A model generated the notes under the pieces. The model searched no databases. It worked only from the letters and a program-made list of their open reading frames with translations, and was not told the origin of the DNA. Of a DNA stretch of 64,000 bases, positions 1-64,000 are shown piece by piece. Source of the stretch: Vulcanimicrobiaceae bacterium (GTDB lineage: Bacteria; Vulcanimicrobiota; Vulcanimicrobiia; Vulcanimicrobiales; Vulcanimicrobiaceae). The number at the start of each line of letters is the position of its first letter. Position 1 is the stretch's first letter. Location: positions 4,310 through 68,309 of the forward strand of contig DATEHZ010000061.1 of the NCBI GenBank assembly GCA_035279385.1, given 5' to 3'. Position numbers and translations under genes: made by a program.

Positions 1-1
1 G

Positions 2-1093
2 GCAAACGCGCTGCGTGCTGCACTCGCGCACGGCGATCCGCCGTTCGAAGCGACCGTCGTCGACTCGTACAAGTACGCGGCTTCGGTCGTTTCGCGCGTC
101 GTGTCCGAAGGCTACCTGCGGATGGTCAAGACGATTCCGCAGATGTACCGTTTTCTGTACAATCGCGCGGAACTCGCAACGGAGGTCGGCCCGTTCCGCG
201 CGTGGGTGCATCAGTTCACGGCTACCAATCTGCGGCCGCTGCTGCAAGAATTGCGCCCGGACGTCGTCATCTGCACGCACGCGTTTCCGTGCGGCGTCAT
301 GGCGGAATATAAAAAGCAGTTCGCCGACGCGCCGCCGGTCATGGGCGTCGTCACCGATTTCGTCGTCCACGCCTTCTGGATTCACAACAACATCGAAGGC
401 TACGCGGTCGCTACGCCGGAGATGCGCGCGACGCTGATCGCGCGCGGCGTTCCGCGCGATCGCATCCTGGTTTCCGGCATTCCCGTTCACGCGGAGTTCT
501 CGCAGCAGCAAAGCGATCGCAATACCCTTCGCGAGCGTCTGGGTTTGCCGCTGGATCGCAGCACCGTGCTGCTGATGGGCGGAGGCCTGGGCATCGGCCC
601 GCTCGAGGCCATGATGCACGCGCTCGACCGCGTTCGAACGCCGCTCTGCGCGCTGGCAATCGTCGGCCGCAGCGCGCGCAGCGAGCAGCGCGTGCTCGAA
701 TACGCGCATCGCGTCGGGTATCCCGTGCGCGTCGTGCGGTTCGTAAACAACGTGCACGATTACATGCACGCGAGCGACCTGCTCATCACCAAGCCCGGCG
801 GTCTTACCTCTGCGGAAGCGCTCGTCGCGCAAGTGCCGATGGTGCTCTTCAAACCGCTTCCGGGCCAAGAGGAACGCAATACGCGCTATTTGGTGCAGCG
901 GCGCGCCGCGCTTCGTGCAAAATCCACGGCCGATTTGACGCGCACCGTCGAATCGCTGCTCGAGTCGGGCGAGAAACGCGACACGATGCGTGCCGCAATG
1001 GCAAAGCTCGGCAAACCCGACGCCGCGGCGCAGGTGGCCGCCGCTATTCGCGCGCTGGCAGCCGGAGGCGCGCAAGGAGAAGAGATCGCATGA
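2..1093 (+). CDS. Glycosyltransferase family 28, MGDG-synthase/UgtP-like (5' end cut by window edge)
   Basis: Frame is open from nt 2. N-terminal MGDG-synthase-like region (RPDVVICTHAFP) and C-terminal GT28 motif ITKPGGLTSAEAL..PGQEERN. Confidence 0.8.
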   Translation, partial: ANALRAALAHGDPPFEATVVDSYKYAASVVSRVVSEGYLRMVKTIPQMYRFLYNRAELATEVGPFRAWVHQFTATNLRPLLQELRPDVVICTHAFPCGVMAEYKKQFADAPPVMGVVTDFVVHAFWIHNNIEGYAVATPEMRATLIARGVPRDRILVSGIPVHAEFSQQQSDRNTLRERLGLPLDRSTVLLMGGGLGIGPLEAMMHALDRVRTPLCALAIVGRSARSEQRVLEYAHRVGYPVRVVRFVNNVHDYMHASDLLITKPGGLTSAEALVAQVPMVLFKPLPGQEERNTRYLVQRRAALRAKSTADLTRTVESLLESGEKRDTMRAAMAKLGKPDAAAQVAAAIRALAAGGAQGEEIA

Positions 1094-1635
1094 GGATGGC
1101 TTCACACTGGACGTACGCGGGATGGTTTACCGTGCTCCGCTTATACGTCGGCGCGTTCTGGCTCTCACACGGCATTCCAAAATTCTTGGACTCCGCCGCC
1201 TATATGCCGCCGTCCGGGTACATGCCGCAAATCGTGCAGAAAGCCGTGATGTCGCAGGCCGGCTTTTATCACGACTTTCTGCTGAACGTCGTCACCCCGA
1301 ACATCAACGTTTTCGCGGAATTGGTGCGCGTGGGCGAAGTGCTCGTCGGGTGCAGTTTAATTTTGGGCGTCTTCACACGCTTCGGCGGTTTGGCCGGATG
1401 CTTCTTGGCTCTCAACTATATGGCGGTGAACGGCGAATTCTCGACTTGGACGACGATCGGATCGCTCGAGGCCGCTGCGTTCGTACTCTCGTTCTCGATG
1501 CTCGCCATTCCGGCCGGACGCGTCGCCGGCGTCGATGCGATGCTGGTGCGGCGCCCGCGCGTTCGTAAAGACCTCGTTATTCCGGAGCTCGTCGAAGAGC
1601 CGCCGACACGACCGGTCGACTCCAGCTCGACCTGA
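1090..1635 (+). CDS. DoxX family membrane protein
   Basis: ATGA overlap with the upstream stop. Four hydrophobic segments with a DoxX-like pattern (LRLYVGAFWLSHGIPKF, AELVRVGEVLVG). Confidence 0.7.
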   Translation: MRMASHWTYAGWFTVLRLYVGAFWLSHGIPKFLDSAAYMPPSGYMPQIVQKAVMSQAGFYHDFLLNVVTPNINVFAELVRVGEVLVGCSLILGVFTRFGGLAGCFLALNYMAVNGEFSTWTTIGSLEAAAFVLSFSMLAIPAGRVAGVDAMLVRRPRVRKDLVIPELVEEPPTRPVDSSST

Positions 1636-1667
1636 GCGGGCCCGCGCAGGCTCCACTTGCGTCGGTG

Positions 1668-1676
1668 TGGTATAGT
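1668..1676 (+). promoter_or_regulatory. Possible extended -10 promoter (TGgTATAGT) for the tRNA-Ser/tRNA-Arg pair
   Basis: TGGTATAGT lies about 16 nt upstream of the tRNA-Ser 5' end. No good -35 element. Confidence 0.3.
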
Positions 1677-1691
1677 GGTCCGGTCCGCCAC

Positions 1692-1782
1692 GGAGAGGTG
1701 GGTGAGTGGCTGAAACCAGTCGTTTGCTAAATGACCGACGGTCAAAAACCGTCCGAGGGTTCGAATCCCTCCCTCTCCGCCA
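1692..1782 (+). tRNA. tRNA-Ser(GCU), CCA encoded
   Basis: Hand-folded: acceptor GGAGAGG/CCTCTCC, anticodon arm GTCGT-TTGCTAA-ATGAC, long variable arm, T-arm GAGGG-TTCGAAT-CCCTC. Confidence 0.9.
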
Positions 1783-1848
1783 CGATAACTAGCGATATTT
1801 ATCGTAGAGGGGAAAAGAAAAAACGCGACGTAGCAGTCGCGGCTGTGT

Positions 1849-1925
1849 GCGGTCGTAGCTCAATTGGATAGAGCAACAGGCTACGAACTTGTAGGTTGGG
1901 GGTTCGAGTCCCTCCGACCGCGCCA
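1849..1925 (+). tRNA. tRNA-Arg(ACG), CCA encoded
   Basis: Acceptor GCGGTCG/CGACCGC, anticodon arm ACAGG-CTACGAA-CTTGT, T-loop TTCGAGT. Confidence 0.9.
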
Positions 1926-1931
1926 TGTGAA

Positions 1932-1966
1932 AAGAGCCCGGCGATCACGCCGGGCTCTTTCGATTT
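1932..1966. terminator. Hairpin terminator shared by the tRNA pair (+) and CDS 1974..2642 (-)
   Basis: Perfect 12-bp stem AAGAGCCCGGCG-atca-CGCCGGGCTCTT followed by tcgattt. Confidence 0.7.
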
Positions 1967-1973
1967 GTACTCC

Positions 1974-2642
1974 TTAGTGCGCGAACGAATCCGTTTGTAA
2001 TTGAACGTCGATCGTACGTTCCACGGTTTGGCTCGTCGAGGGATGCAGCATCGTCTCTTCGTGCAGCGATTTTGGAACGCTCATCGCCGTGTCGTAGACG
2101 ATGGTGCCCTCGGTATGTTCGTTGCCCGAGGCCGCGTCCTGGTCGCGAACCTCGATGTTTTCGGTAATTCTTGCAAGGCCGTTCTGGTTGCTTACGATCG
2201 TGAAGTCCGTCGTTTCTTTCAAACCGCGCTTGCCGCCGGTTTGCAGTTGCCAGTGATTCTTCTGATCCAGATTGCCGGTATCCACGAAATTGCGCCCGAG
2301 TATCCGGAGCAGTTGGTACATTTCCGGATCGATCGATGAGTTTGCCGAGCACTCGACGTGCGTGTTTCCGTACACGGCGCACATGACCGGATCCACGAAA
2401 CGCGCGCGATCCGTGGACGATTTCTCGGAAATGCGAATGACCAGACCGCCGTCGTTCGCAACCGCCACGACGTCCACGGTAATCGTGCCTTTGTCGGTGC
2501 CGGCGCTCCAAGACGTCCCAACGCCCGGCGCACCCGTTCCTATGCCGCCGTAGTGGAATTCGGAATCGCTGCGAACGTTCGACGTGTAGTTGTACACCAA
2601 GTGGCGCAGAGCCGGTGCAGACATCGGAATAGGCATCAACAC
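1974..2642 (-). CDS. Hypothetical protein
   Basis: 222-aa ORF with ordinary composition (not an Arg/Ala shadow). No family recognised. Confidence 0.55.
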   Translation of the reverse strand: MLMPIPMSAPALRHLVYNYTSNVRSDSEFHYGGIGTGAPGVGTSWSAGTDKGTITVDVVAVANDGGLVIRISEKSSTDRARFVDPVMCAVYGNTHVECSANSSIDPEMYQLLRILGRNFVDTGNLDQKNHWQLQTGGKRGLKETTDFTIVSNQNGLARITENIEVRDQDAASGNEHTEGTIVYDTAMSVPKSLHEETMLHPSTSQTVERTIDVQLQTDSFAH

Positions 2643-2716
2643 ACCCCTATCAATATGCGCTCCCCGGTCGCCTAAAGCGGCGGCCGAGCGTGCGGAGGAC
2701 TTTCCGACGGGAACCC

Positions 2717-2746
2717 TTGAAACCTGGTGGCCGGGTTTGCTAGAGT
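2717..2746 (+). promoter_or_regulatory. Possible sigma70-type promoter for tRNA-Met
   Basis: TTGAAA-18 nt-TAGAGT, ending 27 nt upstream of the tRNA. Confidence 0.35.
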
Positions 2747-2772
2747 AGAGCGTCGAACGGCGGACGTCGTAC

Positions 2773-2844
2773 GGCTCGGTAGCTCAGCGGTAGAGCGGGG
2801 GACTCATAAGCCCTAGGTCGTAGGTTCAAATCCTACCCGAGTCA
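2773..2844 (+). tRNA. tRNA with CAU anticodon (elongator Met, or Ile2 if lysidinylated); no encoded CCA
   Basis: Acceptor GGCTCGG/CCGAGTC, anticodon loop CTCATAA, T-arm GTAGG-TTCAAAT-CCTAC. G1-C72 argues against an initiator tRNA. Confidence 0.8.
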
Positions 2845-2850
2845 GATTTC

Positions 2851-2883
2851 GAAGTCCGGAGCGCTTGCAGTGCTCCGGACTTC
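2851..2883 (+). terminator. Hairpin after tRNA-Met
   Basis: 12-bp stem GAAGTCCGGAGC...GCTCCGGACTTC; weak T tract. Confidence 0.55.
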
Positions 2884-2953
2884 TCGATTCATGCCGGATC
2901 GAAACCTGAAGGGAATAGCCGGGGTCCGGTAGGATGAAGGCAGGCCTACGACT

Positions 2954-3190
2954 ATGTCTACAATTCCGTGCGACTTTTGTCCCCATCCCGTCGATCGCAA
3001 TCAGATGGAAGAGATCGAAATCTCCCATTACGTCCCGGACAGCTCCGGAGATGATTTGGCGTACGCCCGGACGTACTTCTTCGGGCATCCGGACTGCGTG
3101 CGGAAATTCTACCGCGGACTGGTCGACCACAAGCTTGATCTGTTCAAGCACATCCCCAGCGCCGGCAATACGCAAGAAGGCCAGCGCTGA
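2954..3190 (+). CDS. Small Cys/His-containing hypothetical protein
   Basis: 78-aa ORF between two tRNAs with coding-like composition. CDFC...HPDC suggests a zinc-binding knuckle. Confidence 0.45.
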   Translation: MSTIPCDFCPHPVDRNQMEEIEISHYVPDSSGDDLAYARTYFFGHPDCVRKFYRGLVDHKLDLFKHIPSAGNTQEGQR

Positions 3191-3197
3191 TCCATAT

Positions 3198-3272
3198 GCG
3201 CTCGTAGCTCAATTGGATAGAGCGCTGCCCTCCGAAGGCAGAGGTCTGCGAGTTCAAATCTCGCCGAGCGCG
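3198..3272 (+). tRNA. tRNA-Arg(CCG), no encoded CCA
   Basis: Acceptor GCGCTCG/CGAGCGC, anticodon arm CTGCC-CTCCGAA-GGCAG, T-loop TTCAAAT. Confidence 0.9.
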
Positions 3273-3293
3273 TGAAAGTGCCATAGGGTTGTC

Positions 3294-3728
3294 ATGGAGC
3301 GACCGTACAGTTGCTCCATGCGACCCTGTTGTGCATGCGGTGTGTTGTACGAACCAAATCGCGATAAAAGTTACCGGTGCCCGAAGTGCAAGAGTGACTA
3401 CAATAGGCAGCACTACGAGGCGAACAAGGCGGCATACGTGGCACGCGCTGCCGCAAGAAAGATGCAAGTTCTTCTTGATTTGAATCTGCGGCTCTGCGAA
3501 TATCTCGATTCGCATCCGTGCGTTGACTGCGGTGAACCGGATCCCGTGGTATTGGAGTTCGACCACGTAGCAGAGAAATCAAACGACATTGCAGGCATGG
3601 TCGGAAGAGGCCATTCTTGGCGCGCGATCTTACGCGAAATCGCAAAGTGCGAAGTTCGTTGCGCGAATTGTCATCGCCGGGTAACGGCGAAACGTGCAAA
3701 CTGGATTCGGTATCGATTGAGTGGATGA
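3294..3728 (+). CDS. HNH (His-Me finger) endonuclease-like protein
   Basis: Cys clusters plus CVDCGE..LEFDHV...CANCHRR, a classic HNH layout. Overlaps the tadA start by 8 nt. Confidence 0.7.
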   Translation: MERPYSCSMRPCCACGVLYEPNRDKSYRCPKCKSDYNRQHYEANKAAYVARAAARKMQVLLDLNLRLCEYLDSHPCVDCGEPDPVVLEFDHVAEKSNDIAGMVGRGHSWRAILREIAKCEVRCANCHRRVTAKRANWIRYRLSG

Positions 3729-4161
3729 ATACTACATCCGCCGCGCCATGGATCTGGCAGCGCGTGCGGAAGAAGCCGGCGACGTTCCCATAGGCGCGGT
3801 GCTCGTAAGCGGTGACGTCCTAGTCGAGGCAAAGAACGAGAAAGAAAGCCGGCCGGACGCGACGGCGCACGCCGAAATGCTGCTGCTGCAGCAGGCGGCG
3901 CGCACGCTGAACGCTTGGCGGCTCTCGGATGCGACGGTGTACGTGACGAAGGAGCCCTGCGTGATGTGTGCCGGTGCGATGGTCGCGGCGCGTATCAAGC
4001 GCCTCGTCTACGGTTGCCCCGACCCGAAGGGCGGCGCCGCGGGCAGCGTCTTGGACGTCGTGCGGCATCCGTCGCTGAATCACCGCATGGAGGTCACCGC
4101 CGGAGTGCTGGCCGCCGAAACGGCCGCGCAGCTCCAAGAGTTCTTTCGGAAGCGCCGCTAG
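3721..4161 (+). CDS. tadA: tRNA adenosine(34) deaminase
   Basis: CDA-fold motifs HAE and PCVMCAG, about 146 aa, GTG start. Confidence 0.9.
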   Translation: MDEYYIRRAMDLAARAEEAGDVPIGAVLVSGDVLVEAKNEKESRPDATAHAEMLLLQQAARTLNAWRLSDATVYVTKEPCVMCAGAMVAARIKRLVYGCPDPKGGAAGSVLDVVRHPSLNHRMEVTAGVLAAETAAQLQEFFRKRR

Positions 4162-4217
4162 CAAGAGTTTTGCTCGCCCGCGCGAATCAGCGGTCTTTTG
4201 TCAGCCGTACTGCGCCT

Positions 4218-4305
4218 GGAGAGGTGGTCGAGTGGTTGAAGGCACCCGCCTCGAAAGCGGGCAGACGTGATGAGCGTCTCGAGAGTTCGAATCTCTCCCT
4301 CTCCG
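4218..4305 (+). tRNA. tRNA-Ser(CGA), no encoded CCA
   Basis: Acceptor GGAGAGG/CCTCTCC, anticodon arm CCCGC-CTCGAAA-GCGGG, long variable arm. Confidence 0.9.
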
Positions 4306-4315
4306 AATGTACGAG

Positions 4316-4346
4316 GAACCCGGCTCTTAGGGCCGGGTTCTTTCTT
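4316..4346 (+). terminator. Rho-independent terminator after tRNA-Ser(CGA)
   Basis: 9-bp stem GAACCCGGC/GCCGGGTTC followed by tttctt. Confidence 0.65.
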
Positions 4347-4458
4347 CATCGCAGCGCGATCTCCGTCGCGTTGTCGAATCCCAGACCGAACAGCACGCCG
4401 ATCGGATACACGTGCGCGCTACACTTCACCATCCCGAGTGCCGGCCGCAGGATCTTCC

Positions 4459-6477
4459 TTAGGATGCCGCCGTGCAATTCGGCATCGAGCGGGATTTGTC
4501 TGGGTCAAGCGGCGATTGCCGCCGTGCGGCCGTAACGTAATACTGCTCGACGTAGTCACGCACCATGCGGCTTGCCGAAAATCTCGGAGCGAGCTGCGAG
4601 AGGCCGGCGCGGATCTTGGCGACCCACGCCGTGGGAATGCCGCGTTCGTCGCGATCGAAAAACGCCGGAACGACGTCGCGCTCCAGTATCTCGTAAAGCC
4701 GCTGCGCGTCGGCTTCGTCGTCCGCCGCATCGGGATCGCGATCGCCGAGCGCCCAGCCGAACTGCGGCGCATAGGCTTCGTCCCACCAGCCGTCCAGCGT
4801 CGAGAGGTTCAAGCCGCCGTTCATCAGCGCTTTCATGCCGCTCGTGCCGCAGGCTTCCCACGGGCGGCGCGGCGTGTTGAGCCAGAGATCCGCACCTTGC
4901 GTGAACGCGGACGCGATGCCGAGATCGTAATCCGGTACGAAGAGCGCTCGGCCCGACACGTCCGGGCGCTGCGTGAATTCAACCCACCGGCGTATCGCCG
5001 CGCGGCCCTGCGTATCGCGCGGATGCGCCTTGCCGGCGATGAGCAGCCGCAGGGGACGCTTGGAATCGTTCAGCAGCAGCGCCAGGCGATCGGGATCGCT
5101 CAGCAACAGCGTGACGCGCTTATATTCCGTAAATCGACGCGAGAGGCACGCGACCATCGCGTTCGCCTCGAAGCCGAAGCGCTGTGTGAGCCCCGCGCGA
5201 AGCCGCTCGCGCGCGCTCCAGAGTTCCGCGTCACTCATCGCCGCGATCTTTGAATCCAGGTCGCCGTCCTCATCGCAGGCGAACGCGCTCCACGACGGCA
5301 CGTGAACGCCGTTCGTTACGTGCGAGATCGCAACGTCCGTAAAGATCGTCCGGCTGACCTGTTCGTGCAGCGCGCTAACGGCGTTGACGGCAGCAGAGCC
5401 TTCGACGGCCAGATACGCCATGTTGAACGGCGCGTTTGCGCCGGCGCCCTCGCGACCGAGCGCGAGCAGATCCCCGATTGTGACGCGCGCCTCACGCGCG
5501 TACTCGCGGAAATACTTCGAGACCAATTGCGGCTCGAAGCGATCGAAGCCCGCCGCCACCGCGGTATGCGTGGTGAAGAGATTGCCCCCGCGCGTCGCGC
5601 GGAGCGCTTCGTCGAACGCGCATCCGGTGAGCGCGGCAAACGCGCGGGCGCGTTCGAGGACGGCGAACGCGGCATGGCCTTCGTTCAAGTGGCACGCGGC
5701 ACATTCGATTCCCAGCCGCTCGATCGCGCGCCAGCCGCCGATGCCCAGGACGATTTCCTGCTGCAGGCGCGTCTCTTGATCGCCGCCATACAGGTCCGCC
5801 GTTATCGCGCGATCTCGCGCGGCGTTACGCGGATCGTTCGTATCGAGCAGATAGAGCGGTACGCGTCCGACTTGCGCCTTCCACACCCGCGCGTGCACGG
5901 TGCGTCCCGGAAACGCAAGCGCGACCGAGAACTGTTCGCCGCCCTCGGTAAGCACGCCGGAGATGGGCAGCGACGCCGGGTCGTTGTACGGATAGCTCTC
6001 GCGCTGCTCGCCGCCCTGGTCGATCGCCTGGCGGAAGTAGCCGCGTTGGTATAACAGACCGACGCCCACAACCGGCACGCCGAGATCGCTCGATGCCTTC
6101 AAGACGTCGCCGGCGAGCACGCCGAGGCCGCCCGCATAGATCGGCAGCGCTTCGCTTGCGCCGAACTCCATGCTGAAATACGCAATCGCACCGGCGATTG
6201 CGCCGGCGTGCGTAACGTCGAACCACGTGCGGCGCTCGAGGTATCCCTCGCGCTCCTGCGCTAAGCGAGCGAGCGTGCGCAGAAATGCCGGATCGGCACC
6301 GAGTTCGCGCAGGCGGCTTTCGGAAGCGCCACATAGGACGCCCCAGCCATTGCGCGTTGCTTCCCATGCGGGTTTGTCGATCGTTTCCCACAATTCGTCT
6401 GCGTCATGACAAGAAAGCCAGCGCAGGTCGAGCGCCAGATCGGTGAGCGAGTGTAATACATCGGGCAGCGTACGCAC
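4459..6477 (-). CDS. glgP: Alpha-glucan (glycogen/maltodextrin) phosphorylase, GT35
   Basis: YFSMEFG..LPIYAGGLGVLAGD, GKAHPRD and TSGMKALMNGGLN (PLP-lysine region). Confidence 0.85.
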   Translation of the reverse strand: MRTLPDVLHSLTDLALDLRWLSCHDADELWETIDKPAWEATRNGWGVLCGASESRLRELGADPAFLRTLARLAQEREGYLERRTWFDVTHAGAIAGAIAYFSMEFGASEALPIYAGGLGVLAGDVLKASSDLGVPVVGVGLLYQRGYFRQAIDQGGEQRESYPYNDPASLPISGVLTEGGEQFSVALAFPGRTVHARVWKAQVGRVPLYLLDTNDPRNAARDRAITADLYGGDQETRLQQEIVLGIGGWRAIERLGIECAACHLNEGHAAFAVLERARAFAALTGCAFDEALRATRGGNLFTTHTAVAAGFDRFEPQLVSKYFREYAREARVTIGDLLALGREGAGANAPFNMAYLAVEGSAAVNAVSALHEQVSRTIFTDVAISHVTNGVHVPSWSAFACDEDGDLDSKIAAMSDAELWSARERLRAGLTQRFGFEANAMVACLSRRFTEYKRVTLLLSDPDRLALLLNDSKRPLRLLIAGKAHPRDTQGRAAIRRWVEFTQRPDVSGRALFVPDYDLGIASAFTQGADLWLNTPRRPWEACGTSGMKALMNGGLNLSTLDGWWDEAYAPQFGWALGDRDPDAADDEADAQRLYEILERDVVPAFFDRDERGIPTAWVAKIRAGLSQLAPRFSASRMVRDYVEQYYVTAARRQSPLDPDKSRSMPNCTAAS

Positions 6478-6534
6478 GCTGCTCGCATTCTCGATGAGCG
6501 CGCATGTCCATGCGTACGCTTTGATCGCGTATCG

Positions 6535-7128
6535 TTAAATGAGCGGGACGTTCGGCGCCGCGGTTTTGGGATAGAGCCCGAGCGTGCGCGGGTCGTCGTG
6601 AATCTCGACTTGCCGTTTGAACGGCGCGAAACCGGAACGAATATAGAACGGCAGCGCGTCCGGATGATCGAGCGTGCAGGTATGCAGCCACAGCCGCCGT
6701 ATCGGCCGCGACCAGGCAGCATCGAGCGCGTAGTTCATGAGTTTGCGGCCGGCGCCCGTTCCGCGCAAACGCTCGCTCACCCCGAACAGGCGCACTTCGC
6801 ATTCTCCCGCTTGGCGAAAGTCGAGATGGAGGATGCCCTCGTCCCGGCCGCCGGTCAAAAGCGCGTAGATCGCAACCTTCGGGTCACGAACCTGCTCCGC
6901 GAATTGTTCGTCGGTTATGAGCAGCGGCGACTGCCACAGATACGGTTCTCCGACGTGTCGCACCAGCGCGCGGTATCGCCGCGCATCCGGCTGCGTGAAC
7001 GCTTCGATCGTCAGCGCAGGCGACACGCGCTCCGGACGCGGATCCGCGCGTTCGCGCATCTCGAGGCACGTGACGACGTTCGCGAGTTTTCCCGGTGGAA
7101 GATCGGTGTAGCCGTCAGCGAGCGACAT
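6535..7128 (-). CDS. GNAT family N-acetyltransferase
   Basis: Acetyl-CoA binding-like motif RLRGTGAGRKLM within a GNAT-sized C-terminal domain. Confidence 0.7.
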   Translation of the reverse strand: MSLADGYTDLPPGKLANVVTCLEMRERADPRPERVSPALTIEAFTQPDARRYRALVRHVGEPYLWQSPLLITDEQFAEQVRDPKVAIYALLTGGRDEGILHLDFRQAGECEVRLFGVSERLRGTGAGRKLMNYALDAAWSRPIRRLWLHTCTLDHPDALPFYIRSGFAPFKRQVEIHDDPRTLGLYPKTAAPNVPLI

Positions 7129-7348
7129 ACCGGTATTGGCCCGGCTGCCACTCGCACACGCTCGCGTCGCGCATGACGAACGACTCGCAGCCGTCGACGT
7201 CGGGATTAAAATCCGCGTTCAGACGCTTTGTCGCGTCCCAGTCGACTGCGGGCTCCTGGCGCGCCGCGCCGCGCGCTTTCACGTACGAGAACTGGGGATT
7301 TTTCGTAAGCGCGTTGAGCGCTTTGGCCAAGCGTTGCGCGTCTGTCAT
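7115..7348 (-). CDS. Hypothetical small protein
   Basis: 77-aa ORF with a 14-nt overlap onto the GNAT start. No family recognised. Confidence 0.4.
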   Translation of the reverse strand: MTDAQRLAKALNALTKNPQFSYVKARGAARQEPAVDWDATKRLNADFNPDVDGCESFVMRDASVCEWQPGQYRYVAR

Positions 7349-7410
7349 GCTTGCCTTGGTTCCTCGCTCCCGAGGGGCTTCCCCTCGCCCATTGAAGAGG
7401 TAGCGGTACT

Positions 7411-8124
7411 ATGGCCCTGTCCCATATCGTCATGCATTTTGCGCTGTGCAACTCGGCCGCGCGCCTCGGCCCGCAGGCCGACTTGCCGGTGCACATCGTC
7501 GTCACCGACAAGATCAATCGCGACGTCGTCGATCAAACCGCGCGCGTTTCGCGCTACGAAGGCAACACGAGCGCTGCAGAGTTCGACGTCGCGTGGGGCA
7601 TCTATCGCGCGACCGTAACGATGCGCGCGGGACACGCCACGTGCAGTGCGGTGCAATACTTTGCGGTGCAGCCGGATCACAATCGCACGTTGACCGTGCA
7701 GCTGCGCGACGGCAATTCGCCCGCGCCGGTTCCGACGCTGATCACCGGAACCGCGCCGTTCGCGTTCTCGTACGTGGAGCCGACGGTACTGGTGTTCACC
7801 GCCGGAAGTACGAAATGTAACGGCCCCGTCGGCAATCCGGTCGACGTGAACATCGATCAAGAGACGGACAACGACGGTTACTACGCGTCGGTGTTTCCGA
7901 GCCCCGCACTTGCGGCGAAAGGTCCGTTCGTGCTCGCCGTGCGTCTGAAAGACTCACAGGGCGGCTATCATTATATTCGCGTTCCGGCCGAGTTTCTCGG
8001 CATGTCGCCGCGCTGGCCGTCCATGGGCCAATTCGACGTAACCGAAGACGTGGTCGACTACGTGCAGGACAAACCCGAAGACACGCTGCTGTGTCCGCGC
8101 CTGTATAAGACGTCCGTGCACTGA
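7411..8124 (+). CDS. Hypothetical protein
   Basis: 237-aa ORF with non-shadow composition. No family recognised. Confidence 0.5.
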   Translation: MALSHIVMHFALCNSAARLGPQADLPVHIVVTDKINRDVVDQTARVSRYEGNTSAAEFDVAWGIYRATVTMRAGHATCSAVQYFAVQPDHNRTLTVQLRDGNSPAPVPTLITGTAPFAFSYVEPTVLVFTAGSTKCNGPVGNPVDVNIDQETDNDGYYASVFPSPALAAKGPFVLAVRLKDSQGGYHYIRVPAEFLGMSPRWPSMGQFDVTEDVVDYVQDKPEDTLLCPRLYKTSVH

Positions 8125-8140
8125 CGTCGAAACGTCCCGG

Positions 8141-9793
8141 ATGGGCAACGGGACATCGGTTTTCCTCGCCGACCTCACCATTGCGCTGGTTGCGGCGAGC
8201 ATACTCGGCTCGCTTGCGCGCGCGCTGCGCATCACGCCGATTCTCGGGTACGTCGTCGCGGGAATCGCCATCGGACCGTTCACGCCGGGCTACCGTACCG
8301 CCGACGCATCGCTGAGCGGTCTGGGTGAACTCGGGCTCATTCTGCTGCTCTTCAGCCTCGGCTTAGGCTTCTCGGTGCGGGAACTGCGGCACGTGGGCAT
8401 CATCCCGAGCATCGGCAACGTCGTGCTGATGGCGGCCTTCGGCGCAGTCACATGGGCGCTCGCGACGCTCGTGCACTTCCCGCATCCGATTACGCTCGCG
8501 CTCGCATTCACGCTCTCCAGCACGGCCATCGGCGTCGCGCTGCTGCAAACCTTCGGACTGCTCGATAAACGTCCCGGACAGGCTGCGGTCGCATTGCTCG
8601 TAATGCAGGATTTGCTCGCCGTGCTCATCCTCGTCGCGACGACGACGCCGCCCGAGCAGCTCACGCCGCTCGGCTCGCTCGTTCCCCTCGTGAAAGCGGC
8701 GATATTCGTGATCGTCGCGCTCGTGCTGGGCGCGACGGTGCTGCACCGAATCGTCATCGGCTTTTTGCGGCGCGCGCCCTCGGAAGCGATGATCGCGTTT
8801 TGCACCGCCGTCGCGCTGGTTGCCGCGTGGCTCGGACACTTGGCGGGTCTTTCGTTCGAGTTCGGCGCGTTCGTCGCCGGTGCGGTGACCTCGGAAGCGG
8901 CGGGAAGCCGCATCGTGCAGTCGATAGTCGCTCCCTTCCGCGAACTCTTCGTCATGCTGTTCTTCGTGTCGATTGGGACGCTCGTCGACGTCGGAGCGCT
9001 GGCCGCGTCGTGGCAAGCAGTCGTCATTATCGGAACGGGCTTGGTCCTCGTGCGCTTCGGCGGATGGTACGCTCTCAGCCGCTTCGTGCATCAGCGCACC
9101 GGAACCGCAATCGCGCTCGGCATCGCGCTCATACCGCTCGGCGAATTCAACGTGGTCCTTGCGAACGACAGCTTTCTCGCGCACCGCTTGAATTCGAACG
9201 AGTACGGCTCGGCGATCGGCGCCACGCTGCTTTCCATCCTGCTCGCCGCACTGGCGGCGCGCATCGTGGCGCCGCGCAGAACCGCGATGGACGGCGCCGC
9301 ACGTGCGCCCTCCGAGACGCACGCGAACGTGCCGCCCGCGATCGTCATTCTCGGATACGGACGCGCGGGGCGCACCGTCGGCGCGCTCTGTCTGCGCGCC
9401 GGCATCGCGTTTTCCGTCGTCGAACTCGACGTCGACGCGCTGCGGCTCGCGCAGCAAGAGGGCGTGGACGCGCACTATGGCGACGGCGCGGATCCCAGCG
9501 CGATCGCGCGCGTGCTCACACCGCAAACGCGGATCGTGCTGAGCACCATTCCCGACTCTGCGATCAACGCCGCAATCGCGCGGCGATTGGCAACGCACGG
9601 CGTGCGCGTTGTGTCGCGCGCGGAACGCCTGCGCGACGTGCCGATGGTGCGCAAAGCCGGTGCGAAGGACGTGCTCGTTCCCGAAGCGGAAGGCGCGTTC
9701 GGTTTTGCGCAAGCGGTCCTCGCGGAGCTCGGCTTAACGGAGGATCATATCGATGCGCTGATCCGCGAGCAGCGCGCGGCCCTGGCTTACTGA
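8141..9793 (+). CDS. Cation:proton antiporter (CPA2/Kef-type) with C-terminal TrkA-N/RCK domain
   Basis: Na_H exchanger-like N-terminus (ILGYVVAGIAIGPFTPG), about 12 TM segments, Rossmann motif ILGYGRAGR. Confidence 0.85.
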   Translation: MGNGTSVFLADLTIALVAASILGSLARALRITPILGYVVAGIAIGPFTPGYRTADASLSGLGELGLILLLFSLGLGFSVRELRHVGIIPSIGNVVLMAAFGAVTWALATLVHFPHPITLALAFTLSSTAIGVALLQTFGLLDKRPGQAAVALLVMQDLLAVLILVATTTPPEQLTPLGSLVPLVKAAIFVIVALVLGATVLHRIVIGFLRRAPSEAMIAFCTAVALVAAWLGHLAGLSFEFGAFVAGAVTSEAAGSRIVQSIVAPFRELFVMLFFVSIGTLVDVGALAASWQAVVIIGTGLVLVRFGGWYALSRFVHQRTGTAIALGIALIPLGEFNVVLANDSFLAHRLNSNEYGSAIGATLLSILLAALAARIVAPRRTAMDGAARAPSETHANVPPAIVILGYGRAGRTVGALCLRAGIAFSVVELDVDALRLAQQEGVDAHYGDGADPSAIARVLTPQTRIVLSTIPDSAINAAIARRLATHGVRVVSRAERLRDVPMVRKAGAKDVLVPEAEGAFGFAQAVLAELGLTEDHIDALIREQRAALAY

Positions 9794-10527
9794 GGCGCGG
9801 TGGTCGGCGCCGGCGTTCCCGCGAGGCGCGCGTCGGGCGGCTGCGCCGGAAACGTCATATCCGAATACGTCGTGTCGGAGGTCACGGTGAAATTCATCGG
9901 ACCGAAGTGCTGCGGCGCCGTGTAACGGGCGTGCGTGATGACCCAGTGGCCCTGCAGCGTTTGATAATCGAGCGCGATAATCGTCGGATCGCCCACGAAA
10001 CGGATCTCGATGTGCGAGGGCAGCTGCGTTTGCGGATCCTCGACGATGTCGGCGGGATAGAGATCGCCGCTGGGCAGCGCGGGCGTGGGAGCGACCTGCA
10101 GATGCAGATGCGAGGCAGTGCTGTCGGGCGCATACGCGGGCGCCCAAAAACTGATGAACGGAACGACGGCGTTGACGCCGGGATCGGCCGGGGGAATCGG
10201 CCAGAGCGTCGGCGAGACGCGTTTGACGTTGATGTCGACGCGCTTGAGATTCGCGAACCAGCTGTAACTGAACCCCGCAAGCGGATCGAAATACGGGATG
10301 ATTGGGAACGCCTGCCCGATACGCTGCGCGCCCTGGGGCAGGTCTTGCATCACGGCGTAATCGTCGGCTTGGCGGACCGCGACGTACCGGTTGATGTCCT
10401 GCATTCTGCCCACGCTCGCGGCCACGTGCGTGAACTCGCGATAGGTAATATACGCCGGCGGGTTTGCAGCGTAGGCGGTGGCCGTACGGTTGATGAGTTG
10501 GACGAGCGCGAGGTCCGGCGGGAGCAT
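9787..10527 (-). CDS. Hypothetical protein, paralogous to 36574..37308
   Basis: Motif ANPPAYITYREF resembles AAHPPYVTYSERI of the other copy; similar length and layout. Confidence 0.55.
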   Translation of the reverse strand: MLPPDLALVQLINRTATAYAANPPAYITYREFTHVAASVGRMQDINRYVAVRQADDYAVMQDLPQGAQRIGQAFPIIPYFDPLAGFSYSWFANLKRVDINVKRVSPTLWPIPPADPGVNAVVPFISFWAPAYAPDSTASHLHLQVAPTPALPSGDLYPADIVEDPQTQLPSHIEIRFVGDPTIIALDYQTLQGHWVITHARYTAPQHFGPMNFTVTSDTTYSDMTFPAQPPDARLAGTPAPTTAPQ

Positions 10528-10582
10528 GTGCCGCTTTTTTCGCAGAAAGGTGCGCCGTTACTGCCGGAAAAAAGGCGCCTGC

Positions 10583-11764
10583 ATGACCGTCATCGTTCCT
10601 ACGGACCAGGTGCGCGAGCGCGTGGTCGAACTGCGCCGCACCATCCACCGCCATCCCGAGCTCGGGTTCGAAGAACTGCAAACGCAGGCGCTCGTGGAGC
10701 GCGAACTCGATTCGCTCGGCGTCGAGCATCGCCGCGTCGCCAAGACGGGGGTCGTCGGCATCGTACGCGGCGCAAAACCCGGACGCGTCGTCGGCCTGCG
10801 CGCGGACATGGATGCGCTGCCGATCACCGAAAAATCGGGCGAGCCGTTTTCGTCCGAAGTTGCGGGCAAGATGCACGCGTGCGGTCACGACGCGCACACC
10901 GCGATGCTGCTCGGCGCGGCGCGCGTGCTGCAGGGGATGCGCGGGGATCTGCACGGCACGATCGTCCTGCTCTTTCAGCCTGCGGAAGAAGGGCCGGGCG
11001 GCGCGGAACCGATGATCGAGGAAGGCGCGCTCGACGATCCCAAAGTCGAAGCGGTTGCCATGCTGCACGTCGATCACCGTTTGAACGCGGGAACGATCGG
11101 CGTCACACCGGGACCGGTGAACGCCTCCGCCGACGAATTCTACATCACCGTGCAAGGTCGCGGCGGCCACGGTGCGTATCCGCACACTGCAGCAGACGCG
11201 ATTCCCGCGGCGGCAGCGATGGTAAGCGCGCTGCAAACGATCGCGTCGCGCGAGACCGACCCGCTCAAAAGCGTCGTCGTAACCGTCGGGACGATAAGCG
11301 GCGGCTATCGCAACAACGTGATTGCGGACGAAGTGAAGATGAGCGGCACGCTGCGCGCGCACGACCCCGAGATTCGCAACGCGCTCGAATCGCGCGTGCG
11401 GCGCATTCTGGACGGCGTGGCGGCTGCGTACGGCGTGAACGTGCAGGTGCAGGTCAATTACGGCTATCCGCCCGTGGTCAACAACGTGACGCTCGCCGAG
11501 AATTTTTCGAGATACATGAAAACGCACTCGAAGTTGGACGTGCATCGGCCGGCGCCGACGATGGGTGCGGAAGATTTCGCGTACTTTGCGCAGCGCGTTC
11601 CCGGCGTGCATATTCGTCTGGGCATTCGCAACGAGAAAACCGGTGCGGTGCATTCCGGACACAGTCCGGAATTCCGAATCGACGAAGCGGCGCTTCCGGT
11701 CGGCGTGCAAACGCTCGTCGCATTTGCTACCGGCGTTTCGTCGGGTGAAGTTGCGACGGAGTAG
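10583..11764 (+). CDS. M20 family amidohydrolase (N-acyl-amino-acid/hippurate hydrolase type)
   Basis: LRRTIHRHPELGFEE, ADMDALP and HACGHD motifs. Start moved to the internal ATG at 10583. Confidence 0.85.
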   Translation: MTVIVPTDQVRERVVELRRTIHRHPELGFEELQTQALVERELDSLGVEHRRVAKTGVVGIVRGAKPGRVVGLRADMDALPITEKSGEPFSSEVAGKMHACGHDAHTAMLLGAARVLQGMRGDLHGTIVLLFQPAEEGPGGAEPMIEEGALDDPKVEAVAMLHVDHRLNAGTIGVTPGPVNASADEFYITVQGRGGHGAYPHTAADAIPAAAAMVSALQTIASRETDPLKSVVVTVGTISGGYRNNVIADEVKMSGTLRAHDPEIRNALESRVRRILDGVAAAYGVNVQVQVNYGYPPVVNNVTLAENFSRYMKTHSKLDVHRPAPTMGAEDFAYFAQRVPGVHIRLGIRNEKTGAVHSGHSPEFRIDEAALPVGVQTLVAFATGVSSGEVATE

Positions 11765-11838
11765 ACGAGCAGGCGCTGCTACCGCTTGTGGGTAACCGGT
11801 GAAGAGGCACTATATGTTGTGGTGCCGAACCCTCGCCC

Positions 11839-12366
11839 ATGGCAATATTGCGTCCTTCGAACGCCCCTACCGGCGTCGTTGCTCGCCCCGGGACGCGGCT
11901 GCTGAGCGCATCGGTCGACGTCCAGGCCGCCGCGGAAGCAGCATTCGAACTCCTCTGCGCGGTTGAAAAATGGCCGGTCTGGCTCTCTTTCCTGCGCAGC
12001 GCCGAAGTGCGTCAGGCGGGCGAGCCGCTCGGCATCGGAAGCGAGATCGTTCTTCGCTCCGCAATTCCGGGACACGACGAGCAGCTCTTCGAGGTCGATC
12101 ACTTCATCACGAGCCATCAGCTCTCGCTGGTCGGCGCGTACTCGATCCGCCGCCGCTTGGATTTTCGCATCGAACGCAAGACGACGCGCTGCCGCGTGCA
12201 CGCGCGGCTCGAGTACCCCGCGTACGGCGGGAAGCTCGGCACCCTCTACGACGCGCTGCGCTCCGGCCGCAAGCTCGCTACGCAGCTCGACGAGTCGCTG
12301 CTGCACTTCAAGCATCTGGCCGAATACGACCCCGCTCCGAAGGACGATTTGCTCGCGGACTTCTAG
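11839..12366 (+). CDS. SRPBCC (START/polyketide cyclase-like) family protein
   Basis: Size and the pattern ...FELLCAVEKWPVWLSFL... are typical of SRPBCC proteins. Confidence 0.65.
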   Translation: MAILRPSNAPTGVVARPGTRLLSASVDVQAAAEAAFELLCAVEKWPVWLSFLRSAEVRQAGEPLGIGSEIVLRSAIPGHDEQLFEVDHFITSHQLSLVGAYSIRRRLDFRIERKTTRCRVHARLEYPAYGGKLGTLYDALRSGRKLATQLDESLLHFKHLAEYDPAPKDDLLADF

Positions 12367-12379
12367 CGTTTAGCAGTCG

Positions 12380-12409
12380 TTGACGCCGATTGCTAGAGCC
12401 CGGTATACT
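12380..12409 (+). promoter_or_regulatory. Sigma70-like promoter placing the TSS on the ATG of the FmdB-like gene (leaderless)
   Basis: TTGACG-18 nt-TATACT. The -10 ends 7 nt before A of the ATG at 12416, with no SD in between. Confidence 0.45.
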
Positions 12410-12415
12410 TGCCTC

Positions 12416-12643
12416 ATGCCGCTGTACGATTATCAGTGTTCCAAGTGCCAGCACGTCGTCGAAGTCCGTCACGGCTTTAACGACACGTATACCGAAGCGT
12501 GTCCCGCCTGCGGCGGCGAGCTGAAACGCATCATCAGTCCGGCGCCGGTCATCTTCAAAGGCTCCGGCTTCTACGTCACGGACTCCCGCAAACCGTCCTC
12601 GAGCGAGGGCTCCTCGTCCTCGTCGAAAGAGTCCGCGGCCTAG
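12416..12643 (+). CDS. FmdB family zinc-ribbon protein
   Basis: MPLYDYQCSKCQH...CPACGG and a Ser-rich tail, the CxxC_CxxC_SSSS signature. Confidence 0.8.
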   Translation: MPLYDYQCSKCQHVVEVRHGFNDTYTEACPACGGELKRIISPAPVIFKGSGFYVTDSRKPSSSEGSSSSSKESAA

Positions 12644-12649
12644 CGCGCC

Positions 12650-12985
12650 ATGAGCGCCTGGACGTGGGTACTCATCGGGCTGTGCGCCGCCGGCGTGCTG
12701 CTTGCGATCGCGTCGTGCGTTCCGGTCATACGGTTGGTCTTGCGGCTGCGCTCGCGCGTCCAGAACTTGCAGAACGCGCGCCTCTTCACGTCGGCGCAGG
12801 CGCTGCAACTGCAGGGTAACCGGCTCGAGCACATCGCCGGAAAAGCGGCGCCCGAGGCGGCACGCGCGAAGGCTGCGGTCGAAACCATTCGGGCCGGCGC
12901 TGCGACCGCCGGCGTTCCCGAAATCAGCGATGCGCTGAGCGCCGCCGGCGCGCAGATATCGCAGCTGATCGCGACGCTGCGCTAA
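12650..12985 (+). CDS. Membrane-anchored hypothetical protein
   Basis: N-terminal TM (WVLIGLCAAGVLLAIASCV) followed by Ala-rich helices. Confidence 0.5.
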   Translation: MSAWTWVLIGLCAAGVLLAIASCVPVIRLVLRLRSRVQNLQNARLFTSAQALQLQGNRLEHIAGKAAPEAARAKAAVETIRAGAATAGVPEISDALSAAGAQISQLIATLR

Positions 12986-12988
12986 ACG

Positions 12989-14140
12989 CTATTCAGGATT
13001 CCCGCTCTCCTCGTCTTCGGGCGGCTCCCAGTGCCAGCCCGTCGGTCCGGGCATTCCCGGCGGTCCGGGAATCGGCGGAAGACCGAAGGGTGAGGCGGCG
13101 TCCGCCGGCGCTTGCACACCCGGCACCGCAAACGGCGCGCCGAACGGCATACCGGTTTCCATCGGGGCCGGAGGCGGCGGTGCGGCCGCGCCTATTCCGA
13201 ACGGGCTCGCGGGCGGCGGCGCCGCAGGCTGCGCGGTCGCGGGCTTCGGCGTCTCGGGCGTCCACGTCGACCAGTTCAGGCTCGGCATCGGCGGGGGCGC
13301 CGCGGCAGCGCGCATGGGCTCGACGATCGGCGGCTCGGGGACCGGCTCGCGGCTTTGCGCGGCTTTTGCGACTTCGGGTGTCGGCGTGGGTTCTTCGCGC
13401 GGCGTGAAGATCGGCTGGCGCAAATCGCCGACGGCCGCGCCCATCAGCACGTAGCGCGGCGGCGGCAGAATCATCGTATCGGTTCGCCGCGCAAGCGCGC
13501 GCAATTCCTCGAGATCGGTGCGCGGCGCGTCCTCGACTTCCATCGTGTCGAGCAGCAACTCGATCGTATCGCGCAAGTACTCCAGCGGCGGAATCTTTGC
13601 AAACGCGAAGACGTGCTGCGAGATGTCCGCCTTCACCGCTTGCAGCAGTTTGCGCCAATATTCCAGCGGCTGGTAATATTCGAACTGTCCGAGTTCGCGC
13701 TTGGCCTGCGAATACAGGCGGGCAATGCGCTTACCGATCGGATCCGCCGGCGGCCCGGGCTCCACGACGGCGACGCGCTGTGCGACGCGCGAGAGCTCGG
13801 AAACGATCTGCGCGTGGAAGAACGGATCCTGTTCGTGCAGATAATGAAACGCCACGGCCAGATCGAACGTATCCGCCTTCGCCGGAATAACCGACGTGCT
13901 GCCGCGCAGCAGCGCCGCCCCGATGTTTTGAAATTTGTGGAACACCTGCTCGCGATGCTCGATGACGCTGACGTCGGCACCCGCTTCCATCGCGCGGTGA
14001 ATCCATCGCGCATCCTCACCGTATCCGCAGAACAGCACGCGCGTGCCCGGCTCGATGACGAGCGCGTCCCAGATGAGATTGTCGATGTACCGCGATTCGC
14101 GTTCGAACTCGTCGGCTGAATAGCGGGGCGTTTGGTTCAC
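12989..14140 (-). CDS. Hypothetical protein with a Pro-rich C-terminal tail (N-domain possibly methyltransferase-like)
   Basis: 383 aa, GTG start overlapping the aroA stop (GTGA). VLFCGYGED resembles a degenerate SAM motif I. About 130 aa of low-complexity P/A-rich tail. Confidence 0.55.
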   Translation of the reverse strand: MNQTPRYSADEFERESRYIDNLIWDALVIEPGTRVLFCGYGEDARWIHRAMEAGADVSVIEHREQVFHKFQNIGAALLRGSTSVIPAKADTFDLAVAFHYLHEQDPFFHAQIVSELSRVAQRVAVVEPGPPADPIGKRIARLYSQAKRELGQFEYYQPLEYWRKLLQAVKADISQHVFAFAKIPPLEYLRDTIELLLDTMEVEDAPRTDLEELRALARRTDTMILPPPRYVLMGAAVGDLRQPIFTPREEPTPTPEVAKAAQSREPVPEPPIVEPMRAAAAPPPMPSLNWSTWTPETPKPATAQPAAPPPASPFGIGAAAPPPPAPMETGMPFGAPFAVPGVQAPADAASPFGLPPIPGPPGMPGPTGWHWEPPEDEESGNPE

Positions 14141-15411
14141 TCTTGCGCCTTCCGAAGTGTCGGCAGAAAGTCGGGGAAGCTGACCTCGATGCTGGATTCG
14201 TCGTTGATGCGCAGCCCTCCGGCGCCCGCAGCCAGCGCCGCAGCAGCCATTGCGGTGCGGTGATCGCCGTGCGTCTCAACCAGCGCGCCCTCGCACCGAG
14301 GCTCCCCGCCGTGAATCGCAAGACCGTTCGGCAGCGGTTCCACCGGCACGCCCGCAGCGCGCATCAGGCGCAGGATCGCGGCAAGCCGATCCGATTCTTT
14401 GGTGCGCAGCTCCTGTACGCCCGTAATCCGCGTTTCGCCGCGTGCGAACGCGGCGGCGACGGCAAGCACGAGCAGCTCGTCTATAGCGCGCAGCGCGAGA
14501 TCCTGGCCGACGGATATGCCGTGCAGCTGCGCGGACCGCACCGTGATGTCCGCGATCGGTTCGCCGCAGCGCTCCCGCGGATTCTCGATCTCGATGCGGG
14601 CGCCCATTTGCACGAGCGCGTCGAGCAAACCCGTGCGCGACGGATTTACGCCCACGTCGGTCAAGGTGATCGCGCTGCCTTGCGCCACCGTGGCGGCGAC
14701 GATGAAGAAGGCCGCCGCCGAAAAATCGCCCGCGACGTCGACGTCCGCAAAGCGCGTGGGCATCGATCGCAAGTCGACCGTCGAGCGATCGAAGGTGACG
14801 TCGCTCCCGAAATACCGCAGCAAACGCTCCGTATGATCGCGCGAGCCTTTGTCGCCGAGTGTTGCGACGGGCGTACCGGAGAACACGCCGGCGAGCAGCA
14901 GCGCGGTCTTTATCTGCGCGGACGCCGAGACGAGGATGAAGCGGCGCGTCTGCGGCGCGCCGCGTCCCTCGAGAAGCGCGGGCAGCGTACCGTTCGCGGT
15001 CGTGATATGCGCGCCGAACGCCCGCAGCTGCGCTGCGACCGGTTCCATCGGGCGGCGGCGCAGCGAATCGTCCCCGTCAAACTGCGCGCGCAGGTTTGCG
15101 CCCGTGCAGACGCCGAGCATCATGCGCGCCGTCGATCCGGAGTTCATACAATCGATGCGGTGCTGCGGCTCGTGCAGCACCGCGCCGCGCACCCGCGCCG
15201 TCGTACCGTCGAGTTCGATCTCGGCGCCGATCGCCTGCAATGCTTGCACGGTGGCGCGCACGTCCCGGCCGGGATTGAGGTTGCGCACGGTTACGGCGTC
15301 CGGGCTTTTTGCCGCGAGCATCAGGGCCCGGTGCGAAATCGATTTATCACCGGGGACCGCGATCGCGCCGTGCAGCGGACCCGGGTAGAGGCTTACGTCG
15401 GTAGTAGACAT
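14137..15411 (-). CDS. aroA: 3-phosphoshikimate 1-carboxyvinyltransferase (EPSP synthase)
   Basis: GDKSISHRALMLAA near the N-terminus, 424 aa, EPSPS-like throughout. Confidence 0.9.
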   Translation of the reverse strand: MSTTDVSLYPGPLHGAIAVPGDKSISHRALMLAAKSPDAVTVRNLNPGRDVRATVQALQAIGAEIELDGTTARVRGAVLHEPQHRIDCMNSGSTARMMLGVCTGANLRAQFDGDDSLRRRPMEPVAAQLRAFGAHITTANGTLPALLEGRGAPQTRRFILVSASAQIKTALLLAGVFSGTPVATLGDKGSRDHTERLLRYFGSDVTFDRSTVDLRSMPTRFADVDVAGDFSAAAFFIVAATVAQGSAITLTDVGVNPSRTGLLDALVQMGARIEIENPRERCGEPIADITVRSAQLHGISVGQDLALRAIDELLVLAVAAAFARGETRITGVQELRTKESDRLAAILRLMRAAGVPVEPLPNGLAIHGGEPRCEGALVETHGDHRTAMAAAALAAGAGGLRINDESSIEVSFPDFLPTLRKAQE

Positions 15412-15502
15412 GGGACTTTAGGCTTATTTCCGCCGCATTATCGCAAGTTCTTCCTGATTTTGTGCGAAATTCGCAGTCCTACGGAAGTCGAGGAATAGGG
15501 CA

Positions 15503-16594
15503 ATGGAGGCTTGGCGAACGCGCGAAGGAACCGCGCTGCTGGTGTATTACGGCGCGCTCATTGCCCTTATCTTTGCCGCGATACCCTACGCCGGGAAACC
15601 CGCGCATCTCTTCGCCGGCGTGCCGTTTTGGCTTCGCTTCGCCCCGGTCGCTGCTGCGGTCACGCTGGTCGCGGCGGTTTATGCGGTGCCGCCGCTGCGC
15701 GCCCACGCGTACCGGCTGCAACTTTTCAACGTTTCCGTGTTCCTCTTGGCCGTCGTCGCCGTCTGCGCGCATAGGGGCGGCCCGGGCGCGACGCTGGCAA
15801 TGGCGCTCTGCATGTTCGGCGTGCAATACGCGTTCATGCGCTGGGAAGACCTCGTCGCCGCGTACGCGCTTTCCATCGGGCTGTACGAAGCGCTCGCCGC
15901 AGCATCCGGCGTCCTGCTCTCCGCGCAAAGCTTCTATACGGCCGAGATTCTCGCAGCAGTTGCGCTCGTCTGCATCGCACTCGGCTCGCTTCGCTTGCGC
16001 AGCACGTATGCGGCCGCGTCGGAACGATTCGCGCTCGAACAGCAGACCGCGGAGCTTCGGCGGCAAACCGAACGCAACGCGCGCATGGCCCGTACGGACC
16101 AGCTCACCGGACTGCTCAATCGCGCGGGAATGAACGATCTCATCGATCGCGCGCTCGTGCTCGCAAAGAACAACGGCACGCAGACGGCGCTGCTCTATCT
16201 GGATCTGGACGGCTTCAAAAAGATCAACGACGCATGCGGCCACGACGCGGGCGACCTCGCGCTCGTCGAAGCGGCACTGCGCCTGCAGTACCATCTGCGC
16301 TTCGGGGAAACCGCAGGACGAATCGGCGGCGACGAATTCGTGATCGTGCTGCCGTGGGTGAACGGAATCGAAGAAGCGCAAGCGCTTGCACGCCGTATCG
16401 AAGAAGCGCTCGCGGAGCCGTTCCAATCGGGAGGGCACCTGTTCCCGCTCTCTGCGAGCATCGGCATCGCGCTGGGCGCGTGCGGCGATACGCGCCTGGA
16501 CTTGCTCAGCGCCGCGGATAATGCGATGTACGAGGTCAAACGCCGGCGCAAAGGGCAGAACCTGCTTGCGGTGGCCGACGCGCGCGGCGTGTAA
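15503..16594 (+). CDS. Membrane-bound diguanylate cyclase (GGDEF)
   Basis: N-terminal TM region, then DQLTGLLNR...DLDGFKKIND..GRIGGDEF. Confidence 0.85.
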   Translation: MEAWRTREGTALLVYYGALIALIFAAIPYAGKPAHLFAGVPFWLRFAPVAAAVTLVAAVYAVPPLRAHAYRLQLFNVSVFLLAVVAVCAHRGGPGATLAMALCMFGVQYAFMRWEDLVAAYALSIGLYEALAAASGVLLSAQSFYTAEILAAVALVCIALGSLRLRSTYAAASERFALEQQTAELRRQTERNARMARTDQLTGLLNRAGMNDLIDRALVLAKNNGTQTALLYLDLDGFKKINDACGHDAGDLALVEAALRLQYHLRFGETAGRIGGDEFVIVLPWVNGIEEAQALARRIEEALAEPFQSGGHLFPLSASIGIALGACGDTRLDLLSAADNAMYEVKRRRKGQNLLAVADARGV

Positions 16595-16608
16595 GCGCGA
16601 ACGTATTC

Positions 16609-16691
16609 TGGGGAAAGAGAGACTCGAACTCTCATGGGCGTTAGCCCGGCCGCTTTTGAGGCGGCTGCGTCTACCGTTCCGCCATTTCCCC
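16609..16691 (-). tRNA. tRNA-Leu(CAA), no encoded CCA
   Basis: Reverse complement folds: acceptor GGGGAAA/TTTCCCC, TGGCGGAA D region, anticodon arm GCCGC-CTCAAAA-GCGGC, long variable arm. Confidence 0.9.
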
Positions 16692-16723
16692 GGAAGGCCT
16701 ACGGCCGATTCGCTGAGTGCCGC

Positions 16724-19700
16724 TTAGCGGCCTGCGAGAGCCCGCACGTCGTAGCGAACCGCACGAGCGCCGCCTGGCGCGTAGGTGAGCGTGACGAGCG
16801 CGTCCGTGTCGTGACGCTGGATATCCGCGCCTTGCACGCCGCCGCGCTCCCACGTTATCGAGAGCACGCGGTGATGCGCGGGTTCGACGAAGTCGATGCC
16901 GTCGCTGCGCCGCAGGATTCGCGTCGTGCGGTCGATCGCGATGGACGAAAGTTCTTGCGCGCGCTGCGATGTCGAATCCGCAAATGCCGCGCGGAGCGTG
17001 ACGGTAAATCCGCCATCTCGCATGGCGATCGTTTTTCGAAACGTCGCGCCGTGCGGCGGCGCATCCGGGGCCGAGTACGTAAACGTCGCGCTGCGGCCGT
17101 CACTATGCACATCTTCGGCGTAGCAGCGGTTGAACGTGCCCGCCGGAATCGGATGCGTGTACTTCGCGATATAATCGCGCGCCGACGGCGGACTCTCCCG
17201 CATCCACGCATCTCGCAGCCCGCCGACCGTCGTGAACAAATTGTCCGAGCGGGCGGTATCTTCGAACACGAGCGCGCGCGCGCCGGCGCACGGTGAGACG
17301 ATAAGGCGCAGCGCCGCACTCTCGAACACGACGGCGGGATAACCGTCGCTATAGACGTCGGCTTTATAGGCGACCGGACGATCGACAAACGCCCGGAGCG
17401 CCGCGGTTGCTATCCAGCTGCCCGCGCGCAGCGGCACGGCGTTGCGGTGCGGTGCAGAAGGAGCGGGAGCGGACGCGACCGTTTCGGGCGCGTTCGCCGC
17501 CGCGGCGAGCGGAACGAGCAGCGCATCGCGCGCCGGAACCGTTTGCGCCGGAACGTTCGCCGAGAATGCACCTGAATGCACGTGCGCGGCGCGCGTCCGT
17601 AGCGTCGTGCGGCCGTAGTTGACGATATCGAGGAACGCAAACCGTCCGTTCGCCGACACGAGCAGCGCCGCATTCGAAATGCCGCCCGCAGCGGGTGAAG
17701 CGACACGTGCAGCGCGAGCGCTGCCGATCGTGCGTCCGCCCTGGGCGCGGTACGCGCGAAGTTTGCGCTGCACCGCCGGAACGTAGGGCGTCGCTGCGCC
17801 GTTCGGCGGCAAAATCAAGACCGGATATCGCTGCAGATCGTTCGCGGATATGTAACGCAAATCGACGAGCGAGCAGGTGATGCGCATGATGCGGCAGCCG
17901 CGCTGCGCGTCCATCGTCGCCTGCGCGATCTGCGCCACGCGATCGTTCGTCATGCGGGACGCATCGTATGCGCTCGTCAGATACGCGATTGCCGCGTCCG
18001 CCGCGCGGTGCGTTTGCGCGAGCAGCGCGCCGTAGCGCGCAACGAGGCGCCCGAAGCGCGCCGTCGGCGACCAGCGCGCCTGCCGCGTCGTTTGTACGGA
18101 GAGCGCCGCATCCCAGGAGTAAAACGCGTTGGTCCACGGCGCTTCCCACCCGGCGGGGTAGAGCGTATCCTGCACCGGGAAATTTACGATGCCGTGCGCG
18201 CCCATCTGCAGCAGCGTGTGCAGCGCGAGCGTGGTGTTCGCCGGGTCCGCCGGGCGCGGCACGGGTTGATCCGCGCCCTGCAGCCACCCGGCTTGAAACT
18301 CGCCGATCATGACCGGCCGTTGGGGCTGCGTCGCCAGCAATCCCGTCGAAAATTCGAGCTGGGTACGATCGTGCTCGCCGATGCTGTACGCGTCGCTTTG
18401 ATACCAGTCGCCCCACGCCCACGCGGGCGCCGACGCCGTGACCTTCATGTCGAACGTGTTGATGAAGAGCGGAGCATCGGGCGCAGCACCGCGCACGACC
18501 GACGCGAGATACGAAATGTACCGGTGAAAATGCGGCCCCGGCCACGTGTCGTTATCCAGGTACGCGCCTTGATCGTCGTCGAGCGCGATGCCGATGAGGT
18601 CGTGTTGCCACGGCGCGAGCGTACGCAGCACGGTCTTCAGCCAACGAACGGCGTAGCGCATGTGCACGGGGTTGTTCATCCATTCTTGCGCCGCCGCATC
18701 GGAATGCGCGTTCTGCAGCGTTGCCGTCGCCGGGTAGCGTCCTTCCAGAACGTCACGCAGCGGCATGCGGTATTGCGGACGCTCCAGCAGCCACGCCGGG
18801 TAACCGCCGTTGCGCCACTCGTTGCGTATCACGGGGCCCGGCCGCAGCACCACTTTAAATCCGTCGTCGTGAATGAGTTTGAAAAGCCCCACGAGATCGC
18901 GCCGCGGATTCGTGCGGCCGGTGAAGTCGAAATCGCCGTCGCGCAGTTCGTGCCAGTTCCAGATCGCGTACACGTCGATCGTGTTGATGCCCATCGCCTT
19001 GTAGCGTTCGAGGTCGTTTTGCCACTCTTCGCGCGGGATGCGTTCGTAGAAGAAGGCCGCGCCGTACATGAAAAACGGCTGCTGCGTCTGCGCGCGCGCC
19101 GGAGCCGCTGCGAACGCAATTGTCGCGAGCGCGAACAGGCCTGCCGTAACGCGCGCCGCGAAGGGCCACGCGCGCTGCGCTCGCGCAAGGCCGAGGTAGG
19201 CGATGACGCCCACGGCAAGCCAGGCCACACCAAGTGCGATGGGCCGGGGCCCCGTGCTGACGAACGCGTAGCACCAGCCGGCAAGCGCGATCAGCGCGGG
19301 AAGCGGATAGAGCCACATGCGGAACGGCGCGCGTTCGCCGCGGATGCGCAGTGCGAAGAGCGCGCCGATTTGTGCGATGTTTCCGGTCAGTATTGCGGCT
19401 GCGCTGAGCAGCGCGATGACGTCCACCAAGTTGAAGAAGCATCCCGCAATGGAGACCGCCCCGATCCCGAGCAGCGCAACGTGCGGAAACTGCTTGGACG
19501 GATGCAGCTTCGCGAACCAGGGGAGAAACGCGCCGTCGCGCGCTGCGGCGAACGGCACGCGCGCGGCGCCGGCGAGATTGCCGTACAGCGAGGCGAAAGC
19601 CGTCAGCAAGATGAGCGCCGTTACGGCGACTGCCGCTTGCCAGCCCCATGCGTTCTGCACCACGGTCGCGCCGACGAACTGCGATTGCGGCGTCGGATGA

Positions 19701-20494
19701 CCGTTTGCGTCGAGCAGCGACTGCCACGGCACACCCGAGAGCACGCCGATCTGCAAGAAGACGTACAGTGCCAGAACGATGAGAATTGCCCACACGATCG
19801 CGAGCGGCAGCGTGCGCTGCGGCTGCTGCACCTCTTCCCCGACGAGCGCGATTTGCGCGTAGCCGGCGTAGTCGTACAGCGTGATGAAGAGCGCGCTTCC
19901 CAAGCCCGTGACGAATCCCCAGCCCAGCGAGAGTGGCGCCGCAGCGGAAAACGCGCGGTGCACGTCGCCGTGTGAGAATCCCGCTATGCCGACGATGAGC
20001 AGCGTCGCAACGGCGGCCACGCCCAGGTACGCCGCAAGATTCGCAACGGCGGTGATGCGGCGATACACGAATGCGATGCTGACCAAACCGATGCCGACGG
20101 CAATTGCATGCGTGACGTTCGGATCGTTCGCCGCCGGCGGAAAGACGTACCCTGCGTACTGCGCGAAGCCGATGTAGCCGGTTGCAATCGTCAGCCCGCT
20201 GCTTAGAAAAAACTGCCAATTGAAGAGAAAGGCGAACAGGCGTCCCCAACTATTGGCGCCGAAGACGTCGCGCAGATAGGCGTACGTGCCGCCCGCACCG
20301 GGATAGCGCGAGCCCAATTCCGCCCATACCAGCCCGTCGCACAGCGCGACCAGCGCGCCCGCAATCCAGCCGGTAAGTGCGAGGGGACCGGCGAGCTGCG
20401 CGAGCACCAGCGGAATCGTGATGAGCGGTCCGATGCCGATCATCGTGATGACGTTGAGCGCAATGGCGCCGCGCAGGTTGATGCCGCGGATCAT
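16724..20494 (-). CDS. Fusion ORF: APC-family amino-acid permease (about aa 1-470) + GH35 beta-galactosidase-like domain and C-terminal beta-rich region
   Basis: N-terminal IGIGPLITIP.. with multiple TMs. After ..AAPARAQTQQ comes MGINTIDVYAIWNWHE..DFDFTG..VVLRPGPVIRNEWRNGGYPAWL, the GH35 signature. Single uninterrupted 1256-aa frame. Confidence 0.7.
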   Translation of the reverse strand: MIRGINLRGAIALNVITMIGIGPLITIPLVLAQLAGPLALTGWIAGALVALCDGLVWAELGSRYPGAGGTYAYLRDVFGANSWGRLFAFLFNWQFFLSSGLTIATGYIGFAQYAGYVFPPAANDPNVTHAIAVGIGLVSIAFVYRRITAVANLAAYLGVAAVATLLIVGIAGFSHGDVHRAFSAAAPLSLGWGFVTGLGSALFITLYDYAGYAQIALVGEEVQQPQRTLPLAIVWAILIVLALYVFLQIGVLSGVPWQSLLDANGHPTPQSQFVGATVVQNAWGWQAAVAVTALILLTAFASLYGNLAGAARVPFAAARDGAFLPWFAKLHPSKQFPHVALLGIGAVSIAGCFFNLVDVIALLSAAAILTGNIAQIGALFALRIRGERAPFRMWLYPLPALIALAGWCYAFVSTGPRPIALGVAWLAVGVIAYLGLARAQRAWPFAARVTAGLFALATIAFAAAPARAQTQQPFFMYGAAFFYERIPREEWQNDLERYKAMGINTIDVYAIWNWHELRDGDFDFTGRTNPRRDLVGLFKLIHDDGFKVVLRPGPVIRNEWRNGGYPAWLLERPQYRMPLRDVLEGRYPATATLQNAHSDAAAQEWMNNPVHMRYAVRWLKTVLRTLAPWQHDLIGIALDDDQGAYLDNDTWPGPHFHRYISYLASVVRGAAPDAPLFINTFDMKVTASAPAWAWGDWYQSDAYSIGEHDRTQLEFSTGLLATQPQRPVMIGEFQAGWLQGADQPVPRPADPANTTLALHTLLQMGAHGIVNFPVQDTLYPAGWEAPWTNAFYSWDAALSVQTTRQARWSPTARFGRLVARYGALLAQTHRAADAAIAYLTSAYDASRMTNDRVAQIAQATMDAQRGCRIMRITCSLVDLRYISANDLQRYPVLILPPNGAATPYVPAVQRKLRAYRAQGGRTIGSARAARVASPAAGGISNAALLVSANGRFAFLDIVNYGRTTLRTRAAHVHSGAFSANVPAQTVPARDALLVPLAAAANAPETVASAPAPSAPHRNAVPLRAGSWIATAALRAFVDRPVAYKADVYSDGYPAVVFESAALRLIVSPCAGARALVFEDTARSDNLFTTVGGLRDAWMRESPPSARDYIAKYTHPIPAGTFNRCYAEDVHSDGRSATFTYSAPDAPPHGATFRKTIAMRDGGFTVTLRAAFADSTSQRAQELSSIAIDRTTRILRRSDGIDFVEPAHHRVLSITWERGGVQGADIQRHDTDALVTLTYAPGGARAVRYDVRALAGR

Positions 20495-20547
20495 GCTCGC
20501 GCCGTTCTCTGTAGTGGCCTGCGACCCTGGCGGCGAAGAGCGCGTCC

Positions 20548-21591
20548 ATGACGGACAAGCGCACCACGCTCGCGCGCCTCATGCGATTGCAAGGCGACGT
20601 GCGCGTCGATTTCATCACCAGTCCCGCGCTGCAGGGCAATGCGCTCGGCGATCCGGCGGAGCGGCCCGTAGCGGTGTACCTGCCGCCGCATTACGATCCC
20701 GAAGGTTCGAAGCGGTATCCGGTGCTGTATTGCCTGCACGGATACACGGGCGACGTCGCGGCATTGCTCGGCGCCCGTCCGTGGGAGTGGAACGTCGTGC
20801 AGCGTATCGATCGCCTCATCGCGGGTTTGCAGATGGAACCGGCGCTGCTCGTGGTCGTCGACGGTTTCACGCGCCTGGGCGGTTCGCAATACGTCGATTC
20901 GATTCATAACGGCGATTACGCGACCTACGTTACGCGCGACGTGATCGGCCACGTGGACCGCACTTATCGAACCGTCGCGTCGGAGGGCGGCCGCGCCGTG
21001 CTCGGCAAGTCGTCCGGGGGCTTTGGTTCGCTGCATCTCTGCATGAACTATCCCGGGTTCTTCGCCGCGTTCGCCTCGCACAGCGGCGACTCGTATTTTC
21101 GTTACGCGGATCCGCCGCTGTTCGTGCAAGCACAGCGCACGCTGGAGAAGCACGGCTGGAACGTCGGCAAATTCGTGGAGCATTTCGAGGAGGCGAACAA
21201 ACGTCCGCAGAGCGATTACTCCACGATGGAATTTCTCGGCTATGCGTCTGCGTATTCACCGCGCAGTGCGAACGCGTTCGACATCGAGTTGCCGTTCGAC
21301 CGGAATACCGGCGAGCTGCGTGAGGACGTGTGGGCGCGGTGGCTTGCGTTCGACCCGGTAGAGATTTGCCGGGACAAGCAAGCGGAACTGGCGCGCCTAC
21401 GCTTGCGTTACTTGGACTGCGGCCGGCGCGACGAATACGCGCTGGACGTCGGGGCGCGCATCCTCGCAGCCCGCATGCGGGAGATGGGCCTGGAGGTGCG
21501 CCACGAAGAGTTCGACGACGATCATCGAAACGTCGGATACCGCTACGATGTGTCGCTGCCGGCATTGGCCGGCGTCTTGGAGAGAGCATGA
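20548..21591 (+). CDS. Esterase family protein (enterochelin-esterase/esterase D-like alpha/beta hydrolase)
   Basis: YLPPHYDP..RYPVLYCLHGYTGD and GKSSGGFGSL (GxSxG). Confidence 0.75.
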   Translation: MTDKRTTLARLMRLQGDVRVDFITSPALQGNALGDPAERPVAVYLPPHYDPEGSKRYPVLYCLHGYTGDVAALLGARPWEWNVVQRIDRLIAGLQMEPALLVVVDGFTRLGGSQYVDSIHNGDYATYVTRDVIGHVDRTYRTVASEGGRAVLGKSSGGFGSLHLCMNYPGFFAAFASHSGDSYFRYADPPLFVQAQRTLEKHGWNVGKFVEHFEEANKRPQSDYSTMEFLGYASAYSPRSANAFDIELPFDRNTGELREDVWARWLAFDPVEICRDKQAELARLRLRYLDCGRRDEYALDVGARILAARMREMGLEVRHEEFDDDHRNVGYRYDVSLPALAGVLERA

Positions 21592-22160
21592 ACCGGTTCG
21601 TTCTGGCCCTGGTCCTGTGTGGGCCGGCGGCCGCTGCCGTGCCCGCCGCCGCGCAACAAGCGCCGCAGCAGGCCTACGCCGCGCCCACGCCGGCGCCGAA
21701 TCAGTTCACCGATCCGGCGATGTCGTTCATAGCGCCCGCAGGCTATTACAAAGCGAACATTCCCGCGCACGATCCCACCGATTTCGATCAGCCGACCGTC
21801 GTTGCCGCATTCGCGAATCGCGGTGCGACGCGCGTCATCTCCATCCAAATGGAGACCTTCACCGGCTCGCTCAGCGGTTTCGAGATGGTGACGGAAAACG
21901 AAATGCGCAACGCGACCGACGGCGTGTTCTTCAAAAAGAAAGAGCAGACGACGCTCTCCAACGGCATGCCGGCCTATTGGCAAGAGATCACCGTCGGCAG
22001 CGGCTTCCAGACGGCCAAGCGTTTTCAGTACGCGTGGATCGACGGCGTGCGGGGCGTCGTGCTTTCGATCACCGGGCGGTACGGCGAGATTACGGAAGAC
22101 GAAGCCAAGAAAGCGCTGGCGAACGCGAGCGCCGTCGCCTATCCGCGCAACCGCTACTAG
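21588..22160 (+). CDS. Secreted hypothetical protein
   Basis: ATGA overlap with the esterase stop. Signal peptide MNRFVLALVLCGPAAAAVPAAA. Confidence 0.6.
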   Translation: MNRFVLALVLCGPAAAAVPAAAQQAPQQAYAAPTPAPNQFTDPAMSFIAPAGYYKANIPAHDPTDFDQPTVVAAFANRGATRVISIQMETFTGSLSGFEMVTENEMRNATDGVFFKKKEQTTLSNGMPAYWQEITVGSGFQTAKRFQYAWIDGVRGVVLSITGRYGEITEDEAKKALANASAVAYPRNRY

Positions 22161-22251
22161 CGCGCCGTCGCGGCTTTACTAGCCGCCCAGACACATGCCA
22201 TGTCCCATCCGGCATCCCCCAAACGTGTATGGTGGCAAAGGAGGAACACTC

Positions 22252-22593
22252 ATGAGTCAATTCGTGTATCTCTATCGCGGCGGCCGCAGCCCCGAATCCC
22301 CCGCCGAAGGCGAGCAGGTGATGCAGCGCTGGATGACTTGGCTTGGGGACTTGGCAGCCAAGGGCCACGTCAAAGATCAGGGCCAACCGCTCGAAGGCGA
22401 AGGCAAAGTCGTGCGGCGTAACGGTAAGGGCCAAGCGATCACCGACGGGCCGTACCCCGAATCGAAAGACATTGTCGGCGGTTACACGCTCATCGAAGCC
22501 AAAGATCTGGCGGAAGCAGCCGATCTCGCCGGCGGATGTCCGATCCTCGATCGCGATGGTCTGGTTGAAGTGCGGCCGGTTCTTTTGATGTAG
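22252..22593 (+). CDS. YciI-like (DGPF) family protein
   Basis: Strong SD AAAGGAGGA 7 nt upstream. ..ITDGPYPESKD.VGGY..IEA motif. Typically partners the downstream sigma factor. Confidence 0.8.
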   Translation: MSQFVYLYRGGRSPESPAEGEQVMQRWMTWLGDLAAKGHVKDQGQPLEGEGKVVRRNGKGQAITDGPYPESKDIVGGYTLIEAKDLAEAADLAGGCPILDRDGLVEVRPVLLM

Positions 22594-23873
22594 TGGAACC
22601 GGACGAACATCTCTTCCGGCGCGAGTTCGGACGGATAGTCAGCGCGCTGGTCCGCATCTTCGGTTTCGGTCAGCTCGCGCTCGCAGAAGACGTCGCACAG
22701 GACGTCTTCTGCCGCGCGCTCGAGACCTGGAAGCTGCGCGGTGTTCCGGAGAATCCGTCGTCGTGGCTGATGAAAGCCGCGCGGAACCGTGCGATCGACA
22801 TCTTGCGCCGCGAGCGCACCGCAGCGAACGCCGTACCGCAATTGCACCGCCTGGTGCAAAGTGAATGGACGCTGGTTCCGGCGATCGACGGTGTCTTCAG
22901 CGTCGAGACGATCAAGGACGATCAGTTGCGCATGATGTTTTCGTGCTGCGATCCGGCTCTTTCGGAAGAGACGCAAGTGACGCTGATCCTGGCGCTTCTG
23001 GGCGGTTTCACCGCTCATGAAATTGCCGCAGCCTTTTTAAGTAAGCGCGATGCGGTCGCAAAACGCATCGAGCGCGGCAAAAAAGTTTTGGCCGCCTCAC
23101 AGACGTTATTCGAATTGACCGACGCCGATTTGCCCGCGCGCTTGTCGGCCGTGCAGCGCGCGCTGTACCTGCTTTTCAACGAGGGGTATCACGGCGCGTC
23201 TGCGCACGGTGCGGTTCGTCCGGAGCTCTGCCGCGAAGCCATGCGCCTGGCCGGACTCTTGCTCGACAATCCGCTTGCGTCGACGACGAGAACGTACGCC
23301 TTGTGCGCCCTCATGTGGCTCAACGCGGCCCGCCTGCCGGCTCGCGTCGACGCCGACGGGGATCTCATCGCGCTCTACGATCAAGATCGCGCCCTTTGGG
23401 ACGGCAGCCTCGTCACGCAAGGGAACGCATTTCTGAATCTCGCCGCGAGCGGAGACGATCTGAGCGAGTATCACGTCGAAGCGGCGATTGCCTGGGTGCA
23501 CAGCAGCGCGAGGCGCATCGAGGATACCGATTGGGAGCGCATTCTCTGGCTGTACGACACGCTCTTCGCGATTCGGCCCTCACCGGTGATCGCGCTGAAT
23601 CGTGCGATAGCGCTGGCGCAAACGGACGGGCCGCAGGCGGGCATCGACGCGATCTCCGCGATTCCCGAGTCGCAGCGCCTGCGGTCGTATCCGTTCTTCC
23701 ATGCGGCGCTTGCCGAATTGGAATTACGCGCCGGACGTCCGGAGTGCGCGAGTGCGCATTTCGAACAAGCGCTCGCGCTCGCGCGCAATCCGACGGAACG
23801 CCGGTTTTTAACTACACGCGCGTTACGCTCTCGCGCGCCGAACGCTCCAACGCCTGTTTCAAGTCCCCGATAA
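22593..23873 (+). CDS. ECF-type sigma-70 factor with a long C-terminal extension
   Basis: Region 2 (DVAQDVF..A) and region 4 (LGGFTAHEIAAAFL) followed by about 230 aa (LYLLFNEGY...). GTG overlaps the upstream TAG. Confidence 0.8.
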   Translation: MEPDEHLFRREFGRIVSALVRIFGFGQLALAEDVAQDVFCRALETWKLRGVPENPSSWLMKAARNRAIDILRRERTAANAVPQLHRLVQSEWTLVPAIDGVFSVETIKDDQLRMMFSCCDPALSEETQVTLILALLGGFTAHEIAAAFLSKRDAVAKRIERGKKVLAASQTLFELTDADLPARLSAVQRALYLLFNEGYHGASAHGAVRPELCREAMRLAGLLLDNPLASTTRTYALCALMWLNAARLPARVDADGDLIALYDQDRALWDGSLVTQGNAFLNLAASGDDLSEYHVEAAIAWVHSSARRIEDTDWERILWLYDTLFAIRPSPVIALNRAIALAQTDGPQAGIDAISAIPESQRLRSYPFFHAALAELELRAGRPECASAHFEQALALARNPTERRFLTTRALRSRAPNAPTPVSSPR

Positions 23874-24987
23874 GATCTTCGATATCTTCGATCCCCACGG
23901 ATAGACGCAGCAAGCCGTCGGTCACGCCGCGCTTTTCGCGCTCTTGCTTCGGAATCGAACCGTGCGTCATGCGCGCGGGATGGCAAATCAGCGATTCCAC
24001 GCCGCCCAGGCTCTCCGCGAGACTGAAATAGTGCATGCGGTTCGCGAAGTCGATCGCGCGCTGCTCCGGGCCTTTGAGCGTGAACGAGACCATGCCGCCG
24101 AAGCCGCTCATCTGACGTTTCGCGAGTTCGTGCTGCGGATGCGAGGCGAGGCCCGGATAGTACACGCGGTCGATCTCCGAATGACTTTCCAAAAACTCCG
24201 CCACCGCCTGGGCGTTCTTGGCGTGTTCGCGCATGCGAAGTGCGAGCGTCTTTGCGCCGCGCATCGTCAGCCACGCGTCGTTCGGTCCCGGAATCCCGCC
24301 GACCGCGTTTTGATGAAACTTGATGACCTCGTAGAAGTCTTTGTTGCTCGTGAGCGCCGCGCCGCCCACGACGTCGCTATGGCCGCCGATGTACTTGGTC
24401 GTGGAGTGCACGACGACGTCCGCGCCGAGCGCAAGCGGCTGCTGAAAGTACGGCGATGCGAACGTGTTGTCGACGACCACGATGACGTGCCGCGCCTCGT
24501 CATGGTGAGCCAGTCGAACCATCGCGCGAATATCGATGAGTTTGAGCAGCGGATTCGTCGGCGTCTCGACCCAGAACATCTTGGTGTTCGGTTTGACGGC
24601 CGCGCGGACGGCATCGATATCCGCCATGTCGACGTAGGTGAATTCCAAACCGTAGCGCGTGAGGACGCGCGAGAAGAGCCGGTACGTTCCGCCGTAGAGA
24701 TCGTCCGTGACCACGACGTGGTCGCCGGCGGAAAGCAGATTCAGCACCGCGGACGTTGCCGCCATGCCGCTCGCGAACGCGCTGCCGTACTCTGCGTTCT
24801 CGAGCGCCGCGAGCTGCGCTTCGAGCGCCACGCGCGTCGGATTCACCGTGCGGCTGTAATCGAAGCCTTTATGAACGCCGACGGCTTCCTGCGTATACGT
24901 CGAGGTTTGATAAATCGGAACGATGGTCGCGCCGGTCGCAGGGTCGGCGCCCTGGCCGACGTGGATCGCTTTGGTCGAGAATTTCAC
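23812..24987 (-). CDS. Cys/Met-metabolism PLP enzyme (cystathionine gamma-lyase/synthase family)
   Basis: GFDYSRTVNPT, SGMAA and HSTTKYIGGHSD (PLP lysine). Sits directly downstream of CBS. Confidence 0.85.
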   Translation of the reverse strand: MKFSTKAIHVGQGADPATGATIVPIYQTSTYTQEAVGVHKGFDYSRTVNPTRVALEAQLAALENAEYGSAFASGMAATSAVLNLLSAGDHVVVTDDLYGGTYRLFSRVLTRYGLEFTYVDMADIDAVRAAVKPNTKMFWVETPTNPLLKLIDIRAMVRLAHHDEARHVIVVVDNTFASPYFQQPLALGADVVVHSTTKYIGGHSDVVGGAALTSNKDFYEVIKFHQNAVGGIPGPNDAWLTMRGAKTLALRMREHAKNAQAVAEFLESHSEIDRVYYPGLASHPQHELAKRQMSGFGGMVSFTLKGPEQRAIDFANRMHYFSLAESLGGVESLICHPARMTHGSIPKQEREKRGVTDGLLRLSVGIEDIEDLIGDLKQALERSARESVTRV

Positions 24988-24988
24988 G

Positions 24989-26359
24989 CTACTGCCGCAC
25001 CTTCGAGTCGCTTGCGGTGGAGAGATAACTGATGATGTCTTGCCGCGTCAGCACGCCGATCGGCTCGTCCTCGTCGGTGACGACGACCGCGTGATTCGCG
25101 AGCGTAAGCAGCTTATACGCGCGTTCGATCTCCTCGCTCTGATCGAGCACGGGGAAGGGACGCCCCATCACCTCGCTGACCGGTTTGTGAATGATGTCGG
25201 CTTGATCGAAGACCGCCTGCATCACGGCGACGTCGTTGATGCTGCCGATCTGCTCGGTGCCGCGCATGACGGGAATCTGAGAAATCTCGTACTGCCGCAG
25301 CAAGTCCAGCGCGGATTGCACGACGTCGGTATCCTTCACGGTGATGAGCGGCGGCAGCGGACGTTTGCTGCGGAGCACGTCGCCGACGGTTGCGCGGCGT
25401 TTGCCCTCGGAGAGAAACCCATTGGCGATCATCCATTCGTCGTTGAAGATCTTCGACATGTAGCCGCGTCCGGAATCGGGGAAGAGCACGACGAGCACGG
25501 CGTCGGCCGGAAGCGTTTTCGCGAGTTTCATCGCGGCGACCGCCGCGGTGCCGGACGAGCCGCCGACGAGCAGCCCTTCTTCGCGCGTGATGCGCCGCGC
25601 CGTCAGGAACGACTCGCGATCCGAGACACGCACCATTTCGTCGATGACTTTCAAGTCGACGGTTTCGGGCAGATACGACATGCCGATACCTTCAACCGCG
25701 TACGACTTGGGCGTGTCGCCGGAGTAGATCGAGCCTTCCGGGTCGGCCCCGACGACGTGAATCTTCGGATTCTGCTCTTTCAGAAAGCGCGCGGTGCCGG
25801 AGATCGTTCCGCCCGTGCCGATGCCGGCGACGAAATGCGTGATGCGGCCCGCGGTTTGCCGCCAAATCTCGGGGCCGGTCGTGTGGTAGTGGGCTTCCGG
25901 ATTATGATGATTGTGAAACTGGTTCGGCTGAAACGCGCCGGGAATCTCCGATGCCAGCCGGTTTGCGACGCCGTAGTAGGATTCGGGCGAATCGTTCGGC
26001 ACGTTCGTCGGCGTCACGACCACTTCGGCCCCGTACGCACGCAGCAGATCGACTTTTTCTTTCGCCATCTTGTCCGGCATGACCAGAATGCAGCGGTATC
26101 CGCGAATCGCCGCCGCCATGGCGAGACCCGACCCCGTATTGCCGCTGGTGGGCTCGACGATCGTGCCGCCGGGCTTGAGCAGCTCCGCCTTCTCGGCGGC
26201 GTCGAGCATTGCGACGGCAGGACGATCTTTCACGCTGCCGCCGGGGTTCATGTACTCGACCTTCGCCAGAACCAAACACTCGGCGCCGTCCGTTACTTTG
26301 TTGAGCCGAACGAGTGGGGTGTTGCCGATGGCTTCGAGCGCATCGTTGAAATATTGCAT
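24989..26359 (-). CDS. Cystathionine beta-synthase (PLP domain + tandem CBS domains)
   Basis: Start reset to MQYFNDALEAIGNTPLV. NPGGSVKDR and TSGNTG motifs. C-terminal CBS pair. Confidence 0.85.
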   Translation of the reverse strand: MQYFNDALEAIGNTPLVRLNKVTDGAECLVLAKVEYMNPGGSVKDRPAVAMLDAAEKAELLKPGGTIVEPTSGNTGSGLAMAAAIRGYRCILVMPDKMAKEKVDLLRAYGAEVVVTPTNVPNDSPESYYGVANRLASEIPGAFQPNQFHNHHNPEAHYHTTGPEIWRQTAGRITHFVAGIGTGGTISGTARFLKEQNPKIHVVGADPEGSIYSGDTPKSYAVEGIGMSYLPETVDLKVIDEMVRVSDRESFLTARRITREEGLLVGGSSGTAAVAAMKLAKTLPADAVLVVLFPDSGRGYMSKIFNDEWMIANGFLSEGKRRATVGDVLRSKRPLPPLITVKDTDVVQSALDLLRQYEISQIPVMRGTEQIGSINDVAVMQAVFDQADIIHKPVSEVMGRPFPVLDQSEEIERAYKLLTLANHAVVVTDEDEPIGVLTRQDIISYLSTASDSKVRQ

Positions 26360-26515
26360 GCCGGTACGCGTGTCCGACGCCGTGGTCGTCAAGGTCTTGG
26401 CCTCCGGAAAAGGTATTGGGAACCTCTTCGCCTTCCGCGCTCCTTCGGTACGGCCCTTCGGCGCTCGGTCACATTGCCCGGTCCGGGTATGATGTACGGA
26501 GAAGAGGGAGGCATC

Positions 26516-26860
26516 ATGAAACGCGCACGAGCCCTTGGGCTGCTCCTCGCATTCGCGGGAATTTTTGCATTGGCCGCGTGTGATGACTCCGCGCTGCCGC
26601 CGGGCGGAACGTACCAGAGCGTCGCCGGCGTGGTACTCGACGCCGCAACGAACCGGCCGATTTCGGGGGCGACCGTTACGGTGGACACCGTCCTGACGAC
26701 GACGACGGATGCGGCGGGAAAGTTCTCGTTTGCAAAAGTTCCGGTCGGCGACATCGACTATCAGGTCACCACGCCGGAGGGTTCCTACAAAGCGTACACG
26801 AGCAGCGCGCATTTGGCGCCCGATAAACCATTGGCACTGACGATAACGCTCTCACACTGA
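26516..26860 (+). CDS. Lipoprotein with carboxypeptidase-regulatory-like (Ig-like) domain
   Basis: SD GAGGGAGG. Lipobox FALAAC. GVVLDAATNRPISGATVTV pattern. Confidence 0.6.
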   Translation: MKRARALGLLLAFAGIFALAACDDSALPPGGTYQSVAGVVLDAATNRPISGATVTVDTVLTTTTDAAGKFSFAKVPVGDIDYQVTTPEGSYKAYTSSAHLAPDKPLALTITLSH

Positions 26861-26871
26861 CCACCGCGCGC

Positions 26872-27951
26872 ATGCGGGTCGTCATCGCTCCCGACAAGTT
26901 CAAGGGAAGACTCACCGCCGCACAAGCGGCGGATGCGATCGAAAGAGGCATGCGCGCGGTGCTGCACGACGCGGAGTTCGTTGTCACGCCGATGGCGGAC
27001 GGCGGTGAAGGTACCGTCGATGCATTCGTGCGTGCCGGCGCGCAGCGTCGCACGGTGCGCGTCCGAGGACCGTTAGGCGATCCGGTCGACGCCCCGTTTG
27101 CGCTGCTCGATTCGACTGCGATTATCGAAATGGCGGCGGCTTCCGGCTTGGAACTGCTAACGCGCGATCGCCGCAACATCTTGCATTCCGATACGTACGG
27201 CGTCGGTGAGCTCTTGCTGGCGAGCGCTGCTGCCGGCGCGCAGCGTATCATCGTCGGCGTCGGCGGGAGCGCAACCAACGACGCGGGAACCGGCATGCTG
27301 CGCGCGCTGGGCGTACGTTTCATCGACGAAACCGGCGAAACGCTGGACCGTGCGATTCTGCGCTACGCATGCTTGGACGACATCGATCGCAGTGGTTTGA
27401 ACGAGCGCGTGGCGCGCGTGCCCATCGTTATCGCAAGCGACGTCGACAATCCGCTCTGCGGCGCGAACGGCGCGGCACGAACCTATGCCGCGCAGAAAGG
27501 CGCCAACGCGGCGCAAATCGCGCTGCTCGACGACACCCTCGAACATATTGCGGACGTCGCCGCGAGCACGATGGGCAAAGACGAGCGGCGGACACCCGGC
27601 GCGGGCGCTGCGGGCGGTCTGGGCTATGGCTTGCTGCAATTCCTGAACGCGCGGATGGAGCGGGGCGTGAAGGTTATCGCGGATGAATTGCAGTTGCGCA
27701 GCGCCCTCCACGGTGCTGCGCTGTGCGTCACCGGCGAGGGGAAGATCGACGATCAAACGCTCCACGGCAAAGCCGTGAGCGGCGTTGCCGCGCTGGCGCA
27801 AGCGGAACATGTACCGGTGGTGGCATTTGCCGGAATCGTCGAGGAGCACGCAAAGCAAGAACTCGAGGAGCGCGGCATCACGGTGCGTGAAGCCGACTCC
27901 ACCGTTTTGGAACGAGCTGCGCGCGATTACGCCGGCGAGTTTGCCGGGTGA
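26872..27951 (+). CDS. glxK: Glycerate kinase
   Basis: MRVVIAPDKFKG...MADGGEGT, the typical glycerate kinase N-terminus. Confidence 0.9.
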   Translation: MRVVIAPDKFKGRLTAAQAADAIERGMRAVLHDAEFVVTPMADGGEGTVDAFVRAGAQRRTVRVRGPLGDPVDAPFALLDSTAIIEMAAASGLELLTRDRRNILHSDTYGVGELLLASAAAGAQRIIVGVGGSATNDAGTGMLRALGVRFIDETGETLDRAILRYACLDDIDRSGLNERVARVPIVIASDVDNPLCGANGAARTYAAQKGANAAQIALLDDTLEHIADVAASTMGKDERRTPGAGAAGGLGYGLLQFLNARMERGVKVIADELQLRSALHGAALCVTGEGKIDDQTLHGKAVSGVAALAQAEHVPVVAFAGIVEEHAKQELEERGITVREADSTVLERAARDYAGEFAG

Positions 27952-28313
27952 AGGGCTGCTTGCCCGCCGGTCTCGTGGATCGCGCTCGGTACGGTTATCG
28001 TGCCCTGCATGCCGGGGTGATACGTACAGACGTACGGGTACACGCCGGACTTCGTGAACGTGTACTTCCAGGATTTACCGCCGGCGATGTCGCCGGACTT
28101 GAACGCATCCGCCGTGACGTTATGCGTCACGTCGTCGTCGTTCTGGAAGACGACGGTATCCCCGGGCTGCACCGTCAGCATCTGCGGCTTGAACGCGTAA
28201 TCGCTCATATGAACGACGGTTTGCGGCTGCGCCGGCCGTGCCGTTTGCGCGCCCAGCCCGAGCATGCAGAGCCCGATTCCAAGTGCGGAAAGAAACTTCG
28301 CCATGCGCTTCAC
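27927..28313 (-). CDS. Cupredoxin (plastocyanin/amicyanin-like blue copper protein)
   Basis: Signal peptide, then copper ligands H..(THNV)...CTYHPGM. Confidence 0.8.
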   Translation of the reverse strand: MKRMAKFLSALGIGLCMLGLGAQTARPAQPQTVVHMSDYAFKPQMLTVQPGDTVVFQNDDDVTHNVTADAFKSGDIAGGKSWKYTFTKSGVYPYVCTYHPGMQGTITVPSAIHETGGQAALHPANSPA

Positions 28314-28474
28314 CCTACGAAAGAACGATGAAGGAAGCCTGAACCGGCAGAACGTTCAGACTTTTTTCATGCGCCGAGGCTAGCGTGGAGTTGCTCCATA
28401 TGGTGCAGCACGAGTTGGGTTGGCGATCAGGCTCCGTTCGCCAACCCTCTTTCATGCTGCCGGCCAGCCGGCAA

Positions 28475-29821
28475 TCAAGCAGGCGAGTTCGATCGCTGTT
28501 CGTACACTTCCGCGGGACGCATGTAGGACGCGCGCTGCGCGATGGCGCGGTCGAGGACGCCGAGCACCACTTGCGCGAGCTTCTCAGGATCGTGACGCAC
28601 GGTTACCGTTTCGCTGATTACCTGCGCCTGCACCGGCGTGAGGCCCAGTTCCCGAATGCGTTCGGCGTCCGGCGCGACCGGAATCTGGCCTTCCTCGGCG
28701 TACACCTCGAGCAGTTTGCTGGGCGGTTCATCGTTGACGATGACGTAATCGCAGACGCGTTTGCCCGCGTTTTCGAGCAGCGCTTCCACGTGATCCGCGG
28801 CGGTCATCGCATCCGTTTCGCCCGGCTGCGTCATGACGTTGCAGACGTACATCTTTACGGCTGAGGACGCCGCCACTTCGCGCGCTATCCGGTCGACCAG
28901 GAAATTCGGCAGAATCGACGTGAACAAACTGCCCGGCCCCAGCACGATGGCGTCCGCTTCGCGAATGGCGTTGATCGTCTCGCCGAGCGGCGCCGCGTAC
29001 GGCGGATCGAAGAAGACCTGCTTGATGCGCTTGTGCGATTTCGAGATGTTCGTCTCGCCTTCGATGACGGTGCCGTCTTCCAAACGCGCGCACAGGTGCG
29101 CGATGCCCAGCGTCGCCGGGAGCACGCGGCCTTTGATGTTGAGCACGCGGCTCGATTCTTTGATCGCGCGATCGAAGTTGCCGGTAATGCCGGTCATCGC
29201 GGCGAGGAAAAGATTGCCGAACGAGTGTCCCGTCAGCCCTTCGCCTTCGTTGAAACGATAGCGGAAGAGATCGGTGACCATCGCTTCGTCGTCGGCAAGC
29301 GCGACCAGGCAGTTGCGCACGTCGCCCGGCGGCAGAACGCCGAGTTCTTTTTGCAAGCGTCCCGAACTGCCGCCGTCGTCGCTGACCGTGACGATGGCGG
29401 TGAGATTTGCCGTTTTGCTCTTGAGGCCGCGCAGCAGCGTCGAGAGCCCGGTGCCGCCGCCGATCGCGACGATCTTATAGCCGTTGCGCAAGCGCATCGA
29501 ATAGAGCGTGTCGAGAATGTGCTCGTGCCCGCCCATCGCGCTCGCGCGCAGAATTGCCAGCAGCCACTGCCGGATGCCCAGAAAAATCAGCGCGACGCCG
29601 ATGATGATGAAGATCCACGCGAGATAGCCCGGCGGAAAATAATCGGTGACGAAGCTGTCGACCAGTTCGTTTGCGTGCAGGTCGAACCCGATTGCCACCA
29701 GATAGCGATCGATGCCGTTGACGAGCAGCAAAATGCCGGCGATGGCGACGACGAGCCAGCGTTTGATGCCCAGGCCCGGATACGCCCAGCGAAGCACCGG
29801 AGGAACGCGGCTCAGCGTCAT
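28475..29821 (-). CDS. yvcK: YvcK/CofD-like gluconeogenesis factor with N-terminal TM segments
   Basis: IVAIGGGTGLSTLLRGLK...VSDDGGSSG. ATGA overlap with rapZ. Confidence 0.85.
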   Translation of the reverse strand: MTLSRVPPVLRWAYPGLGIKRWLVVAIAGILLLVNGIDRYLVAIGFDLHANELVDSFVTDYFPPGYLAWIFIIIGVALIFLGIRQWLLAILRASAMGGHEHILDTLYSMRLRNGYKIVAIGGGTGLSTLLRGLKSKTANLTAIVTVSDDGGSSGRLQKELGVLPPGDVRNCLVALADDEAMVTDLFRYRFNEGEGLTGHSFGNLFLAAMTGITGNFDRAIKESSRVLNIKGRVLPATLGIAHLCARLEDGTVIEGETNISKSHKRIKQVFFDPPYAAPLGETINAIREADAIVLGPGSLFTSILPNFLVDRIAREVAASSAVKMYVCNVMTQPGETDAMTAADHVEALLENAGKRVCDYVIVNDEPPSKLLEVYAEEGQIPVAPDAERIRELGLTPVQAQVISETVTVRHDPEKLAQVVLGVLDRAIAQRASYMRPAEVYEQRSNSPA

Positions 29822-30678
29822 CGGTCTTCGTCCCTCGAATCTAGAAATACGTCGGCGAGCCCTTGGCGCTGCAAATGATCGTTCAGCCGGCGCGCAACGT
29901 ATACCGAGCGGTGACGGCCGCCCGTGCAGCCGATACCGATCGTCAGCTGCGATTTGCCTTCAGCCAGATAGCGGGGCATCAAGAAATCCATCATGTCGAA
30001 CAGTCGTTGTAAGAACGGCGCCGCAGCCGGGTCCGTTTCGATGTATTCGGCGACCGCCGGGTCGGCGCCCGTAAGCGGCCGCAGGCTCTCTACGTAGTTC
30101 GGATTGTGTAGAAACCGTACGTCGAACAGCATATCCAAATCCAGCGGTATGCCGTACTTGAAGCCGAACGCGACGACGCTGACCGAAAGCGCGCGCTCGG
30201 TATGCAGGGGCGAAAATGCCGCCGCGATGCGCTCCTTGAGTTCCGCATGCGTGAGGTCCGTCGTATCGATGACGTGCGTCGCCAGCGCGCGCAGCGGCGC
30301 GAGCTCTTCGCGCTCCACCGCGATTGCGTCTCGCAGCGAGCCCACCGTGGCAAACGGATGCCGGCGACGCGTTTCACTGTATCGTCGGACGAGCACGTCG
30401 TTGCGCGCGTCCAGGAACAGCAGCTGCGGGCGCACGCCGTCGGCGGAGAACTGCTGCATGAGCGGCAGCGCGTCGCCCAGCGTTCCTCCGCTGCGCACGT
30501 CCAGCGCCAAAGCGACCTCGCGCACCCGTGCGTCCTCCAGGAGCGAGAGGGTTTGTGAAACCAGCTTCGGAGGAAGGTTATCTACACAGTAAAAGCCCAA
30601 GTCTTCAAGCGTCTTCATCGCCTGACTCTTACCGGCTCCCGAAAGCCCCGTCACGAAGACGAGTCGTTCTAGAGCCAC
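29818..30678 (-). CDS. rapZ: RNase adapter/nucleotide-binding protein RapZ (YvcJ)
   Basis: GTG start chosen to give MALERLVFVTGLSGAGKS (P-loop at the N-terminus). C-terminal IGCTGGRHRSV. The alternative GTG at 30687 is possible. Confidence 0.8.
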   Translation of the reverse strand: MALERLVFVTGLSGAGKSQAMKTLEDLGFYCVDNLPPKLVSQTLSLLEDARVREVALALDVRSGGTLGDALPLMQQFSADGVRPQLLFLDARNDVLVRRYSETRRRHPFATVGSLRDAIAVEREELAPLRALATHVIDTTDLTHAELKERIAAAFSPLHTERALSVSVVAFGFKYGIPLDLDMLFDVRFLHNPNYVESLRPLTGADPAVAEYIETDPAAAPFLQRLFDMMDFLMPRYLAEGKSQLTIGIGCTGGRHRSVYVARRLNDHLQRQGLADVFLDSRDEDR

Positions 30679-30705
30679 TCGGCGCACCCGGAGCGTGCAA
30701 ACGTC

Positions 30706-31104
30706 ATGAAACTGTTTTCGCCCGAAAAGGCCAACGCCCTCATCCCGAAGGTGGCTCCGCTGGTTGAGGAGCTCTGGACGAAGCGCCGTGACCTCGCGAT
30801 TCGGTTGCTGGAGACCGACCCGGTGCTGCGCGGCACCGAGCCGACGCCCCATTCGCGCATGGCCACCCCCCGCTCACCCTTCACGCCCGGGCGCTTCAGC
30901 GAGCAAAAAGCGGAGATCGTCCGCATCATCAATCGCATCGAGGCATACGGCTGCATCGTGAAGGACATCGACCTCGGCCTGATCGATTTTCCGTCGATGC
31001 ACGAGGGTCGCGCGGTGTATCTGTGCTGGAAAGCCGGGGAAGAGCGCATCACGCACTGGCACGGTATGGACGAGGGCTTCTCCGAACGCCGGATGCTCCA
31101 ATGA
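30706..31104 (+). CDS. DUF2203 domain protein
   Basis: MKLFSPEKANALIP...GCIVKDIDLGLIDFPS...YLCWKAGEE.I.HWH pattern. Confidence 0.65.
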   Translation: MKLFSPEKANALIPKVAPLVEELWTKRRDLAIRLLETDPVLRGTEPTPHSRMATPRSPFTPGRFSEQKAEIVRIINRIEAYGCIVKDIDLGLIDFPSMHEGRAVYLCWKAGEERITHWHGMDEGFSERRMLQ

Positions 31105-31105
31105 G

Positions 31106-31134
31106 AAGACCCGGCGATTGCCGGGTCTTGTTTC
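31106..31134. terminator. Bidirectional hairpin between convergent genes
   Basis: 10-bp stem AAGACCCGGC-gatt-GCCGGGTCTT followed by gtttc. Confidence 0.7.
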
Positions 31135-31155
31135 AAACGGTCGGCGGGGCAGCCG

Positions 31156-31566
31156 CTACGGCGTCGTAACGGTCGCCTCGACCGGAATAAAATCTTCCGC
31201 CAATCCCTGCAGGCGCACCTCGCCGAACTCGGCGGTGTACGCGCCGGCCTCGGCGCTCTTGATCTCACCGATCTCCGGAACGCCGGCGAGCTGCGGAATC
31301 TTCGAGCGGATCTCGTCGGGAATGCGAACCTTATCGCCGACCGAGAGTTTGCCTTGGTCCCACAGGGCGTTGAGGCCCTCGAGCAACATGGGCAGCGGAA
31401 TCCCGTAATCCTCGCTGATTGCGCCGATGGTGTGCGACTCGCTAATCGCGCAGTTGGAACAGCCGCCCAGATGAAAGCGGGCGAACACGCGGCGCGCGCC
31501 CGCGTGAAGTTTGAACGCCTGGTCGACGGTCATTTCCGGGGTGAAACGTTGCTCGGTCATACTCAT
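31156..31566 (-). CDS. DUF1858-like domain protein
   Basis: N-terminal MTVDQAFKLH.GARRVFARFHLGGCSNCAISE resembles the DUF1858/hybrid-cluster-associated redox domain. Confidence 0.55.
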   Translation of the reverse strand: MSMTEQRFTPEMTVDQAFKLHAGARRVFARFHLGGCSNCAISESHTIGAISEDYGIPLPMLLEGLNALWDQGKLSVGDKVRIPDEIRSKIPQLAGVPEIGEIKSAEAGAYTAEFGEVRLQGLAEDFIPVEATVTTP

Positions 31567-31575
31567 ATCCTTCGC

Positions 31576-33270
31576 CTAGAACGCCGGTTGGCCCCCGCCG
31601 GTTGCAGTGAGCTGCGCCAGCCGGCGGCGCAGGTCGCGAACCTCGATGCCGTCCGCGGCGTACCCGACCGCGGCAGCAAGGGAGGCAAGCGCGTCCTCCT
31701 CGTCGGGGGCATACGTATCGTCGTCGAGTTTCTGCCCGCATACGAGTATGCCCAGGAGTTCGCCGCGCACGATCATCGGAAACGCGCGCACGCCGGGCAG
31801 CGCCGATCCGCAGTCGCGCACGTGCACGTTCACGTGCCGTGCGCGCATCGAAACCAGGGCGGGGTCGTTTTCGTCGACTGCCGGGGCTATCGCGAACGTG
31901 CCGGCACGCGCGGTGTAGATGCCGGCATCGTCGGCAAGCCATACGCCGGAGCCGAGCGTCTTGGCGTGATGCTCCACGATCTGGACGCAGCGCGTGAGCA
32001 GCACGTCGAGATCCGTGATGTATGAAGCGTCGTGCGCGAACGTGCGTATCGCCGCTTCGGCGAGATGCCGCTCGCGAAAGAGCACGTTGTCGACGAAGCG
32101 ATCGACGCGCGCATGCACGTATCGAATTGAGAATCCCAGTGCGAGCGCAACGGCGAGCTGCACGGCCGTACTCGTAACGTGGCTCGTACTTTCGACGTAT
32201 TTCGCGAGCAGCGTTTCGACCATGACGAATACGCCGACGACTATAACGGAGACCGCGGTGTAGACCACGGCGCGATTGAGTACGAACCCGACGTCGATGA
32301 CGCGGTGACGCAAAATGACGTACGCGAGTCCGAACGGCGTTGCCGCGACGAACGGAAGCGTCGCCAAATCGACGATGAAATTGTATCCGCCCAGCGCGAT
32401 GAAAGCGAGATCCGCACCGATCGCACCGAGTGCGATTGCCAGGAAGAAGAAGACCCACTTACGCCGCTGCCGTTCCGCGAACTCGCCGTGAAGATACGCG
32501 ACGATCAACGTCACGACGACGAATAAGGCAATAATCGCCATCGCGCAAAGAAGAAAAAAATTCAGCAGCGACGTGTTGGCGGCGGAATTCGCAAGCCATA
32601 ACGAAGACACGGCCACGATGGAACTCGCGACGGCGATCCAGACGGCGATGCGCGCCAGTAAATGCGGCAACGGTTTTGCGGTGCCCGAAGGAAACGTAGC
32701 CGCGAACACCGCCGCGAAGCCCGCTCCGAGCAGCAGCAGCACAGAGGAACCGATCTGTTCGACGACGAGCGTAAGCGCCGGCGTGGGAAGCACCGTGTTG
32801 CGCATGCCGATCGTCAATCCGAAGCACCAGAGGAACGCTGCGAGCGAACGCGATGCCGCGTCGTCAAAACGCCGCCACGCGAGCAAGCCGGCGACAACGA
32901 GAAACGCAAGTCGAATGGCGAACGGAAGCCACAGCGAGGGGTCGTGATATGCGGGCGGTGCGGTGAGGATCGCGGTACGCGATCCGTTTACGACGACCGG
33001 CACGCGTGAACCGGGAGGCGCGTATAAGACGCGGGCTCGCTCCATCTGCGTATCGCCGAACGTGACCCGGTCCCCCGGTCTGATTCCCGCGCGCGCCGCG
33101 GACGAATGCGCGCGGACCGCTACGATGCGAACGACGCCCGGCGACTTTGGATCGACGCGCGAAACGGCGCCGTAGTCCGCCGCCATCGGCAGCATCATCT
33201 GATACGCCGCAAATGCGAGGGCCAGCGCTATGCATATCAGCGCCGGTGTGCGCCAAGTTGCGGCCTTCAT
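31576..33270 (-). CDS. Membrane sensor protein: N-terminal PDZ-like domain, multi-TM core, C-terminal GAF-like domain
   Basis: GVVRIVAVRAHSSAARAGIRPGDRV (PDZ-like), about 8 TMs. C-terminal region with a PMIVRGELLGILV pattern typical of GAF. Confidence 0.6.
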   Translation of the reverse strand: MKAATWRTPALICIALALAFAAYQMMLPMAADYGAVSRVDPKSPGVVRIVAVRAHSSAARAGIRPGDRVTFGDTQMERARVLYAPPGSRVPVVVNGSRTAILTAPPAYHDPSLWLPFAIRLAFLVVAGLLAWRRFDDAASRSLAAFLWCFGLTIGMRNTVLPTPALTLVVEQIGSSVLLLLGAGFAAVFAATFPSGTAKPLPHLLARIAVWIAVASSIVAVSSLWLANSAANTSLLNFFLLCAMAIIALFVVVTLIVAYLHGEFAERQRRKWVFFFLAIALGAIGADLAFIALGGYNFIVDLATLPFVAATPFGLAYVILRHRVIDVGFVLNRAVVYTAVSVIVVGVFVMVETLLAKYVESTSHVTSTAVQLAVALALGFSIRYVHARVDRFVDNVLFRERHLAEAAIRTFAHDASYITDLDVLLTRCVQIVEHHAKTLGSGVWLADDAGIYTARAGTFAIAPAVDENDPALVSMRARHVNVHVRDCGSALPGVRAFPMIVRGELLGILVCGQKLDDDTYAPDEEDALASLAAAVGYAADGIEVRDLRRRLAQLTATGGGQPAF

Positions 33271-33287
33271 GGCGCCAGAATTAACGA

Positions 33288-33648
33288 AATCGCGGAGTAC
33301 GCCTGTAAGCCGGATTCTGTTCCCCTCGCAAAGCTCGGGGCGGCGGCCATCTCTCTGGGACGCGCGTTGCCGTGCGTCTCGATGCGACTTTGCTCGTTCG
33401 GACGGGCAGTCCGGCCTCTTACGAGGCGTATCGAGCGGTCTTGCTTCAGGTGGGGTTTACCCGAGCGCACGTCACCGTGCGGCTCCGTGAGCTCTTACCT
33501 CACGATTTCACCCTTGCCTTGCGGCGGTATGTTTCTGTGGCACTTTCCTTCGGGTCGCCCCGACAGGACGTTATCCTGCACCCTGCCCTGTGAAGCCCGG
33601 ACTTTCCTCAAGCACGTTGCCTGCGGCCGTCCGGCGTACTCCGCGGTC
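33288..33648 (-). ncRNA. rnpB: RNase P RNA, bacterial type A
   Basis: The reverse complement contains GAGGAAAGTCCGGGCTTCACAGGGCAGGGTGC, AAGGGTGAAA, GGTAAGAGCTCAC, GGTAAACCCCACC and ACAGAATCCGGCTTA. 13-bp P1 between 33291-33303 and 33633-33645. Confidence 0.85.
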
Positions 33649-33670
33649 GTTTAGTGTATCACATCAAAGA

Positions 33671-33704
33671 AACGGCCGCGTGCGAAACGCGGCCGTTCGT
33701 TTTT
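33671..33704. terminator. Hairpin terminator, probably the original terminator of tRNA-Ala(GGC)
   Basis: 10-bp stem AACGGCCGCG-tgcgaaa-CGCGGCCGTT with T tracts on both strands. Confidence 0.65.
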
Positions 33705-33710
33705 AAATTC

Positions 33711-33730
33711 TGGAGGCAAGGAGACTCGAA
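33711..33730 (-). repeat. Displaced 20-nt copy of the tRNA-Ala(GGC) 3' end (att-like direct repeat, distal copy)
   Basis: TGGAGGCAAGGAGACTCGAA is identical to 36250-36269 inside the tRNA. Confidence 0.75.
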
Positions 33731-33863
33731 AACGTCTCGGTGCAGTCCTCGCGGGTTTTTAGCGGTCGCTGGCGCGGTTGCCTTCCGGTAAAGCGGCCGT
33801 CGAAGGCCAGGGACGGACGCGATGAGCCAGATCGAATGTCCTCGAATAGCCCGCTAAGAATCG

Positions 33864-34922
33864 CTACAGCGAATTGAAGATGAAGGTGGTCCGACGTAGG
33901 TGGTTCAGCGCCAGCATCGGTACTTTGTCCTCGGCGAGTTCGAGGAACTCGCGAACGAGAAAGTATTCAACGGTGCGCTCCCGCTGCATCTCGATCCAAT
34001 AGTCTGGTGAATATCGTGCGGCGACGCTGATCGCGTACATGACCGCGAGGTAGATAGCGTATTCGCTAATCGCCGTCTGTTTTATTGTTGGAAGAAAGAA
34101 CCGGCGGCCGTCGTGAACGATCGTGGTTGCGAGAAGCTCGTCTTCCGGTGAGCGGACAGACCCGTTGACCGAAGCTCGATCCCACGTAATGCGGTTATCG
34201 ACGAAGATGGCGTCGGAACCGCCTTGCTCGATCAGGTACGCCCCAACGGCGATATTGTCGCGGATCCAACCGGGCCCGCTTGGCACGTGATCTTGGATGT
34301 CGACCTCGATGTTTGGAAACGAACGCAGGGCCTCGTCGAGATAATCGTCGCCCGGAACGTCGCCGGTCCAAACGGCCTCAATCACTCGGGGCCGTAGGCG
34401 CGCGTGCGGAAGTGAATGACGGAGTTCAGGGATTGCTTCGAGGAAGTCGCGCACCTGGAATGTTTGTCCCGAGAGGGACGCACCCCCGAACGCGGCGTTG
34501 ATTGTACCGAAGGCTTGTGTACCTCGCCCCGTGTTAATCCGCGCCTCTAAGAGCGGCGAACTGCTGCGGAATTCAAAGGCAACTTCAAGACCATGCGCGG
34601 CCTCGCGCTTCGAAAGTTGCTCGCCGCTCAGCGTAGTGAAGGCGACCGCGTTGCCAAGCCACAGCGTTCCATAGTACAGGAGAACCGCGGCCGTAAAATC
34701 GTCATCGACGTCCTCCCACGCCTTCACGTTGTCGTCGGCCAGCGTGACGGCGTTGAGGAACGGTTTCAAAAACTTCGCATCGGCGTGTGGCTCGCGAAAC
34801 AATACCTCGGCGGCGTCGCGGCCCGCGAAGCGGGAGAGTTCGTGCCAAAGCGCGGAATGCGGCGCGCGACTGCGACGCTCATCGAGCGGCCAAACTTCAC
34901 GTAACCGATTGAGACTGTTCAT
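33864..34922 (-). CDS. YaaC-like family protein (uncertain)
   Basis: 352 aa. N-terminal LLYYGTLWLGNAV and C-terminal EYAIYLAVMYAISVAARYSPDYWIEM resemble my recollection of B. subtilis YaaC (LLFYGMVQLMKA.. / HYLLLYNLSMISRYETEWWNEL). Confidence 0.5.
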   Translation of the reverse strand: MNSLNRLREVWPLDERRSRAPHSALWHELSRFAGRDAAEVLFREPHADAKFLKPFLNAVTLADDNVKAWEDVDDDFTAAVLLYYGTLWLGNAVAFTTLSGEQLSKREAAHGLEVAFEFRSSSPLLEARINTGRGTQAFGTINAAFGGASLSGQTFQVRDFLEAIPELRHSLPHARLRPRVIEAVWTGDVPGDDYLDEALRSFPNIEVDIQDHVPSGPGWIRDNIAVGAYLIEQGGSDAIFVDNRITWDRASVNGSVRSPEDELLATTIVHDGRRFFLPTIKQTAISEYAIYLAVMYAISVAARYSPDYWIEMQRERTVEYFLVREFLELAEDKVPMLALNHLRRTTFIFNSL

Positions 34923-34985
34923 GTTCTGCGTCTCCAGCGGTCAGGCGCGATACAGAGCGGCCCTCCCCGATTAGGCGTGATTTGG

Positions 34986-36089
34986 TTATCTCGTTCTTGC
35001 ACTTGCTGATACAATGCCAAACCCGGTTCGTAATGACATGATTATGCCCATCACGAGACAAGTGCCCAGCAATATGAGCATTAACATTCCGCTTGGCGCT
35101 GATAGTAGCCGAAACGTAAGGATCAGGATTATTAGGCGAACCAGGTCTCGGTGCCAATCTGCAGAGTAATGGGTCAGCACTTTCTGGACCTCGACTTGTC
35201 GCCCGTACTCACGGTGAATGGATTCAAGCGACGTTTGTATGTGGCGCCCCGATTTGAGGATTTCAGCGCTCTCCGAATGCACCCGTTCCTGGGCCGCTTT
35301 TACCTTTGCAATAATCTCGTCTTTTGCGTGCCGCCGAGGCGACTCGGACGAGGACTCGTCGCTGTCAAGCTTTGCTATCGCCTCAACAAACGCAACGGCC
35401 GTGGCGCGCGTTGCTCGCTTGCGTTTCGAGGGCGATAACCGCTCATAATCAGCGAGGACTTCATTCGCGGCTTCGATGATCTCACGGCGCTTGGTCATGT
35501 CCGCTGTTTGTGCGCTGAACTGGTTTACGGCGGCGTCAAGATCGCGGTTTAGCGTTTGCTGCTCACTCGCAATGACTGGTTGCAGCCAATTGCGATACAC
35601 GGACAGGGAAACGCTTATCACAAGCAGGATCGTTGCAAAATATGCTACGGCTTTCGCCGGCAGGCCGGGAATGAGGAGCATCAGGCTGCCAAGCATAGTA
35701 GTTTGAAAGCAAACGGCGATCATTTCCGAGTTTGCCAGCAGCCAGTATAGCGAGCGCGACGAGAAATAAGCCCCGAAGGAGATGCCTTCAACTGGTGGGC
35801 CTGCTAGCGACAGCATCCCGGCGCTTAAGGTTAACACGGCAAAAACTATGACCCATAGCGTTGCTGAGACCGTCGCAAGCGATATTAATAGATCGTGTAT
35901 TAGTGCGGCGTCTATGACGCCGGACTTTGTTGTGAATCCGGAAAGGAACGAAAAAACCGCGGTATGCGGTATCGTCGTGTAGTGCGTAATAACGAGCGGA
36001 ACCACCCAAAACGCTAGAAGCCAGATTAGCGGCCACGGTACCGAGATCGGTTCTTTAACGTCCGTCGACGCTTCGTCCCTGACGCTCAT
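34986..36089 (-). CDS. Multi-pass membrane protein with a central coiled-coil domain
   Basis: About 5-6 N-terminal TMs, about 130 aa of charged helical region (NRDLDAAVNQF...KVKAAQERV), two C-terminal TMs. Low GC. Confidence 0.6.
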   Translation of the reverse strand: MSVRDEASTDVKEPISVPWPLIWLLAFWVVPLVITHYTTIPHTAVFSFLSGFTTKSGVIDAALIHDLLISLATVSATLWVIVFAVLTLSAGMLSLAGPPVEGISFGAYFSSRSLYWLLANSEMIAVCFQTTMLGSLMLLIPGLPAKAVAYFATILLVISVSLSVYRNWLQPVIASEQQTLNRDLDAAVNQFSAQTADMTKRREIIEAANEVLADYERLSPSKRKRATRATAVAFVEAIAKLDSDESSSESPRRHAKDEIIAKVKAAQERVHSESAEILKSGRHIQTSLESIHREYGRQVEVQKVLTHYSADWHRDLVRLIILILTFRLLSAPSGMLMLILLGTCLVMGIIMSLRTGFGIVSASARTR

Positions 36090-36246
36090 GCTTTACATTC
36101 CGGCAGTACGAACACCTTAGTGGCGCTCTTTCTTCCAGACACATAGCGTGCCCTAGCATGGCGGCTCAGCGGCTCCCCGCCGTTGCCTGCGGCAACGAAA
36201 TGGCAAACGATCCCCCGGGGAAGACCGAGGGATCGTGCTTGGAAAC

Positions 36247-36322
36247 TGGTGGAGGCAAGGAGACTCGAACTCCTGACCCTTACGCTGCCAGCGTAATGCT
36301 CTACCAACTGAGCTATGCCCCC
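36247..36322 (-). tRNA. tRNA-Ala(GGC), CCA encoded
   Basis: Reverse complement GGGGGCATAGCTCAGTTGGTAGAGC..TTACG-CTGGCAG-CGTAA.., G3:U70, ends ..TGCCTCCACCA. Confidence 0.9.
36250..36269 (-). repeat. Proximal copy of the 20-bp att-like repeat (inside tRNA-Ala)
   Basis: Identical to 33711-33730. Confidence 0.75.
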
Positions 36323-36362
36323 GAAGCGACCCGCAAAGATTCCCGGCGGGTCGTGAACATCC

Positions 36363-36435
36363 TGGAGATGAGGAGGCTCGAACTCCTGGCCCCCTGCTTG
36401 CAAAGCAGGTGCTCTACCAACTGAGCTACATCCCC
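36363..36435 (-). tRNA. tRNA-Ala(UGC), no encoded CCA
   Basis: Reverse complement GGGGATGTAGCTCAGTTGGTAGAGC.CCTGC-TTTGCAA-GCAGG.., G3:U70. Confidence 0.9.
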
Positions 36436-36573
36436 GCGTTTTATGGCGACCGGCGCACGTTCGCAAAGGGCGGCCGACTCACCTCCCCGGCCGGTAGTCC
36501 TAGTTTCAGATTCCTTTCATCACTTTGCGATACCCACTACGTAGATGGATACTGAAGATCGGAGGCGAGGACG

Positions 36574-37308
36574 ATGATCCACGCACTGCTCTTGGCCGCC
36601 ATCGGAGCAATGCCGCCGTGTTGGGATCTCTTCGATTCTGCACTTCGCCACAGCGCGAATGCCGCGCATCCGCCGTACGTAACCTACAGCGAGCGCATTG
36701 CGGTTTCGGAAGACGGCAACCCGGTCTTACGCAGCACCGCGCACGTCGATTATCGCGACGACGGTATCGCGCGCGTTTCGGACGAACGGTTCAACTTCGA
36801 GCCGTTCGTCACGCACCACGCCGAACCGGGTCCGCCCGAGCTTGGCCCGTACGGCAAGGGACGCGCCATGTGGTTGCCCGATTCGGACGCTTTGCCGATC
36901 ATCGCCCAAGTGCGCACGCTTGGCGCAATCACCTGCACGGTCGAAGATGAAGAACCGTACAAGGCGCACGACACCTATCATCTCGTCTTCACCGGCGCGT
37001 CCAATGAACGTCCGACGCTCAAAGACTTGTGGATCGATACGCGATCGCACGAGATTTGGAAACTGATCGTTACGGGTCCGGTTGCGTTTTGGGACGATAC
37101 GCAAGGGAACCGCGCGCTGGCGGAATTTCAAGTAGAACTGGGCTACAGCGGGCCGTATCTTGTGGTGAACCACGTCGTGTGGTCGTACGACCGCCGCGAA
37201 TTCTCGCAGCAGGTGCACTATTTCGGCGAGTACACCTTCACCGGATATGCGTTTCCCTCGGAACTGCCCGCCTCGTATTTCGGAGACGCCGCGGCCGCAC
37301 TGAAATAA
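36574..37308 (+). CDS. Hypothetical protein, paralog of 9787..10527
   Basis: SD GGAGG upstream, N-terminal signal-like segment, shared motifs with the other copy. Confidence 0.6.
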   Translation: MIHALLLAAIGAMPPCWDLFDSALRHSANAAHPPYVTYSERIAVSEDGNPVLRSTAHVDYRDDGIARVSDERFNFEPFVTHHAEPGPPELGPYGKGRAMWLPDSDALPIIAQVRTLGAITCTVEDEEPYKAHDTYHLVFTGASNERPTLKDLWIDTRSHEIWKLIVTGPVAFWDDTQGNRALAEFQVELGYSGPYLVVNHVVWSYDRREFSQQVHYFGEYTFTGYAFPSELPASYFGDAAAALK

Positions 37309-37338
37309 AAGAAGGACGCGAGGCGCGTCCTTCCGACA

Positions 37339-37415
37339 TGGTGGGCCATCCAAGGCTCGAACTTGGGACCTCATGCTTATCAAGCATGCGCTCTAACCAA
37401 CTGAGCTAATGGCCC
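37339..37415 (-). tRNA. tRNA-Ile(GAU), CCA encoded
   Basis: Reverse complement GGGCCATTAGCTCAGTTGGTTAGAGC.CATGC-TTGATAA-GCATG...GATGGCCCACCA. Confidence 0.9.
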
Positions 37416-37531
37416 GAACCAAGACCTAATGTTACCACACCGCGCAAGCCCCCCCTGCCGAACTTGTCTGGGCTAGAAGTCAGGCCGCCTGCCGCCCGAT
37501 GCGCCTCGGACGCGGCCGCGGCGATTTTCGG

Positions 37532-37822
37532 TTAGATCATCGCAATGTATTTTTTAAGGGCGGCATCGTCTTCTTTGAGCTGCTCGAGCATCATGTCGCG
37601 CAGCACGTTTGCTTCGCGCTCCAGCTCCGAACGCTCTTCCATTTCTTCATCGAATTGCGACTGCTGCGCCGTAACGGCATCGCTCTTCGGCGTCTTGGCA
37701 GCGCGCGTCGTCCCACGCGCTGCCACGGCTGCACGATCGATCACTCGGTGATCGACTCGATGAACTTCTTGGTGATTTGATTGTCGGCTTTGCGCTGCCA
37801 CAAAGCAAGGCAGGATAACCAC
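37532..37822 (-). CDS. Small hypothetical protein (start uncertain; possibly GTG at 37744)
   Basis: The C-terminal 60-70 aa are clean and helical (..EEMEERSELEREANVLRDMMLEQLKEDDAALKKYIAMI). The N-terminal third looks non-coding. Confidence 0.4.
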   Translation of the reverse strand: MVILPCFVAAQSRQSNHQEVHRVDHRVIDRAAVAARGTTRAAKTPKSDAVTAQQSQFDEEMEERSELEREANVLRDMMLEQLKEDDAALKKYIAMI

Positions 37823-37847
37823 AACATTATCGGTAACTTGCTCAACA

Positions 37848-39266
37848 ATGGCCGATAAATGTTGGCTTTACCTCGTTGTATCATCCGAAGCGCAGGAAGA
37901 CACGCTGGACGCGCAACGACGATGGGGGTTCGAGGAGGCCGCCCGTATCGGTGTGCGCGTTGATCCGGACGGCGTCTTTGAAGGAGTCGCCTCCGGCAAG
38001 CACGGCGCCCGAACGATCTTACTCGACCTGATCGCGAGGTTGCGCGCGCTCCCGAAGTCTGAGCGCCCGGCGCGTGTGCTGATGAATCGCCTGGACCGGA
38101 CGGGTCGCATGCCGCTAGACGCGATTTCTGCGCTGAACGACATTCGCAAACTCGGAGTCACAATCCGCGATCGGATTAACGGTGATTATACGTTTCAGCG
38201 CGTGATCGACCAAGTTGGGCCTATCTTCCAGCTGCTGCAGGCAGGGTTCGAAAACGAAGTTCGTTCCGATCGGTCGAGAGCCGGCCACAAACGCCGTCGC
38301 GACGAGGGAAAATTGATTCCGAGTAAACCGCCGTACGGCGTGAAGCGTGATGAACGCGGCAAAGCGATTCCGGATCCGAAATGCGCACGCGTTGTTCGAA
38401 AAGTCTTTGAGCGTTGGGCTGACGGCGATTCGCCTGCGGCGATCCTGCGATGGCTGCGCGAAAAGGCTCCGCCGCGCATCGGTCGCGGTGGCAAAGAGTA
38501 CCACATTCGGTGGAGCCTGTCCCATGTCTACAAAATGGTCGTGCTGGGCACTTACCGCGGCGTGGTAATCGACGAAGATCTCTGGCAGCGCGCTCAAAGT
38601 AGAAAGCGCAAGTACAGCCGTCCCGGGCCAGGCGGATACGTTTATCCATTTTCTGGCATTAAATGCACGTGCGGGCACACGCTGCGGGCCCGAACGAACG
38701 TATCGGCGTCACGCTATCGCCGAAGGGACGGCTCGGAAGTCATCTACACCCGCAGTCCAATCGTGTGGTACGTCTGCGGATCGCTGAAGCACGACGGCGT
38801 GAGGTATCTCTCTTTTCGTGAGGAGCGCATCGAAGAGCAGTGGCTAAAGATGCTGCGAATACTTTCATTGAAAAATGCTCCGTGGCCGACTTCGCAGCGT
38901 GCAACGAACCTGGGTCCGCGCATTGAAATGCTGACGCGCAGGCTCGATGTGCTCTTGGCACGACGTGATCGCGTCCATGCGGCTTTTGAAGATGGTACCT
39001 ACGATACGAAAACTATGCAGCGCCGACTCGCGGCCATCGACGAAGAGGAACGCAAACTGGAGGCCGACATCGCGGCGATACAGGCGCAGTATGAACGTGA
39101 ACGACAACGGCTCATTGATCGCGATCGCGCCGTGGCGTTGATAAAAAACGCTGCGAAGACGTACGCGAAGGCCACTCGCGAGGAACGTGCCCGGCTAAAC
39201 GCGGCTCTGTTCGCAGCGCTCGGACATCCCGTCATCACTGACGCATATCGCTTGACGCTGCCCTAA
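37848..39266 (+). CDS. Large serine recombinase (integrase)
   Basis: Resolvase catalytic domain (YLVVSSEAQ..LDRTGR), recombinase domain, Cys-rich zinc ribbon, C-terminal coiled coil. 472 aa. Confidence 0.85.
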   Translation: MADKCWLYLVVSSEAQEDTLDAQRRWGFEEAARIGVRVDPDGVFEGVASGKHGARTILLDLIARLRALPKSERPARVLMNRLDRTGRMPLDAISALNDIRKLGVTIRDRINGDYTFQRVIDQVGPIFQLLQAGFENEVRSDRSRAGHKRRRDEGKLIPSKPPYGVKRDERGKAIPDPKCARVVRKVFERWADGDSPAAILRWLREKAPPRIGRGGKEYHIRWSLSHVYKMVVLGTYRGVVIDEDLWQRAQSRKRKYSRPGPGGYVYPFSGIKCTCGHTLRARTNVSASRYRRRDGSEVIYTRSPIVWYVCGSLKHDGVRYLSFREERIEEQWLKMLRILSLKNAPWPTSQRATNLGPRIEMLTRRLDVLLARRDRVHAAFEDGTYDTKTMQRRLAAIDEEERKLEADIAAIQAQYERERQRLIDRDRAVALIKNAAKTYAKATREERARLNAALFAALGHPVITDAYRLTLP

Positions 39267-39275
39267 AGAGCAGAT

Positions 39276-39683
39276 TTAGAGGCTACGCTCCTCCGTCACG
39301 TTGATTGCGCGACCGTTGAGCGGTAAGTCCGATGCGGCGATGTACACGTTAAAGCGCTTGAAATACTGGAAGAATTCGCGGATTCCAATTTCAAAATGGA
39401 TGGCGCGGACCGGCGCCGGGTGGTGTGTGTTAAGAAAGTCTTTGGCTTGCTCATAGTTCGCGACCGGGATGACGTAGGCCGTGACTGACGCTGACGTTAC
39501 CGGTTCATCGAAGCGGCCGTTCTCGCCGTTGAACATACTGATTCCGATCAGAGACTCATCGTCTCGCAGGGCCCGCTTGTCGCGAAGATAGCGCTCGATC
39601 GATGGCAGCGGATGGTCGATGTTATCCGCTTCGACGGACCCTACCCACTCGCCGTACTGCACGCTGGCAACGAATTTCTTCAT
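39276..39683 (-). CDS. Hypothetical protein
   Basis: 135-aa ORF with lower GC, convergent with the recombinase. No family recognised. Confidence 0.5.
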   Translation of the reverse strand: MKKFVASVQYGEWVGSVEADNIDHPLPSIERYLRDKRALRDDESLIGISMFNGENGRFDEPVTSASVTAYVIPVANYEQAKDFLNTHHPAPVRAIHFEIGIREFFQYFKRFNVYIAASDLPLNGRAINVTEERSL

Positions 39684-39814
39684 GGTGCGGCCGTTATGCG
39701 GTTGGGTAAGCCGATTCCCGCCTCCATCGCGCGAAGCCGGATTCGGCGTAAGAATAGCGCTTTTCTAAACGCGATGCGGACTACGGCATAAGTATTAAGG
39801 TTTCGCGATTATCA

Positions 39815-39899
39815 AACGTATGTTTCATGCAGCGAAGGATCGAACGTATGTATCAGAGAGAATTTCGTTTGTTTAGCCAATCTATTGCGACAACGTATG
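39815..39899. promoter_or_regulatory. Three direct repeats AACGTATG(T/C) in the divergent control region
   Basis: AACGTATGTTTCA (39815), AACGTATGTATCA (39843) and AACGTATGCTCGA (39892) inside a 380-nt AT-richer intergenic region. Confidence 0.35.
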
Positions 39900-40063
39900 C
39901 TCGACAGCAAGCCGCCTGCGGATGTCATCGAACTTCCCGTGAGTCCCGAAACCACCAGGGTCGTACAGATCCTCGATGAGATCGAGCGTCGTTGTGCCGC
40001 GGAATCGTGCAATACACCAGAGGCTGCGTGACTGACGGCAACGCTGCCCAGCGGGAATCCCGA

Positions 40064-40813
40064 ATGGGCAATTACCGTGAGGTCGAGGTCACCGAGACAC
40101 CAGCAGCGCGCGCCGCTCGCCTCTCGAAGACCGCTGAAAATGTTGCGCCCATCAATGAAGAGATCGGAGTTGATGCGCGCCTAATCCAAGAACGAGGCGG
40201 CGCCGACCCGGAGGAGCGTGCCGACGAATCCGCGACGCAAGCGATGCGCGGTCCGACGCGCGGTAAAGGGGGAAGATCTCGCACCGGTCGACATCCTAAG
40301 CAGAAAAGAGGAACATGGACCTGCCCGGCATGCCACGTTGAATACTGCACGCATCGTCCGGTTGATGCGGGCAGGCCCTCAATCTATGACGAGCCGATGG
40401 CTCCAAATCCGTTCAAACCACGCATATTTAAGACGGAGGCGGAGTACTTTCGCTCTTCGGTAGACGTGACACTACTGTTGCGCGACGTTGTCAACATCAT
40501 GCGCGCTTACTTCGAACGCAACGGGATCGATCCCATTAAAGAGTTGCGTGAACGCGCACTGGAGCATTACCGCGGCGGCGGTCCAGCAACGATTGACGTG
40601 GAAATGCGCGTGGAAATTGCCGAGCGATGGCCCAAAGCGCTGCTCGAATGGTGGCGCAGCACGCGCACCGCGATCGGCGTCAATGATGCTGTGTTGTGCC
40701 GGGAACTAGTCGCAGATTTTTCGTGGCTGGCGCTCACGGATCCCGCGGTTTCAGAGCGCGCGCTTCGCGCCCTGGAGGATGCGGCGGAGAAGTTGCGTCG
40801 GATTACTGCTTGA
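40064..40813 (+). CDS. Hypothetical protein with CxxC..C..H knuckle
   Basis: Internal ATG chosen (MGNYREVEV..). WTCPACHVEYCTH. No family recognised. Confidence 0.5.
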   Translation: MGNYREVEVTETPAARAARLSKTAENVAPINEEIGVDARLIQERGGADPEERADESATQAMRGPTRGKGGRSRTGRHPKQKRGTWTCPACHVEYCTHRPVDAGRPSIYDEPMAPNPFKPRIFKTEAEYFRSSVDVTLLLRDVVNIMRAYFERNGIDPIKELRERALEHYRGGGPATIDVEMRVEIAERWPKALLEWWRSTRTAIGVNDAVLCRELVADFSWLALTDPAVSERALRALEDAAEKLRRITA

Positions 40814-40847
40814 TTTTGCAATACCAATAATGCTATATTCGCAAGAC

Positions 40848-40877
40848 GACGCCGCTGACAAACGGCGTCTTATTTTT
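40848..40877 (+). terminator. Rho-independent terminator
   Basis: Stem GACGCCG/CGGCGTC followed by ttattttt. Confidence 0.6.
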
Positions 40878-40902
40878 GTTGCGCAGTTGGGGAAGTTAAA
40901 GG

Positions 40903-41097
40903 ATGACGGACAACAACCGAATTCGCGCGGTGCGCGAGCGCCGCGGCCTGACGCAAAGCCAACTCGGCGAACTTATTGGAAAGTCGCAGCCTGAGGTGTC
41001 AAGGCTCGAGATTCCGTCCGTCGCGCCGCGGCCAAAGACGCTCCGCAAAATTGCTGCAGCGCTGGACGTAAGCCCGCACGACCTACTCGTCGCCTAA
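40903..41097 (+). CDS. XRE/Cro-CI family HTH regulator
   Basis: IRAVRERRGLTQSQLGELIGKSQPEVSRLE, a canonical HTH_XRE. 64 aa. Confidence 0.8.
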   Translation: MTDNNRIRAVRERRGLTQSQLGELIGKSQPEVSRLEIPSVAPRPKTLRKIAAALDVSPHDLLVA

Positions 41098-41117
41098 CGC
41101 GTAGATAAAAAAAACGA

Positions 41118-41145
41118 GCGCCGGCGGCAACCGGCGCGATTTCTT
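41118..41145. terminator. Hairpin with flanking A and T tracts
   Basis: aaaaaaaa-cga-GCGCCGG-cggcaa-CCGGCGC-gatttctt. Confidence 0.5.
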
Positions 41146-41156
41146 GAGGCATTTCG

Positions 41157-41996
41157 ATGGTATCAGAAGACGACGCGTCACGCAACATCGCGGAGCGCGA
41201 CGAACGAAGGTGGTACGAAAAATCCCAAGCGGCGCTTCCCATTCTCGCCGGTTTACCAGCCTGCGCGTACGCTGTGTTTTATTGCATCCTCGGCCACGTT
41301 AAACCGGGCACCAACACGTGGTCAATGTCATACGCCGAGGTTGAGCGTGAGACGAAGATATCGCGAAGCAGCGTTGTTCGAGGCGTGCGTGAGCTCCGGC
41401 AGTCCATGCTTCTGCACACGGCTCAGCAGAAGCGTGAGCGCACCATTTTCACCTTGCATATTCCCGAACCGGTGTCAGGATTGACTGGTGTCGGGGTTGA
41501 GCATGATTACGGTGTCAGTGTTGAGCACGGTTCCGGTGTCAGGGTTGACGCATCACTGGTGTCAGCGCACGAAGAGCCTCCCAGCACACCCGATCCCAAT
41601 TCCCAACACGTCCCAGCAGCAGCCGCGCGCGTAAGTGAATCGGACCTAAAAGAAGCGTGGTCCAAGGAATCACCTTCGGCATATCCGGGCGTACGCACGT
41701 GGTCCGCATTCGTCGCGAAGAAAATTGAAAAAGGCGAAATGCCGGCGAAACGTTCAAATGACTCCCACGCAGTTTTATCGGGCACATGTGAGTGTTGCGG
41801 TAACCGAAAAACGGGGCGGCGCGTAGAGCCGTCGTTCGAGGATCTGATGCAGAGAGGCGACGTACTGCCCTGTGATCGGCCGTTCTTTTGCTTCGGCTGC
41901 TTAGAATTGTCGCAGCACGAACGGGACCGCCTGACACGCGAAAGGCGCGAGAAAGAGCAACAATGCGAATGGCAGACGGAGGACTATGCGGCATGA
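41157..41996 (+). CDS. Winged-helix DNA-binding, replication-initiator-like protein (uncertain)
   Basis: ISRSSVVRGVRELRQSMLL resembles the wHTH of phage/plasmid Rep/O-type proteins. Iteron-like repeats lie inside the gene. C-terminal Cys cluster. Confidence 0.45.
   Translation: MVSEDDASRNIAERDERRWYEKSQAALPILAGLPACAYAVFYCILGHVKPGTNTWSMSYAEVERETKISRSSVVRGVRELRQSMLLHTAQQKRERTIFTLHIPEPVSGLTGVGVEHDYGVSVEHGSGVRVDASLVSAHEEPPSTPDPNSQHVPAAAARVSESDLKEAWSKESPSAYPGVRTWSAFVAKKIEKGEMPAKRSNDSHAVLSGTCECCGNRKTGRRVEPSFEDLMQRGDVLPCDRPFFCFGCLELSQHERDRLTRERREKEQQCEWQTEDYAA
41471..41565 (+). repeat. Five iteron-like direct repeats GGTGTCRGKGTTGAS
   Basis: Copies start at 41471, 41487, 41511, 41535 and 41558 (the last is partial). 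Confidence 0.6.
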
Positions 41997-42181
41997 CAAT
42001 GGACGGACTGGCTGCAGCAGCACGTCGTCACGGCGCGGCGTTCAAATATCGCGAGGACGGCACTATCGTCACGATCGGGCTCGAGCGGCTCCCCGCCGAT
42101 TTGCGCCAGCAGGTCCTTCTTCGGATCGACGACGTGCGGCGCAGCGTCGCGCGGAGTCGAGAGGCACACGTAGCAAAATGA
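41993..42181 (+). CDS. Hypothetical small protein
   Basis: ATGA overlap with the upstream stop. 62 aa. Confidence 0.45.
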   Translation: MTMDGLAAAARRHGAAFKYREDGTIVTIGLERLPADLRQQVLLRIDDVRRSVARSREAHVAK

Positions 42182-42705
42182 GCACTCCAATAGCCCCAAA
42201 TGGCGGAAAAACGGCAGTTCGTTTTCGCGGCTCACGCGCAGAAAAGCCCGATGATACGGACGATCCCGAGGGTTCGTTTTTCCAAAACGACCGCGGGCAC
42301 CATAACGAGAAGTCCAGAACCCGTGCCGATGTGGCGCTCACGTCCGCTGAAGCGGTCTCAATGCTTGCGGGTGAAGTTGGCTTCGACGCGGAGATGGCCA
42401 AGCTGCAAGAGATGATGCGCCAGTCGACGCGCAAAATGCTCGATGAGGCGCGTTCAACGCGCGCGAAAACCGATGTGCTGACGTACTGTTTGGCGCTTCG
42501 TACCGCACTTGCGTTCGGCCAGGGCTTCTGTGCTCGCGAACTCGATGAGGACGAGACAGAGCGGATACATGAGCGATTAACGCTGAGGGCGGCGCGTGCC
42601 GTGCTGGCCAACGTCGAAAAGGCGGTTGAGCGCCAGATGTGGTTCACCGCGTACGATGCCTTGAACGCGTTTTTGATATCGGCGCTATCGTCTGGAGGGC
42701 GATGA
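42178..42705 (+). CDS. Hypothetical protein
   Basis: ATGA overlap with the upstream stop. 175 aa. Confidence 0.5.
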   Translation: MSTPIAPNGGKTAVRFRGSRAEKPDDTDDPEGSFFQNDRGHHNEKSRTRADVALTSAEAVSMLAGEVGFDAEMAKLQEMMRQSTRKMLDEARSTRAKTDVLTYCLALRTALAFGQGFCARELDEDETERIHERLTLRAARAVLANVEKAVERQMWFTAYDALNAFLISALSSGGR

Positions 42706-43607
42706 TGGGCGAGGTTATTGCGCTCGGCGAGCGCTGTCGAGGCGGACCGCGAACGGACGCTGGTAAGCGCCGATCCAGCCGCAACGCGATGAAGACCGGG
42801 GTGTTCGCTGAGGCCATCGTCATTCGTGGCGTCGAATCGCAAGACGCGTTTGATACCTTGGTCAAGTCCGTCGTCGGTTTTCATGACATCGAAGATCCCG
42901 TGACGCTGCTCGCTGCTGAAAGGTTTATTGCGATCGCATGGCGCCTGCGCCGCGTGCGTCGTATTGAAACTGAGAAACTGACGGAAAAGGGCCGGCAGTA
43001 CGTGGCCGCCTCTGAGGATTTGCAAGCACGACATCGATTTCTTGAAATACTCAATGGTTACCGGCGAGCCGTCTCGGACGTCTCATCGGTCGGTACACTG
43101 GAAATCGAAACGATCGACAATGCTGTCAACGGCGTGCAGTACGTCCTGCATTACGTTCTCGGGCTAATCGACTGGAAAGCGAACTGCGTTGAAGGACAAG
43201 TTTGCTTCGAGGCGCCCCGGCTAGAGCGTATCTTAGATCGCGGGAAGCGGGTCCGCGGGAAAACCGCCCGTGCGGCTTTTGACGATGCGCGCCTGCTCCT
43301 CCCCGACGTGTTCGACAAGCAGAAAAATGTCGAAGAATTCCTGTGGAGGATGTACCGCGCACTCGATGAGATAGTCGACGCGCAGCGCTCAGAAATAGAC
43401 GAACACGAACGCAAAGCTCTTCGCGCGTTCGTCGATGCGATGGAACTTGACTGGCAGGACGAGCGGTCGCTAAGCAACGCAGAGCGACGCCTGGACGCGC
43501 AATTCAGTCGCGCGCTGGCAGACTTTCACGCCGCCCGCCGAGCCGTCGCCGAAGACGCGGCTGATGTGCATGCGAAACGACGCGGCGCTCAGGTGGCGAA
43601 TCAGTAA
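42702..43607 (+). CDS. Hypothetical protein
   Basis: ATGA overlap with the upstream stop. 301 aa, helical. Confidence 0.5.
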   Translation: MMGEVIALGERCRGGPRTDAGKRRSSRNAMKTGVFAEAIVIRGVESQDAFDTLVKSVVGFHDIEDPVTLLAAERFIAIAWRLRRVRRIETEKLTEKGRQYVAASEDLQARHRFLEILNGYRRAVSDVSSVGTLEIETIDNAVNGVQYVLHYVLGLIDWKANCVEGQVCFEAPRLERILDRGKRVRGKTARAAFDDARLLLPDVFDKQKNVEEFLWRMYRALDEIVDAQRSEIDEHERKALRAFVDAMELDWQDERSLSNAERRLDAQFSRALADFHAARRAVAEDAADVHAKRRGAQVANQ

Positions 43608-43624
43608 GAACGGAGGTGTTTTCA

Positions 43625-43792
43625 GTGGGACAACTCGTCAAAGGGCTTCGTCCGGGAACCATGATTCACACGACCGCGGGAACCTTCCGCAACGGCAGCG
43701 AGCCGACGAAAGAGCAAGCCGACGCGCTGAAAAAGCAAGGTTACACGCTGGAGGAGAGCCCCGAAACGCTCGCTCCCGCTTGGGGTCGCTGA
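43625..43792 (+). CDS. Hypothetical small protein (below the ORF-track cutoff)
   Basis: GTG start 8 nt after GGAGGT. 55 aa, MGQLVKGLRPGTMIHTTAG... Confidence 0.4.
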   Translation: MGQLVKGLRPGTMIHTTAGTFRNGSEPTKEQADALKKQGYTLEESPETLAPAWGR

Positions 43793-43822
43793 CCCGGTTT
43801 TTACCTGAGCGAAGAACGATTC

Positions 43823-43856
43823 GCCGACGCATCTTGCGCCGGCAATTTTTATTTTA
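43823..43856 (+). terminator. Intra-operon terminator/attenuator
   Basis: Stem GCCGACGC/GCGCCGGC (one mismatch) followed by aatttttatttt. Confidence 0.5.
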
Positions 43857-43869
43857 CGAAAGAGGTGCC

Positions 43870-44061
43870 ATGTCAAACGAATTGAGCGATGCGCTCGACG
43901 ACATCACGCGTCGCCACTCCGCAGCCGAACACAGCGTTGTGCCCGCGGCCGCATATGGTGAGCGTCGCGATTCTGCCGTATCGCCGGACCATTACAAAAC
44001 CGGAGTCGAGACGGATGGGACATCCGAAGGTGCCGCAGCCCCGGAAGAAGGCGCCCAATGA
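43870..44061 (+). CDS. Hypothetical small protein
   Basis: SD AGAGG upstream. 63 aa. Its stop overlaps the next ATG. Confidence 0.4.
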   Translation: MSNELSDALDDITRRHSAAEHSVVPAAAYGERRDSAVSPDHYKTGVETDGTSEGAAAPEEGAQ

Positions 44062-44621
44062 AGAAAACCGCCGAAAGAGACCTGACAGCCGCGGATGTGC
44101 GCGCGCGTTTGGACGATGCCCGCGGCGAACTTGCCCAAGCGCGGGAGGATCTACCGAAGGCGCAGCGCGCAGCGGCGCGAGCGTATCTCATGCGCCAGCC
44201 GTACGATGATGCTGTGTCTGCGCGTTTCAACATCGCGCGCCTCGAAGACATAATTACCGGTTTGCAGTTGCTGCTACCGGTTGCGGAGCATCGCGATCGT
44301 TGCGTGGAGATCACCGAGTTGGAGCGTGAGAAATCGGCGTTGCAGCCGCGCATCGACACGCTCGACCGTCGTTATCGCGAGCTCATCGCCCAAACCCGCG
44401 ACCTGCCCGATCCAATGGCATCGTTTCTGGGTTCGCCGGCGCCGCACCCAAAGGTCGTGGAAAAAAATCGGGTCGGAGCGGAGCTGCGTTCACTCGAAAG
44501 CAGCCGCGATGGTATCGACTTCAGCATCGCGGCCGCAAAACAGCGCTGTGCGGATCTGGAGCGTGCCCATCCGGACGCGATCACGGAGGGCTGCGACGGC
44601 TCGAAGCGCGCAGCCGCCTAA
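44058..44621 (+). CDS. Coiled-coil hypothetical protein
   Basis: 187 aa with heptad-like charged helices. Confidence 0.5.
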   Translation: MKKTAERDLTAADVRARLDDARGELAQAREDLPKAQRAAARAYLMRQPYDDAVSARFNIARLEDIITGLQLLLPVAEHRDRCVEITELEREKSALQPRIDTLDRRYRELIAQTRDLPDPMASFLGSPAPHPKVVEKNRVGAELRSLESSRDGIDFSIAAAKQRCADLERAHPDAITEGCDGSKRAAA

Positions 44622-44766
44622 AACCTATCGCGGCAGCACTCCGCCGCGTGCGTGGTCACGTCTGCTACGGCGGGCGGACCACGAATCGTGGCCGGCGGGC
44701 TTGAATCACCCGCTGGTCCGTCCGGCCGTCGCTTTGGGGTCCATGCGGCGGCCGGGCACTTCATTA

Positions 44767-44787
44767 CCGGTAACTCTCGATTATCGA
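44767..44787. promoter_or_regulatory. Operator-like palindrome CCGGTAA-N7-TTATCGA
   Basis: Matches the 48070 and 51402 sites. Lies 28 nt upstream of the J-domain gene start. Confidence 0.4.
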
Positions 44788-44814
44788 CAATGCTCCGTTA
44801 GTGGAGGTGACACC

Positions 44815-45465
44815 TTGAGTGCTGCGCCGCAAGCATTTCCGCTTCAGTGGCCTGCCGGCAAACCGCGAACGCCGGCGCAGAAGCGCGAGCGCGCAAAATT
44901 CGGCAAGAAGGGCCGCGGCTGGACATCGGATCCCATCACCGGCGGCAATCGGTACGAGGGCGCAAAGTCACTGACGGTCGCCGATGCGGTCGCGCGCGTG
45001 CAGGGAGAACTCAGGCGCTTAGGCGCAACGCACCCCGTCATTTCGACGAACATCGAACTGCGGCGTGATGGTCTGCCGTACTCGAAGCAGCCGCGACTCG
45101 ACGACGATCCTGGCGCCGCGGTGTACTTTCAGCTCAAGGGCAAGCCGATCGTGCTCGCCTGCGACCACTACGACCGCGTCGCGGACAACGCCGCTGCGAT
45201 CGCTGCGCACGTCGACGCGATGCGTGCGATTGAACGGCACGGCGTCGGCTCGCTTGAGCAAATGTTCGCCGGGTTCGCTGCGCTACCGCCGATATCGCCA
45301 GATGATTGGCGCGAGCCGCTCGGGCATCCGTCCACGCTGGACGAGGCAGAGCGTAATTATCGAGAGCGCATGAAGTACGCGCATCCAGACGTGGGCGGTA
45401 ACGAAGCCGTCGCCGCGAGACTTAACGCAGCAATCGCGAAAGCGCGCGAAGAGCTCGCTGCATAA
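44815..45465 (+). CDS. J-domain (DnaJ-like) phage-type protein
   Basis: TTG start 6 nt after GGAGGTG. C-terminal J domain ..YRERMKYAHPDVGG.. (HPD motif). Confidence 0.7.
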   Translation: MSAAPQAFPLQWPAGKPRTPAQKRERAKFGKKGRGWTSDPITGGNRYEGAKSLTVADAVARVQGELRRLGATHPVISTNIELRRDGLPYSKQPRLDDDPGAAVYFQLKGKPIVLACDHYDRVADNAAAIAAHVDAMRAIERHGVGSLEQMFAGFAALPPISPDDWREPLGHPSTLDEAERNYRERMKYAHPDVGGNEAVAARLNAAIAKAREELAA

Positions 45466-45510
45466 TCATGCTACCGACTCAAAGTATGGTGCTACGGAGA
45501 TTGATAAGTA

Positions 45511-45750
45511 TTACAGCGATGCGTGGTGCTTTGGTACTGCAGAGAGACGCCAGATGATAGGCTTAGCGGTGCTATGCGTGTGGTGGTCTTGTGGTGGCAG
45601 TGAACGGTCCTTTTCGCACGCCGCTTCCCACCCACAGTTGATGCACCGGTAGATCCCGGGCTCCGGCGGTTTTTTACCAGGTGTATACGTCTTGTCGAAC
45701 GCCGCATGGGTCTTCTGCGTGAATTCGGCCTGTCGCTGATAGTACGGCAT
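45511..45750 (-). CDS. Small zinc-ribbon protein
   Basis: 79 aa, GIYRCINCGWEAAC. Confidence 0.5.
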   Translation of the reverse strand: MPYYQRQAEFTQKTHAAFDKTYTPGKKPPEPGIYRCINCGWEAACEKDRSLPPQDHHTHSTAKPIIWRLSAVPKHHASL

Positions 45751-45903
45751 ATTACGCCCCCGGCTGCGTTAAGAAAAAAAGGGATCTTCCACATTCAAAT
45801 CCGCTTCTTACAGCTCCCGCGTTGCCCGATGGTTCTTTAGTTTTATTTGATGCGTTGACACCAGAGCACCTTATACGACGTGCTTTTGTTTTTGGAAGGA
45901 AAA

Positions 45904-46122
45904 ATGATAAAAATCGTTTTTGCGGCAGCCTCCCTGCTTTCTGTCCTTATCACCGGGGCCGACCGCTGCGCGCCGGGCTCTTCCGCTAAGCCAGGCATAG
46001 TTTGCGTGGTCGGCGCTCTAAAAAAAGGCGGCGATATTCGAAATGTGTACGCTTCCGATGGTGCGCAACTGATCGTAGAGCAAACTGATGCTGCGTGCAT
46101 TCGGGATACGCACGCCAAATGA
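45904..46122 (+). CDS. Small secreted protein
   Basis: Internal ATG after GAAGGA. Signal-like MIKIVFAAASLLSVLITGA. Confidence 0.45.
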   Translation: MIKIVFAAASLLSVLITGADRCAPGSSAKPGIVCVVGALKKGGDIRNVYASDGAQLIVEQTDAACIRDTHAK

Positions 46123-46955
46123 GAAATGCAATTTTACGCGTCGCACTGGCAATTGCTGCTTTCGCGCTGCTTGGTGCATTCGCGAGCAATCAGCTGATGT
46201 CTAGAAACGACGTTTATGCTCAGATCGGCACCGCGTTCTCGTGGGCCGGCACGGCGCAAGCGTCATGGAACGGCGATCACACCATGGTGAACTGCTCCGA
46301 CTTCTTCACGTACATTAAGTCGGACGGTTCCAGTTGCACGACGTTGTACGGAACGAACGGCGCTCATCAGATCATGAATTGGTCGCAGATGCAGCAGCAC
46401 GCGGTCAACTCTACACCGGTTTCGCATACCCCGATCTTGTCGAACAATACCTTTGCCGGGGCCGTCTTCAGCCCGTGGACCGCCGACGGGTCGGCAACCT
46501 GTTCCGCGAACTTCGCCGCCTCGACGACCGATCAGGAAGGCACCGACGGCGGCAGTGCGACGGGCAATTCAAGCAACGGAACGTGCACCATTGGGATGAG
46601 CCAGACGTTCAACGTTACCGCTGCTCCGACGAGCCAATCGCTTTCGTTTTACTATGAGACTCCCAATGTATCCGCCGGCGACGGAATCAACTGCACGGCG
46701 GGAACGGGATCGGCAACAATCACGATCAAGCTCAACGGTACGACGATCTCTACCATTACCAACCCCACCTACGATTCGTCCTGGCACCCGGTGAGCACGC
46801 CCATCAGCGCCATGGTATCTGGAAGCAACACGCTGGATATTACGGTATCGCTCACGGCCGCTTCCGGAACGACCGGAAGCCCAGCGTGCACTACACATCA
46901 ATACGCCCAACAACACGTGTACATCGACAACGTTCAATTAACCGCGACGTACTAG
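46119..46955 (+). CDS. Secreted Ser/Thr/Asn-rich protein
   Basis: ATGA overlap. Signal peptide MRNAILRVALAIAAFALLGAFA. About 11 N-x-S/T sequons. Confidence 0.55.
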   Translation: MRNAILRVALAIAAFALLGAFASNQLMSRNDVYAQIGTAFSWAGTAQASWNGDHTMVNCSDFFTYIKSDGSSCTTLYGTNGAHQIMNWSQMQQHAVNSTPVSHTPILSNNTFAGAVFSPWTADGSATCSANFAASTTDQEGTDGGSATGNSSNGTCTIGMSQTFNVTAAPTSQSLSFYYETPNVSAGDGINCTAGTGSATITIKLNGTTISTITNPTYDSSWHPVSTPISAMVSGSNTLDITVSLTAASGTTGSPACTTHQYAQQHVYIDNVQLTATY

Positions 46956-47046
46956 CCTCGTGCGGCGCAATTTATACCTTTCGAATTTGCGAAAAATGGA
47001 AAAGGGACCGACTGCATCGATCCCCTTCGTCAGGTCACGGACGTGG

Positions 47047-47973
47047 CTAGTATGTAAATGCGCCGGCGGACGCGAGCATGTAACCGGCAAAGATGTCCTG
47101 GTTCGGATCGCTTGCCCCGAAGATCGCCCACTTGCCGATACGTCCATCATGCGTTTTGAAGCAGTACGTGTTCGGGCTCGATCCGTTGAACGTCGAGATA
47201 CTCACGCTGGTCGCAGCGCTGGGAATGGCTCCGCAGGCGCTCGTGGTCGTGACATTCATCAGCGCGTTGTAGCCGGCCGCGACCGCGCCATACGGAAAGA
47301 CGACTTGCGAAGGGCTGGTTGACGCATCGAGATAGACATCGGTATCCGCCTGCGTGTCGGCCTGCTCGCTCACGCCGTTCGCGTCGAACATCGCGCCCGT
47401 CAGGAAGTGGAACAAGTCCGTCGTGTCGAGCGACGATCGCAGCCCCATCCCGCGGTAGGTCAGTAGCGAGAGTTTTTGGGTGGTACCCAGTGACGTCATC
47501 GTGATCGTCGTTTGACCCGAGGTCGTCGGCAAGCCGACGACCTCGGCATTGAATACCTGCTGACAACTGCAGTTATTCAGCGGCCACGTCGGATACGTGG
47601 TCGGAATCGGCGCGGGGTTGCCGGTTTGACTCCATGTGACCGAGGGCAACGGGCTCGGGATCGCCGATCCGTCCGTCGTGTCGAGCACTGCCTGAGCCTC
47701 AACGCCGATCGTGTTCGGCGCGCCGCTGATATATGCGTCCGGAACGGCAAGTTGCTGTGTCGGGATGATTTGCCCGACGACGGTCGCCATCGGCGACGTC
47801 ATTACAGAGCGAAACAGGCTTTGCGGCGTTGAGCCGGAGGATCCGAACGTCGCGAGCACCTTGGCGGCTTTCGGTTGCATTGTCGGCAGTACGCTGGGCG
47901 AACCGCTGCCTCCGCCGCATCCGGCAAGCGCACAGGCGGAAACGGCGACGACGATGAGCGTGAAACGAATCAT
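47047..47973 (-). CDS. Lipoprotein, hypothetical
   Basis: Lipobox ALAGC followed by a Gly/Ser linker. 308 aa, Ser/Thr rich. Confidence 0.6.
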   Translation of the reverse strand: MIRFTLIVVAVSACALAGCGGGSGSPSVLPTMQPKAAKVLATFGSSGSTPQSLFRSVMTSPMATVVGQIIPTQQLAVPDAYISGAPNTIGVEAQAVLDTTDGSAIPSPLPSVTWSQTGNPAPIPTTYPTWPLNNCSCQQVFNAEVVGLPTTSGQTTITMTSLGTTQKLSLLTYRGMGLRSSLDTTDLFHFLTGAMFDANGVSEQADTQADTDVYLDASTSPSQVVFPYGAVAAGYNALMNVTTTSACGAIPSAATSVSISTFNGSSPNTYCFKTHDGRIGKWAIFGASDPNQDIFAGYMLASAGAFTY

Positions 47974-48069
47974 GTTGTGATTTATACCTCCGCGCCAATC
48001 TTACCAAAGGCGCTCGGCGGCCGCGTTGCCGATAACAATTCCACGCACAAAATTGCGCCGCACGCGCTA

Positions 48070-48090
48070 CCGATAATCAAACCTTATCGG
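48070..48090. promoter_or_regulatory. Perfect palindrome CCGATAA-N7-TTATCGG (operator-like)
   Basis: Intergenic, 44 nt upstream of ORF 48134. An extra half-site CCGATAA lies at 48029. Confidence 0.5.
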
Positions 48091-48133
48091 AACCAGCGAT
48101 GCGCAAAGTCAAGATAGCCGGGGGTTACGGAAG

Positions 48134-48550
48134 ATGACTGCTCACGTCGCGCGAGACAGCGCGCTGGTGGATGAGTCGATGCAAATGCAGACCGCCAGCA
48201 TTCATGCGGCAGAGCTGGCGAAATCGGCCTTTGAGGCCGCCAAGTATAGGGCGCTTGCGTTGACGTGGGCGCACACTATAGACCTGCTGGACACGTATCT
48301 TGCACCAGCGAACAGTCTTGAAGAGCTCCGCCGCGACATGCCGCTCCTCATCTGGGCGATACACACGTTGTGTAGCGCGATGCTGGACCAGACGCCCTCG
48401 CCTGAGCCGGTTGGAACGCATCCCGCGTTTGCCCGCATATCGAGGCGTGACGCGACGCGGATCCTGCGCGAGATGCGCGACGGCATCGTCGATGAGCGCT
48501 ATGAAAAACTGCGGCGCCGCTGCGCCAATCTACTTCCGGAGGTCGCGTAA
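48134..48550 (+). CDS. Hypothetical protein abutting the tape-measure-like gene
   Basis: 138 aa. Its TAA is immediately followed by the ATG of the next gene. Confidence 0.5.
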   Translation: MTAHVARDSALVDESMQMQTASIHAAELAKSAFEAAKYRALALTWAHTIDLLDTYLAPANSLEELRRDMPLLIWAIHTLCSAMLDQTPSPEPVGTHPAFARISRRDATRILREMRDGIVDERYEKLRRRCANLLPEVA

Positions 48551-50935
48551 ATGGCTGGTACCGATCCATATAGACTCTGGGTTGAATTTCGGGTCAAGGA
48601 TTACACGTCCGAGAACCTGGCCAACATCAGCAAATCCGTCCGCGCGACGAAAGAGCAAACCGCGGCCCTCAAAAAAGAGCTCGCCGGTATCCGCGCGCAG
48701 TCAATGATCCCGACGTCGGCTCTTCAAGCACGGCAGCAGATGCTGCGGATTGCTCGAGAGGAAGCCGTCGTCGGCGAGCGGCTCGCAACGACCTCCACCC
48801 GTAAGGAGCGGCAAGCGCTCTCGACGCGTCTGCAAGCTCTGCGGATCGCGCAGCGAGACATGTCGGTCACGCGTCAGACGCTGGCGTTCAAGGAACAGCA
48901 AGGGGCGGCGGAAGAGAAAGTCGCTGCCGCGAACGCGCAAGTCCTCGCCGTGGCGAGGGACCTCTCCGAAATCCGCGCGCGCGGACTCGGTCAGGCGACG
49001 GATCTCACCGAACTGCGCCGCGAGCAGCTGGAACTCGCCCGAGAAGAAGCGGCGATCCGCGAGCAACTCGCGACGACGGTCGATCTCGCCGAACGCGCAG
49101 CGCTGCAAAGCCGATTGGAAGCCGTGGGTCTGGCGGAGCGGGAGCTGCAGATCCGCCGGCAGACGCTGGGCGTCGACAAGGCCGATCGCAAAGCCCGTCT
49201 TGAAGCCTTAGCGCAGGTCGGTCACGGCGTGAATCACGTCGGCACCAATCTGATGTTCACCGGCGGCGGTATCTTCGCAGGTCTGGCCTATGCCACGCAA
49301 AAGGCGATGGTGTTCGACCAAACGGCGCTGGAAACGGACATGGCGCTCGGCGGGTACACCCGTTCCGCGGCGCAGCGGCAGTCCGACATTCGCGCGCTTC
49401 AAAAAGCGGCGATGATCGGCTCCGAGGCGACGGGATTCTTCAGCGCCCAGGACATTCTCGAAGGCTTGAAGATGGCCGCGAGCTCCGGTTCGCGTCCGCT
49501 CGTCGAGAAGATGGGCATGGGGGTCTTCACGCAGATCGCTCCCTCGCTCAGCCAGTTCATGGACGTGCTCGGCCGGCTCAAGGGCGAGTCCGCCGGGCAA
49601 GCCGCGAAGGAAGCGATTCAGACCGCGCACATGTTCGGCGCCTACAAGCCGGCCGATATCGCGCGCGTGCTGAACGCGCAGGCCGCGCTCACGCTGTTGA
49701 TGCCGGACAAAATGTCCACCGCGGTCAATACGCTTGCGTACGCCGCTCCGGCGGGCGTGCAGCTCGCTGGGATCCCGCAAGAAGCCATCCTCGCGCTCTT
49801 GGCGACGGCAGACCAATCCGGTCTGGGTCACGGCCGCGCCGGCGCGCGCCTGAAAAACTACATCGAAGCGGTCGCTCTGCACCAATCAGCGCCACGGGAG
49901 CGCGCGAAGGCCGCGCTGGGTATCCACAACGCCGTCAATCCGGACGGCAGCGTCGACCTGATGCGTTCGTTCGAGATCCTCATGGCGGATCGCAAACGCA
50001 TGGGTGCACAGGCATTCCGCGATGCGGCCACTACTGCATTTGGTCAGCAAGGCGTCATCGTCGCCGCGATGTTCGGCGACGAGAGCAAGCAGAGCATGTT
50101 CAACGCCAATCGCGCGGTTATCGAACAGGCGATCCAGCACGGCGATCTGAGCACGATCCAAAACCTGATGAAGGGCACGGCGCTTGGAAAAGAAGCGCAG
50201 GCCATGGCTCGTCTGAACAACGACCTCATCGAATTCGGCCGCTCTGGGATTCCGATCGCGACGAAGTTCTTCGACACGATCAACCCGAAGCTCAAACAGT
50301 TCGGTGACTGGATGCAAGCGCATCCGAAAGCCACGGATCGCCTCTTCAACGACCTGGTTGACGTTGGTGGCGGAATGCTTGCGTTCGGAGCGGCCTTCAA
50401 GGTATTCGGAACCGCACTGGCCGTACCGCTGGGCATCTTCAAGACGCTGCAGGCGCTGAAGATGGCGAAGGATCTGGGCACGATCGCGAAGGCGGTAAAG
50501 ACGCTGGGGCTCGTGGAATCCGCAGCGGCGCCCGAGGCGGAAGCCCTGGCCGGCATCGGCACCATCAGCGCGGGAACGGTCGCGGCGGTGACCGGTGCTG
50601 TCGCTGCCGTCGCCGGTCTGCTCTACGGCGTCGTCTACGATGAGAAGCACCCGACGCCATCATTCACGGGTCTTGGCCCCGCTGCGGACGCGACGGCGGC
50701 AAACTACGGTTTGCTCGGAACGCAAACGGCATACACTCCTCTCGGTCCCGGCAAGACGACAGCCGATCTTTCCGCGCTCAAAGCGAAAGTCGAATTCGAA
50801 CTGCCAAAAAATATGCCGCGCGGCACGCGCGTGACGGTTCACGCGCACCTGCAAAGCATCATGGGCACGAATCCGCGGTCAGTCGCGCTACCGAAGCCGG
50901 TGACGGTCGGCGGGATGTCCTTCGGGACGCCTTAA
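48551..50935 (+). CDS. Phage tail tape-measure-like protein (TP901-type core)
   Basis: N-terminal repeated coiled coil. Core ..AAMIGSEATGFFSAQDILEGLKMAASSG.. and ..GLGHGRAGARLKNY... Gly/Ala-rich hydrophobic C-terminal part. 794 aa. Confidence 0.7.
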   Translation: MAGTDPYRLWVEFRVKDYTSENLANISKSVRATKEQTAALKKELAGIRAQSMIPTSALQARQQMLRIAREEAVVGERLATTSTRKERQALSTRLQALRIAQRDMSVTRQTLAFKEQQGAAEEKVAAANAQVLAVARDLSEIRARGLGQATDLTELRREQLELAREEAAIREQLATTVDLAERAALQSRLEAVGLAERELQIRRQTLGVDKADRKARLEALAQVGHGVNHVGTNLMFTGGGIFAGLAYATQKAMVFDQTALETDMALGGYTRSAAQRQSDIRALQKAAMIGSEATGFFSAQDILEGLKMAASSGSRPLVEKMGMGVFTQIAPSLSQFMDVLGRLKGESAGQAAKEAIQTAHMFGAYKPADIARVLNAQAALTLLMPDKMSTAVNTLAYAAPAGVQLAGIPQEAILALLATADQSGLGHGRAGARLKNYIEAVALHQSAPRERAKAALGIHNAVNPDGSVDLMRSFEILMADRKRMGAQAFRDAATTAFGQQGVIVAAMFGDESKQSMFNANRAVIEQAIQHGDLSTIQNLMKGTALGKEAQAMARLNNDLIEFGRSGIPIATKFFDTINPKLKQFGDWMQAHPKATDRLFNDLVDVGGGMLAFGAAFKVFGTALAVPLGIFKTLQALKMAKDLGTIAKAVKTLGLVESAAAPEAEALAGIGTISAGTVAAVTGAVAAVAGLLYGVVYDEKHPTPSFTGLGPAADATAANYGLLGTQTAYTPLGPGKTTADLSALKAKVEFELPKNMPRGTRVTVHAHLQSIMGTNPRSVALPKPVTVGGMSFGTP

Positions 50936-51375
50936 TGCTGCCACGGCAACGCGCCGCACTTCGAAAGAAGAACCAGCACAATAACTAGCAGCGCAATCCA
51001 CAATAGCGCATAGATGACCTGCAAGGCGGCCTGCACGATGAGTGCGAGGTCGAGCAGCAATCCGCCGAGGCCGGCGAACAGCATGCGCCACGCTTGTCGC
51101 TTAGATAGTCTCGCCTGAGGCGGCGTCGTAATCACAGGCGCCCTGCGCGGTTCGAAAGCTGTGGGTTCCGGGTCGTGGATGCGAGCGCAAAACGGCGCGC
51201 TTTCATCCTCGGCTGCGCGGTTGGAGCGTGCGGCAAATTCGGACTCGATGTCCCAGGTATTGGGATCGGTATCACGGTCGGTTTCGGCTTGGTCCGCATC
51301 CTCGTCGTCTTCGTTATCGACGAACGGGGCGGCCCAGCCGCTGACCCCGCGCTTGCGGTTCATAGCTGAAAGCAT
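50932..51375 (-). CDS. Acidic protein with a C-terminal TM anchor, hypothetical
   Basis: 147 aa. D/E-rich N-terminus and a hydrophobic C-terminus. Confidence 0.4.
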   Translation of the reverse strand: MLSAMNRKRGVSGWAAPFVDNEDDEDADQAETDRDTDPNTWDIESEFAARSNRAAEDESAPFCARIHDPEPTAFEPRRAPVITTPPQARLSKRQAWRMLFAGLGGLLLDLALIVQAALQVIYALLWIALLVIVLVLLSKCGALPWQH

Positions 51376-51401
51376 AGTTCAGCCGAGTAGATGCCACACT
51401 G

Positions 51402-51422
51402 CCGATAACCGCAAATTATCGA
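51402..51422. promoter_or_regulatory. Palindrome CCGATAA-N7-TTATCGA (operator-like)
   Basis: Lies in the divergent intergenic region between 51375 (-) and 51627 (+). Confidence 0.45.
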
Positions 51423-51626
51423 GCGCCTCAATTCGCGGGTGCGGCAAAGGTTAATATTCTGTGATTTTCACCACGACCGACGGCGACGCAGTCATCAGCG
51501 GAGGAGGACGTACGGCTTTGGGGCGGAAGCGCGCTTCATGTCCGCTGCGCATAGAGGTGGGGCGCTTCCCCTTTTTTCCGAAACCCGGGCTTCGTCGTGC
51601 TCGTTATCGGGTAAGGAGATAGCAGA

Positions 51627-51887
51627 GTGACCATTATGTACGCACCGAGCCGGCGGGCCTTCAACCGTGACCGTCGTCCGGACAGCCCGCAGAAGATCGT
51701 CAACGATGCGGTGCGCAGCCTCCACGTGCGCTGCCTTGGCGTTGATGGAACACTTCTCATTTTTCAGCGCACAAACCGAGCTTCGCACGATCTCAACGCT
51801 CTAACGCAACAGATCGCCCAGCGGCTTCTTCAGAACGAAGATCTGCGTGAAGCGCTGAGCGGGATTACCGGCATAAGATTGCTGTAG
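51627..51887 (+). CDS. Hypothetical protein
   Basis: GTG start 9 nt after AAGGAG. 86 aa. Confidence 0.45.
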   Translation: MTIMYAPSRRAFNRDRRPDSPQKIVNDAVRSLHVRCLGVDGTLLIFQRTNRASHDLNALTQQIAQRLLQNEDLREALSGITGIRLL

Positions 51888-51912
51888 GCCGGCGCTGCGC
51901 GCCGTCGGGTGG

Positions 51913-52695
51913 GTGTGGTTCCTCGCGCTGGGGATTCCGGCCGTCGCTATCGGATTTGTGTCATGGCTATATGTCCACCAATGGTTGGCGCTTGCACATG
52001 GCTCAAGCGTAATACAGTGCGCGTTCGGCAATCCAGTTTGTAGCGTTGCGGTAGCGACATGGGCCTTGGTGCTGTTCACGATTTTTGCGTTTGCCGCTGC
52101 GGCGTCTGCGGCGATTTTCGCGAAGTGGGCGTTCAATAACGAGATCGAGCCGAGGCTAGGCGAGGATGCCTGCACGAATCGCCGTTGCACGCGACGCGAT
52201 CGCGTCTGGTACCTTTCTTCGGACATCGAATTTCTGCCTAAACGTCCGCTGGGCAGCACAGAGAAGCAGTATCGAAAAGTGCATCACGCTTTTACGAACC
52301 TAGGGCGCAACGCCCTGGGGAACGTCGTGGTCAAGGTCTGTTTTCTGGATAAGGACGGCTTTCCGTCCCCCGAATTTGACATGCCACTTGGAAACCTCGG
52401 TGTAGCGGACCTGCACCGCGAACGGCACGTCGAAATTCGTATCCACGAGGATCTTTACGACGATGGCGACGTCTTCATTCGATTTAATTCGGCGTCAGCC
52501 GACGGCAAAAAGATCAAGGCGTTCTTGAAGGTCGATCCCGAAGTGCCAACGGCGCAGAATCTGTTCATCCTGCCAAACTCCCAGCTATCCATGGGAGAGC
52601 TAATGCGCGAAGTGCGCCGAACCGAATTGAAACCTGGTCGTTCGAATCGCCGACGCGAAGCCGAGGCCGGACACGTGCAGGAAGACGACGAGTGA
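51913..52695 (+). CDS. Membrane protein with a cytoplasmic C-terminal domain, hypothetical
   Basis: 2-3 N-terminal TMs followed by a soluble domain of about 170 aa. Confidence 0.5.
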   Translation: MWFLALGIPAVAIGFVSWLYVHQWLALAHGSSVIQCAFGNPVCSVAVATWALVLFTIFAFAAAASAAIFAKWAFNNEIEPRLGEDACTNRRCTRRDRVWYLSSDIEFLPKRPLGSTEKQYRKVHHAFTNLGRNALGNVVVKVCFLDKDGFPSPEFDMPLGNLGVADLHRERHVEIRIHEDLYDDGDVFIRFNSASADGKKIKAFLKVDPEVPTAQNLFILPNSQLSMGELMREVRRTELKPGRSNRRREAEAGHVQEDDE

Positions 52696-52718
52696 TGCTC
52701 TTCCGCGATTAGCTGGCG

Positions 52719-52932
52719 CTATCGCGTCTCAAGTCGTCCGGTCACTCTGACTTTATCCCAGCGAAACGTCAAACACTGGACTTCACCGGGCGGGAACGCA
52801 CCGTCTCGGATCGTTACGGTGCCCGCTGCCATTGCCGACGAATCGCGCCGTCGCCGCCGCGTGGTGGATCTAACGCACTGTAGTCAATACTTGCGCCACG
52901 CGGCGAGATCCGCCGATCGCAAAGGCGGTCAT
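52719..52932 (-). pseudogene. Frameshifted paralog of the 68-aa gene at 54353..54559
   Basis: MTAFAIGGSRRV.. stops after 20 codons. Another frame continues ..GTVTIRDGAFPPGEVQCLTFRWDKVRV, matching ..TVTIETVCFPPGEFQRLTFRCDDVTL. Confidence 0.45.
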
Positions 52933-52948
52933 GCTCCTAGAAATTCCA

Positions 52949-53368
52949 TCATTCGCCGGACGGTTGAACATCTGGATCGAGGCGCAGCCAATCACCCTGT
53001 AATAAAATTGCTGCCGGACCGTGGTTTTCGTTCAACGATCCAAGCATGGCCGCCACATGCATATCGTGTATGTCGCGCAGCTGTGGCGCGTACTTCTTCG
53101 GACCACTAAATGACATTTCGAACACGGCCCATTCGTCAGTGCCGGGAAGGGGCCACACCGCGGTTCGTTCATGGAACTTGCGCAAATGCGCCAGTGGAAC
53201 GCTTTCGGTGTCGAGATAAACTTGTTTGTCCCTGCTCCGCCGCAATCGCTGCGCGAGATCGGCCGATTCCGGGTGAAGGCGGAAGCGAATTGCAGACCGG
53301 TACGTGATGCGGTCGTTTGCAAGCGTGATTTGCGGGTCAAGACTTGGTTTACTGTTCATCTCATTCAC
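52949..53368 (-). CDS. Hypothetical protein
   Basis: 139-aa ORF. No family recognised. Confidence 0.45.
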   Translation of the reverse strand: MNEMNSKPSLDPQITLANDRITYRSAIRFRLHPESADLAQRLRRSRDKQVYLDTESVPLAHLRKFHERTAVWPLPGTDEWAVFEMSFSGPKKYAPQLRDIHDMHVAAMLGSLNENHGPAAILLQGDWLRLDPDVQPSGE

Positions 53369-53405
53369 CGCGCCTTTGCCGTGCGCGCCATGCGTCGGCG
53401 CGTCA

Positions 53406-53780
53406 TTAGACGTCCGGCTTTTCTACGAATAGGTGACCGTTCGCGTCCACGTTGATCCGCGCGTAAACACGCTTTGATGCTGCCGCGATAACCTGGGGAA
53501 GACCGCGGTGCGCGTCCAGGCGCTGTAGCTCAAAGTCGCCATCGTCCGCACCAAGGCGGTGGATGGCCAGATCGCTCGCGAAAACCTGCACCGCCTCTGT
53601 CCCGAATCCCTCATCTGCGCGCGTGTTTAATCCCCGAACGGGCTCAACGTCAAATTTCGTTCCGCGGACGCTCCGCTCGACGTACGCCTTAAACCGTTGC
53701 TCACCGCGCTCCATTTGCGGGCCGCCCGACGTGCTTCCCATAGTGAGGCGTACGGCGCCACAGCCTTCAACGTCCTGCAA
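53406..53780 (-). CDS. Hypothetical protein (start uncertain)
   Basis: 124-aa ORF. No family recognised. Confidence 0.4.
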   Translation of the reverse strand: MQDVEGCGAVRLTMGSTSGGPQMERGEQRFKAYVERSVRGTKFDVEPVRGLNTRADEGFGTEAVQVFASDLAIHRLGADDGDFELQRLDAHRGLPQVIAAASKRVYARINVDANGHLFVEKPDV

Positions 53781-53802
53781 AGCTGGCGATAAGCGGCTGT
53801 TA

Positions 53803-54219
53803 TCAGTAGGTAACGTACGCGTCCCCCGGCGGTAAATCGAGGCAGTCTAGTAGAAGGCTCGCGAGCGTTTCGAGCGCTGCTCGAAGATCCTTTGCGTTGT
53901 TCTGGAGCCAACACCATTTTTGGTTTTTCGTCGCGCGTTCTATCTGGGTCGCGTATCGCATGATTTGTGTCGCCCCGACGCAGCGGGCACCCTCGCGAAG
54001 CTTATCGCACAGATAGAGCACCGAGGTCCAATCGCGATCCGCGATCGCGCCCGCTATGCGCGCCGAGGTTTGCGTTGCATCGGGCAACCAGATTTTGCGA
54101 ACGAATTCGAACGCTGCGTCGACATCGCAATCGAAGAATTCGGCGACTCGTGCCAGGTCATCGGGATTGAGGCACATCGCCTCCAAATCCGCATCGCGCA
54201 TCACGTCCACCCTTTCCAT
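53803..54219 (-). CDS. Four-helix, HPt-like protein lacking the phospho-accepting His (speculative)
   Basis: WTSVLYLCDKLREGARCVGATQIMRYATQIE resembles the HPt pattern ..H.LKGSA..LGA..L...LE with His replaced. Confidence 0.35.
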   Translation of the reverse strand: MERVDVMRDADLEAMCLNPDDLARVAEFFDCDVDAAFEFVRKIWLPDATQTSARIAGAIADRDWTSVLYLCDKLREGARCVGATQIMRYATQIERATKNQKWCWLQNNAKDLRAALETLASLLLDCLDLPPGDAYVTY

Positions 54220-54352
54220 GACGACGCGCCGCTGGCTAAAGGCCGACGCCGCGCATATCGGTGTGCCCCCTTGCTTTATAGGACTATCGGCCCATAGTTG
54301 GGGACGAGAAACGTCGCAGTTCTTTGTAAAGAGCGCGCAAAGCGAATGCGGG

Positions 54353-54559
54353 TTACGCCCGGGATTTAGTGAGCGTTACATCGTCGCACCGGAACGTCAG
54401 ACGCTGAAATTCGCCCGGCGGGAAGCACACCGTCTCTATGGTCACGGTATTGCGTGTCATCGCTACAACGGTGCCGTCACCGCCGCGTTGCGGGTCCATC
54501 TGGCTATACTCGCGCTTGCGCCACGAGACACGATCGCCAATTTTAAATTCGGTCATCAT
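54353..54559 (-). CDS. Small (68 aa) hypothetical protein, intact copy of the duplicated gene
   Basis: MMTEFKIGDRVSWRK...; paralogous remnant at 52719..52932. Confidence 0.5.
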   Translation of the reverse strand: MMTEFKIGDRVSWRKREYSQMDPQRGGDGTVVAMTRNTVTIETVCFPPGEFQRLTFRCDDVTLTKSRA

Positions 54560-54797
54560 GTTGCGCCTATAACACGGCGGCCCGCGTGCGGTCAAACGCC
54601 GGCGGGCTAATCGCATAAAAAACAGGAAGGCCCGCTGAAAGCGAGCCTCTCTGTCGTCGCGTACGCGGTTCCCCGCGTACCGGGTGTGGGCGACGATTGA
54701 GCGCGATTCGGCCAACATCAAGATTGACCTTCGCTAGTCCCGAAGGTGCGCTACATGTGAATCTCTTCGGTTGTGTTCCGCGCCGAATTGCTCGCCA

Positions 54798-55142
54798 TTA
54801 CTTTCCCTCCGCATTGCCGCGGCGCCGCTCACTATTTTGCTGTGCCTGGTCAAGCGCGTGCAGCACGGCCATTGCGTCGTCGCTGTCGTTAAGCCAGATC
54901 GTTTCAGTGGGGCCACCGAAGGGCGGTTTGCACGATGGCGCCGACTGAACCGTGATGCCTAAGCGTCGGCACCGACGTTCTTTCGCCGCAGTAACGCACT
55001 TATCGCACGTCGCGCGGTCAGATTCCGTTTCCGAAGTACCGCACATGATGCAAAGGCCGGCTGCGCGCAGGCGCTGTAGGCGCCGGCGCCGAGTGGCGCG
55101 AGCCCTGGCCTTTGCGTCGCTGTGTATTTTACGTCGCGGCAT
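54798..55142 (-). CDS. Basic zinc-ribbon protein, hypothetical
   Basis: Arg-rich N-terminus and GLCIMCG...CDKC. Confidence 0.5.
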   Translation of the reverse strand: MPRRKIHSDAKARARATRRRRLQRLRAAGLCIMCGTSETESDRATCDKCVTAAKERRCRRLGITVQSAPSCKPPFGGPTETIWLNDSDDAMAVLHALDQAQQNSERRRGNAEGK

Positions 55143-55155
55143 ATGACTGAAGCGG

Positions 55156-55320
55156 CTATTCCATCAAGGGTTTGCGTAATTCCGCCGCGATCGCCGAGAT
55201 TCTTGTGTCTAGTACATCAGCCATGCGTGGTGCAACGCGTGCGACCACCTCGGCGAGGGTGCCGACGAAGCCTCCTACAGCCATTTCGAGCGTCGGATAT
55301 GTTACAGTGATTTCTGCCAT
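55156..55320 (-). CDS. Possible 54-aa ORF downstream of the tyrosine recombinase
   Basis: MAEITVTYPTLEMAVGGFVGTLAEVV...; weak SD. Below the ORF-track cutoff. Confidence 0.3.
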   Translation of the reverse strand: MAEITVTYPTLEMAVGGFVGTLAEVVARVAPRMADVLDTRISAIAAELRKPLME

Positions 55321-55418
55321 GATGAAGACCCTTTCGTTATGGCGCGGTCGGGCGGTCGTGGCTGCGATCGCTCGACCTTCAGTGATGTTCGGGTTCTCTG
55401 TTACGCTGGTGAAGTCGC

Positions 55419-56399
55419 TTACCGGACGATGCTGGCGAGCGCGGGATCTTTGAACAGATCGGCCCTTCTGATATAGCCGCTCAGAACCGCCATACTCTTG
55501 TGCCGCGTCGTTCTGCTGATATTATCGAGCGTCGCGCCGGCCTCCGCGGCGCTCGTCACGAATCCGGCGCGCAGGGAATGCCCGCTGAAGTCGCCCTCGA
55601 GCCGCGCGCGGTCCGCAACCGTCTTCACGAGGTTCGCGACGTCGCGCCCGTCGATGCGCCGCTCCGTGAGCTGGCCGCGCAGCGTGAACGAGCGGAATGC
55701 CGGACCCGCAGTGAGGGCGGCAGCCTCCAGCCACGCCCGCACGGCCGTCGCCGCGCACAGTGCACGGTTCGCGACGTATGGCACGGCAATCTCGCACCCT
55801 TCGCCGATCTGGTCGGTTTTTGAACGACGAATCGTGACGAGAAGTCCCTGCTTTGCGAAGTGCAGATCCACAACGTCCAGCGCGGCTATCTCACTGCGGC
55901 GCAGCGCGGCTGCAAAGCCAAGCAGCAGAATCGCGCGATCGCGCAGCGCCTTCACACCGTCGCCGTTCACCGCGAGCAAAGCCTGCCGCAGAACATCGAG
56001 CGTAATGGCGGTTTTCTTCGCCTGCGATGCTCCCAGCGTGCGCGCGATGCCTTGGAGTATCCGGCGCACCATATCGTGCCTTGTCGGCGATTCCAGGCCG
56101 CGCTCGCGGTGCGCCTGCGAAATCGCGACCATGCGCCGGCGGATCGTCGCAAGCTTTACGCGCTGCGCGAGATCTGAGGCGTACAGCGCGACGGTCTGCG
56201 GATCGGCGGGAAGCGCCGGCGCTCCGTGGCGGCGGCAGAACGCTTCGAAGTCGCGCAGGTCGCTGCCGTACGCGCGGCGCGTCGACGACGACTTCGCGGC
56301 TTCAGCGAACGCACGTGCACGGTTGACGGCGGCCGGCTCGATGTGCGCCCGATAAGTCTTGCTTACCGGTAACGTGGGAGTGTCTTGCAGCGCGAGCAT
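55419..56399 (-). CDS. Tyrosine recombinase/integrase
   Basis: SAM-like N-domain (RRAYGSDLRDFEAFC). Catalytic region ALRRSE..., HSLRAGF, RHKS...YIR. Start set to the ATG 1 nt after the upstream stop. Confidence 0.85.
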   Translation of the reverse strand: MLALQDTPTLPVSKTYRAHIEPAAVNRARAFAEAAKSSSTRRAYGSDLRDFEAFCRRHGAPALPADPQTVALYASDLAQRVKLATIRRRMVAISQAHRERGLESPTRHDMVRRILQGIARTLGASQAKKTAITLDVLRQALLAVNGDGVKALRDRAILLLGFAAALRRSEIAALDVVDLHFAKQGLLVTIRRSKTDQIGEGCEIAVPYVANRALCAATAVRAWLEAAALTAGPAFRSFTLRGQLTERRIDGRDVANLVKTVADRARLEGDFSGHSLRAGFVTSAAEAGATLDNISRTTRHKSMAVLSGYIRRADLFKDPALASIVR

Positions 56400-56400
56400 G

Positions 56401-56649
56401 TTAGCGCACCTTCGCGCGCGGCGAAACCGCTTCGTGCTCAATCGAGCCGTTGGGGTGGAAGTGCGAGATACCCAGACTATCGCGCACGGTGATGGTGCCG
56501 TTCATCTTCGGCCGATCGGCATCGTATGCAGCGGCGAGTTCGTTGAAGAAGTCCCGCGCCTCATCGGCTGAGAGTTCGCGTCCGGCGAGCATGGGGTTCA
56601 CTTTCGAGAAACGTTCTTTGACGTAGGCGACGGCGTTAGGCGACGGCAT
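56401..56649 (-). CDS. Hypothetical protein
   Basis: 82 aa, tightly packed between neighbouring genes. Confidence 0.45.
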   Translation of the reverse strand: MPSPNAVAYVKERFSKVNPMLAGRELSADEARDFFNELAAAYDADRPKMNGTITVRDSLGISHFHPNGSIEHEAVSPRAKVR

Positions 56650-56651
56650 CG

Positions 56652-57179
56652 TTAGGCGACCTCCCGTGTCGCGATCGCTGCGCAGTAGTCGTGCGCGGCG
56701 CGGAAGAACGCGAACTCACCCGCAGCCGGCAGATCGATGCGGTCGACGCGCTCGTCGAAGCGATAGACGGCCATCGAGTCGCCGGAGCGCTCAAAGCGCA
56801 GATCTCCGATGACGAGCGTAAACACCTCGCGCGCCGGAGCGGGGCGCCTCGAAAGGCGCACAATGCCTGGACCGGTGATCGTGAAGACGTCGCAGCCGGG
56901 ATGCTTCGCGAGTTTCGAGCGTAGTACGCGGATAGCGCTCCACGCGTTGCTGTAGTCCGCGGCGAGCGCGCGCAGCGAATCGAGCGCCTTGGCGAGGTCA
57001 CCGCCGCTTACATGGTGCGCGTGGCGCAGAAGGCGCGTCGTGCTGAGGTGGTTGTTCTTGGGCGAGTGGATGGCCCAGCGGTTATCGGCGCTAGCGCGCT
57101 TCGGGGCCGTGTGCGATACTGGATGCGTCATCGGTGAGGTCCTTTCTCCCGGTGGCACGGCCTCGGCGGTCTCATTCAC
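56652..57179 (-). CDS. Hypothetical protein
   Basis: 175 aa. No family recognised. Confidence 0.45.
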   Translation of the reverse strand: MNETAEAVPPGERTSPMTHPVSHTAPKRASADNRWAIHSPKNNHLSTTRLLRHAHHVSGGDLAKALDSLRALAADYSNAWSAIRVLRSKLAKHPGCDVFTITGPGIVRLSRRPAPAREVFTLVIGDLRFERSGDSMAVYRFDERVDRIDLPAAGEFAFFRAAHDYCAAIATREVA

Positions 57180-57210
57180 TGCCGGGGCCTCTTGCTTTGT
57201 GGTTATCAGT

Positions 57211-57471
57211 CTAGCAGTTATGCTGCGCCATCTGCACGTCGCGCAGCGTATTGACTTCGCGCATTTGCTCCGACTTCTCGTCCATCATCTCGTCGAACGC
57301 TTGCGACTGCAGTTGCATCTGTTCCTGATGATGGATTTGCTGCGCGTACATGCCGAGTTGAAAGAGCTCGTCGCCGTTGTTCATGCCGTTCAGCGCGAGG
57401 TTCGATCCGATGTTCGTCGCGCCGCTGAGCAGCGTCGAGCCGATGCTCAGTAAGGTCGGAAGATATGACAT
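57211..57471 (-). CDS. Small protein: Gly/Ser/Leu-rich N-terminus and Gln/Glu-rich helical C-terminus
   Basis: ATG 7 nt after AAAGGAG. MSYLPTLLSIGSTLLSGATNIGSNLALNG.. 86 aa. Confidence 0.5.
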   Translation of the reverse strand: MSYLPTLLSIGSTLLSGATNIGSNLALNGMNNGDELFQLGMYAQQIHHQEQMQLQSQAFDEMMDEKSEQMREVNTLRDVQMAQHNC

Positions 57472-57484
57472 GGTGAGCGCTCCT

Positions 57485-57763
57485 TTATGCGGCGATGGAT
57501 TCCGGATCGACGAGCGATGCAAAATCCGCATGCGCTTTCGCGAACGACGAGAGCGCGTTGACGTTGTGCTGCTCGAGCGGGTTTTCCGCAGCGAGCTGTG
57601 CGAGAAGCGGCGACTGCGCCGATGCGCCGGCGTTCGACGCGCCGCTATCGGAAAAGCACGTTATGGCTCCGGCGCCGGCCGCGATAACGGGGTTGCCGGT
57701 TTCCGCCAGCGTTTCCAGGCCCGTCGTGATGCCTTTCACGATGCCTCCAAGACTCAAGTGCAT
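57485..57763 (-). CDS. Small Gly/Ala/Ser-rich protein
   Basis: ATG 8 nt after AAAGGAG. MHLSLGGIVKGITTGLETLAETGNPVIAAGAGA.. 92 aa. Confidence 0.5.
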   Translation of the reverse strand: MHLSLGGIVKGITTGLETLAETGNPVIAAGAGAITCFSDSGASNAGASAQSPLLAQLAAENPLEQHNVNALSSFAKAHADFASLVDPESIAA

Positions 57764-57812
57764 GGCAATTGCTCCTTTGAAAGATGTCGCTGCACTATCA
57801 CGCGCGGCAACG

Positions 57813-58451
57813 TTAGCTGCTAGAGTCCTCGCCCGAAAAGATGATGGAGCCGAAGTCGACGGCGCAGTCCTGCGGCCGGTGGTGCGTCGACTGCGGCGCC
57901 GGCGGCGGCTGCATCGAGGCAAAAGAGAAGAGCGCGTTGACGCTGCGCCGTTCGCTCGGGCTTTCCGCGGATGCATCCTCGGTAAGGGCTTGCTGCGTCG
58001 TGCAGGCGAGATTCGCGTAGTGCCGCAGCACGGAATCCGCGTAGCCCAGGCGCGCGCCGTCCGTCCATTGCGTGACGGTGCCCGTTGCACGCGGGCTGCC
58101 TGCGTTGTACGCCGAGAGCGCTTCGTGCACGTCGCCGCCGTACCGCTTGAGCAAACCCGCGATCATGCCGGCAGCATAGTCGGCATTCGCCCGCGGCTGC
58201 ATCGCCGCCGCGCTGTTTGCAAATGCGTGAAAGCGATCGTCGATTTGAAAGACGCCGTGCCCGTGACCGCCGTCGCCCACGATGTTGCGTCCCGCGTTGC
58301 TTCCGGGGCCGCCCGTCTCTTGCGCCGCAACCGCTGCAAGCAGTCGCGGATCGAGTCCGTACTTAGCGGCAGCCGCGGCAATGTCGGGCGCAAATGCGAC
58401 GCCCGCTTGCGAGAGCGCGCGAGCGCTCTGCGTGATGCTCGAGATACTCAT
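57813..58451 (-). CDS. Lytic transglycosylase (SLT domain)
   Basis: LLAAVAAQETGG (catalytic Glu), GVFQID and AYNAG motifs. Confidence 0.8.
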   Translation of the reverse strand: MSISSITQSARALSQAGVAFAPDIAAAAAKYGLDPRLLAAVAAQETGGPGSNAGRNIVGDGGHGHGVFQIDDRFHAFANSAAAMQPRANADYAAGMIAGLLKRYGGDVHEALSAYNAGSPRATGTVTQWTDGARLGYADSVLRHYANLACTTQQALTEDASAESPSERRSVNALFSFASMQPPPAPQSTHHRPQDCAVDFGSIIFSGEDSSS

Positions 58452-58494
58452 GCGTACCCATCACGCCGGACGCCGCGAGCGGCAACGGCGTAGC

Positions 58495-59835
58495 TTAGGA
58501 GCAGCCGTTTGAGGTGAGCAGGACGTAGCCGTCGCTCGAGGCGATGCTCAGCGGGTTCGTGACGCTGCGCCCGTCGATGTCGGCGTACGAATGACCCGAA
58601 GGCAGCGCCGCATTCACCGCAGTTGCCGGCAGCGAGCCGGAATTGAGCACGACCAGGCCGCCCGAGAACTTGCGATAGTATATGTACGGACCGCCCGAAT
58701 ACGGGCCGCACGGCGTCCCGATCTTTGCGTCGTACTCCGGGTAGTTGTGCTCCTGTCCGCCGGTCGAGGGCGACATGTACATGTACGCGCGGCCTTCGTT
58801 CGCCATGAAGTACGCGGCGACGGCGTATTCGCGCTGCGAAATGCTCGTCGACGCTACGCCGCCGAACGAGTCGATGACGTACACCGCAAGCCCGCGCTGT
58901 TGCGCGGCGATCAGATAATCGGTCGTGAATCTGAAGAGATTCGCGTCGCCGGGCGAGGTGTAGCGGCCGCCGCGCGTGTAGCCGTTCTCGTCGAGAATGC
59001 CGTCGGTGTTTTGCAGCAGCGCCTGTTCGTTCGGATCCGAAGGATTTCCGAGCGGATGATTGATGATGATTTTCAGATGATAGGGCGCGAGCGTCGCATC
59101 GTTCTGCACGATATGCCGCGCCGCTTTGACGAACGCCACCATGTCGGCCGTCCATGCGGGGTCGTGAACGCCGCTGTACCGGCGGACGAACGTCCCGCTG
59201 CGCCAGATACCGCAGGCGAATTCGCCGGGTTTGACGCTTTGCCCGAAATTGGGATTGCCGCCGACCATCGCATCGACGAAGACGATTTGGTCGATCGCCA
59301 GCGCGTTGTGACCGTTGGCAATCGCGCTCGCACCGTTGAGCTGCCGAACTTGGTAATCGATGACGTCCGGATTATGGAAATCGAGCGGCACGTCCGCGCG
59401 GTCGACGCCGCCCCAGCACGCGAGGTCGTGCGTCGGGTTGCCGCTTGCGTCGCACGCGTACAGAATCCAGTCGGGATGGTTGCTCTGCCACCACGCCAGA
59501 TCGTGCCCCGAAAGAAGCGAGCGGTCTTCCTGCGGGATGAAATAGCGGGAGACCAGCATCCCAGGGTGTACGCTCAGCCACGGCTCGGCCTGGACGGCGC
59601 CCCATACGCCGTCGTAGCGAGCGGCGTCGTTTCGGATCTGCGCGGGCGTCATGAAGCGGTCGAACTCTTGAAAGAGCCCCACCCGGCCGGTCGTGTCGAT
59701 GAAAGAAGCGGGCGCCTGGGGGCCGGGCGCAGAGGTGGGGGGCGGCTGCACGCTTCCTGCGCCTGCGCCGCCGGCACCGCCTCCACCGCAGGCAGCCAGC
59801 AAGATAGCGATAAGAAGGATGGGCAGGCGCTTCAT
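58495..59835 (-). CDS. Lipoprotein, possibly glycoside-hydrolase-like
   Basis: Lipobox LLAAC + Gly linker. 446 aa. Family not firmly recognised. Confidence 0.55.
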   Translation of the reverse strand: MKRLPILLIAILLAACGGGGAGGAGAGSVQPPPTSAPGPQAPASFIDTTGRVGLFQEFDRFMTPAQIRNDAARYDGVWGAVQAEPWLSVHPGMLVSRYFIPQEDRSLLSGHDLAWWQSNHPDWILYACDASGNPTHDLACWGGVDRADVPLDFHNPDVIDYQVRQLNGASAIANGHNALAIDQIVFVDAMVGGNPNFGQSVKPGEFACGIWRSGTFVRRYSGVHDPAWTADMVAFVKAARHIVQNDATLAPYHLKIIINHPLGNPSDPNEQALLQNTDGILDENGYTRGGRYTSPGDANLFRFTTDYLIAAQQRGLAVYVIDSFGGVASTSISQREYAVAAYFMANEGRAYMYMSPSTGGQEHNYPEYDAKIGTPCGPYSGGPYIYYRKFSGGLVVLNSGSLPATAVNAALPSGHSYADIDGRSVTNPLSIASSDGYVLLTSNGCS

Positions 59836-59866
59836 CCTGATCGCATTGTTCCCCCGACCACGGCGT

Positions 59867-59896
59867 TTGACAAGCCGCTCCTGCGGGGTCTACAAT
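59867..59896 (+). promoter_or_regulatory. Sigma70-type promoter of the yceD-rpmF-fab operon
   Basis: TTGACA-18 nt-TACAAT, about 49 nt upstream of the yceD ATG. Confidence 0.5.
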
Positions 59897-59944
59897 GTCT
59901 CGAGTTTAGAAGGCCCCCAAAAACGGGCGGCCTTCCTCTATGTT

Positions 59945-60412
59945 ATGGGTTCTTCGCACAAGGTCGATATCGGCGCCCTGCTCGCGGGCGGACGGCAGCG
60001 TTTGTCGGTAGAGCAGCAGGTGGCTCTGGAGCCGTTCGAGGGGGTAACCTTCCCCGAGCCGGCGCGCGTGCATCTGGAGGTGTATTCGTCCGGAGACACG
60101 CTCGAGATCGCCGGCACGATCGACGTGGAGATCCATGGCGAGTGCGACAGATGTTTGGGTGAAGTCGATCGTGACCTGCACCTCGACGTCGACGAACAGT
60201 TCGCGGTGGACGGTGAAGCGCAAGCGGATCCGTTCGGCGAGAGCAACGTGCTGACGGGTGACCGTCTGGACGTCAACGATCTGACAACGCAGCTCGTGTG
60301 CAGCGCGGTCCCGCTCGGACTGCTCTGCTCGCAAGACTGCAAGGGCATCTGCCCGACCTGCGGCGAGAACAAAAATACGGGCGCGTGTAACTGCGAGCCC
60401 ACGGAGCAATAG
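59945..60412 (+). CDS. yceD: YceD/DUF177 family protein
   Basis: C-terminal CSQDCKGICPTCGENKN..C.C. Conserved position upstream of rpmF. Confidence 0.8.
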   Translation: MGSSHKVDIGALLAGGRQRLSVEQQVALEPFEGVTFPEPARVHLEVYSSGDTLEIAGTIDVEIHGECDRCLGEVDRDLHLDVDEQFAVDGEAQADPFGESNVLTGDRLDVNDLTTQLVCSAVPLGLLCSQDCKGICPTCGENKNTGACNCEPTEQ

Positions 60413-60416
60413 AACA

Positions 60417-60623
60417 GTGGCGAACCTGAAGTGGAAAACTCCGCGCAGCAAGACGCGCAGCCGTCGCGCGGCAAACTGGAAATTGAACGCGGTGACGACC
60501 GTCGAGTGTCCGCAGTGTCACGCGCCCAAGCGCCCGCATTTCGTATGCGAGCATTGCGGCACGTACGGCGGCCGCCAGGTCATCGAAGTTAAGGACGAAC
60601 ACGCCGGGCACACGCACGGCTAA
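60417..60623 (+). CDS. rpmF: 50S ribosomal protein L32
   Basis: GTG start. KTPRSKTRSRRA.. and CPQC...CEHCG zinc ribbon. Confidence 0.9.
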   Translation: MANLKWKTPRSKTRSRRAANWKLNAVTTVECPQCHAPKRPHFVCEHCGTYGGRQVIEVKDEHAGHTHG

Positions 60624-60626
60624 ACG

Positions 60627-61616
60627 TTGACTTCAAGCGGCGTACGGATCCTCGCGGTGGGGCATCATGCGCCATCGGCGATTCTTTCGAACGAGGATCT
60701 CGAGAAGGTACTCGATACTTCGGACGAGTGGATCACCACACGTACGGGGATGAAGCGCCGTCACGTCTCCGCCCCGGAAGAAGCGACGAGCGACCTCGCT
60801 ATCGCGGCGGCGCGCATGGCGCTGGGGCGCGCCGGCCTCCAGCCCGGCGACATGGATTGCTACATCGTGGCGACCGTCACGCCGGACTTTCCGTTTCCGG
60901 CGACGGCATGCATCGTTGCCTCGAAGCTGGGCGCCTCGGACAAAGCGGCGTTCGACATCGAAATCGCGTGCAGCGGATTCATCTACGGCCTCACGGTCGC
61001 GTCGAGTTTGATCCGCTCTGGCGTGTACAAACGGGTCATGCTCATCGGCGCGGAAACGCTCACGAAGATCGTCAGCCGCCGCGACCGGTCCACCGCGGTG
61101 CTCTTCGGTGACGGTGCGGGCGCCGTCATTCTCGAAGCGGCAAAAACCGATTCATTTCTCTCGAGCGAACTGGGCTCCGACGGCAGCCGTCCCGAAGTGC
61201 TGCGCGTGCCCGCGGGCGGTTCCCGCACGCCGCTCAGCGCCGCGCTGCTCGATGCCGGCCAGCAATACATCTACATGGAAGGCCGTGAAGTCTTCAAGTT
61301 CGCGGTCACCAAGATGATCGAAGCCACGGACAGCGCGCTCAAAAAAGCGCATCTCGAAAAGAGCGACGTCGACTGGCTCATTCCGCATCAGGCGAATAAG
61401 CGCATCATCGATTCGGCGGCAAAATATCTGCAGATGCCCGAAGATAAAGTGATCGTGAACATTCACGAATACGGAAATACGTCGGCTGCATCGATTCCAA
61501 TTGCGCTTTCGGAAGCCGTGCAGTCCGGAAAGATCAAAAACGGCGACGTGATCGTATTCGTCGGTTTCGGCGGCGGTCTGTCGTGGGGCGCGGTGACATG
61601 GAGGTGGGCGGCATGA
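60627..61616 (+). CDS. fabH: Beta-ketoacyl-ACP synthase III
   Basis: TSDEWITTRTGMKRR, ACSGFIYGL (active-site Cys), HQAN and GNTSAASIP. Confidence 0.9.
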   Translation: MTSSGVRILAVGHHAPSAILSNEDLEKVLDTSDEWITTRTGMKRRHVSAPEEATSDLAIAAARMALGRAGLQPGDMDCYIVATVTPDFPFPATACIVASKLGASDKAAFDIEIACSGFIYGLTVASSLIRSGVYKRVMLIGAETLTKIVSRRDRSTAVLFGDGAGAVILEAAKTDSFLSSELGSDGSRPEVLRVPAGGSRTPLSAALLDAGQQYIYMEGREVFKFAVTKMIEATDSALKKAHLEKSDVDWLIPHQANKRIIDSAAKYLQMPEDKVIVNIHEYGNTSAASIPIALSEAVQSGKIKNGDVIVFVGFGGGLSWGAVTWRWAA

Positions 61617-62557
61617 TGCGAGTGGCGGCAATTTTCCCTGGGCAAGGTTCGCAACTCGTCGGTATGGGCGTCGACGCTGCGAAGAATGCACCGGCTGCCG
61701 CAGACGTGTTCTCGCGCGCGAGCGAGATCCTGGGATACGATCTGCTCGAACTGCAGCGCAGCGGTCCGGAAGAGAAGCTGCGTGAGACCGAATACAGCCA
61801 GCCGGCGATTTTCGCGACCAACGTCGCGCTGTATTACGCGGTCGGCGAGATGCTGCGCCCGGTGGTGAGCGCGGGGCATTCGTTCGGCGAATTCTGCAGT
61901 CTGACCATTTCCAATGCGCTCTCGTTCGATGAAGCGCTTCGTATCGTCGACGAGCGGGGCAAGGCGATGCAGTACGCGGCCGAACAGGCTCGCGGAGGAA
62001 TGTCTGCGGTGCTCGGCATGCCGGCGGAGAAAATTCGCGAAGTCGTCGAGCGCGTGAAGAGCGAGACCGGCAAGCGCGTCCAGCTCGCGAACTTCAATTC
62101 ACCGGCGCAAATCGTGATCAGCGGCGATCTCTCCGCGGTCCAAAGCGCCGGAGACGCACTGCTGGAAGCCGGGGCGAAACGCGTCGTGCCGCTCAATGTT
62201 TCGGGCGCGTGGCACAGCGAGCTCATGAGTCCCGCCGTACCGCGCTTCGAAGCTGCGGTGAGCGCCGGGCACTTCCGCACTCCGGAGTTCGACGTCGTTT
62301 CGAACGTCGACGCGCAGGTCTATCGCGACGTCGGCGTCATCAAACGCAACCTCGTAAAATCCATCACCGATGAAGTGCGCTGGCACGATTGCGCGCTCAG
62401 GTTGCTGACGTACGATTTGGAATTGGTCGTGGAGTTCGGCGCATCGCCGGTGCTCGCACCGATGTTCAAACGTTTGCCCAACGCGCCGCAAGTGATGAAC
62501 GTCACCGATTTCGGCGGTATCGAAAAATTGCGAGGCGTGTTGTATGTCAATGCTTGA
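61613..62557 (+). CDS. fabD: Malonyl CoA-ACP transacylase
   Basis: FPGQGSQ..GMG and GHSFGEF (active-site Ser). ATGATG overlaps the fabH stop. Confidence 0.9.
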   Translation: MMRVAAIFPGQGSQLVGMGVDAAKNAPAAADVFSRASEILGYDLLELQRSGPEEKLRETEYSQPAIFATNVALYYAVGEMLRPVVSAGHSFGEFCSLTISNALSFDEALRIVDERGKAMQYAAEQARGGMSAVLGMPAEKIREVVERVKSETGKRVQLANFNSPAQIVISGDLSAVQSAGDALLEAGAKRVVPLNVSGAWHSELMSPAVPRFEAAVSAGHFRTPEFDVVSNVDAQVYRDVGVIKRNLVKSITDEVRWHDCALRLLTYDLELVVEFGASPVLAPMFKRLPNAPQVMNVTDFGGIEKLRGVLYVNA

Positions 62558-63290
62558 CGGGAAGAGCGCGCTCGTGACGGGTGCGAGCCGGGGCATCGGC
62601 CGCGCCATCGCCGTCGATCTCGTCAAGCACGGCGCCGACGTTGCGCTCGCCGGACGCGATCGCAGTGCGCTGGAAGAAACCGTTGCCGCCTGCACGGCTG
62701 CGCGCGCAGATGCGAAGTGCCTGGTTCTCACGGGCGACGTCGCGGAGCAGCCGGCGGTGGACGGCTTCGTCGCCCAGACGCTCGCGGCATTCGGACGCGT
62801 CGACTTCGCGGTCGCGAACGCGGGCCAGTCCGTCGACTCTCTCTTGCTGCGGCTCAAGCCCGACGCGATCGACCATATGCTTTCGGTCAATTTGAAGTCG
62901 GCGTTCTATCTCTGCGGCGCCGTGGCGAAGCCCATGATGAAGCAGCGAAGCGGTTCCATCGTCCTCATGTCGAGCATCGTCGGCATCATGGGGAACCCCG
63001 GGCAGGCGGCCTATGCCGCGGCCAAGGCAGGCCTGCTTGGTCTGACCAAGTCCTTAGCAAAGGAATTGGGGTCACGGAACATAAGAGTCAACGCCGTCGC
63101 GCCGGGCCTTATCGAAACGGCGATGACCGAAAAGATGCCGGACGAGGCACGCGAGTATCTCCTCAAACAGGCGGCGCTCGGGCGCCCCGGTAAACCGGAA
63201 GACGTCAGCGGAGTAGTTACTTTTCTTTGTTCGGAAGCGGCCGGGTACATCACGGGACAAACGCTCGTGGTAGACGGCGGCGTTTTATGA
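62544..63290 (+). CDS. fabG: 3-oxoacyl-ACP reductase
   Basis: TGASRGIGRAIA, YAAAKAG and an SDR fold. 248 aa. Confidence 0.9.
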   Translation: MSMLDGKSALVTGASRGIGRAIAVDLVKHGADVALAGRDRSALEETVAACTAARADAKCLVLTGDVAEQPAVDGFVAQTLAAFGRVDFAVANAGQSVDSLLLRLKPDAIDHMLSVNLKSAFYLCGAVAKPMMKQRSGSIVLMSSIVGIMGNPGQAAYAAAKAGLLGLTKSLAKELGSRNIRVNAVAPGLIETAMTEKMPDEAREYLLKQAALGRPGKPEDVSGVVTFLCSEAAGYITGQTLVVDGGVL

Positions 63291-63362
63291 GGCACGGAGT
63301 GCCTCTTTGTAACACTAGGGGTCCCCAACGCGCCCCGCGGGTTGGGGTAGTAAAGGAGCACC

Positions 63363-63605
63363 ATGTCCACCACGTTCGATAAAGTCAAGAAGATCATCGT
63401 CGAACAGCTCGGCGTTGATGAGTCGGAAGTGACGCCCGAGGCTTCGATTACCGACGATCTCGGCGCAGACTCACTCGACCAGGTCGAGCTCGTGATGGCC
63501 TTCGAGACGGAGTTCAACATCGATATTCCGGACGAAGAGGCGGAAAAGATCAAGACCGTCGGCGACGCCGTCAAGCGCGTCGAAGAGGCGACTGCCAAGG
63601 AGTAA
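63363..63605 (+). CDS. acpP: Acyl carrier protein
   Basis: [23 protein letters not shown] phosphopantetheine site. Confidence 0.95.
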
Positions 63606-63617
63606 TATCCCAGACCC

Positions 63618-64000
63618 GTGTTCGATCAACTTTCCGACCGGTTAAACGCGATTTTCTCGCGTTTGACCGGCCGAGGCCGTTTAAGCGAGAGCGACGTCAA
63701 CGACGTGATGCGCGAAGTGCGCATCGCTTTGCTTGAGGCCGACGTTTCGCTGCCCGCGGCCAAAGAATTCGTCAACCGGGTCAAAGAGAAGGCCGTCGGC
63801 GCCGACGTCATGGCGTCGCTCTCGCCCGCGCAGACGATCGTCAAGATCGTTCACGACGAACTGGTCGAATTGCTGGGCGGCGCGCAGGCGAGACTGCAGT
63901 TTTCCGACGCTCCGCCTTCAGTCATCATGCTCGTCGGCTTGCAAGGCTCCGGTAAAACCACGCACGCCGGCAAACTTGCGCTGCGTCTGAAAGAACAGGG
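63618..64000 (+). CDS. ffh: Signal recognition particle protein Ffh (3' end beyond window)
   Basis: GTG start. FDQLSDRLNAIFSRL.G.G.L.E.DV...REVR.ALLEADV and LVGLQGSGKTT. Frame open to the window end. Confidence 0.9.
   Translation, partial: MFDQLSDRLNAIFSRLTGRGRLSESDVNDVMREVRIALLEADVSLPAAKEFVNRVKEKAVGADVMASLSPAQTIVKIVHDELVELLGGAQARLQFSDAPPSVIMLVGLQGSGKTTHAGKLALRLKEQ

Follow-up and report, generated by a model that had tools for sequence, protein, structure and literature searches.

At about an even chance, positions 37,799-57,221 of the window (the whole stretch of 64,000 nucleotides analysed here) hold a non-autonomous, phage-derived integrative element that is probably satellite-like. If so, the family of compact elements to which it appears to belong may parasitise other phages.

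Comparison with a related genome whose site is empty (L051), together with in-silico excision, indicates that the element is real and mobile, and sets its length at 19,423 bp. The empty site aligns to 57318-57229 of the window copy and then to 37797-37737, with zero intervening sequence. Aligning this empty attB with attL and attR places the crossover core at the 5-bp GCTGC, in agreement at attL with the BLASTN breakpoint; the core falls in the 3' end of a host gene for a 100-aa protein, within its final 17 codons. An earlier note on this DNA had drawn the limits at 37,416-58,494 (~21 kb), between tRNA-Ile and a lipoprotein region, and these borders now move inward, to attL and attR within the small host gene. 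Its view of a mobile, mosaic, phage-related element is borne out by the empty site, and relative L051 likewise gives no sign of the conserved synteny that would speak against mobility. The border features are as follows.

37741..37797, minus strand: 3' end of the target gene, now displaced, encoding QRKADNQITKKFIESITE*
37794..37798, strand not applicable: attL crossover core GCTGC (attB/attL/attR alignment, BLASTN breakpoint)
37798..37822: element-side attP arm at attL, CCACAAAGCAAG ... GATAACCAC, with CTTGCTTTGTGG and GTGGTTATC recurring inverted at 57191-57207
57191..57207, strand not applicable: element-side attP arm at attR, CTTGCTTTGTGG / GTGGTTATC
57211..57471, minus strand: sm86, 5' portion of the interrupted host gene, its last 3 codons element-derived (HNC*)
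57222..57226, strand not applicable: attR crossover core GCTGC (same alignment, empty-site match, in-silico excision)

Joining 57226| to |37798 in silico restores a 100-aa ORF ending ...DVQMAQRKADNQITKKFIESITE*, as in the uninterrupted gene P0036 of L051, to whose C-terminus the displaced 3' end is identical; that end is also conserved at the protein level in the window copy, L047, and L049. Precise excision would restore the target gene, and the reconstructed attP carries inverted arms of 12 bp and 9 bp; by these features, insertion into the 100-aa gene was by large-serine-recombinase chemistry at GCTGC.

The earlier note had proposed a search for excised or circular forms. Logan contigs continue straight across attL and attR in every sample, with no branch at either att site; excision, circles, and packaging were not seen directly in these contigs from four metagenomes. 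This counts against the satellite-like reading and in favor of an ordinary defective (cryptic) prophage, which we consider nearly as likely, if somewhat short of an even chance. Under that alternative, a temperate myophage integrated by the serine recombinase would have had its head, packaging, tube/sheath, and baseplate genes deleted or replaced and would have lost movement as a particle, with the tape-measure protein (TMP) and tyrosine recombinase as leftovers. The intact att cores and attP arms speak against it, as does a GC content still at 59.9% (63.0% in the rest of the window); the coding fraction of ~86% (our own count) is also compatible with decay.

The host is an uncultured soil bacterium of the Eremiobacterota, and the following flanking genes, like sm86, belong to it.

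37339..37415, minus strand: tRNA-Ile(GAU), host flank (ARAGORN and Rfam)
37532..37744, minus strand: sm70, small host gene immediately downstream of the target gene
57485..59751, minus strand: sm92, SLT transglycosylase, and GHL15 lipoprotein, host genes beyond attR
57813-58451, minus strand: SLT transglycosylase (Pfam 3e-8)

The operon order of the target locus is SLT-sm92-sm86-sm70, adjoining tRNA-Ile. That tRNA was considered as the att site and rejected, the borders being serine-recombinase attL/attR; the same tRNA adjoins an sm70 homologue at the empty site L051 and in L047 and L049, where sm70 homologues flank related serine-recombinase prophages. A common motif links sm70 and sm86 (E 2e-7). 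Orthologues of SLT and sm86 adjoin yceD in L029/L034 with host-like identity, and GHL15 homologues are found elsewhere in other genomes. The transglycosylase gene noticed earlier is thus present, as a host gene outside attR and not as part of the element.

Both ends of the element are defined by the large serine recombinase recognized from the outset at its left edge.

37848..39266, plus strand: large serine recombinase (integrase), 472 aa (Pfam Resolvase 2.7e-11 and Recombinase 6e-5, phrog_95 4e-34)

Its homologues are 52-68% identical. Where the context was inspected, for the 67% (L049/L050) and 52% (L047/L048) homologues, it proved to be a prophage occupying this same tRNA-Ile/sm70 site. 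The free phage L046 and the integrated L047 are identical up to ...CAGCGTAAA and divergent beyond. Sequence comparison thereby indicates that this site also serves related temperate phages within that host clade, one of them both free and integrated; such full-size occupants with related integrases favor the defective prophage. The integrase reads VVSS in place of R-V-S-T, with Val where a conserved Arg would stand, two positions ahead of the catalytic Ser, a point against the satellite-like reading that is tempered by the absence of this Arg from the whole active integrase subfamily.

Between the recombinases lie most of the remaining genes. There are some 30 genes where ~40 ORFs had been counted; several plus-strand ORFs, in 46.9-48.1 kb and 52.8-55.4 kb, were rejected as off-frame artefacts of minus-strand genes.

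39276..39683, minus strand: 135-aa ORF, divergent from the early genes (good coding score, no family match)
40064..40813, plus strand: 249-aa ORF (gene calls, no significant BLAST match)
40903..41097, plus strand: XRE/Cro-like HTH regulator, 64 aa (HTH_3 3e-13, many PHROG repressor/regulator families)
41157..41996, plus strand: 279-aa possible replication initiator (sub-threshold wHTH matches to MarR_2 and HTH_36, E 0.07-0.16)
42705..43607, plus strand: 300-aa all-alpha protein (AF2 pLDDT 88.5, helices only)
44815..45465, plus strand: 216-aa phrog_9210 protein (4e-48) with a weak J-domain-like C-terminus (HPD; DnaJ E 0.065, sub-threshold)
46119..46955, plus strand: 278-aa protein rich in Ser/Thr, hydrophobic near its N-terminus (sequence reading, no family match)
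47047..47973, minus strand: 308-aa protein with a lipobox-like N-terminus, LAGC (coding score 51.7 versus Arg-rich plus-strand frames)
50932..54721, mixed orientation: small ORFs of 143 (-), 86 (+), 260 (+), 136 (-), 102 (-), 138 (-), and 68-122 (-) aa (gene calls)

The XRE repressor gene of the earlier note is confirmed. For its winged-helix replication-like gene with iterons, the repeat holds (24 bp x 2.8 at 41487-41553, inside the 279-aa gene) and the wHTH assignment stays below threshold, a replication initiator with internal iterons being possible; for its J-domain protein, the gene and phrog_9210 family hold and the DnaJ match does not reach significance. Homologues of this 216-aa protein occur in Synechococcus, Caulobacter, and Erythrobacter phages, some annotated "molecular chaperone." The AF2 model of the 300-aa protein has no PDB fold match; the protein is 36% identical to a 280-aa protein of L052 (E 6e-47), and its N-terminal domain of ~90 aa is widespread (1945 matches). 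The 249-aa ORF is positioned like the second gene of L030, and a basic K/R...W-x-CPA stretch can be seen by eye in both.

N-terminal hydrophobic or lipobox-like segments were read from the sequences of the 278-, 308-, and 260-aa proteins; the first is probably secreted cargo and the second a probable lipoprotein cargo. No family or defense match was found for the small ORFs of 50932..54721, apart from a weak Hpt match on the 138-aa minus-strand ORF. This patchwork of small ORFs in both orientations, filling the second half of the element, counts against the satellite-like reading; cargo-like genes and mixed-orientation ORFs where structural modules would be expected fit a defective prophage.

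The tape-measure-like protein of 794 aa holds up as a genuine, intact, myophage-type TMP on sequence criteria.

48134..48550, plus strand: 138-aa helical ORF abutting the TMP start
48551..50935, plus strand: tail tape-measure protein, 794 aa, full length (phrog_28 1e-15)

It has no Pfam match and 23 homologues, the named ones in Candidatus Baltobacteraceae/Cybelea and most without a name. With 46% identity it matches a TMP from IMG/VR phage L044, whose gene there has frameshifted G/GT tail chaperones on one side and baseplate genes on the other; L044 also has genes for major head (phrog_1357) and baseplate wedge (phrog_6) proteins. The window TMP retains 105/105 family-invariant residues with 2 private deviations, and shows no sign of relaxed constraint; this and the intact integrase are hard to square with a defective prophage, which gains in turn from the TMP being the sole remaining virion gene, its partner chaperone genes gone. 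The 138-aa ORF was rejected as the family chaperone or tail-completion gene (hhalign probability <1% versus both families), its AF2 single-sequence pLDDT of 54 being unusable. The window copy lacks both the G/GT chaperone and the tail-completion genes that sister elements keep, which could make it a minimal member of their family, or a partly degraded one.

Of six TMP-homologue contexts examined, five are compact elements, two of them delimited (14.7 and 19.4 kb) and a third of ~18 kb by gene content. All the compact TMP-carrying elements lack capsid and tube genes, and every one has a second recombinase near one end. The 14,691-bp element L052 is cleanly bounded by 54-nt tRNA-Asn repeats, which also enclose its second recombinase, and runs Tyr integrase ... 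280-aa homologue of the window's 300-aa protein, G/GT, 160 aa, TMP ... resolvase. L030, in 16 contigs, runs LSR ... Prim-Pol ... G/GT-158-TMP ... serine recombinase; right-hand borders are unmapped in L030 and L027, and left ends lie outside view in L029/L034. Four independent sisters have the same reduced block with the chaperone as exactly its first gene, and the tube and sheath genes that adjoin the G/GT-TMP block in L044 are absent from all sister elements. An A-AAA-AAC -1 frameshift site is conserved in the chaperone gene of five sister loci (the four independent elements) and phage L044. Between L029 and L034, dN/dS is 0.10-0.24 for the primase, TerL, TMP, and 158-aa gene, similar to host genes.

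Independent decay does not predict a shared reduced block, so that its recurrence, with the frameshift signal preserved and with purifying selection, like the clean 14.7-kb borders of L052, argues against a defective prophage. On the other side, all sister elements were found by TMP search, and the constancy with which they keep the TMP is partly an ascertainment effect. The window copy and its sisters have in common only the TMP, the 300-aa protein, and two recombinases; the sisters carry Prim-Pol/PriCT or D5_N primases. We infer that Eremiobacterota host a family of compact elements with a TMP, to which the window element belongs, and in which integrases (of serine or tyrosine type) are interchangeable, as are replication modules (Prim-Pol, D5 primase, AAA_25).

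As the earlier note had reported, no terminase, portal, capsid, or sheath/tube gene is recognizable, nor a baseplate gene, among the element's ORFs in Pfam, PHROGs, or NCBIfam, and the hidden head-tail module for which it advised a search did not emerge. Only the two recombinases and the TMP exceed 310 aa, and only the serine recombinase and TMP are large enough for a terminase or portal. The element yielded no TerS, cos or pac site, recombination directionality factor, PICI/P4-type capsid-size redirection gene, or Psu/Sid-like gene, and no helper phage was identified. It presumably cannot build particles by itself, a view to which the all-alpha fold of the 300-aa protein and the hydrophobic or lipobox-like N-termini of the 278-, 308-, and 260-aa proteins also contribute.

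The same databases returned no relaxase, coupling protein, T4SS, VirB4/VirD4, or FtsK/TraB-like ATPase; for relaxase and VirB4/VirD4 this is again as first noted. An integrative plasmid-like or conjugatively mobilized element (ICE/IME/AICE-type) is consequently very improbable: the recognizable genes here are of phage type (phrog_95, phrog_9210, phrog_28) and the integrase is of a phage family, even though the possible initiator gene with iterons, the two recombinases, and a distant tyrosine recombinase homologue in L037, beside genes read as relaxase-like and T4CP-like, point that way. Of the four options offered earlier, decayed prophage and phage satellite remain, and the integrated plasmid-like replicon is unsupported.

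The most likely lifestyle would be helper-dependent, or satellite-like. The early arm would comprise the Cro-like HTH protein, the possible initiator gene with its internal iterons, the conserved all-alpha protein, and the J-like protein; the integrase would excise the element, which would replicate from its own origin. An internal Xer-like or resolvase-type recombinase might then resolve multimers, a role that for the tyrosine recombinase is conjecture. A helper myophage related to L044 could supply head, tube, sheath, and baseplate, with the TMP coming from the element.

The right-hand end carries the second recombinase, a tyrosine recombinase as originally described.

54617..54648: 32 nt with a terminator-like hairpin in the minus strand, at either side of which Logan contigs of four samples end
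55419..56399, minus strand: Xer-like tyrosine recombinase, 326 aa (Phage_integrase 1e-13 plus SAM_1)
56401..57131, minus strand: two ORFs, of 82 and 159 aa, separating the tyrosine recombinase from attR (gene calls, no family match)

XerC/XerD models score far under their cut-offs on this protein, which sits inside the element, 0.8 kb from attR, and shares 61-64% identity with its counterpart at the corresponding end of L029/L034. The earlier idea that two recombinases mean two elements with their own ends fails, since the serine recombinase explains both junctions. It is unlikely, though compatible with several observations, that the element is a composite whose last 2.6 kb on the right (54.65-57.22 kb), with the tyrosine recombinase and four small ORFs, came as an independent tyrosine-recombinase element that nested in the serine-recombinase element or fused with it. 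The segment has a host-like GC of 63.6% (58.5% in its neighbor), and four assemblies branch at 54617-54648, exactly its left edge (contig ends at 54646 and 54619). Homologous tyrosine recombinases lie at island borders and beside a gene read as relaxase-like in other contigs, and the L029/L034 counterpart of this recombinase lies directly against a junction ~11 codons upstream of the serine-recombinase core, again within the 100-aa host gene. Against a composite, the 32-nt stretch has no repeat or second att-like copy in the window, nor a second copy in the other loci, and both outer junctions are of serine-recombinase type. A right-end second recombinase is also present in L052 (inside the att repeats), L030, and L027, suggesting a built-in function; its presence in every sister element seen speaks for a trait of the family, not accidental nesting.

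Serine-recombinase prophages inside protein-coding genes are familiar from SPbeta in spsM and the skin element in sigK, and from phiC31/Bxb1-type integrases. The element resembles these in its Resolvase and Recombinase domains, its very short core with imperfect inverted attP arms and no long direct repeats, and its position inside a gene restorable by precise excision; it differs in having the TMP as its only virion gene and Val for Arg in the integrase. The cryptic prophages e14 (with its Pin invertase) and Rac of E. coli similarly combine an integrase and scattered phage genes with cargo, a leftover site-specific recombinase, and no particle formation, but the window element has intact ends and a conserved TMP, and its reduced layout is found again in sisters under purifying selection. 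PICIs and P4 carry Prim-Pol/PriCT or D5_N primases, as the sisters do, and the window element shares with them its size range, an integrase at one end, a Cro/CI-type regulator, an incomplete virion module, and its own replication module; unlike them, it has no recognized TerS, capsid-size redirection, or Psu/Sid-like genes, and carries instead tail-assembly genes (TMP; in sisters also G/GT and a tail-completion-like protein) and a second recombinase. The TMP is otherwise almost unknown among satellites (PMC12822802), the exception being the 11-kb EPIP satellites of Mycolicibacterium, which have an HTH protein, an integrase of the serine type, and a TMP of their own, encode TerS, head-tail adaptor and stopper, scaffold, and capsid proteins but no tail genes, and were isolated as particles (bioRxiv Dec 2025, PMC12822802). 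The window element is larger than EPIP (19.4 kb), lacks TerS, adaptor, stopper, scaffold, and capsid, and has a second (tyrosine) recombinase; EPIP sets a precedent for it in being small, phage-derived, and equipped with that trio of integrase, HTH, and TMP genes.

The tape-measure element occupies window positions 37,799-57,221 (19,423 bp) and is a phage-derived insertion with serine-recombinase borders, whose site is empty in a relative. A homology search returned P0036, a 49-aa protein that joins the C-terminal motif of sm86, a small host gene of the window, to a coding remnant (QRK[AE]DN..TKKFI.SI.E*) common to the window and to the contigs L049/L050 and L047/L048, which carry serine-recombinase homologues. 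The contig of P0036, L051, has the gene uninterrupted, together with sm70, tRNA-Ile, two tRNA-Ala genes and the genes of the window's left flank. By BLASTN, L051 5-94 corresponds to window 57318-57229 and L051 98-158 to window 37797-37737; a three-way alignment places a 5-bp common core, GCAGC (GCTGC on the "+" strand), at 37794-37798 and 57222-57226, and joining the cores in silico restores a 100-aa ORF, of which sm86 is the 5' part. Empty site, common core and restored ORF together thus set the limits of the element and replace those of the earlier note (37416-58494). With these borders tRNA-Ile, sm70, sm86, sm92, the SLT transglycosylase and the GHL15 lipoprotein are host genes, and the SLT gene, previously counted as part of the element, falls outside attR. 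The comparison with sister genomes once proposed for defining attL and attR has therefore supplied both junctions, and mobility stands, the region not being syntenic in all relatives.

The predicted attB junction reads ...GTCGGCTTTGCGCTGCGCCATCTGCACG... and the predicted attP junction ...AGCAGTTATGCTGCCACAAAGCAAGG...; the reconstructed attP has inverted arms, CTTGCTTTGTGG/CCACAAAGCAAG and GTGGTTATC/GATAACCAC (12 and 9 bp, imperfect). Features of integration by a large serine recombinase (LSR) are thus present: attL and attR sharing few bases, inverted attP arms, and an empty attB in a relative. A right border at 54.63 kb, initially chosen from assembly breaks in four Logan samples and the similar length of the sister element L030, was discarded once L051 placed attR at 57,222; the attB reconstructed with that crossover was wrong, yet a homology search with it still returned P0036 and so exposed the true target gene. 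Attempts to locate attR through inverted-arm similarity and through the motif TTTRCGCTG yielded nothing but noise, and a genome-collection scan with the GHL15 lipoprotein gave paralogous or non-syntenic loci and no empty site. The Logan contigs that end at the 54.63-kb break cross attL and attR unbroken, so that no excised or empty forms are visible in those samples, and the assemblies contain no junction heterogeneity.

The gene map rests on a codon-usage model trained on the window and on gene calls stored with public contigs, which agree. At 46.96-48.1 kb and 52.8-55.4 kb several "+"-strand ORFs are artefacts, Arg-rich readings of minus-strand genes in the wrong frame, and their removal lowers the gene number from the 40 or so first claimed to about 30. 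Searches of Pfam, PHROGs and NCBIfam bear out the serine recombinase, XRE HTH, tape-measure, tyrosine recombinase and SLT genes.

Recognisable genes of the element and its right flank, in window coordinates
37848-39266, large serine recombinase (PF00239 2.7e-11, PF07508 6e-5, phrog_95 4e-34)
40903-41097, XRE/Cro-like HTH protein (Pfam/PHROGs/NCBIfam)
44815-45465, phrog_9210 protein (216 aa)
48551-50935, tape-measure protein, TMP (phrog_28 1e-15)
55419-56399, Xer-like tyrosine recombinase (PF02899 2.6e-5, PF00589 1e-13)
57813-58451, SLT transglycosylase, host gene

Two earlier assignments survive in part. The iterons of the presumed replication gene are real (a 24-bp repeat, 2.8 copies, in a 279-aa gene) while its wHTH is sub-threshold; likewise the presumed J-domain protein matches phrog_9210, its J domain being sub-threshold. 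The weak wHTH protein with iterons is the only candidate for a replication module in the window element, where sister elements have clear Prim-Pol, D5_N or AAA_25 genes. G+C is 59.9% in the element against 63.0% in the rest of the window, and the wider region first delimited is likewise lower than its surroundings. PADLOC found no defence genes in ten scanned ORFs of obscure function, an Rfam scan returned tRNAs only, and no related record turned up when the region was compared by megablast with phage and plasmid collections. The window is contained in an 88.6-kb ENA contig (ERZ27257066:k141_1299827); Logan assemblies of six further runs carry pieces of it, identical or at least 99.98% so, and homologues of its flanking genes occur in MAGs of Candidatus Eremiobacterota/Baltobacteraceae.

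Both junctions are accounted for by the serine recombinase, which has an N-terminal resolvase domain, a "Recombinase" domain and a long C-terminal part (phrog_95 over residues ~1-450). Judged by the catalytic Ser and the conserved Arg residues R8, R68 and R71 (gamma-delta numbering), it keeps the Ser together with a D-R-x-x-R motif, but the Arg expected two positions ahead of the Ser is a Val (VVSS), here and in seven homologues (P0025-P0031); eight distinct proteins of this serine-integrase subfamily, the window's own included, have the motif W-x-Y-L-V-V-S-S-x-x-Q. Homologues are 52-68% identical, and two were traced to their contigs, L049/L050 (67%) and L047/L048 (52%), where the recombinase lies at a prophage end, adjoining the same tRNA-Ile and sm70 as in the window. 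One Val-bearing member belongs to a phage found both free (L046) and integrated (L047). The two sequences are identical up to ...CAGCGTAAA and diverge after it, which locates the crossover, and the coexistence of both forms indicates that this divergent subfamily is evidently active without that Arg. The exact attB/attP pair for a serine-integrase subfamily lacking a supposedly essential Arg holds even if the window copy is a defective prophage, as does the corrected gene map of the region.

The 794-aa tape-measure-like protein is genuine: besides its phrog_28 match, it has a homologue in L044, a real tailed phage (an IMG/VR contig), encoded between frameshifted G/GT tail chaperones and the baseplate. 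Upstream of that gene lie a major head protein (phrog_1357), a putative sheath, a tube-like protein, a 107-aa chaperone and a 162-aa tail-completion-like protein; downstream are a baseplate wedge (phrog_6) and fibre-like genes. There are 23 TMP homologues, those with a named source being annotated Candidatus Baltobacteraceae or Cybelea. The window protein retains all 105 family-invariant residues and has two private deviations (family range 0-8). It has no Pfam or PDB match, and tblastn against phages returned nothing. When the 279-, 300- and 216-aa proteins and the TMP alignment served as queries, IMG/VR yielded nothing besides L044; sequence searches of the PDB, run for the 158-aa family, for the 216-aa protein and with the TMP profile, yielded nothing useful.

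As previously suspected, Pfam, PHROGs and NCBIfam recognise no terminase, portal, capsid, sheath, tube or baseplate gene in the element, and no relaxase, coupling protein, VirB4/T4SS or FtsK-like translocase, the hallmarks of an ICE, IME or AICE. It likewise has nothing homologous to the tube, putative sheath or baseplate genes of L044, and no gene for a chaperone or for tail completion; the 138-aa ORF that precedes the TMP gene is unrelated to either of the latter families (its alignment-free AF2 model, at pLDDT 54, was set aside). The recombinases and the TMP are the only proteins longer than 310 aa, and AF2 models the 300-aa protein (pLDDT 88.5, 30-sequence alignment) as a coiled coil built of helices throughout, which matches no fold. 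Taken together these observations exclude a complete head-tail module, as far as profile searches and one model reach, and on the same evidence the element cannot make particles alone. The 278-, 308- and 260-aa proteins have, as read from their sequences, hydrophobic or lipobox-like N-terminal segments, which suggests that they may be secreted, lipid-anchored or inserted into a membrane.

Other than in L044, every TMP context examined is a compact element without capsid, portal, sheath or tube genes.

Gene content of the sister elements
L030, LSR, HTH, Prim-Pol, chaperone-58-158-TMP, 242-aa serine recombinase; in 16 contigs, ~18 kb
L052, Tyr integrase, HTH_17, homologue of the 300-aa protein, chaperone-55-160-TMP, two L044-like tail-region genes, 254-aa resolvase
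L029/L034, D5 primase, RusA, TerL, chaperone-158-TMP, tyrosine recombinase directly abutting the sm86 orthologue beside SLT-yceD
L027, AAA_25, TerL, scaffold, chaperone-157-TMP, an IS, 187-aa resolvase

The L052 element (3467-18211) is delimited by 54-nt tRNA-Asn repeats 14,691 bp apart, with the resolvase internal, and contains no capsid, terminase, tube or sheath gene. The window element shares four proteins with its sisters: its TMP is 52-61% identical to those of the sisters, its 300-aa protein 36% to that of L052, its serine recombinase 31-37% to that of L030, and its tyrosine recombinase 61-64% to those of L029/L034 (contigs Ga0376669_0000015 and Ga0683337_0000111). The chaperone gene of each of the five sister loci, like that of L044, carries A-AAA-AAC, correctly phased, ~30 nt ahead of its stop codon, and its -1 frame stays open for ~185 nt more; this is the arrangement of the classical gpG/gpGT frameshift. 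The sister block starts at the chaperone gene every time and never includes the adjacent tube gene. When L029 is compared with L034, the genes for primase, TerL, TMP and the 158-aa protein have dN/dS values of 0.10-0.24 (host genes 0.08-0.18, dS saturated). The kept frameshift, constant block start and low dN/dS support function rather than decay in the sisters. Small ORFs resembling ribosomal protein S21 also occur inside compact elements (L027 4068-4286, L033 2763-2960), the one in L027 immediately upstream of the large terminase.

We infer that the window element belongs to a compact TMP-carrying lineage that is maintained by selection and probably helper-dependent. The chances that it is itself satellite-like are about even. 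It is a small integrative element with integrase and regulator and no complete virion module, and its sisters range from 14.7 kb (L052) to ~18 kb (L030). Against this reading, no TerS, pac site or other packaging signal, helper phage or excised form was recognised, the window copy is the poorest in tail genes, and the sisters were found through the TMP itself. A plain defective prophage is a serious, if somewhat less probable, alternative; the intact invariant residues of the TMP and the selection seen in the sisters speak against it. A tblastx search for degraded structural-gene remnants returned compositional noise only. A precedent for TMP-carrying satellites exists in the EPIP satellites of Mycolicibacterium, which encode a serine integrase, a TMP and an HTH protein, and whose particles have altered tails (PMC12822802).

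A bolder proposal, which we consider rather doubtful, makes the window element, L030, L052, L029/L034 and L027 a new satellite family of the uncultured phylum Eremiobacterota. Each satellite would bring its own TMP, usually with frameshifted chaperones and a tail-completion protein, and helper-encoded tube, sheath and baseplate would be assembled around it, so that tails and not heads would be hijacked. Serine or tyrosine integrases would be swapped freely among members, and a dedicated second recombinase near the far end might resolve or switch an episomal form. If helper-dependent, these elements would extend phage satellites to a soil phylum without a cultured phage system. They would also be the second example, independent of that in the 2025 EPIP preprint, of satellites with a TMP of their own, and would point to the hijacking of tails being a general strategy.

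The tyrosine recombinase lies inside the element, 0.8 kb from attR. It has a SAM-like N-domain and a catalytic domain with the R...H-x-x-R...Y residues (motifs LRRSE, HSLRAGF and SGYIR, read from the sequence), and its XerC/XerD equivalog scores (~55 bits), far below the cut-offs, indicate that it is neither XerC nor XerD itself; a metagenome scan with it found homologues in unrelated contexts. In four independent samples the Logan contigs stop at 54646 when coming from the left and at 54619 when coming from the right, which implies a 32-nt unitig, 54617-54648, shared with another sequence that diverges on both sides. This stretch, a terminator-like hairpin, lies where the tyrosine-recombinase segment has its left edge. 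Such a break could mark a separate nested tyrosine-recombinase module, an improbable side hypothesis that is compatible with the other readings: no second copy of the 32-mer occurs in the window or any fetched locus. The 68-aa ORF at the break matched only the source contig.

In L029 (17055-17441) and L034 (16129-16521) the sm86 gene (window 57211-57471) is disrupted ~11 codons upstream of the serine-recombinase core: ...DERSDKM is followed by unrelated sequence that directly adjoins the tyrosine recombinase. Either a second recombinase family targets the gene or a deletion removed attR. A small host gene appears to be an integration hot spot for two recombinase families, a result that stands even if the window copy is a defective prophage.

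The host operon runs SLT - sm92 - sm86 - sm70 (window 57211-58451 and 37532-37744). Among named proteins SLT matches best IagB, a transglycosylase of secretion systems (E 2.6e-5, well short of the cut-off), and two of the three small proteins after it, sm86 and sm70, share a Q-S-Q-x-F-D-E-x-M-x-E-x-S-E motif. The GHL15-like lipoprotein gene (58495-59751) lies between SLT and yceD in the window genome only, SLT being directly beside yceD in L029/L034; its homologues in other Eremiobacterota MAGs (65-74% identical) have unrelated neighbourhoods. On the other side, a YaaC-like gene and a 367-aa gene for an apparent multi-pass membrane protein form a low-GC islet (33864-36089; 53% at 35-36 kb) adjoining two tRNA-Ala genes; L051 has a DUF5995 gene at this position, which makes the islet a separate small variable island. 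The genes for tRNA-Ile(GAU), tRNA-Ala(UGC) and tRNA-Ala(GGC) form a free-standing cluster (36247-37415) kept in three genomes (window, L047 and L051); tRNA-Ile(GAU) and tRNA-Ala(UGC) are the pair usual in rRNA spacers.

Follow-up and report, generated by a model that had tools for sequence, protein, structure and literature searches.

What does an array of direct repeats do in the middle of a protein-coding gene? The stretch of DNA analysed here (64 kb in full, referred to below as the window) contains an open reading frame of 279 codons with a winged-helix-like segment in its N-terminal half, and the repeats occupy its center. They could serve the protein, as the source of a linker, or they could serve the DNA, as iterons of a replication origin that lies within the gene of its own initiator, as in phage lambda. 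The second possibility had been raised from the letters of the sequence, and we followed it through repeat searches, structure prediction, homologue searches and comparison with known replication systems.

A repeat array in an initiator-like gene

Sequence reading and a repeat search both recovered the five direct repeats of the original prediction in the middle of the reading frame, with start-to-start spacings of 16, 24, 24, and 23 nt and a truncated last copy (Table 1). They fall at codons 105–137, where they encode the peptide PVSGLTGVGVEHDYGVSVEHGSGVRVDASLVS, and Tandem Repeats Finder describes them with a period of 24 nt (2.8 copies, score 90). An internal dyad, GTCA-N4-TGAC, is present in copies 1 and 4. 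The array is distinctive within the window: the degenerate 15-mer GGTGTC(A/G)G(G/T)GTTGA(C/G) matches only the four full copies when both strands of the 64 kb are considered (0.51 expected), the 8-mer GGTGTCAG occurs four times, always within the array, and GGTGTC[AG]G has a single match outside it, at 13377. Outside the array, promoters included, further copies are no more frequent than chance predicts (24 matches with up to three mismatches vs 32 expected). Candidate structures at the nucleic acid level were considered separately and rejected: Rfam reports only tRNAs between 36 and 47 kb, and as a single strand of DNA the array folds no more stably than its shuffles (z = +1.2).

Table 1. Features of the array, its gene and the surrounding element, in window coordinates
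Feature	Position	Strand	Description
Large serine recombinase (integrase)	37848..39266	+	Left end of the element; Pfam Resolvase + Recombinase; phrog_95 integrase, 8e-34
Promoter-like site	40810..40839	+	TTGATT-18-TATATT with TG; most AT-rich 30-mer of the region; consensus match only
Xre/Cro-type HTH regulator gene	40903..41097	+	Immediately upstream of the initiator-like gene; Pfam HTH_3, 2.6e-14; PHROG transcriptional regulators
GC-rich hairpin with A-run and T-run flanks	41118..41137		Terminator-like on both strands; between the Xre and initiator-like genes; consensus match only
Initiator-like gene	41157..41996	+	279 aa: N-terminal winged helix, repeat-encoded disordered linker, small conserved helical middle domain, Cys-rich C-terminus
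Winged helix-turn-helix (wHTH) DNA-binding domain	41196..41468	+	About aa 14–104; from AlphaFold2 (AF2) and Foldseek
Iteron-like copy 1	41471..41485	+	GGTGTCAGGATTGAC; read (P)VSGLT; core begins at codon position 3
Iteron-like copy 2	41487..41501	+	GGTGTCGGGGTTGAG; read GVGVE; core begins at codon position 1
Iteron-like copy 3	41511..41525	+	GGTGTCAGTGTTGAG; read GVSVE; L001 orthologue GGTGACAGATCCGAC
Iteron-like copy 4	41535..41549	+	GGTGTCAGGGTTGAC; read GVRVD; L001 orthologue AGTGACAGGGTTGGC
Iteron-like copy 5	41558..41565	+	Truncated, core only, GGTGTCAG; read (L)VSA; L001 orthologue GGTGACCG
Second conserved DNA element (TCCCA tract)	41579..41615	+	TCCCA x4 (41579, 41594, 41601, 41611) within five CCC runs; C-rich top strand
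Conserved middle domain	41637..41756	+	aa 161–200, LKEAWSKESPSAYPGVRTWSAFVAKKIEKGEMP; common to P0002 and the L009 protein
Cys-rich segment, putative zinc ribbon	41787..41900	+	C211, C213, C214, C239, C245, C248; low-confidence part of the model

The encoded protein is predicted to begin with the winged helix that the original prediction had placed in its N-terminal half. AF2 models residues about 20–100 with high confidence (pLDDT 86–95) in the order helix-helix-strand-helix-helix-strand-strand, and Foldseek groups this domain with MarR-, ArsR-, and CodY-type winged helices (probability 1.0 to wHTH regulators). The model contains this single wHTH domain, a disordered stretch at residues 106–157 (pLDDT 26–37 in the linker, in agreement with the low-complexity linker that the repeats had been said to encode), and then a two-helix middle domain. 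In-frame conservation of the middle domain in the homologue P0002 and in the protein of locus L009 confirms the reading frame through the array; the domain may be a protein-interaction module.

By sequence comparison, the wHTH domains of this family weakly resemble those of phage replication initiators. For P0002, P0003, and P0006, the top-scoring PHROG entries are O-like replication initiation and DnaD-like families (best E-value 7e-6), and matches across the family fall to phrog_678, 270, 391, 428, 345, 8102, and 186 (E 7e-6 to 1e-2); the window protein itself (P0001) has one PHROG match, to phrog_678 "replication initiation O-like", at E = 0.02. All PHROG and Pfam matches span only the 50–90 residues of the wHTH, with the remainder of the protein unmatched. 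Against Pfam HTH_36 (PF13730, gathering threshold 25 bits), P0003 scores 27.0, P0002 21.2, P0006 17.8, and the window protein 12.2 bits, and the database holds precomputed PF13730 assignments for P0003 and P0008. Fold matches in BFVD include a viral HTH, a replisome organizer, Replication initiator A, and the N-terminal part of lambda GpO, and Foldseek again assigns a probability of 1.0 to the viral HTH, replisome-organizer, and GpO N-terminal proteins.

The surroundings of the gene have an early-region layout, with an integrase adjoined by a tRNA-Ile gene (37339–37415), an Xre/Cro-like HTH gene, and the initiator-like gene in this order. Judged by its match to consensus, the promoter-like site ahead of the Xre gene would drive both this gene and the initiator-like gene. 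A helicase, loader, primase, or polymerase was not recognized among the neighboring genes by sequence searches of Pfam, PHROG, NCBIfam, and PDB, and the downstream ORFs (62, 175, 300, 55, 63, 187, and 216 aa) have no informative match in any of the four; the single-sequence AF2 model of the 300-aa ORF reached a pLDDT of 41 and was unusable. In all seven contigs that carry an identical gene, the element is in the integrated state, with no sign of an episome. A search for att repeats between the tRNA-Ile/recombinase side and 44–60.7 kb gave no match above 13 nt in either orientation, direct or inverted.

Conservation of the array as DNA

Protein searches, an exhaustive HMMER run against 1.84 billion representatives, and contig scans covering genomes, viruses, and metagenomes found only P0002, P0003, P0005, P0006, and P0008 as family members, P0003 having no contig on record. 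Two further candidates, P0004 and P0007, were rejected as low-complexity artefacts. With tblastn, nothing was found in 50,697 phage genomes, and there was no match among 72,556 plasmids. Metagenomes of soil and forest are the source of the relatives, with a Baltobacteraceae MAG (Vulcanimicrobiota/Eremiobacterota) as the only host named.

The copies of the array are read in two frames. Copies 2–4 encode a G-V-x-V-E/D peptide repeat with a period of 24 nt (8 codons), and copies 1 and 5 share a different frame. When the synonymous codons of residues 100–140 were resampled, GGTGTC[AG]G reached five copies in 0/20000 trials, and a 6-mer of any kind did so in 2/20000. The sole close homologue (P0002 at locus L001, 50% identical, from the Baltobacteraceae MAG) carries the core GGTGACAG at the orthologous codons, which means that the same base has been altered in every copy. 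The DNA core is kept through non-conservative peptide changes in the L001 linker, such as GV to GD and VS to VT.

The original prediction had proposed to compare the conservation of the nucleotide repeats with that of the peptide, and this comparison separates the linker from its flanks. Between the window and L001, the linker is 29% identical in amino acids and 61% identical at third codon positions, whereas the flanking domains show the opposite pattern, with the wHTH at 63% and 40%, respectively; with DNA available for only five loci of the family, the number of independent events behind these comparative statistics is small. The core of the original prediction, a DNA-selected array at a lambda-like place within a winged-helix initiator-like gene, withstood the refutation test set out with it. 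Across the gene, the DNA of the seven contigs that carry it in identical form is itself 100% identical and hence uninformative on population variation.

More distant homologues carry related arrays in DNA that does not code for protein. At two loci, L008 and L011, the gene ends after the winged-helix domain and the array comes next: in L008, five RGSGGACAR copies together with inverted copies lie past the gene end, with stop codons in all three frames, and in L011, the array past the stop codon is made of four TAGGGTRGACAGCATGTTGTCCR units of 23 nt. Both arrays have dyad-symmetric units (GGACA-N4-6-TGTCC), separate the wHTH gene from the gene after it, and are followed by hairpins. P0006 and P0008, whose array is intergenic, comprise only a zinc ribbon (CxxC..CxxC at the N-terminus) and a wHTH. 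At L009, a different wHTH is joined to the same middle domain, and the linker contains five copies of TGT[AC]A[AG], in two frames, that occur nowhere else in that contig; an AT-rich stretch follows this array, and the gene is preceded by an HTH_17 Xis/AlpA-like gene. The position of the array after the wHTH domain is therefore kept across the family, coding or not. Taken together, the use of two frames, the resampling, the core of L001, and the non-coding arrays of the distant homologues show, by sequence comparison, that the array is under selection as DNA and not as peptide, bearing out the selection on DNA that had been suggested for it.

A strand-asymmetric tract next to the array

A second conserved DNA element, a tract of TCCCA motifs, follows the last repeat. 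Its cluster is the only one in the window with at least three TCCCA in 40 nt, and its copies fall in all three codon positions. By its pattern, the top strand is predicted to carry an i-motif-type element, and the bottom strand a canonical G-quadruplex (G4) motif; the 64 kb contain no other motif of the 4 x C3/G3 type (0.69 expected). The C-tract begins 21 nt after the start of the last iteron-like copy in three loci, namely the window, L001, and L008. It follows the array in L011 too, and in L008 and L011 it is non-coding. The full tract is absent from L001, which has two CCC runs only and no G4 motif.

The original prediction also suggested a search for an adjacent AT-rich unwinding region and for DnaA boxes, and neither lies next to the array. 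Within 40800–42400, no AT-rich tract adjoins the array and no match to the DnaA box TTATCCACA with at most one mismatch is found, and within 41100–42300 no 30-mer exceeds 63% AT. The GC fraction over 41400–41699 is 0.57–0.585, and the closest 30-mer rich in AT lies about 650 nt upstream, at the promoter-like site. The TCCCA tract is a candidate unwinding or accessory element: it may favor opening by adopting a non-B form, or the initiator may hold its repeated motif on a single strand. That origins of this family use such a strand-asymmetric C-tract (of G4/i-motif type) in place of an AT-rich unwinding element is a speculative proposal that we consider rather unlikely; if true, it would amount to a bacterial mobile-element origin in which a G4/i-motif-type element replaces the AT-rich tract. 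Two reports on herpesviruses describe a G4-type motif within lytic origins (HCMV and KSHV oriLyt), next to initiator sites (PMC11350156, PMC10714766). These are eukaryotic viruses with unrelated initiators, however, and the G4/i-motif described here is a pattern prediction that does not extend to L001.

A candidate lambda-like origin and its alternatives

Our preferred reading, to which we assign a probability of about 0.6, is that the array is a lambda-O-style replication origin of an integrated phage-like element, and the gene's own product very probably binds it. As a control, the annotated iterons of lambda (39034, 39054, 39078, and 39101 in gene O, 38686–39585) are spaced by 20, 24, and 23 nt and occupy codons 117–145 of 299 in mixed frames, closely comparable to the 16, 24, 24, and 23 nt, codons 105–137 of 279, and mixed frames found here. 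As in the O genes of lambda, lambdoid, and Stx phages, the encoded protein has an N-terminal DNA-binding domain, and four to six dyad-bearing direct repeats in the middle of the gene encode the linker between domains. A second strand-asymmetric element directly downstream of the last iteron and the placement of the gene after a Cro-type regulator are likewise shared with lambda. The O proteins of lambdoid phages are modular, and the L009 locus, where another wHTH comes with repeats of its own and the middle domain is retained, looks like a joint swap of the same kind. In lambdoid phages, the ori consists of iterons and an AT-rich tract in the middle of O, and the number of iterons alters the length of the O peptide (PMC7466680).

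The likeness to lambda is one of layout. Homology to lambda O is not detectable (hhalign of the family profile, probability 0.2%), and there is no match to Pfam Phage_rep_O. The element after the iterons is C-rich here (TCCCA/CCC runs) and AT-rich in lambda, no P-like loader gene was recognized downstream, and some family members carry the array outside the gene. What stands of the predicted lambda-O-style origin is the mid-gene array, its selection as DNA, its lambda-like geometry, and the initiator matches of the family in PHROG; what was not recovered is an AT-rich region or DnaA box beside the array, lambda O homology, a helicase, loader, or primase, and a non-integrated state. We infer the origin from the former set, and the autonomous replicon that had been predicted would follow from it. 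Overall, the arrangement is of a familiar type, set in a new protein family, and the C-rich tract is what is unusual about it.

Two further groups of replication systems bear on this reading. Iteron plasmids (F RepE, RK2 TrfA, pPS10 RepA, R6K pi) likewise combine direct repeats, a winged-helix initiator, and an adjacent element of repeated motifs. However, Rep has two WH domains (WH1-WH2) where the AF2 model here has one wHTH, and plasmid origins are intergenic and AT-rich and usually have DnaA boxes, none of which applies here. Rep initiators bind repeated DUE motifs on one strand (PMC10602881; see also PMC4980987), and by analogy the conserved one-strand TCCCA repeats could play the role of such motifs. 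Phage O-like, replisome-organizer, and DnaD-like proteins (HTH_36 type) resemble the family in the N-terminal wHTH of its members and in the fold matches to replisome organizers, but the window protein is below threshold (E 0.02; HTH_36 12.2 bits) and the match is limited to the wHTH.

Alternatively, the wHTH protein could be a transcription factor and the repeats its operators, serving roadblock autoregulation or control of the downstream genes rather than replication. We regard this as unlikely, although several features would accommodate it. The fold is that of a generic MarR/ArsR/CodY-type wHTH, but P0002, P0003, and P0006 match replication initiators best in PHROG, not regulators. In L008 and L011, the intergenic dyad-symmetric arrays with their hairpins are placed as an operator region could be, and the simple build of P0006 and P0008 would fit a regulator of transcription and its operators; by contrast, the arrays of the window, L001, and L009 lie mid-gene between two protein domains, far from promoter-like sites, and the window has no other copy of the motif near a promoter or elsewhere. 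Replication enzymes were not recognized nearby, as would suit a regulator, yet four to five sites in the same orientation about 23–24 bp apart, with a conserved element downstream, are origin-like, as in lambda. Operator and origin functions are not mutually exclusive.

We find it improbable that the array is some other cis site of a dedicated DNA-binding protein, namely a packaging (pac) site or a partition centromere. The pac sites of some phages are located inside the small-terminase gene, and in L001 the gene is followed directly by an ORF of 148 aa and a large terminase (phrog_38, 8e-91). This linkage is not conserved, however, since the wHTH gene alone is common to L001 and the window element: no terminase is present among the tested ORFs of the latter, where the gene instead lies in the early region beside the Xre/Cro-like gene. 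Similarly, the wHTH centromere-binding protein AspA of pNOB8 is among the fold matches, but the protein has no match to a terminase-small-subunit or ParB/ParR family, and no locus has a ParA-type ATPase beside the gene.

Finally, that the repeats are a by-product of a low-complexity peptide linker, arisen by recent slippage or duplication and without function as DNA, would agree with the predicted disorder of the linker and the 8-codon peptide repeat of copies 2–4, but is highly improbable and conflicts already with the data on frames and homologues, namely the second frame of copies 1 and 5, the DNA core that L001 keeps as its peptide changes, the failure of synonymous resampling to reproduce the array, the non-coding arrays of L008 and L011, and a downstream TCCCA motif that is likewise independent of frame and coding status.

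If the array is indeed a lambda-O-style origin, the repeats would be iterons, bound in double-stranded form by the winged-helix domain that the preceding part of the gene encodes, and together with the C-rich TCCCA tract that follows they would form an origin laid out like the lambda ori in gene O. Upon induction or excision, transcription from the Xre-side promoter would yield the 279-aa protein, whose wHTH domain would then bind the four to five phased sites. The 23–24 bp spacing and the GTCA-N4-TGAC dyad suggest dimers that could build an O-some-like complex. The neighboring strand-asymmetric C-tract would next be distorted or opened, and might be held on one strand, as plasmid Rep holds DUE motifs, or stabilized as non-B DNA. 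The conserved middle or C-terminal part of the protein could lastly recruit the helicase machinery of the host. In this scheme, binding by the gene's own product, action as an origin, the part of the C-tract, and the recruitment of the host helicase are inferred; the uniqueness of the repeats in the window, their selection as DNA, their conserved place after the wHTH domain, and the likeness of that domain to phage initiators are shown by the sequence and structure comparisons.

For dual coding, the family offers a clear natural comparison: some relatives have the array within coding sequence and others outside it, and the iteron core shifts together in all copies of one genome. The conserved C-tract, which stands in the place of an AT-rich unwinding element, is the one feature from which new insight into how origins open in GC-rich genomes could come. 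If the preferred reading is right, a replication module, consisting of an initiator and its origin, has been found for mobile elements of soil bacteria of the Vulcanimicrobiota/Eremiobacterota type, a lineage that is uncultured and in whose elements the libraries searched recognize none of the replication genes. The fragment from about 40.8 to 42.0 kb would then be a candidate for a minimal replicon, of use in building genetic tools for these bacteria, and the solution of lambda, an origin in the linker of its own initiator gene, would recur in a family without detectable homology to lambda O.

Repeats within the initiator-like gene

Codons 105-137 of the initiator-like gene (ORF 41157..41996, forward strand, 279 aa) contain the five direct repeats claimed by the original prediction, with the coordinates and spacing read there from the sequence (16, 24, 24, and 23 nt from start to start). 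The array was found independently by a repeat search and by Tandem Repeats Finder. The degenerate 15-mer initially used to describe it has four matches in 64 kb, which are the full copies, against 0.51 expected, and all four occurrences of GGTGTCAG on both strands of the window lie inside the array; with three mismatches allowed, weaker copies show no excess elsewhere in the window.

Features of the window around the initiator-like gene
Feature	Position	Strand	Sequence or remark
244-aa ORF	36574-37308	+	inside tRNA cluster
tRNA-Ile(gat)	37339-37415	-	upstream of initiator-like gene; serine-recombinase element starts right beside it
Large serine recombinase	37848-39266	+	upstream of initiator-like gene
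Promoter-like site	40810-40839	+	consensus match only
Xre/Cro-type HTH gene	40903-41097	+	immediately upstream of initiator-like gene
Iteron copy 1	41471-41485	+	GGTGTCAGGATTGAC
Iteron copy 2	41487-41501	+	GGTGTCGGGGTTGAG
Iteron copy 3	41511-41525	+	GGTGTCAGTGTTGAG
Iteron copy 4	41535-41549	+	GGTGTCAGGGTTGAC
Iteron copy 5, core only	41558-41565	+	GGTGTCAG
216-aa protein	44815-45465	+	phrog_9210 (E 1e-49; PHROG of unknown function)
Tape-measure-like ORF, 794 aa	48551-50935		phrog_28, 1e-15
Tyrosine integrase	55419-56441	-	
SLT transglycosylase	57813-58451	-	just past second mobile-element gene block
Host fabH/fabD/fabG	from 60627		

Copies 1 and 5 encode (P/L)-V-S, and copies 2-4 encode G-V-x-V-E/D in another frame. 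When the codons of aa 100-140 were resampled synonymously under local codon usage, none of 20000 trials yielded five copies of GGTGTC[AG]G, and only 2 yielded a 6-mer of any kind five times. A homologue with 50% identity (P0002), encoded on a Candidatus Baltobacteraceae MAG contig (L001), has GGTGACAG-type copies at 9454, 9488, 9512, and 9535 and a degenerate copy at 9472, occupying orthologous codons and again using two frames. Core position 5 is T in all window copies and A in all L001 copies, a concerted change by which G-V becomes G-D and V-S becomes V-T. In the codon alignment, the repeat linker has 29% amino acid, 58% nucleotide, and 61% third-position identity, and the flanking domains behave in the opposite way (63%, 63%, and 40% for the wHTH; 55%, 61%, and 45% for the middle domain, aa 161-200). 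This bears out the proposed selection at the DNA level, and is the reverse of the pattern that the original prediction had set against it, a conserved peptide with freely varying synonymous sites.

Two distant homologues, P0006 (locus L008) and P0008 (locus L011), share about 33-35% identity over the wHTH; both genes stop directly after this domain, and a related array then lies in non-coding DNA. At L008, RGSGGACAR copies occur at 1515, 1561, 1595, 1617, and 1638, along with inverted copies, in a region where every one of the three frames is interrupted by stop codons; at L011, four 23-nt units TAGGGTRGACAGCATGTTGTCCR occur at 768, 826, 852, and 876. The L011 and L008 cores (GGTGGACAG and GCGGACAG) are visibly related to those of the window and L001. 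Given the two frames, the resampling, the L001 homologue, and these non-coding arrays, the window repeats are a feature of the DNA and not of the peptide, and the array is very probably a functional DNA element.

A C-rich tract and exchange between relatives

An adjacent AT-rich unwinding region and DnaA boxes, for which the original prediction had proposed looking, are both missing: 40800-42400 contains neither an AT-rich tract nor a DnaA box, with up to 1 mismatch allowed in the latter. Past the last iteron, 21 nt from its start, begins instead a series of four TCCCA motifs (41579, 41594, 41601, and 41611) using all three codon positions. This tract, 41579-41615, is the window's sole cluster of at least three TCCCA within 40 nt and, with 0.69 expected over both strands of the 64 kb, also its sole 4 x CCC/GGG motif (i-motif/G-quadruplex type). 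The window, L001, and L008 share the junction GCCTCCCA, placed at this 21-nt distance in each. L008 (1661-1695, scanned over 700-2112) and L011 (903-935) each have one such four-run motif in the scanned stretch, non-coding and followed by a hairpin; L001 has two CCC runs only (9556-9570). Placement of the cluster is independent of reading frame, and the tract is a second conserved DNA element. We suggest that it might take the place of an unwinding element, either by adopting a non-B form or by offering the initiator a repeated motif to hold on a single strand; plasmid Rep proteins hold DUE repeats in this second way (PMC10602881).

A 207-aa relative at locus L009 has a different wHTH and the same middle domain (LKxAWxxESxxxYPGVRNWEAF). 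Its linker contains TGT[AC]A[AG] at 437, 462, 497, 519, and 542, in two frames and as the contig's only five sites, followed by an AT-rich stretch. Relative to the window, the DNA-binding domain and its repeats have been exchanged together as a module.

The encoded protein and comparison with lambda O

The winged-helix-like N-terminal half proposed originally agrees with an AlphaFold2 model (five-sequence alignment), which predicts a confident wHTH at aa about 20-100 (pLDDT 86-95), disorder at 106-157, the stretch encoded by repeats and C-tract, and then helices, two at 161-191 and one at the C-terminus. A Cys-rich putative zinc ribbon is present at the C-terminus (41787-41900; C211, C213, C214 … C239, C245, C248), is N-terminal in the short homologues P0006 and P0008, and is absent from P0002. 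The window protein matches phrog_678 ('replication initiation O-like') at E = 0.02; the best PHROG matches of P0002, P0006, and a further homologue, P0003, are replication initiators (phrog_678, 270, 391, 428, 345, 8102; best E 7e-6), and P0003 exceeds the Pfam HTH_36 threshold. These matches are consistent across the family, though weak for the window protein. No homology to lambda O was detectable by hhalign of the family profile, and tblastn found no relatives in 50,697 phage genomes and 72,556 plasmids. Foldseek returned generic wHTH regulators from the PDB and phage HTH proteins from BFVD, the named ones including replisome organizer, Replication initiator A, lambda GpO N-terminal, and DnaD. 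Binding of the array by the adjacent wHTH is probable; that the sites serve as operators for a transcription factor, the main rival to an origin, we regard as unlikely.

Iteron origins inside genes are textbook. Analyzed with the same tools, lambda gene O (NC_001416, 38686-39585, 299 codons) has iterons starting at 39034, 39054, 39078, and 39101, spaced by 20, 24, and 23, over codons 117-145 and in three reading frames, compared with two in the window. Like the lambda array, that of the window shows internal dyad symmetry and codes for a linker after the DNA-binding domain. The lambdoid origin consists of iterons and an AT-rich tract in mid-O, where two extra iterons lengthen the protein by 13 residues (PMC7466680). 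The window array has a similar layout but has neither an AT-rich tract nor detectable homology with the O sequence, which sets it apart from known oriλ. We put the probability of a lambda-O-style origin at about 0.6. A pac or centromere site is quite improbable, and a purely peptide repeat, facing the frame usage and resampling, is scarcely credible.

A portable gene-plus-array

A GC-rich hairpin (41118-41137) separates the Xre/Cro-like gene from the initiator-like gene. It is bordered by an A-run at one end and a T-run at the other, and by consensus match only it resembles a terminator whichever strand is read. It is placed like lambda tR1, which lies between cro and the replication genes. 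Upstream, tRNA-Ala(ggc), tRNA-Ala(tgc), and tRNA-Ile(gat) form a cluster (36247-37415, reverse strand) with no rRNA genes. No att repeat was found between the tRNA-Ile/recombinase side and 44-60.7 kb (matches >13 nt). The tyrosine integrase and the fab genes bound the island region, and a second mobile-element gene block, which holds the tape-measure-like ORF and this integrase, lies around 46000-56500, with no terminase, portal, or capsid genes recognized among the tested ORFs. Downstream of the initiator-like gene, only the phrog_9210 protein and the tape-measure-like ORF belong to known families, and no helicase, loader, or primase was recognized among the neighboring ORFs tested. The C-terminus of the phrog_9210 protein resembles a J-domain core (…YRERMKYAHPDVGGNEAVAARLNAAIAKAREEL), with no Pfam DnaJ match; a J-like protein within a lambda-like replication region would be of interest.

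At L001 (9817-12083), the initiator-like gene is directly followed by ORFs of 148 and 46 aa and then by a large terminase (phrog_38, 8e-91), so that replication and packaging genes would stand back to back in that element. At L009 (13-779), an HTH_17 (Xis/AlpA-like) gene comes first and overlaps with the beginning of the 207-aa gene. Because the initiator-like gene is the only one shared by the window element and L001, and the neighbors differ, the gene-plus-array behaves as a portable module of mobile elements. New here are an unannotated protein family in an uncultured phylum, arrays that are coding in some relatives and non-coding in others, and a C-tract that is conserved.

Follow-up and report, generated by a model that had tools for sequence, protein, structure and literature searches.

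The window analysed here, a stretch of 64,000 nucleotides of DNA from a Vulcanimicrobiaceae bacterium, contains an integrated mobile element of 19.4 kb. The corresponding empty site is seen in two genomes of the same genus, where window position 37798 is joined directly to 57222, and the two element junctions have the core GCTGC in common. A large serine recombinase, likely to be the element's integrase, is encoded directly inside the left junction. The element also encodes a tyrosine recombinase and a 64-aa XRE protein, which is its sole recognisable HTH regulator, and it carries five short palindromic sites in addition to two partial or degenerate copies:

37799 to 57221, integrated mobile element, 19.4 kb, carrying all five sites
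37812 to 37833, degenerate off-spacing copy AGGATAA-N8-TTATCGG, 14 nt ahead of the serine recombinase ATG
37848 to 39266, plus strand, large serine recombinase (Resolvase and Recombinase domains)
40903 to 41097, plus strand, 64-aa XRE protein
44767 to 44787, att-like site 1, CCGGTAA-CTCTCGA-TTATCGA, two mismatches
48029 to 48035, lone half-site CCGATAA, 34 nt left of site 2
48070 to 48090, att-like site 2, (TA)CCGATAA-TCAAACC-TTATCGG(AA), perfect
51402 to 51422, att-like site 3, CCGATAA-CCGCAAA-TTATCGA, one mismatch
53786 to 53806, att-like site 4, GCGATAA-GCGGCTG-TTATCAG, two mismatches
55419 to 56399, minus strand, IntA/Cre-like tyrosine recombinase, 326 aa (Pfam Phage_integrase and a SAM-like N domain)
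56349 to 56369, att-like site 5, CCGATAA-GTCTTGC-TTACCGG, one mismatch

The palindrome CCGATAA-N7-TTATCGG was found in five copies with at most two mismatches (starts 44767, 48070, 51402, 53786 and 56349), against 0.14 expected, and none of 100 dinucleotide shuffles gave five. The three copies given in the preliminary description were all recovered (48070-48090 with 0 mismatches, 51402-51422 with one and 44767-44787 with two), as was the half-site CCGATAA at 48029; two further copies, 56349-56369 (one mismatch) and 53786-53806 (two mismatches), had been overlooked. The genome-wide pattern search that it proposed confines the motif to the element: the 3.06-Mb assembly holds seven matches in total at two or fewer mismatches, five of them inside one 11.6-kb stretch, and the pattern CCGRTAA-N7-TTAYCGR gave a single match in total across 40 related genomes. 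When a weight matrix is derived from the five sites, their own scores are 26-31 bits and that of the runner-up in the genome is 14.7, a comparison that is circular as a test and shows the absence of a comparable sixth site. A literature search by raw sequence returned unrelated primers only. The degenerate N8 copy at 37812 is of uncertain status; chance would yield about 0.1 such matches per 19 kb.

The half-site reaches further outward than the heptamer, with a T at position -2 in eight of the ten arms, which extends the palindrome to 25 bp. The arms keep 12-14 of their 14 bases across the five sites, while the 7-bp centres are unrelated, any two sharing at most 4 of 7 bases. Such palindromes could conceivably act in RNA, as 7-bp hairpins of 5' leaders that control processing or translation, or their arms could serve as sigma-28 -10 boxes (GCCGATAA); three internal mismatches are indeed G-U pairs on the sense strand, and CCGATAA is the same as the sigma-28 -10 core. 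The hairpins, however, have low and variable stability (-2.1 to -11.6 kcal/mol, two of them no better than shuffles), and it is the arm sequence itself that is kept, beyond mere pairing, around unrelated loops. Likewise, a TAAA -35 box was found within 30 nt upstream of none of the ten arms, and the genome holds 0 copies of the FliA-type promoter TAAA-N14-16-GCCGATAA, so that a role in RNA or as sigma-28 promoters is hardly credible.

Site 1 lies 145 nt past the gene at 44058-44621 and 27 nt ahead of the J-like gene, which starts at 44815. Site 2 occupies the divergent gap between a lipoprotein gene (47047-47973, minus strand) and ORF138 (from 48134, plus strand), and the lone half-site next to it has parallels in two relatives (L082 and L104), where additional half-sites likewise stand beside the full site. 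Site 3 also falls in a divergent gap, with the start of 50932-51375 (minus strand) 26 nt away on one side and that of the gene beginning at 51627 (plus strand) 204 nt away on the other. Site 4 is located between two minus-strand genes, overlapping the stop codon of 53803-54219 and preceding the ATG at 53741 by 44 nt, and site 5 lies within the 5' end of the gene for the tyrosine recombinase, over codons 11-17 (PVSKTYR), starting 30 nt after its ATG. The intergenic placement attributed to the motif at the outset thus fails as a general description, since site 5 is inside an open reading frame and site 4 overlaps a stop codon. The sites split the right half of the element into blocks of 3.3, 3.3, 2.4 and 2.5 kb.

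The tyrosine recombinase whose gene contains site 5 has a complete catalytic set (R167, K194, H274, R277, H300 and Y309), which aligns with R173, K201, H289, R292, W315 and Y324 of Cre, its closest relative among solved structures. BLASTP against Rhizobium etli IntA gave 33% identity over residues 85-313 (E 3e-27), an alignment that spans the catalytic domain only and leaves the N-terminal part of the window protein unaligned; judged by sequence, the protein is a distant member of the IntA family. A tblastn search of the assembly (E<=1e-3) detected no second gene for such a recombinase.

The palindrome accompanies this recombinase well beyond the window. An exact-pattern scan of viral contigs returned 117 loci, 11 of which encode a homologue of the recombinase right beside the site, and no other protein of the element recurs beside the site in these loci. 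Starting instead from 147 homologous loci in viral and metagenome contigs, picked by protein similarity alone, and searching the interval between -450 and +120 nt relative to the start of the gene for CGATAA-N6-8-TTATCG with at most one mismatch of 12, we found the palindrome by the recombinase gene in 78, at a median of -60 nt, where the background rate predicts about 0.4. Upstream of the gene, about half of the homologous loci have no site that can be recognised, which counts against reading the palindromes as att sites. The two arms covary among relatives (GGGATAA..TTATCCC; CCGAGAA..TTCTCGG), and in a sister group the centre measures 6 bp instead of 7 bp. Site 2 is the closest of the five to the family consensus, and site 5, at the 5' end of the recombinase gene, stands where the family canonically has its site. 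In six of eight comparisons between int modules of relatives, DNA homology begins at the site or at most about 8 nt upstream of it, an observation that is no more than suggestive of blocks bounded by the sites. Relatives mostly have one site per replicon; a few have several, with differing centres and at gene-block boundaries (L294, with three sites, L251, L296 and L268). At the locus of the closest recombinase relative (L223, 65% identity), the palindrome is missing from the homologous position and the 4.9 kb available contain no array, which also counts against the att reading.

This distribution bears on the regulator to which the sites had originally been assigned, namely the 64-aa XRE protein acting as an element-encoded dimeric regulator at a set of operators. 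The data support the palindromes as targets of a protein that the element encodes and that recognises DNA of two-fold symmetry, as well as their confinement to the element; they do not support the proposed binder and function. In favour of the XRE protein, or of another small regulator encoded by the element, is that it is the element's only recognisable HTH regulator, and dimers of the XRE family can bind palindromes of similar spacing, as HipB does at TATCC-N8-GGATA. No site lies near the XRE gene, however, the nearest full site being 3.6 kb away, and a search of 5.8 billion proteins yielded no XRE homologues besides identical copies. The motif travels with recombinase homologues instead, in more than 80 loci, whereas XRE-like genes accompany the recombinase in 3 of 159 related loci. 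As the motif moreover equals an experimentally proven att site of IntA (see below), operators of the XRE protein or of a similar small regulator are highly improbable, and the regulon said to link otherwise unrelated modules loses its support. A concrete, testable att assignment takes the place of that speculative regulon.

IntA and its sites attA and attD, on plasmids p42a and pSym of R. etli CFN42, were reportedly first described by Hernandez-Tamayo et al. in 2013. IntA recombines 23-bp sites, of which attA reads TCCGATAAGCATTACTTATCGGA, with two palindrome arms and a divergent central region, the experimentally defined site being TCCGATAA-N7-TTATCGGA (PMC4928290). Site 2 of the window reads ACCGATAA-N7-TTATCGGA and has 15 of 16 arm bases in common with attA, and the other four sites match 12-13 of the 14 core bases. 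Plasmid p42a has a sole such site, 109 nt upstream of an integrase gene that is taken to be intA. The two systems therefore agree in the site itself (TCCGATAA-N7-TTATCGGA), in a homologous tyrosine recombinase, in a site adjoining the recombinase gene and in a simple two-arm layout with a variable centre. They differ in that R. etli has one site per replicon, two partner replicons and near-identical centres, whereas here five sites with unrelated centres are found on one 19.4-kb element that is itself likely to have been integrated by a serine recombinase. Through its att sites IntA joins two replicons (PMC4928290) in a reaction that runs both ways, and arrays arise when insertions at att sites follow one another.

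Taken together, these comparisons demonstrate both the link of the sites to this recombinase family and their sequence identity with a tested att site. We infer that the recombinase of the window binds all five, and it is probable, in our assessment, that they are IntA-type att sites, with cores like those of lox and dif, of the element's own tyrosine recombinase (55419-56399). Each site would consist of two inverted recombinase-binding arms (T-n-CCGATAA), each taking one recombinase monomer, on either side of a 7-bp centre for strand exchange; the site at 56349 would be the canonical one of the family, the other four lying in gaps between genes. Recombination among the five sites was considered and rejected in view of their centres, which share at most 4 of 7 bases; since all five differ, no recombination is expected from one site to another, and the element should stay intact. 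Each site would instead pair only with a site of the same centre. Pairing with its own counterpart in a sister copy would give multimer resolution, and pairing with a matching site of a different replicon would give cointegration or, where two sites are matched, a swap of the intervening block.

A role of the four extra sites as recombination ports in this manner is plausible, although we place it somewhat short of an even chance. Two negative results count against such ports: no partner site was found elsewhere in the 3.06-Mb host assembly by a scan at two or fewer mismatches, and no block of the element was seen elsewhere flanked by such sites. More tentative still, and on balance somewhat unlikely, is the proposal that the five form a naturally occurring set of att sites that exclude one another, operating in the manner of cassette exchange in the laboratory, through which an IntA-like recombinase swaps 2-3-kb blocks between related replicons by pairs of matching centres; if true, it would be a self-encoded counterpart of the pdif modules and would explain the mosaic right half of the element.

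The positions of the sites also suggest that the recombinase may bind the four extra ones as a regulator only, as a repressor or roadblock of adjacent promoters, so that they would form a regulon rather than ports. Each of sites 1-4 precedes a start codon by 26-44 nt, two of them in divergent promoter gaps, and the combination of conserved arms with freely varying centres looks as if binding alone had been selected. There is precedent in recombinases that repress their own promoters via their sites, such as TnpI of Tn5401 and the Tn3 resolvase. Intergenic gaps are short in this compact element, however, so any tolerated site would land near a start, and in the multi-site relatives the extra sites lie between convergent gene ends or just past stop codons, away from promoters and thus not in operator-type positions. 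A sigma-70-like promoter was found at none of the sites, and when the lac promoter and gfp were separated by an IntA att site, transcription was unaffected in a strain expressing IntA (PMC4928290). We consider binding for regulation alone unlikely, while a regulatory side-effect of recombinase binding is possible.

Alternatively, the extra sites could be inert scars of past att insertions, accreted and at present without function. The element does appear mosaic, and insertion of the IntA type duplicates att sites, further insertions giving arrays. The products of such insertions, however, have one common centre, whereas here all five differ, and decay should erode arms as fast as centres, in conflict with arms kept at 12-14 of 14 bases beside centres sharing at most 4 of 7. 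An origin as functionless scars is accordingly quite improbable.

Cre/loxP of phage P1 resembles the present system in the full-length alignment of the recombinase, the same catalytic residues and a palindromic site near the gene, and in Cre-type recombinases, which include Dre/rox and Vika/vox (PMC10250229), the centre decides the partner, sites with different centres failing to cross-react, a property used in cassette exchange. The lox site, however, is 34 bp long with 13-bp arms and an 8-bp spacer, whereas the arms here measure 8-9 bp and the centre 7 bp, and P1 has a single loxP where the element has five sites. In the pdif modules of Acinetobacter, blocks are bounded by Xer sites, which recombine only where spacers match. 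Those of Rep_3 plasmids are alike in their conserved arms ending in ATAA / TTAT with differing spacers, and in that several sites on a single replicon delimit gene blocks a few kb long (PMC13141974, PMC6449649). In contrast, pdif sites alternate in orientation, depend on the host XerC and XerD and have two unlike arms with a 6-bp spacer, where the element has matching CCGATAA-type arms, a 7-bp centre and a recombinase of its own. Blocks are documented to move in the pdif system; those of the present element would be candidates for such movement. Dispersed repressor sites also occur in phages, as in the C1 operators of P1 and the stoperators of mycobacteriophage L5, and share with the present set the pattern of one short site in many copies, often in short intergenic gaps; theirs serve a dedicated repressor, unlike the site here, which belongs to a recombinase family.

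The IntA-like family is widespread, on plasmids and on phage-like and metagenome contigs of several phyla, and the conservation of its site is striking. The att sequence of the IntA type was known; five sites with unrelated centres on one small element are unusual. If the extra sites are active, they would offer a second, independent example of site-specific block shuffling after pdif, with the enzyme on board, as well as a ready-made orthogonal site set for one recombinase. If they are merely bound, the enzyme would be a rare tyrosine recombinase acting as a global regulator of its element.

The genes within the blocks are orphans or are present elsewhere without sites. ORF138 has no real homologue among 400 genomes of the phylum, the J-like protein (phrog_9210) has a single distant match, at a locus without a site, and the tape-measure-like protein matches an ordinary phage that lacks the sites. 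The blocks are alike in GC content (58-63%) and tetranucleotide profile, which is not informative on their origin. Public copies of the element, in eight assemblies, are 99.98-100% identical; they thus give no evidence of rearrangement at the sites and are uninformative on variation. A contig break common to the copies at 54619-54646 was considered as a structural variant and rejected: it marks a repeat, the second copy of which lies on contig C131.

Two same-genus genomes carry an empty site in which window position 37798 is joined directly to 57222, which delimits a 19.4-kb element at 37799-57221. The insertion target is a host gene (57211-57531, minus strand) for a small Gly-rich, Gln/Glu-rich protein, whose 3' part resumes left of 37798. 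Around the GCTGC core of the junction stretches (window 37780-37830 and 57190-57240), the reconstructed attP displays an 11-bp inverted repeat (CTTGCTTTGTG / CACAAAGCAAG), the pattern expected for a large serine recombinase, which makes the enzyme of this type encoded in the element the likely integrase. The cargo comprises a 64-aa XRE gene, a tape-measure-like gene and many orphan genes; the SLT transglycosylase encoded at 57813-58451, to the right of the element, belongs to the host. Searching the window for CCGATAA-N7-TTATCGG with up to two mismatches tolerated returned five matches.

Palindromes and recombinase genes of the element (centre, the 7 bp between the arms)
37848-39266, large serine recombinase, immediately inside the left junction
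44767, site 1, two mismatches, centre CTCTCGA
48070, site 2, no mismatch, centre TCAAACC
51402, site 3, one mismatch, centre CCGCAAA
53786, site 4, two mismatches, centre GCGGCTG
55419-56399, minus strand, tyrosine recombinase, within the element
56349, site 5, one mismatch, centre GTCTTGC

Sites 1-3 and a half-site at 48029 lie where the preliminary description had placed them, and sites 4 and 5 are additional copies. Shuffled windows averaged 0.14 matches, and none of 100 contained five. The suggestion that the motif is restricted to the element was borne out genome-wide: the host assembly (3.06 Mb in 168 contigs, 63% GC) holds seven matches at up to two mismatches, five of them the window sites, and a weight matrix derived from these five gives them 26-31 bits, with the next-best genome position at 14.7. 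Searching 40 genomes from the host's genus, family, order and class turned up a single copy of the degenerate pattern, and half-sites are enriched about six-fold in the element. The arms extend outward, with a T at position -2 in eight of ten, which brings the palindrome to 25 bp in all around its 7-bp centre. The sites span 11.6 kb of the right half of the element, separated by blocks of 3.3, 3.3, 2.4 and 2.5 kb, and no two centres agree at more than four of seven bases in either orientation.

The element contains two other repeats. The 11-mer TTAYCGGTAAC has three copies in the element (37822-37837, 44759-44774 and 56358-56373); two contain an arm variant (TTACCGGTAA, also a 10-bp palindrome), and the third is found 11 nt upstream of the serine recombinase ATG. 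A perfect 15-bp inverted repeat (46959-46973 / 48050-48064; CGTGCGGCGCAATTT / AAATTGCGCCGCACG) flanks a lipoprotein gene (47047-47973), its right copy falling between the half-site at 48029 and site 2.

To which protein does the palindrome belong? An exact-pattern scan of viral contigs gave 117 loci, mostly single chance matches. Comparison with every protein of the element showed that 11 of these loci encode a homologue of the tyrosine recombinase (33-46% identity), and none of the other element proteins recurred. In ten of these 11 the palindrome lies ~90-330 nt upstream of aligned residue 36-67, and 4-75 nt upstream of the start codon where this could be placed. A second set of relatives was chosen by protein similarity only (79 viral and 80 metagenome loci) and searched for CGATAA-N6-8-TTATCG, with at most one mismatch of 12, in the interval between -450 and +120 nt relative to the projected start. 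The palindrome was present in 78 of the 147 loci with upstream sequence (median -60 nt), against ~0.4 matches predicted from the host-genome background of about five one-mismatch matches per Mb and no exact ones; about half of the family has no recognisable upstream site. In some relatives the arms covary (GGGATAA..TTATCCC, CCGAGAA..TTCTCGG), the pattern expected when two molecules of a single protein recognise the site. Site 5 occupies the equivalent position in the window, beginning 30 nt after the recombinase ATG, and the ORF reads through it. The palindrome was not found at the homologous position in the closest recombinase relative (65% identity; metagenome contig Ga0070731_10018343, 1-1400). 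There the recombinase adjoins a truncated homologue of the host gene interrupted in the window and the neighbouring cargo is entirely unlike that of our element. The locus probably represents a related element occupying the same target gene.

The XRE protein (40903-41097, plus strand) had been proposed as the palindrome binder. Among 5.8 billion proteins it has no homologues besides identical copies, which sit in assemblies 99.98-100% identical to the window and are thus uninformative, and the motif instead tracks the tyrosine recombinase; the operator reading was dropped in favour of assignment to a known recombinase/att family. An RNA hairpin was also rejected, the palindrome hairpins being weak and uneven, as was a sigma-28 promoter with CCGATAA as FliA -10 box, since the TAAA box is found at no arm and full matches number zero in the genome.

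The window recombinase retains all six catalytic residues (R167, K194, H274, R277, H300 and Y309), its nearest solved structure is Cre (E 1e-12), and its plasmid homologues are common (3307 records). On the Rhizobium etli plasmid p42a, the only site of this kind is found 109 nt ahead of an integrase gene that we take to be intA; the protein encoded by this gene and the window recombinase share 33% identity (E 3e-27). Together with the decisive match to the published att site of R. etli IntA (PMC4928290), this identifies the window palindromes, at the sequence level, as IntA-type att sites. Sites of Cre-type enzymes usually adjoin the gene and have in common a G-A-T-A motif next to the spacer (PMC10250229); the inner ATAA...TTAT is also a hallmark of Xer dif sites, such as those bounding the pdif modules of Acinetobacter plasmids.

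Although the family is already known, five att-type sites with unrelated centres in one element are new, and the highest number among the relatives compared. Each of 24 whole viral records (up to 120 kb) has one site or none, 11 complete plasmids carry at most two, and a few of the 80 metagenome contigs have more than one: three exact N6 sites with differing centres in L294, two on either side of the recombinase gene in L251 and L296, and two each in L268, L301 and L275. The extra sites of L294, L251 and L268 coincide with block boundaries, such as the gap between two converging genes, and one in L301 is within a long ORF. In a subgroup with 6-bp centres (L251, L296, L236, L238 and L241), the site upstream of the recombinase retains the centre CTCCCC, the downstream centre CCCATC is common to two contigs, and in six of eight pairwise comparisons DNA homology sets in at the site preceding the recombinase or no more than ~8 nt before it. 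A 66-kb viral contig (IMG/VR 3300023179_000105) has three sites with ACATTATCGG in common in 700 bp (1235-1927), with no recombinase homologue in the stretch examined; they probably belong to a different repeat system.

Matching centres are an established requirement for Cre (PMC10250229) and were observed to be needed by pdif sites (PMC13141974, PMC6449649), while IntA tolerates one mismatch (PMC4928290). Given their differing centres, the five sites should be mutually inert, and each would be limited to a partner with the same centre. We favour the view that the extra sites serve as recombination ports, which could act in multimer resolution, in forming cointegrates with other replicons, on the model of p42a and pSym, and in block exchange in the pdif manner. 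Alternatively, the recombinase may bind them without recombining and so affect transcription, a reading that keeps weight because sites 1-4 are only 26-44 nt from start codons, although this proximity is partly forced by short intergenic gaps. The extra sites of relatives are away from promoters, and an att site between promoter and gfp left expression in R. etli undisturbed (PMC4928290); both observations argue for ports, as does the conservation of the arms, which is far higher than expected of scars. Public assemblies contain no rearranged copies of the element, and a partner site elsewhere could have escaped detection, as the host assembly is 93% complete. The five-site arrangement is worth a bench test.

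Two further features of the window were noted. A 446-aa gene (58452-59854, weak GHL15 match) between the SLT and YceD/L32 genes is absent from both same-genus genomes used for comparison and constitutes a second, small insertion or deletion. An ~85-nt repeat ending in a hairpin and T-run has two genome copies (window 54560-54665, minus strand, and 22520-22620 of another host contig, C131), with a compensatory change in one internal stem (GTACGCGG..CCGCGTAC versus GTATGCGG..CCGCATAC); it has no Rfam match and is a candidate small RNA. The repeat accounts for the break at 54619-54646 in the public contigs that carry the element in four samples.
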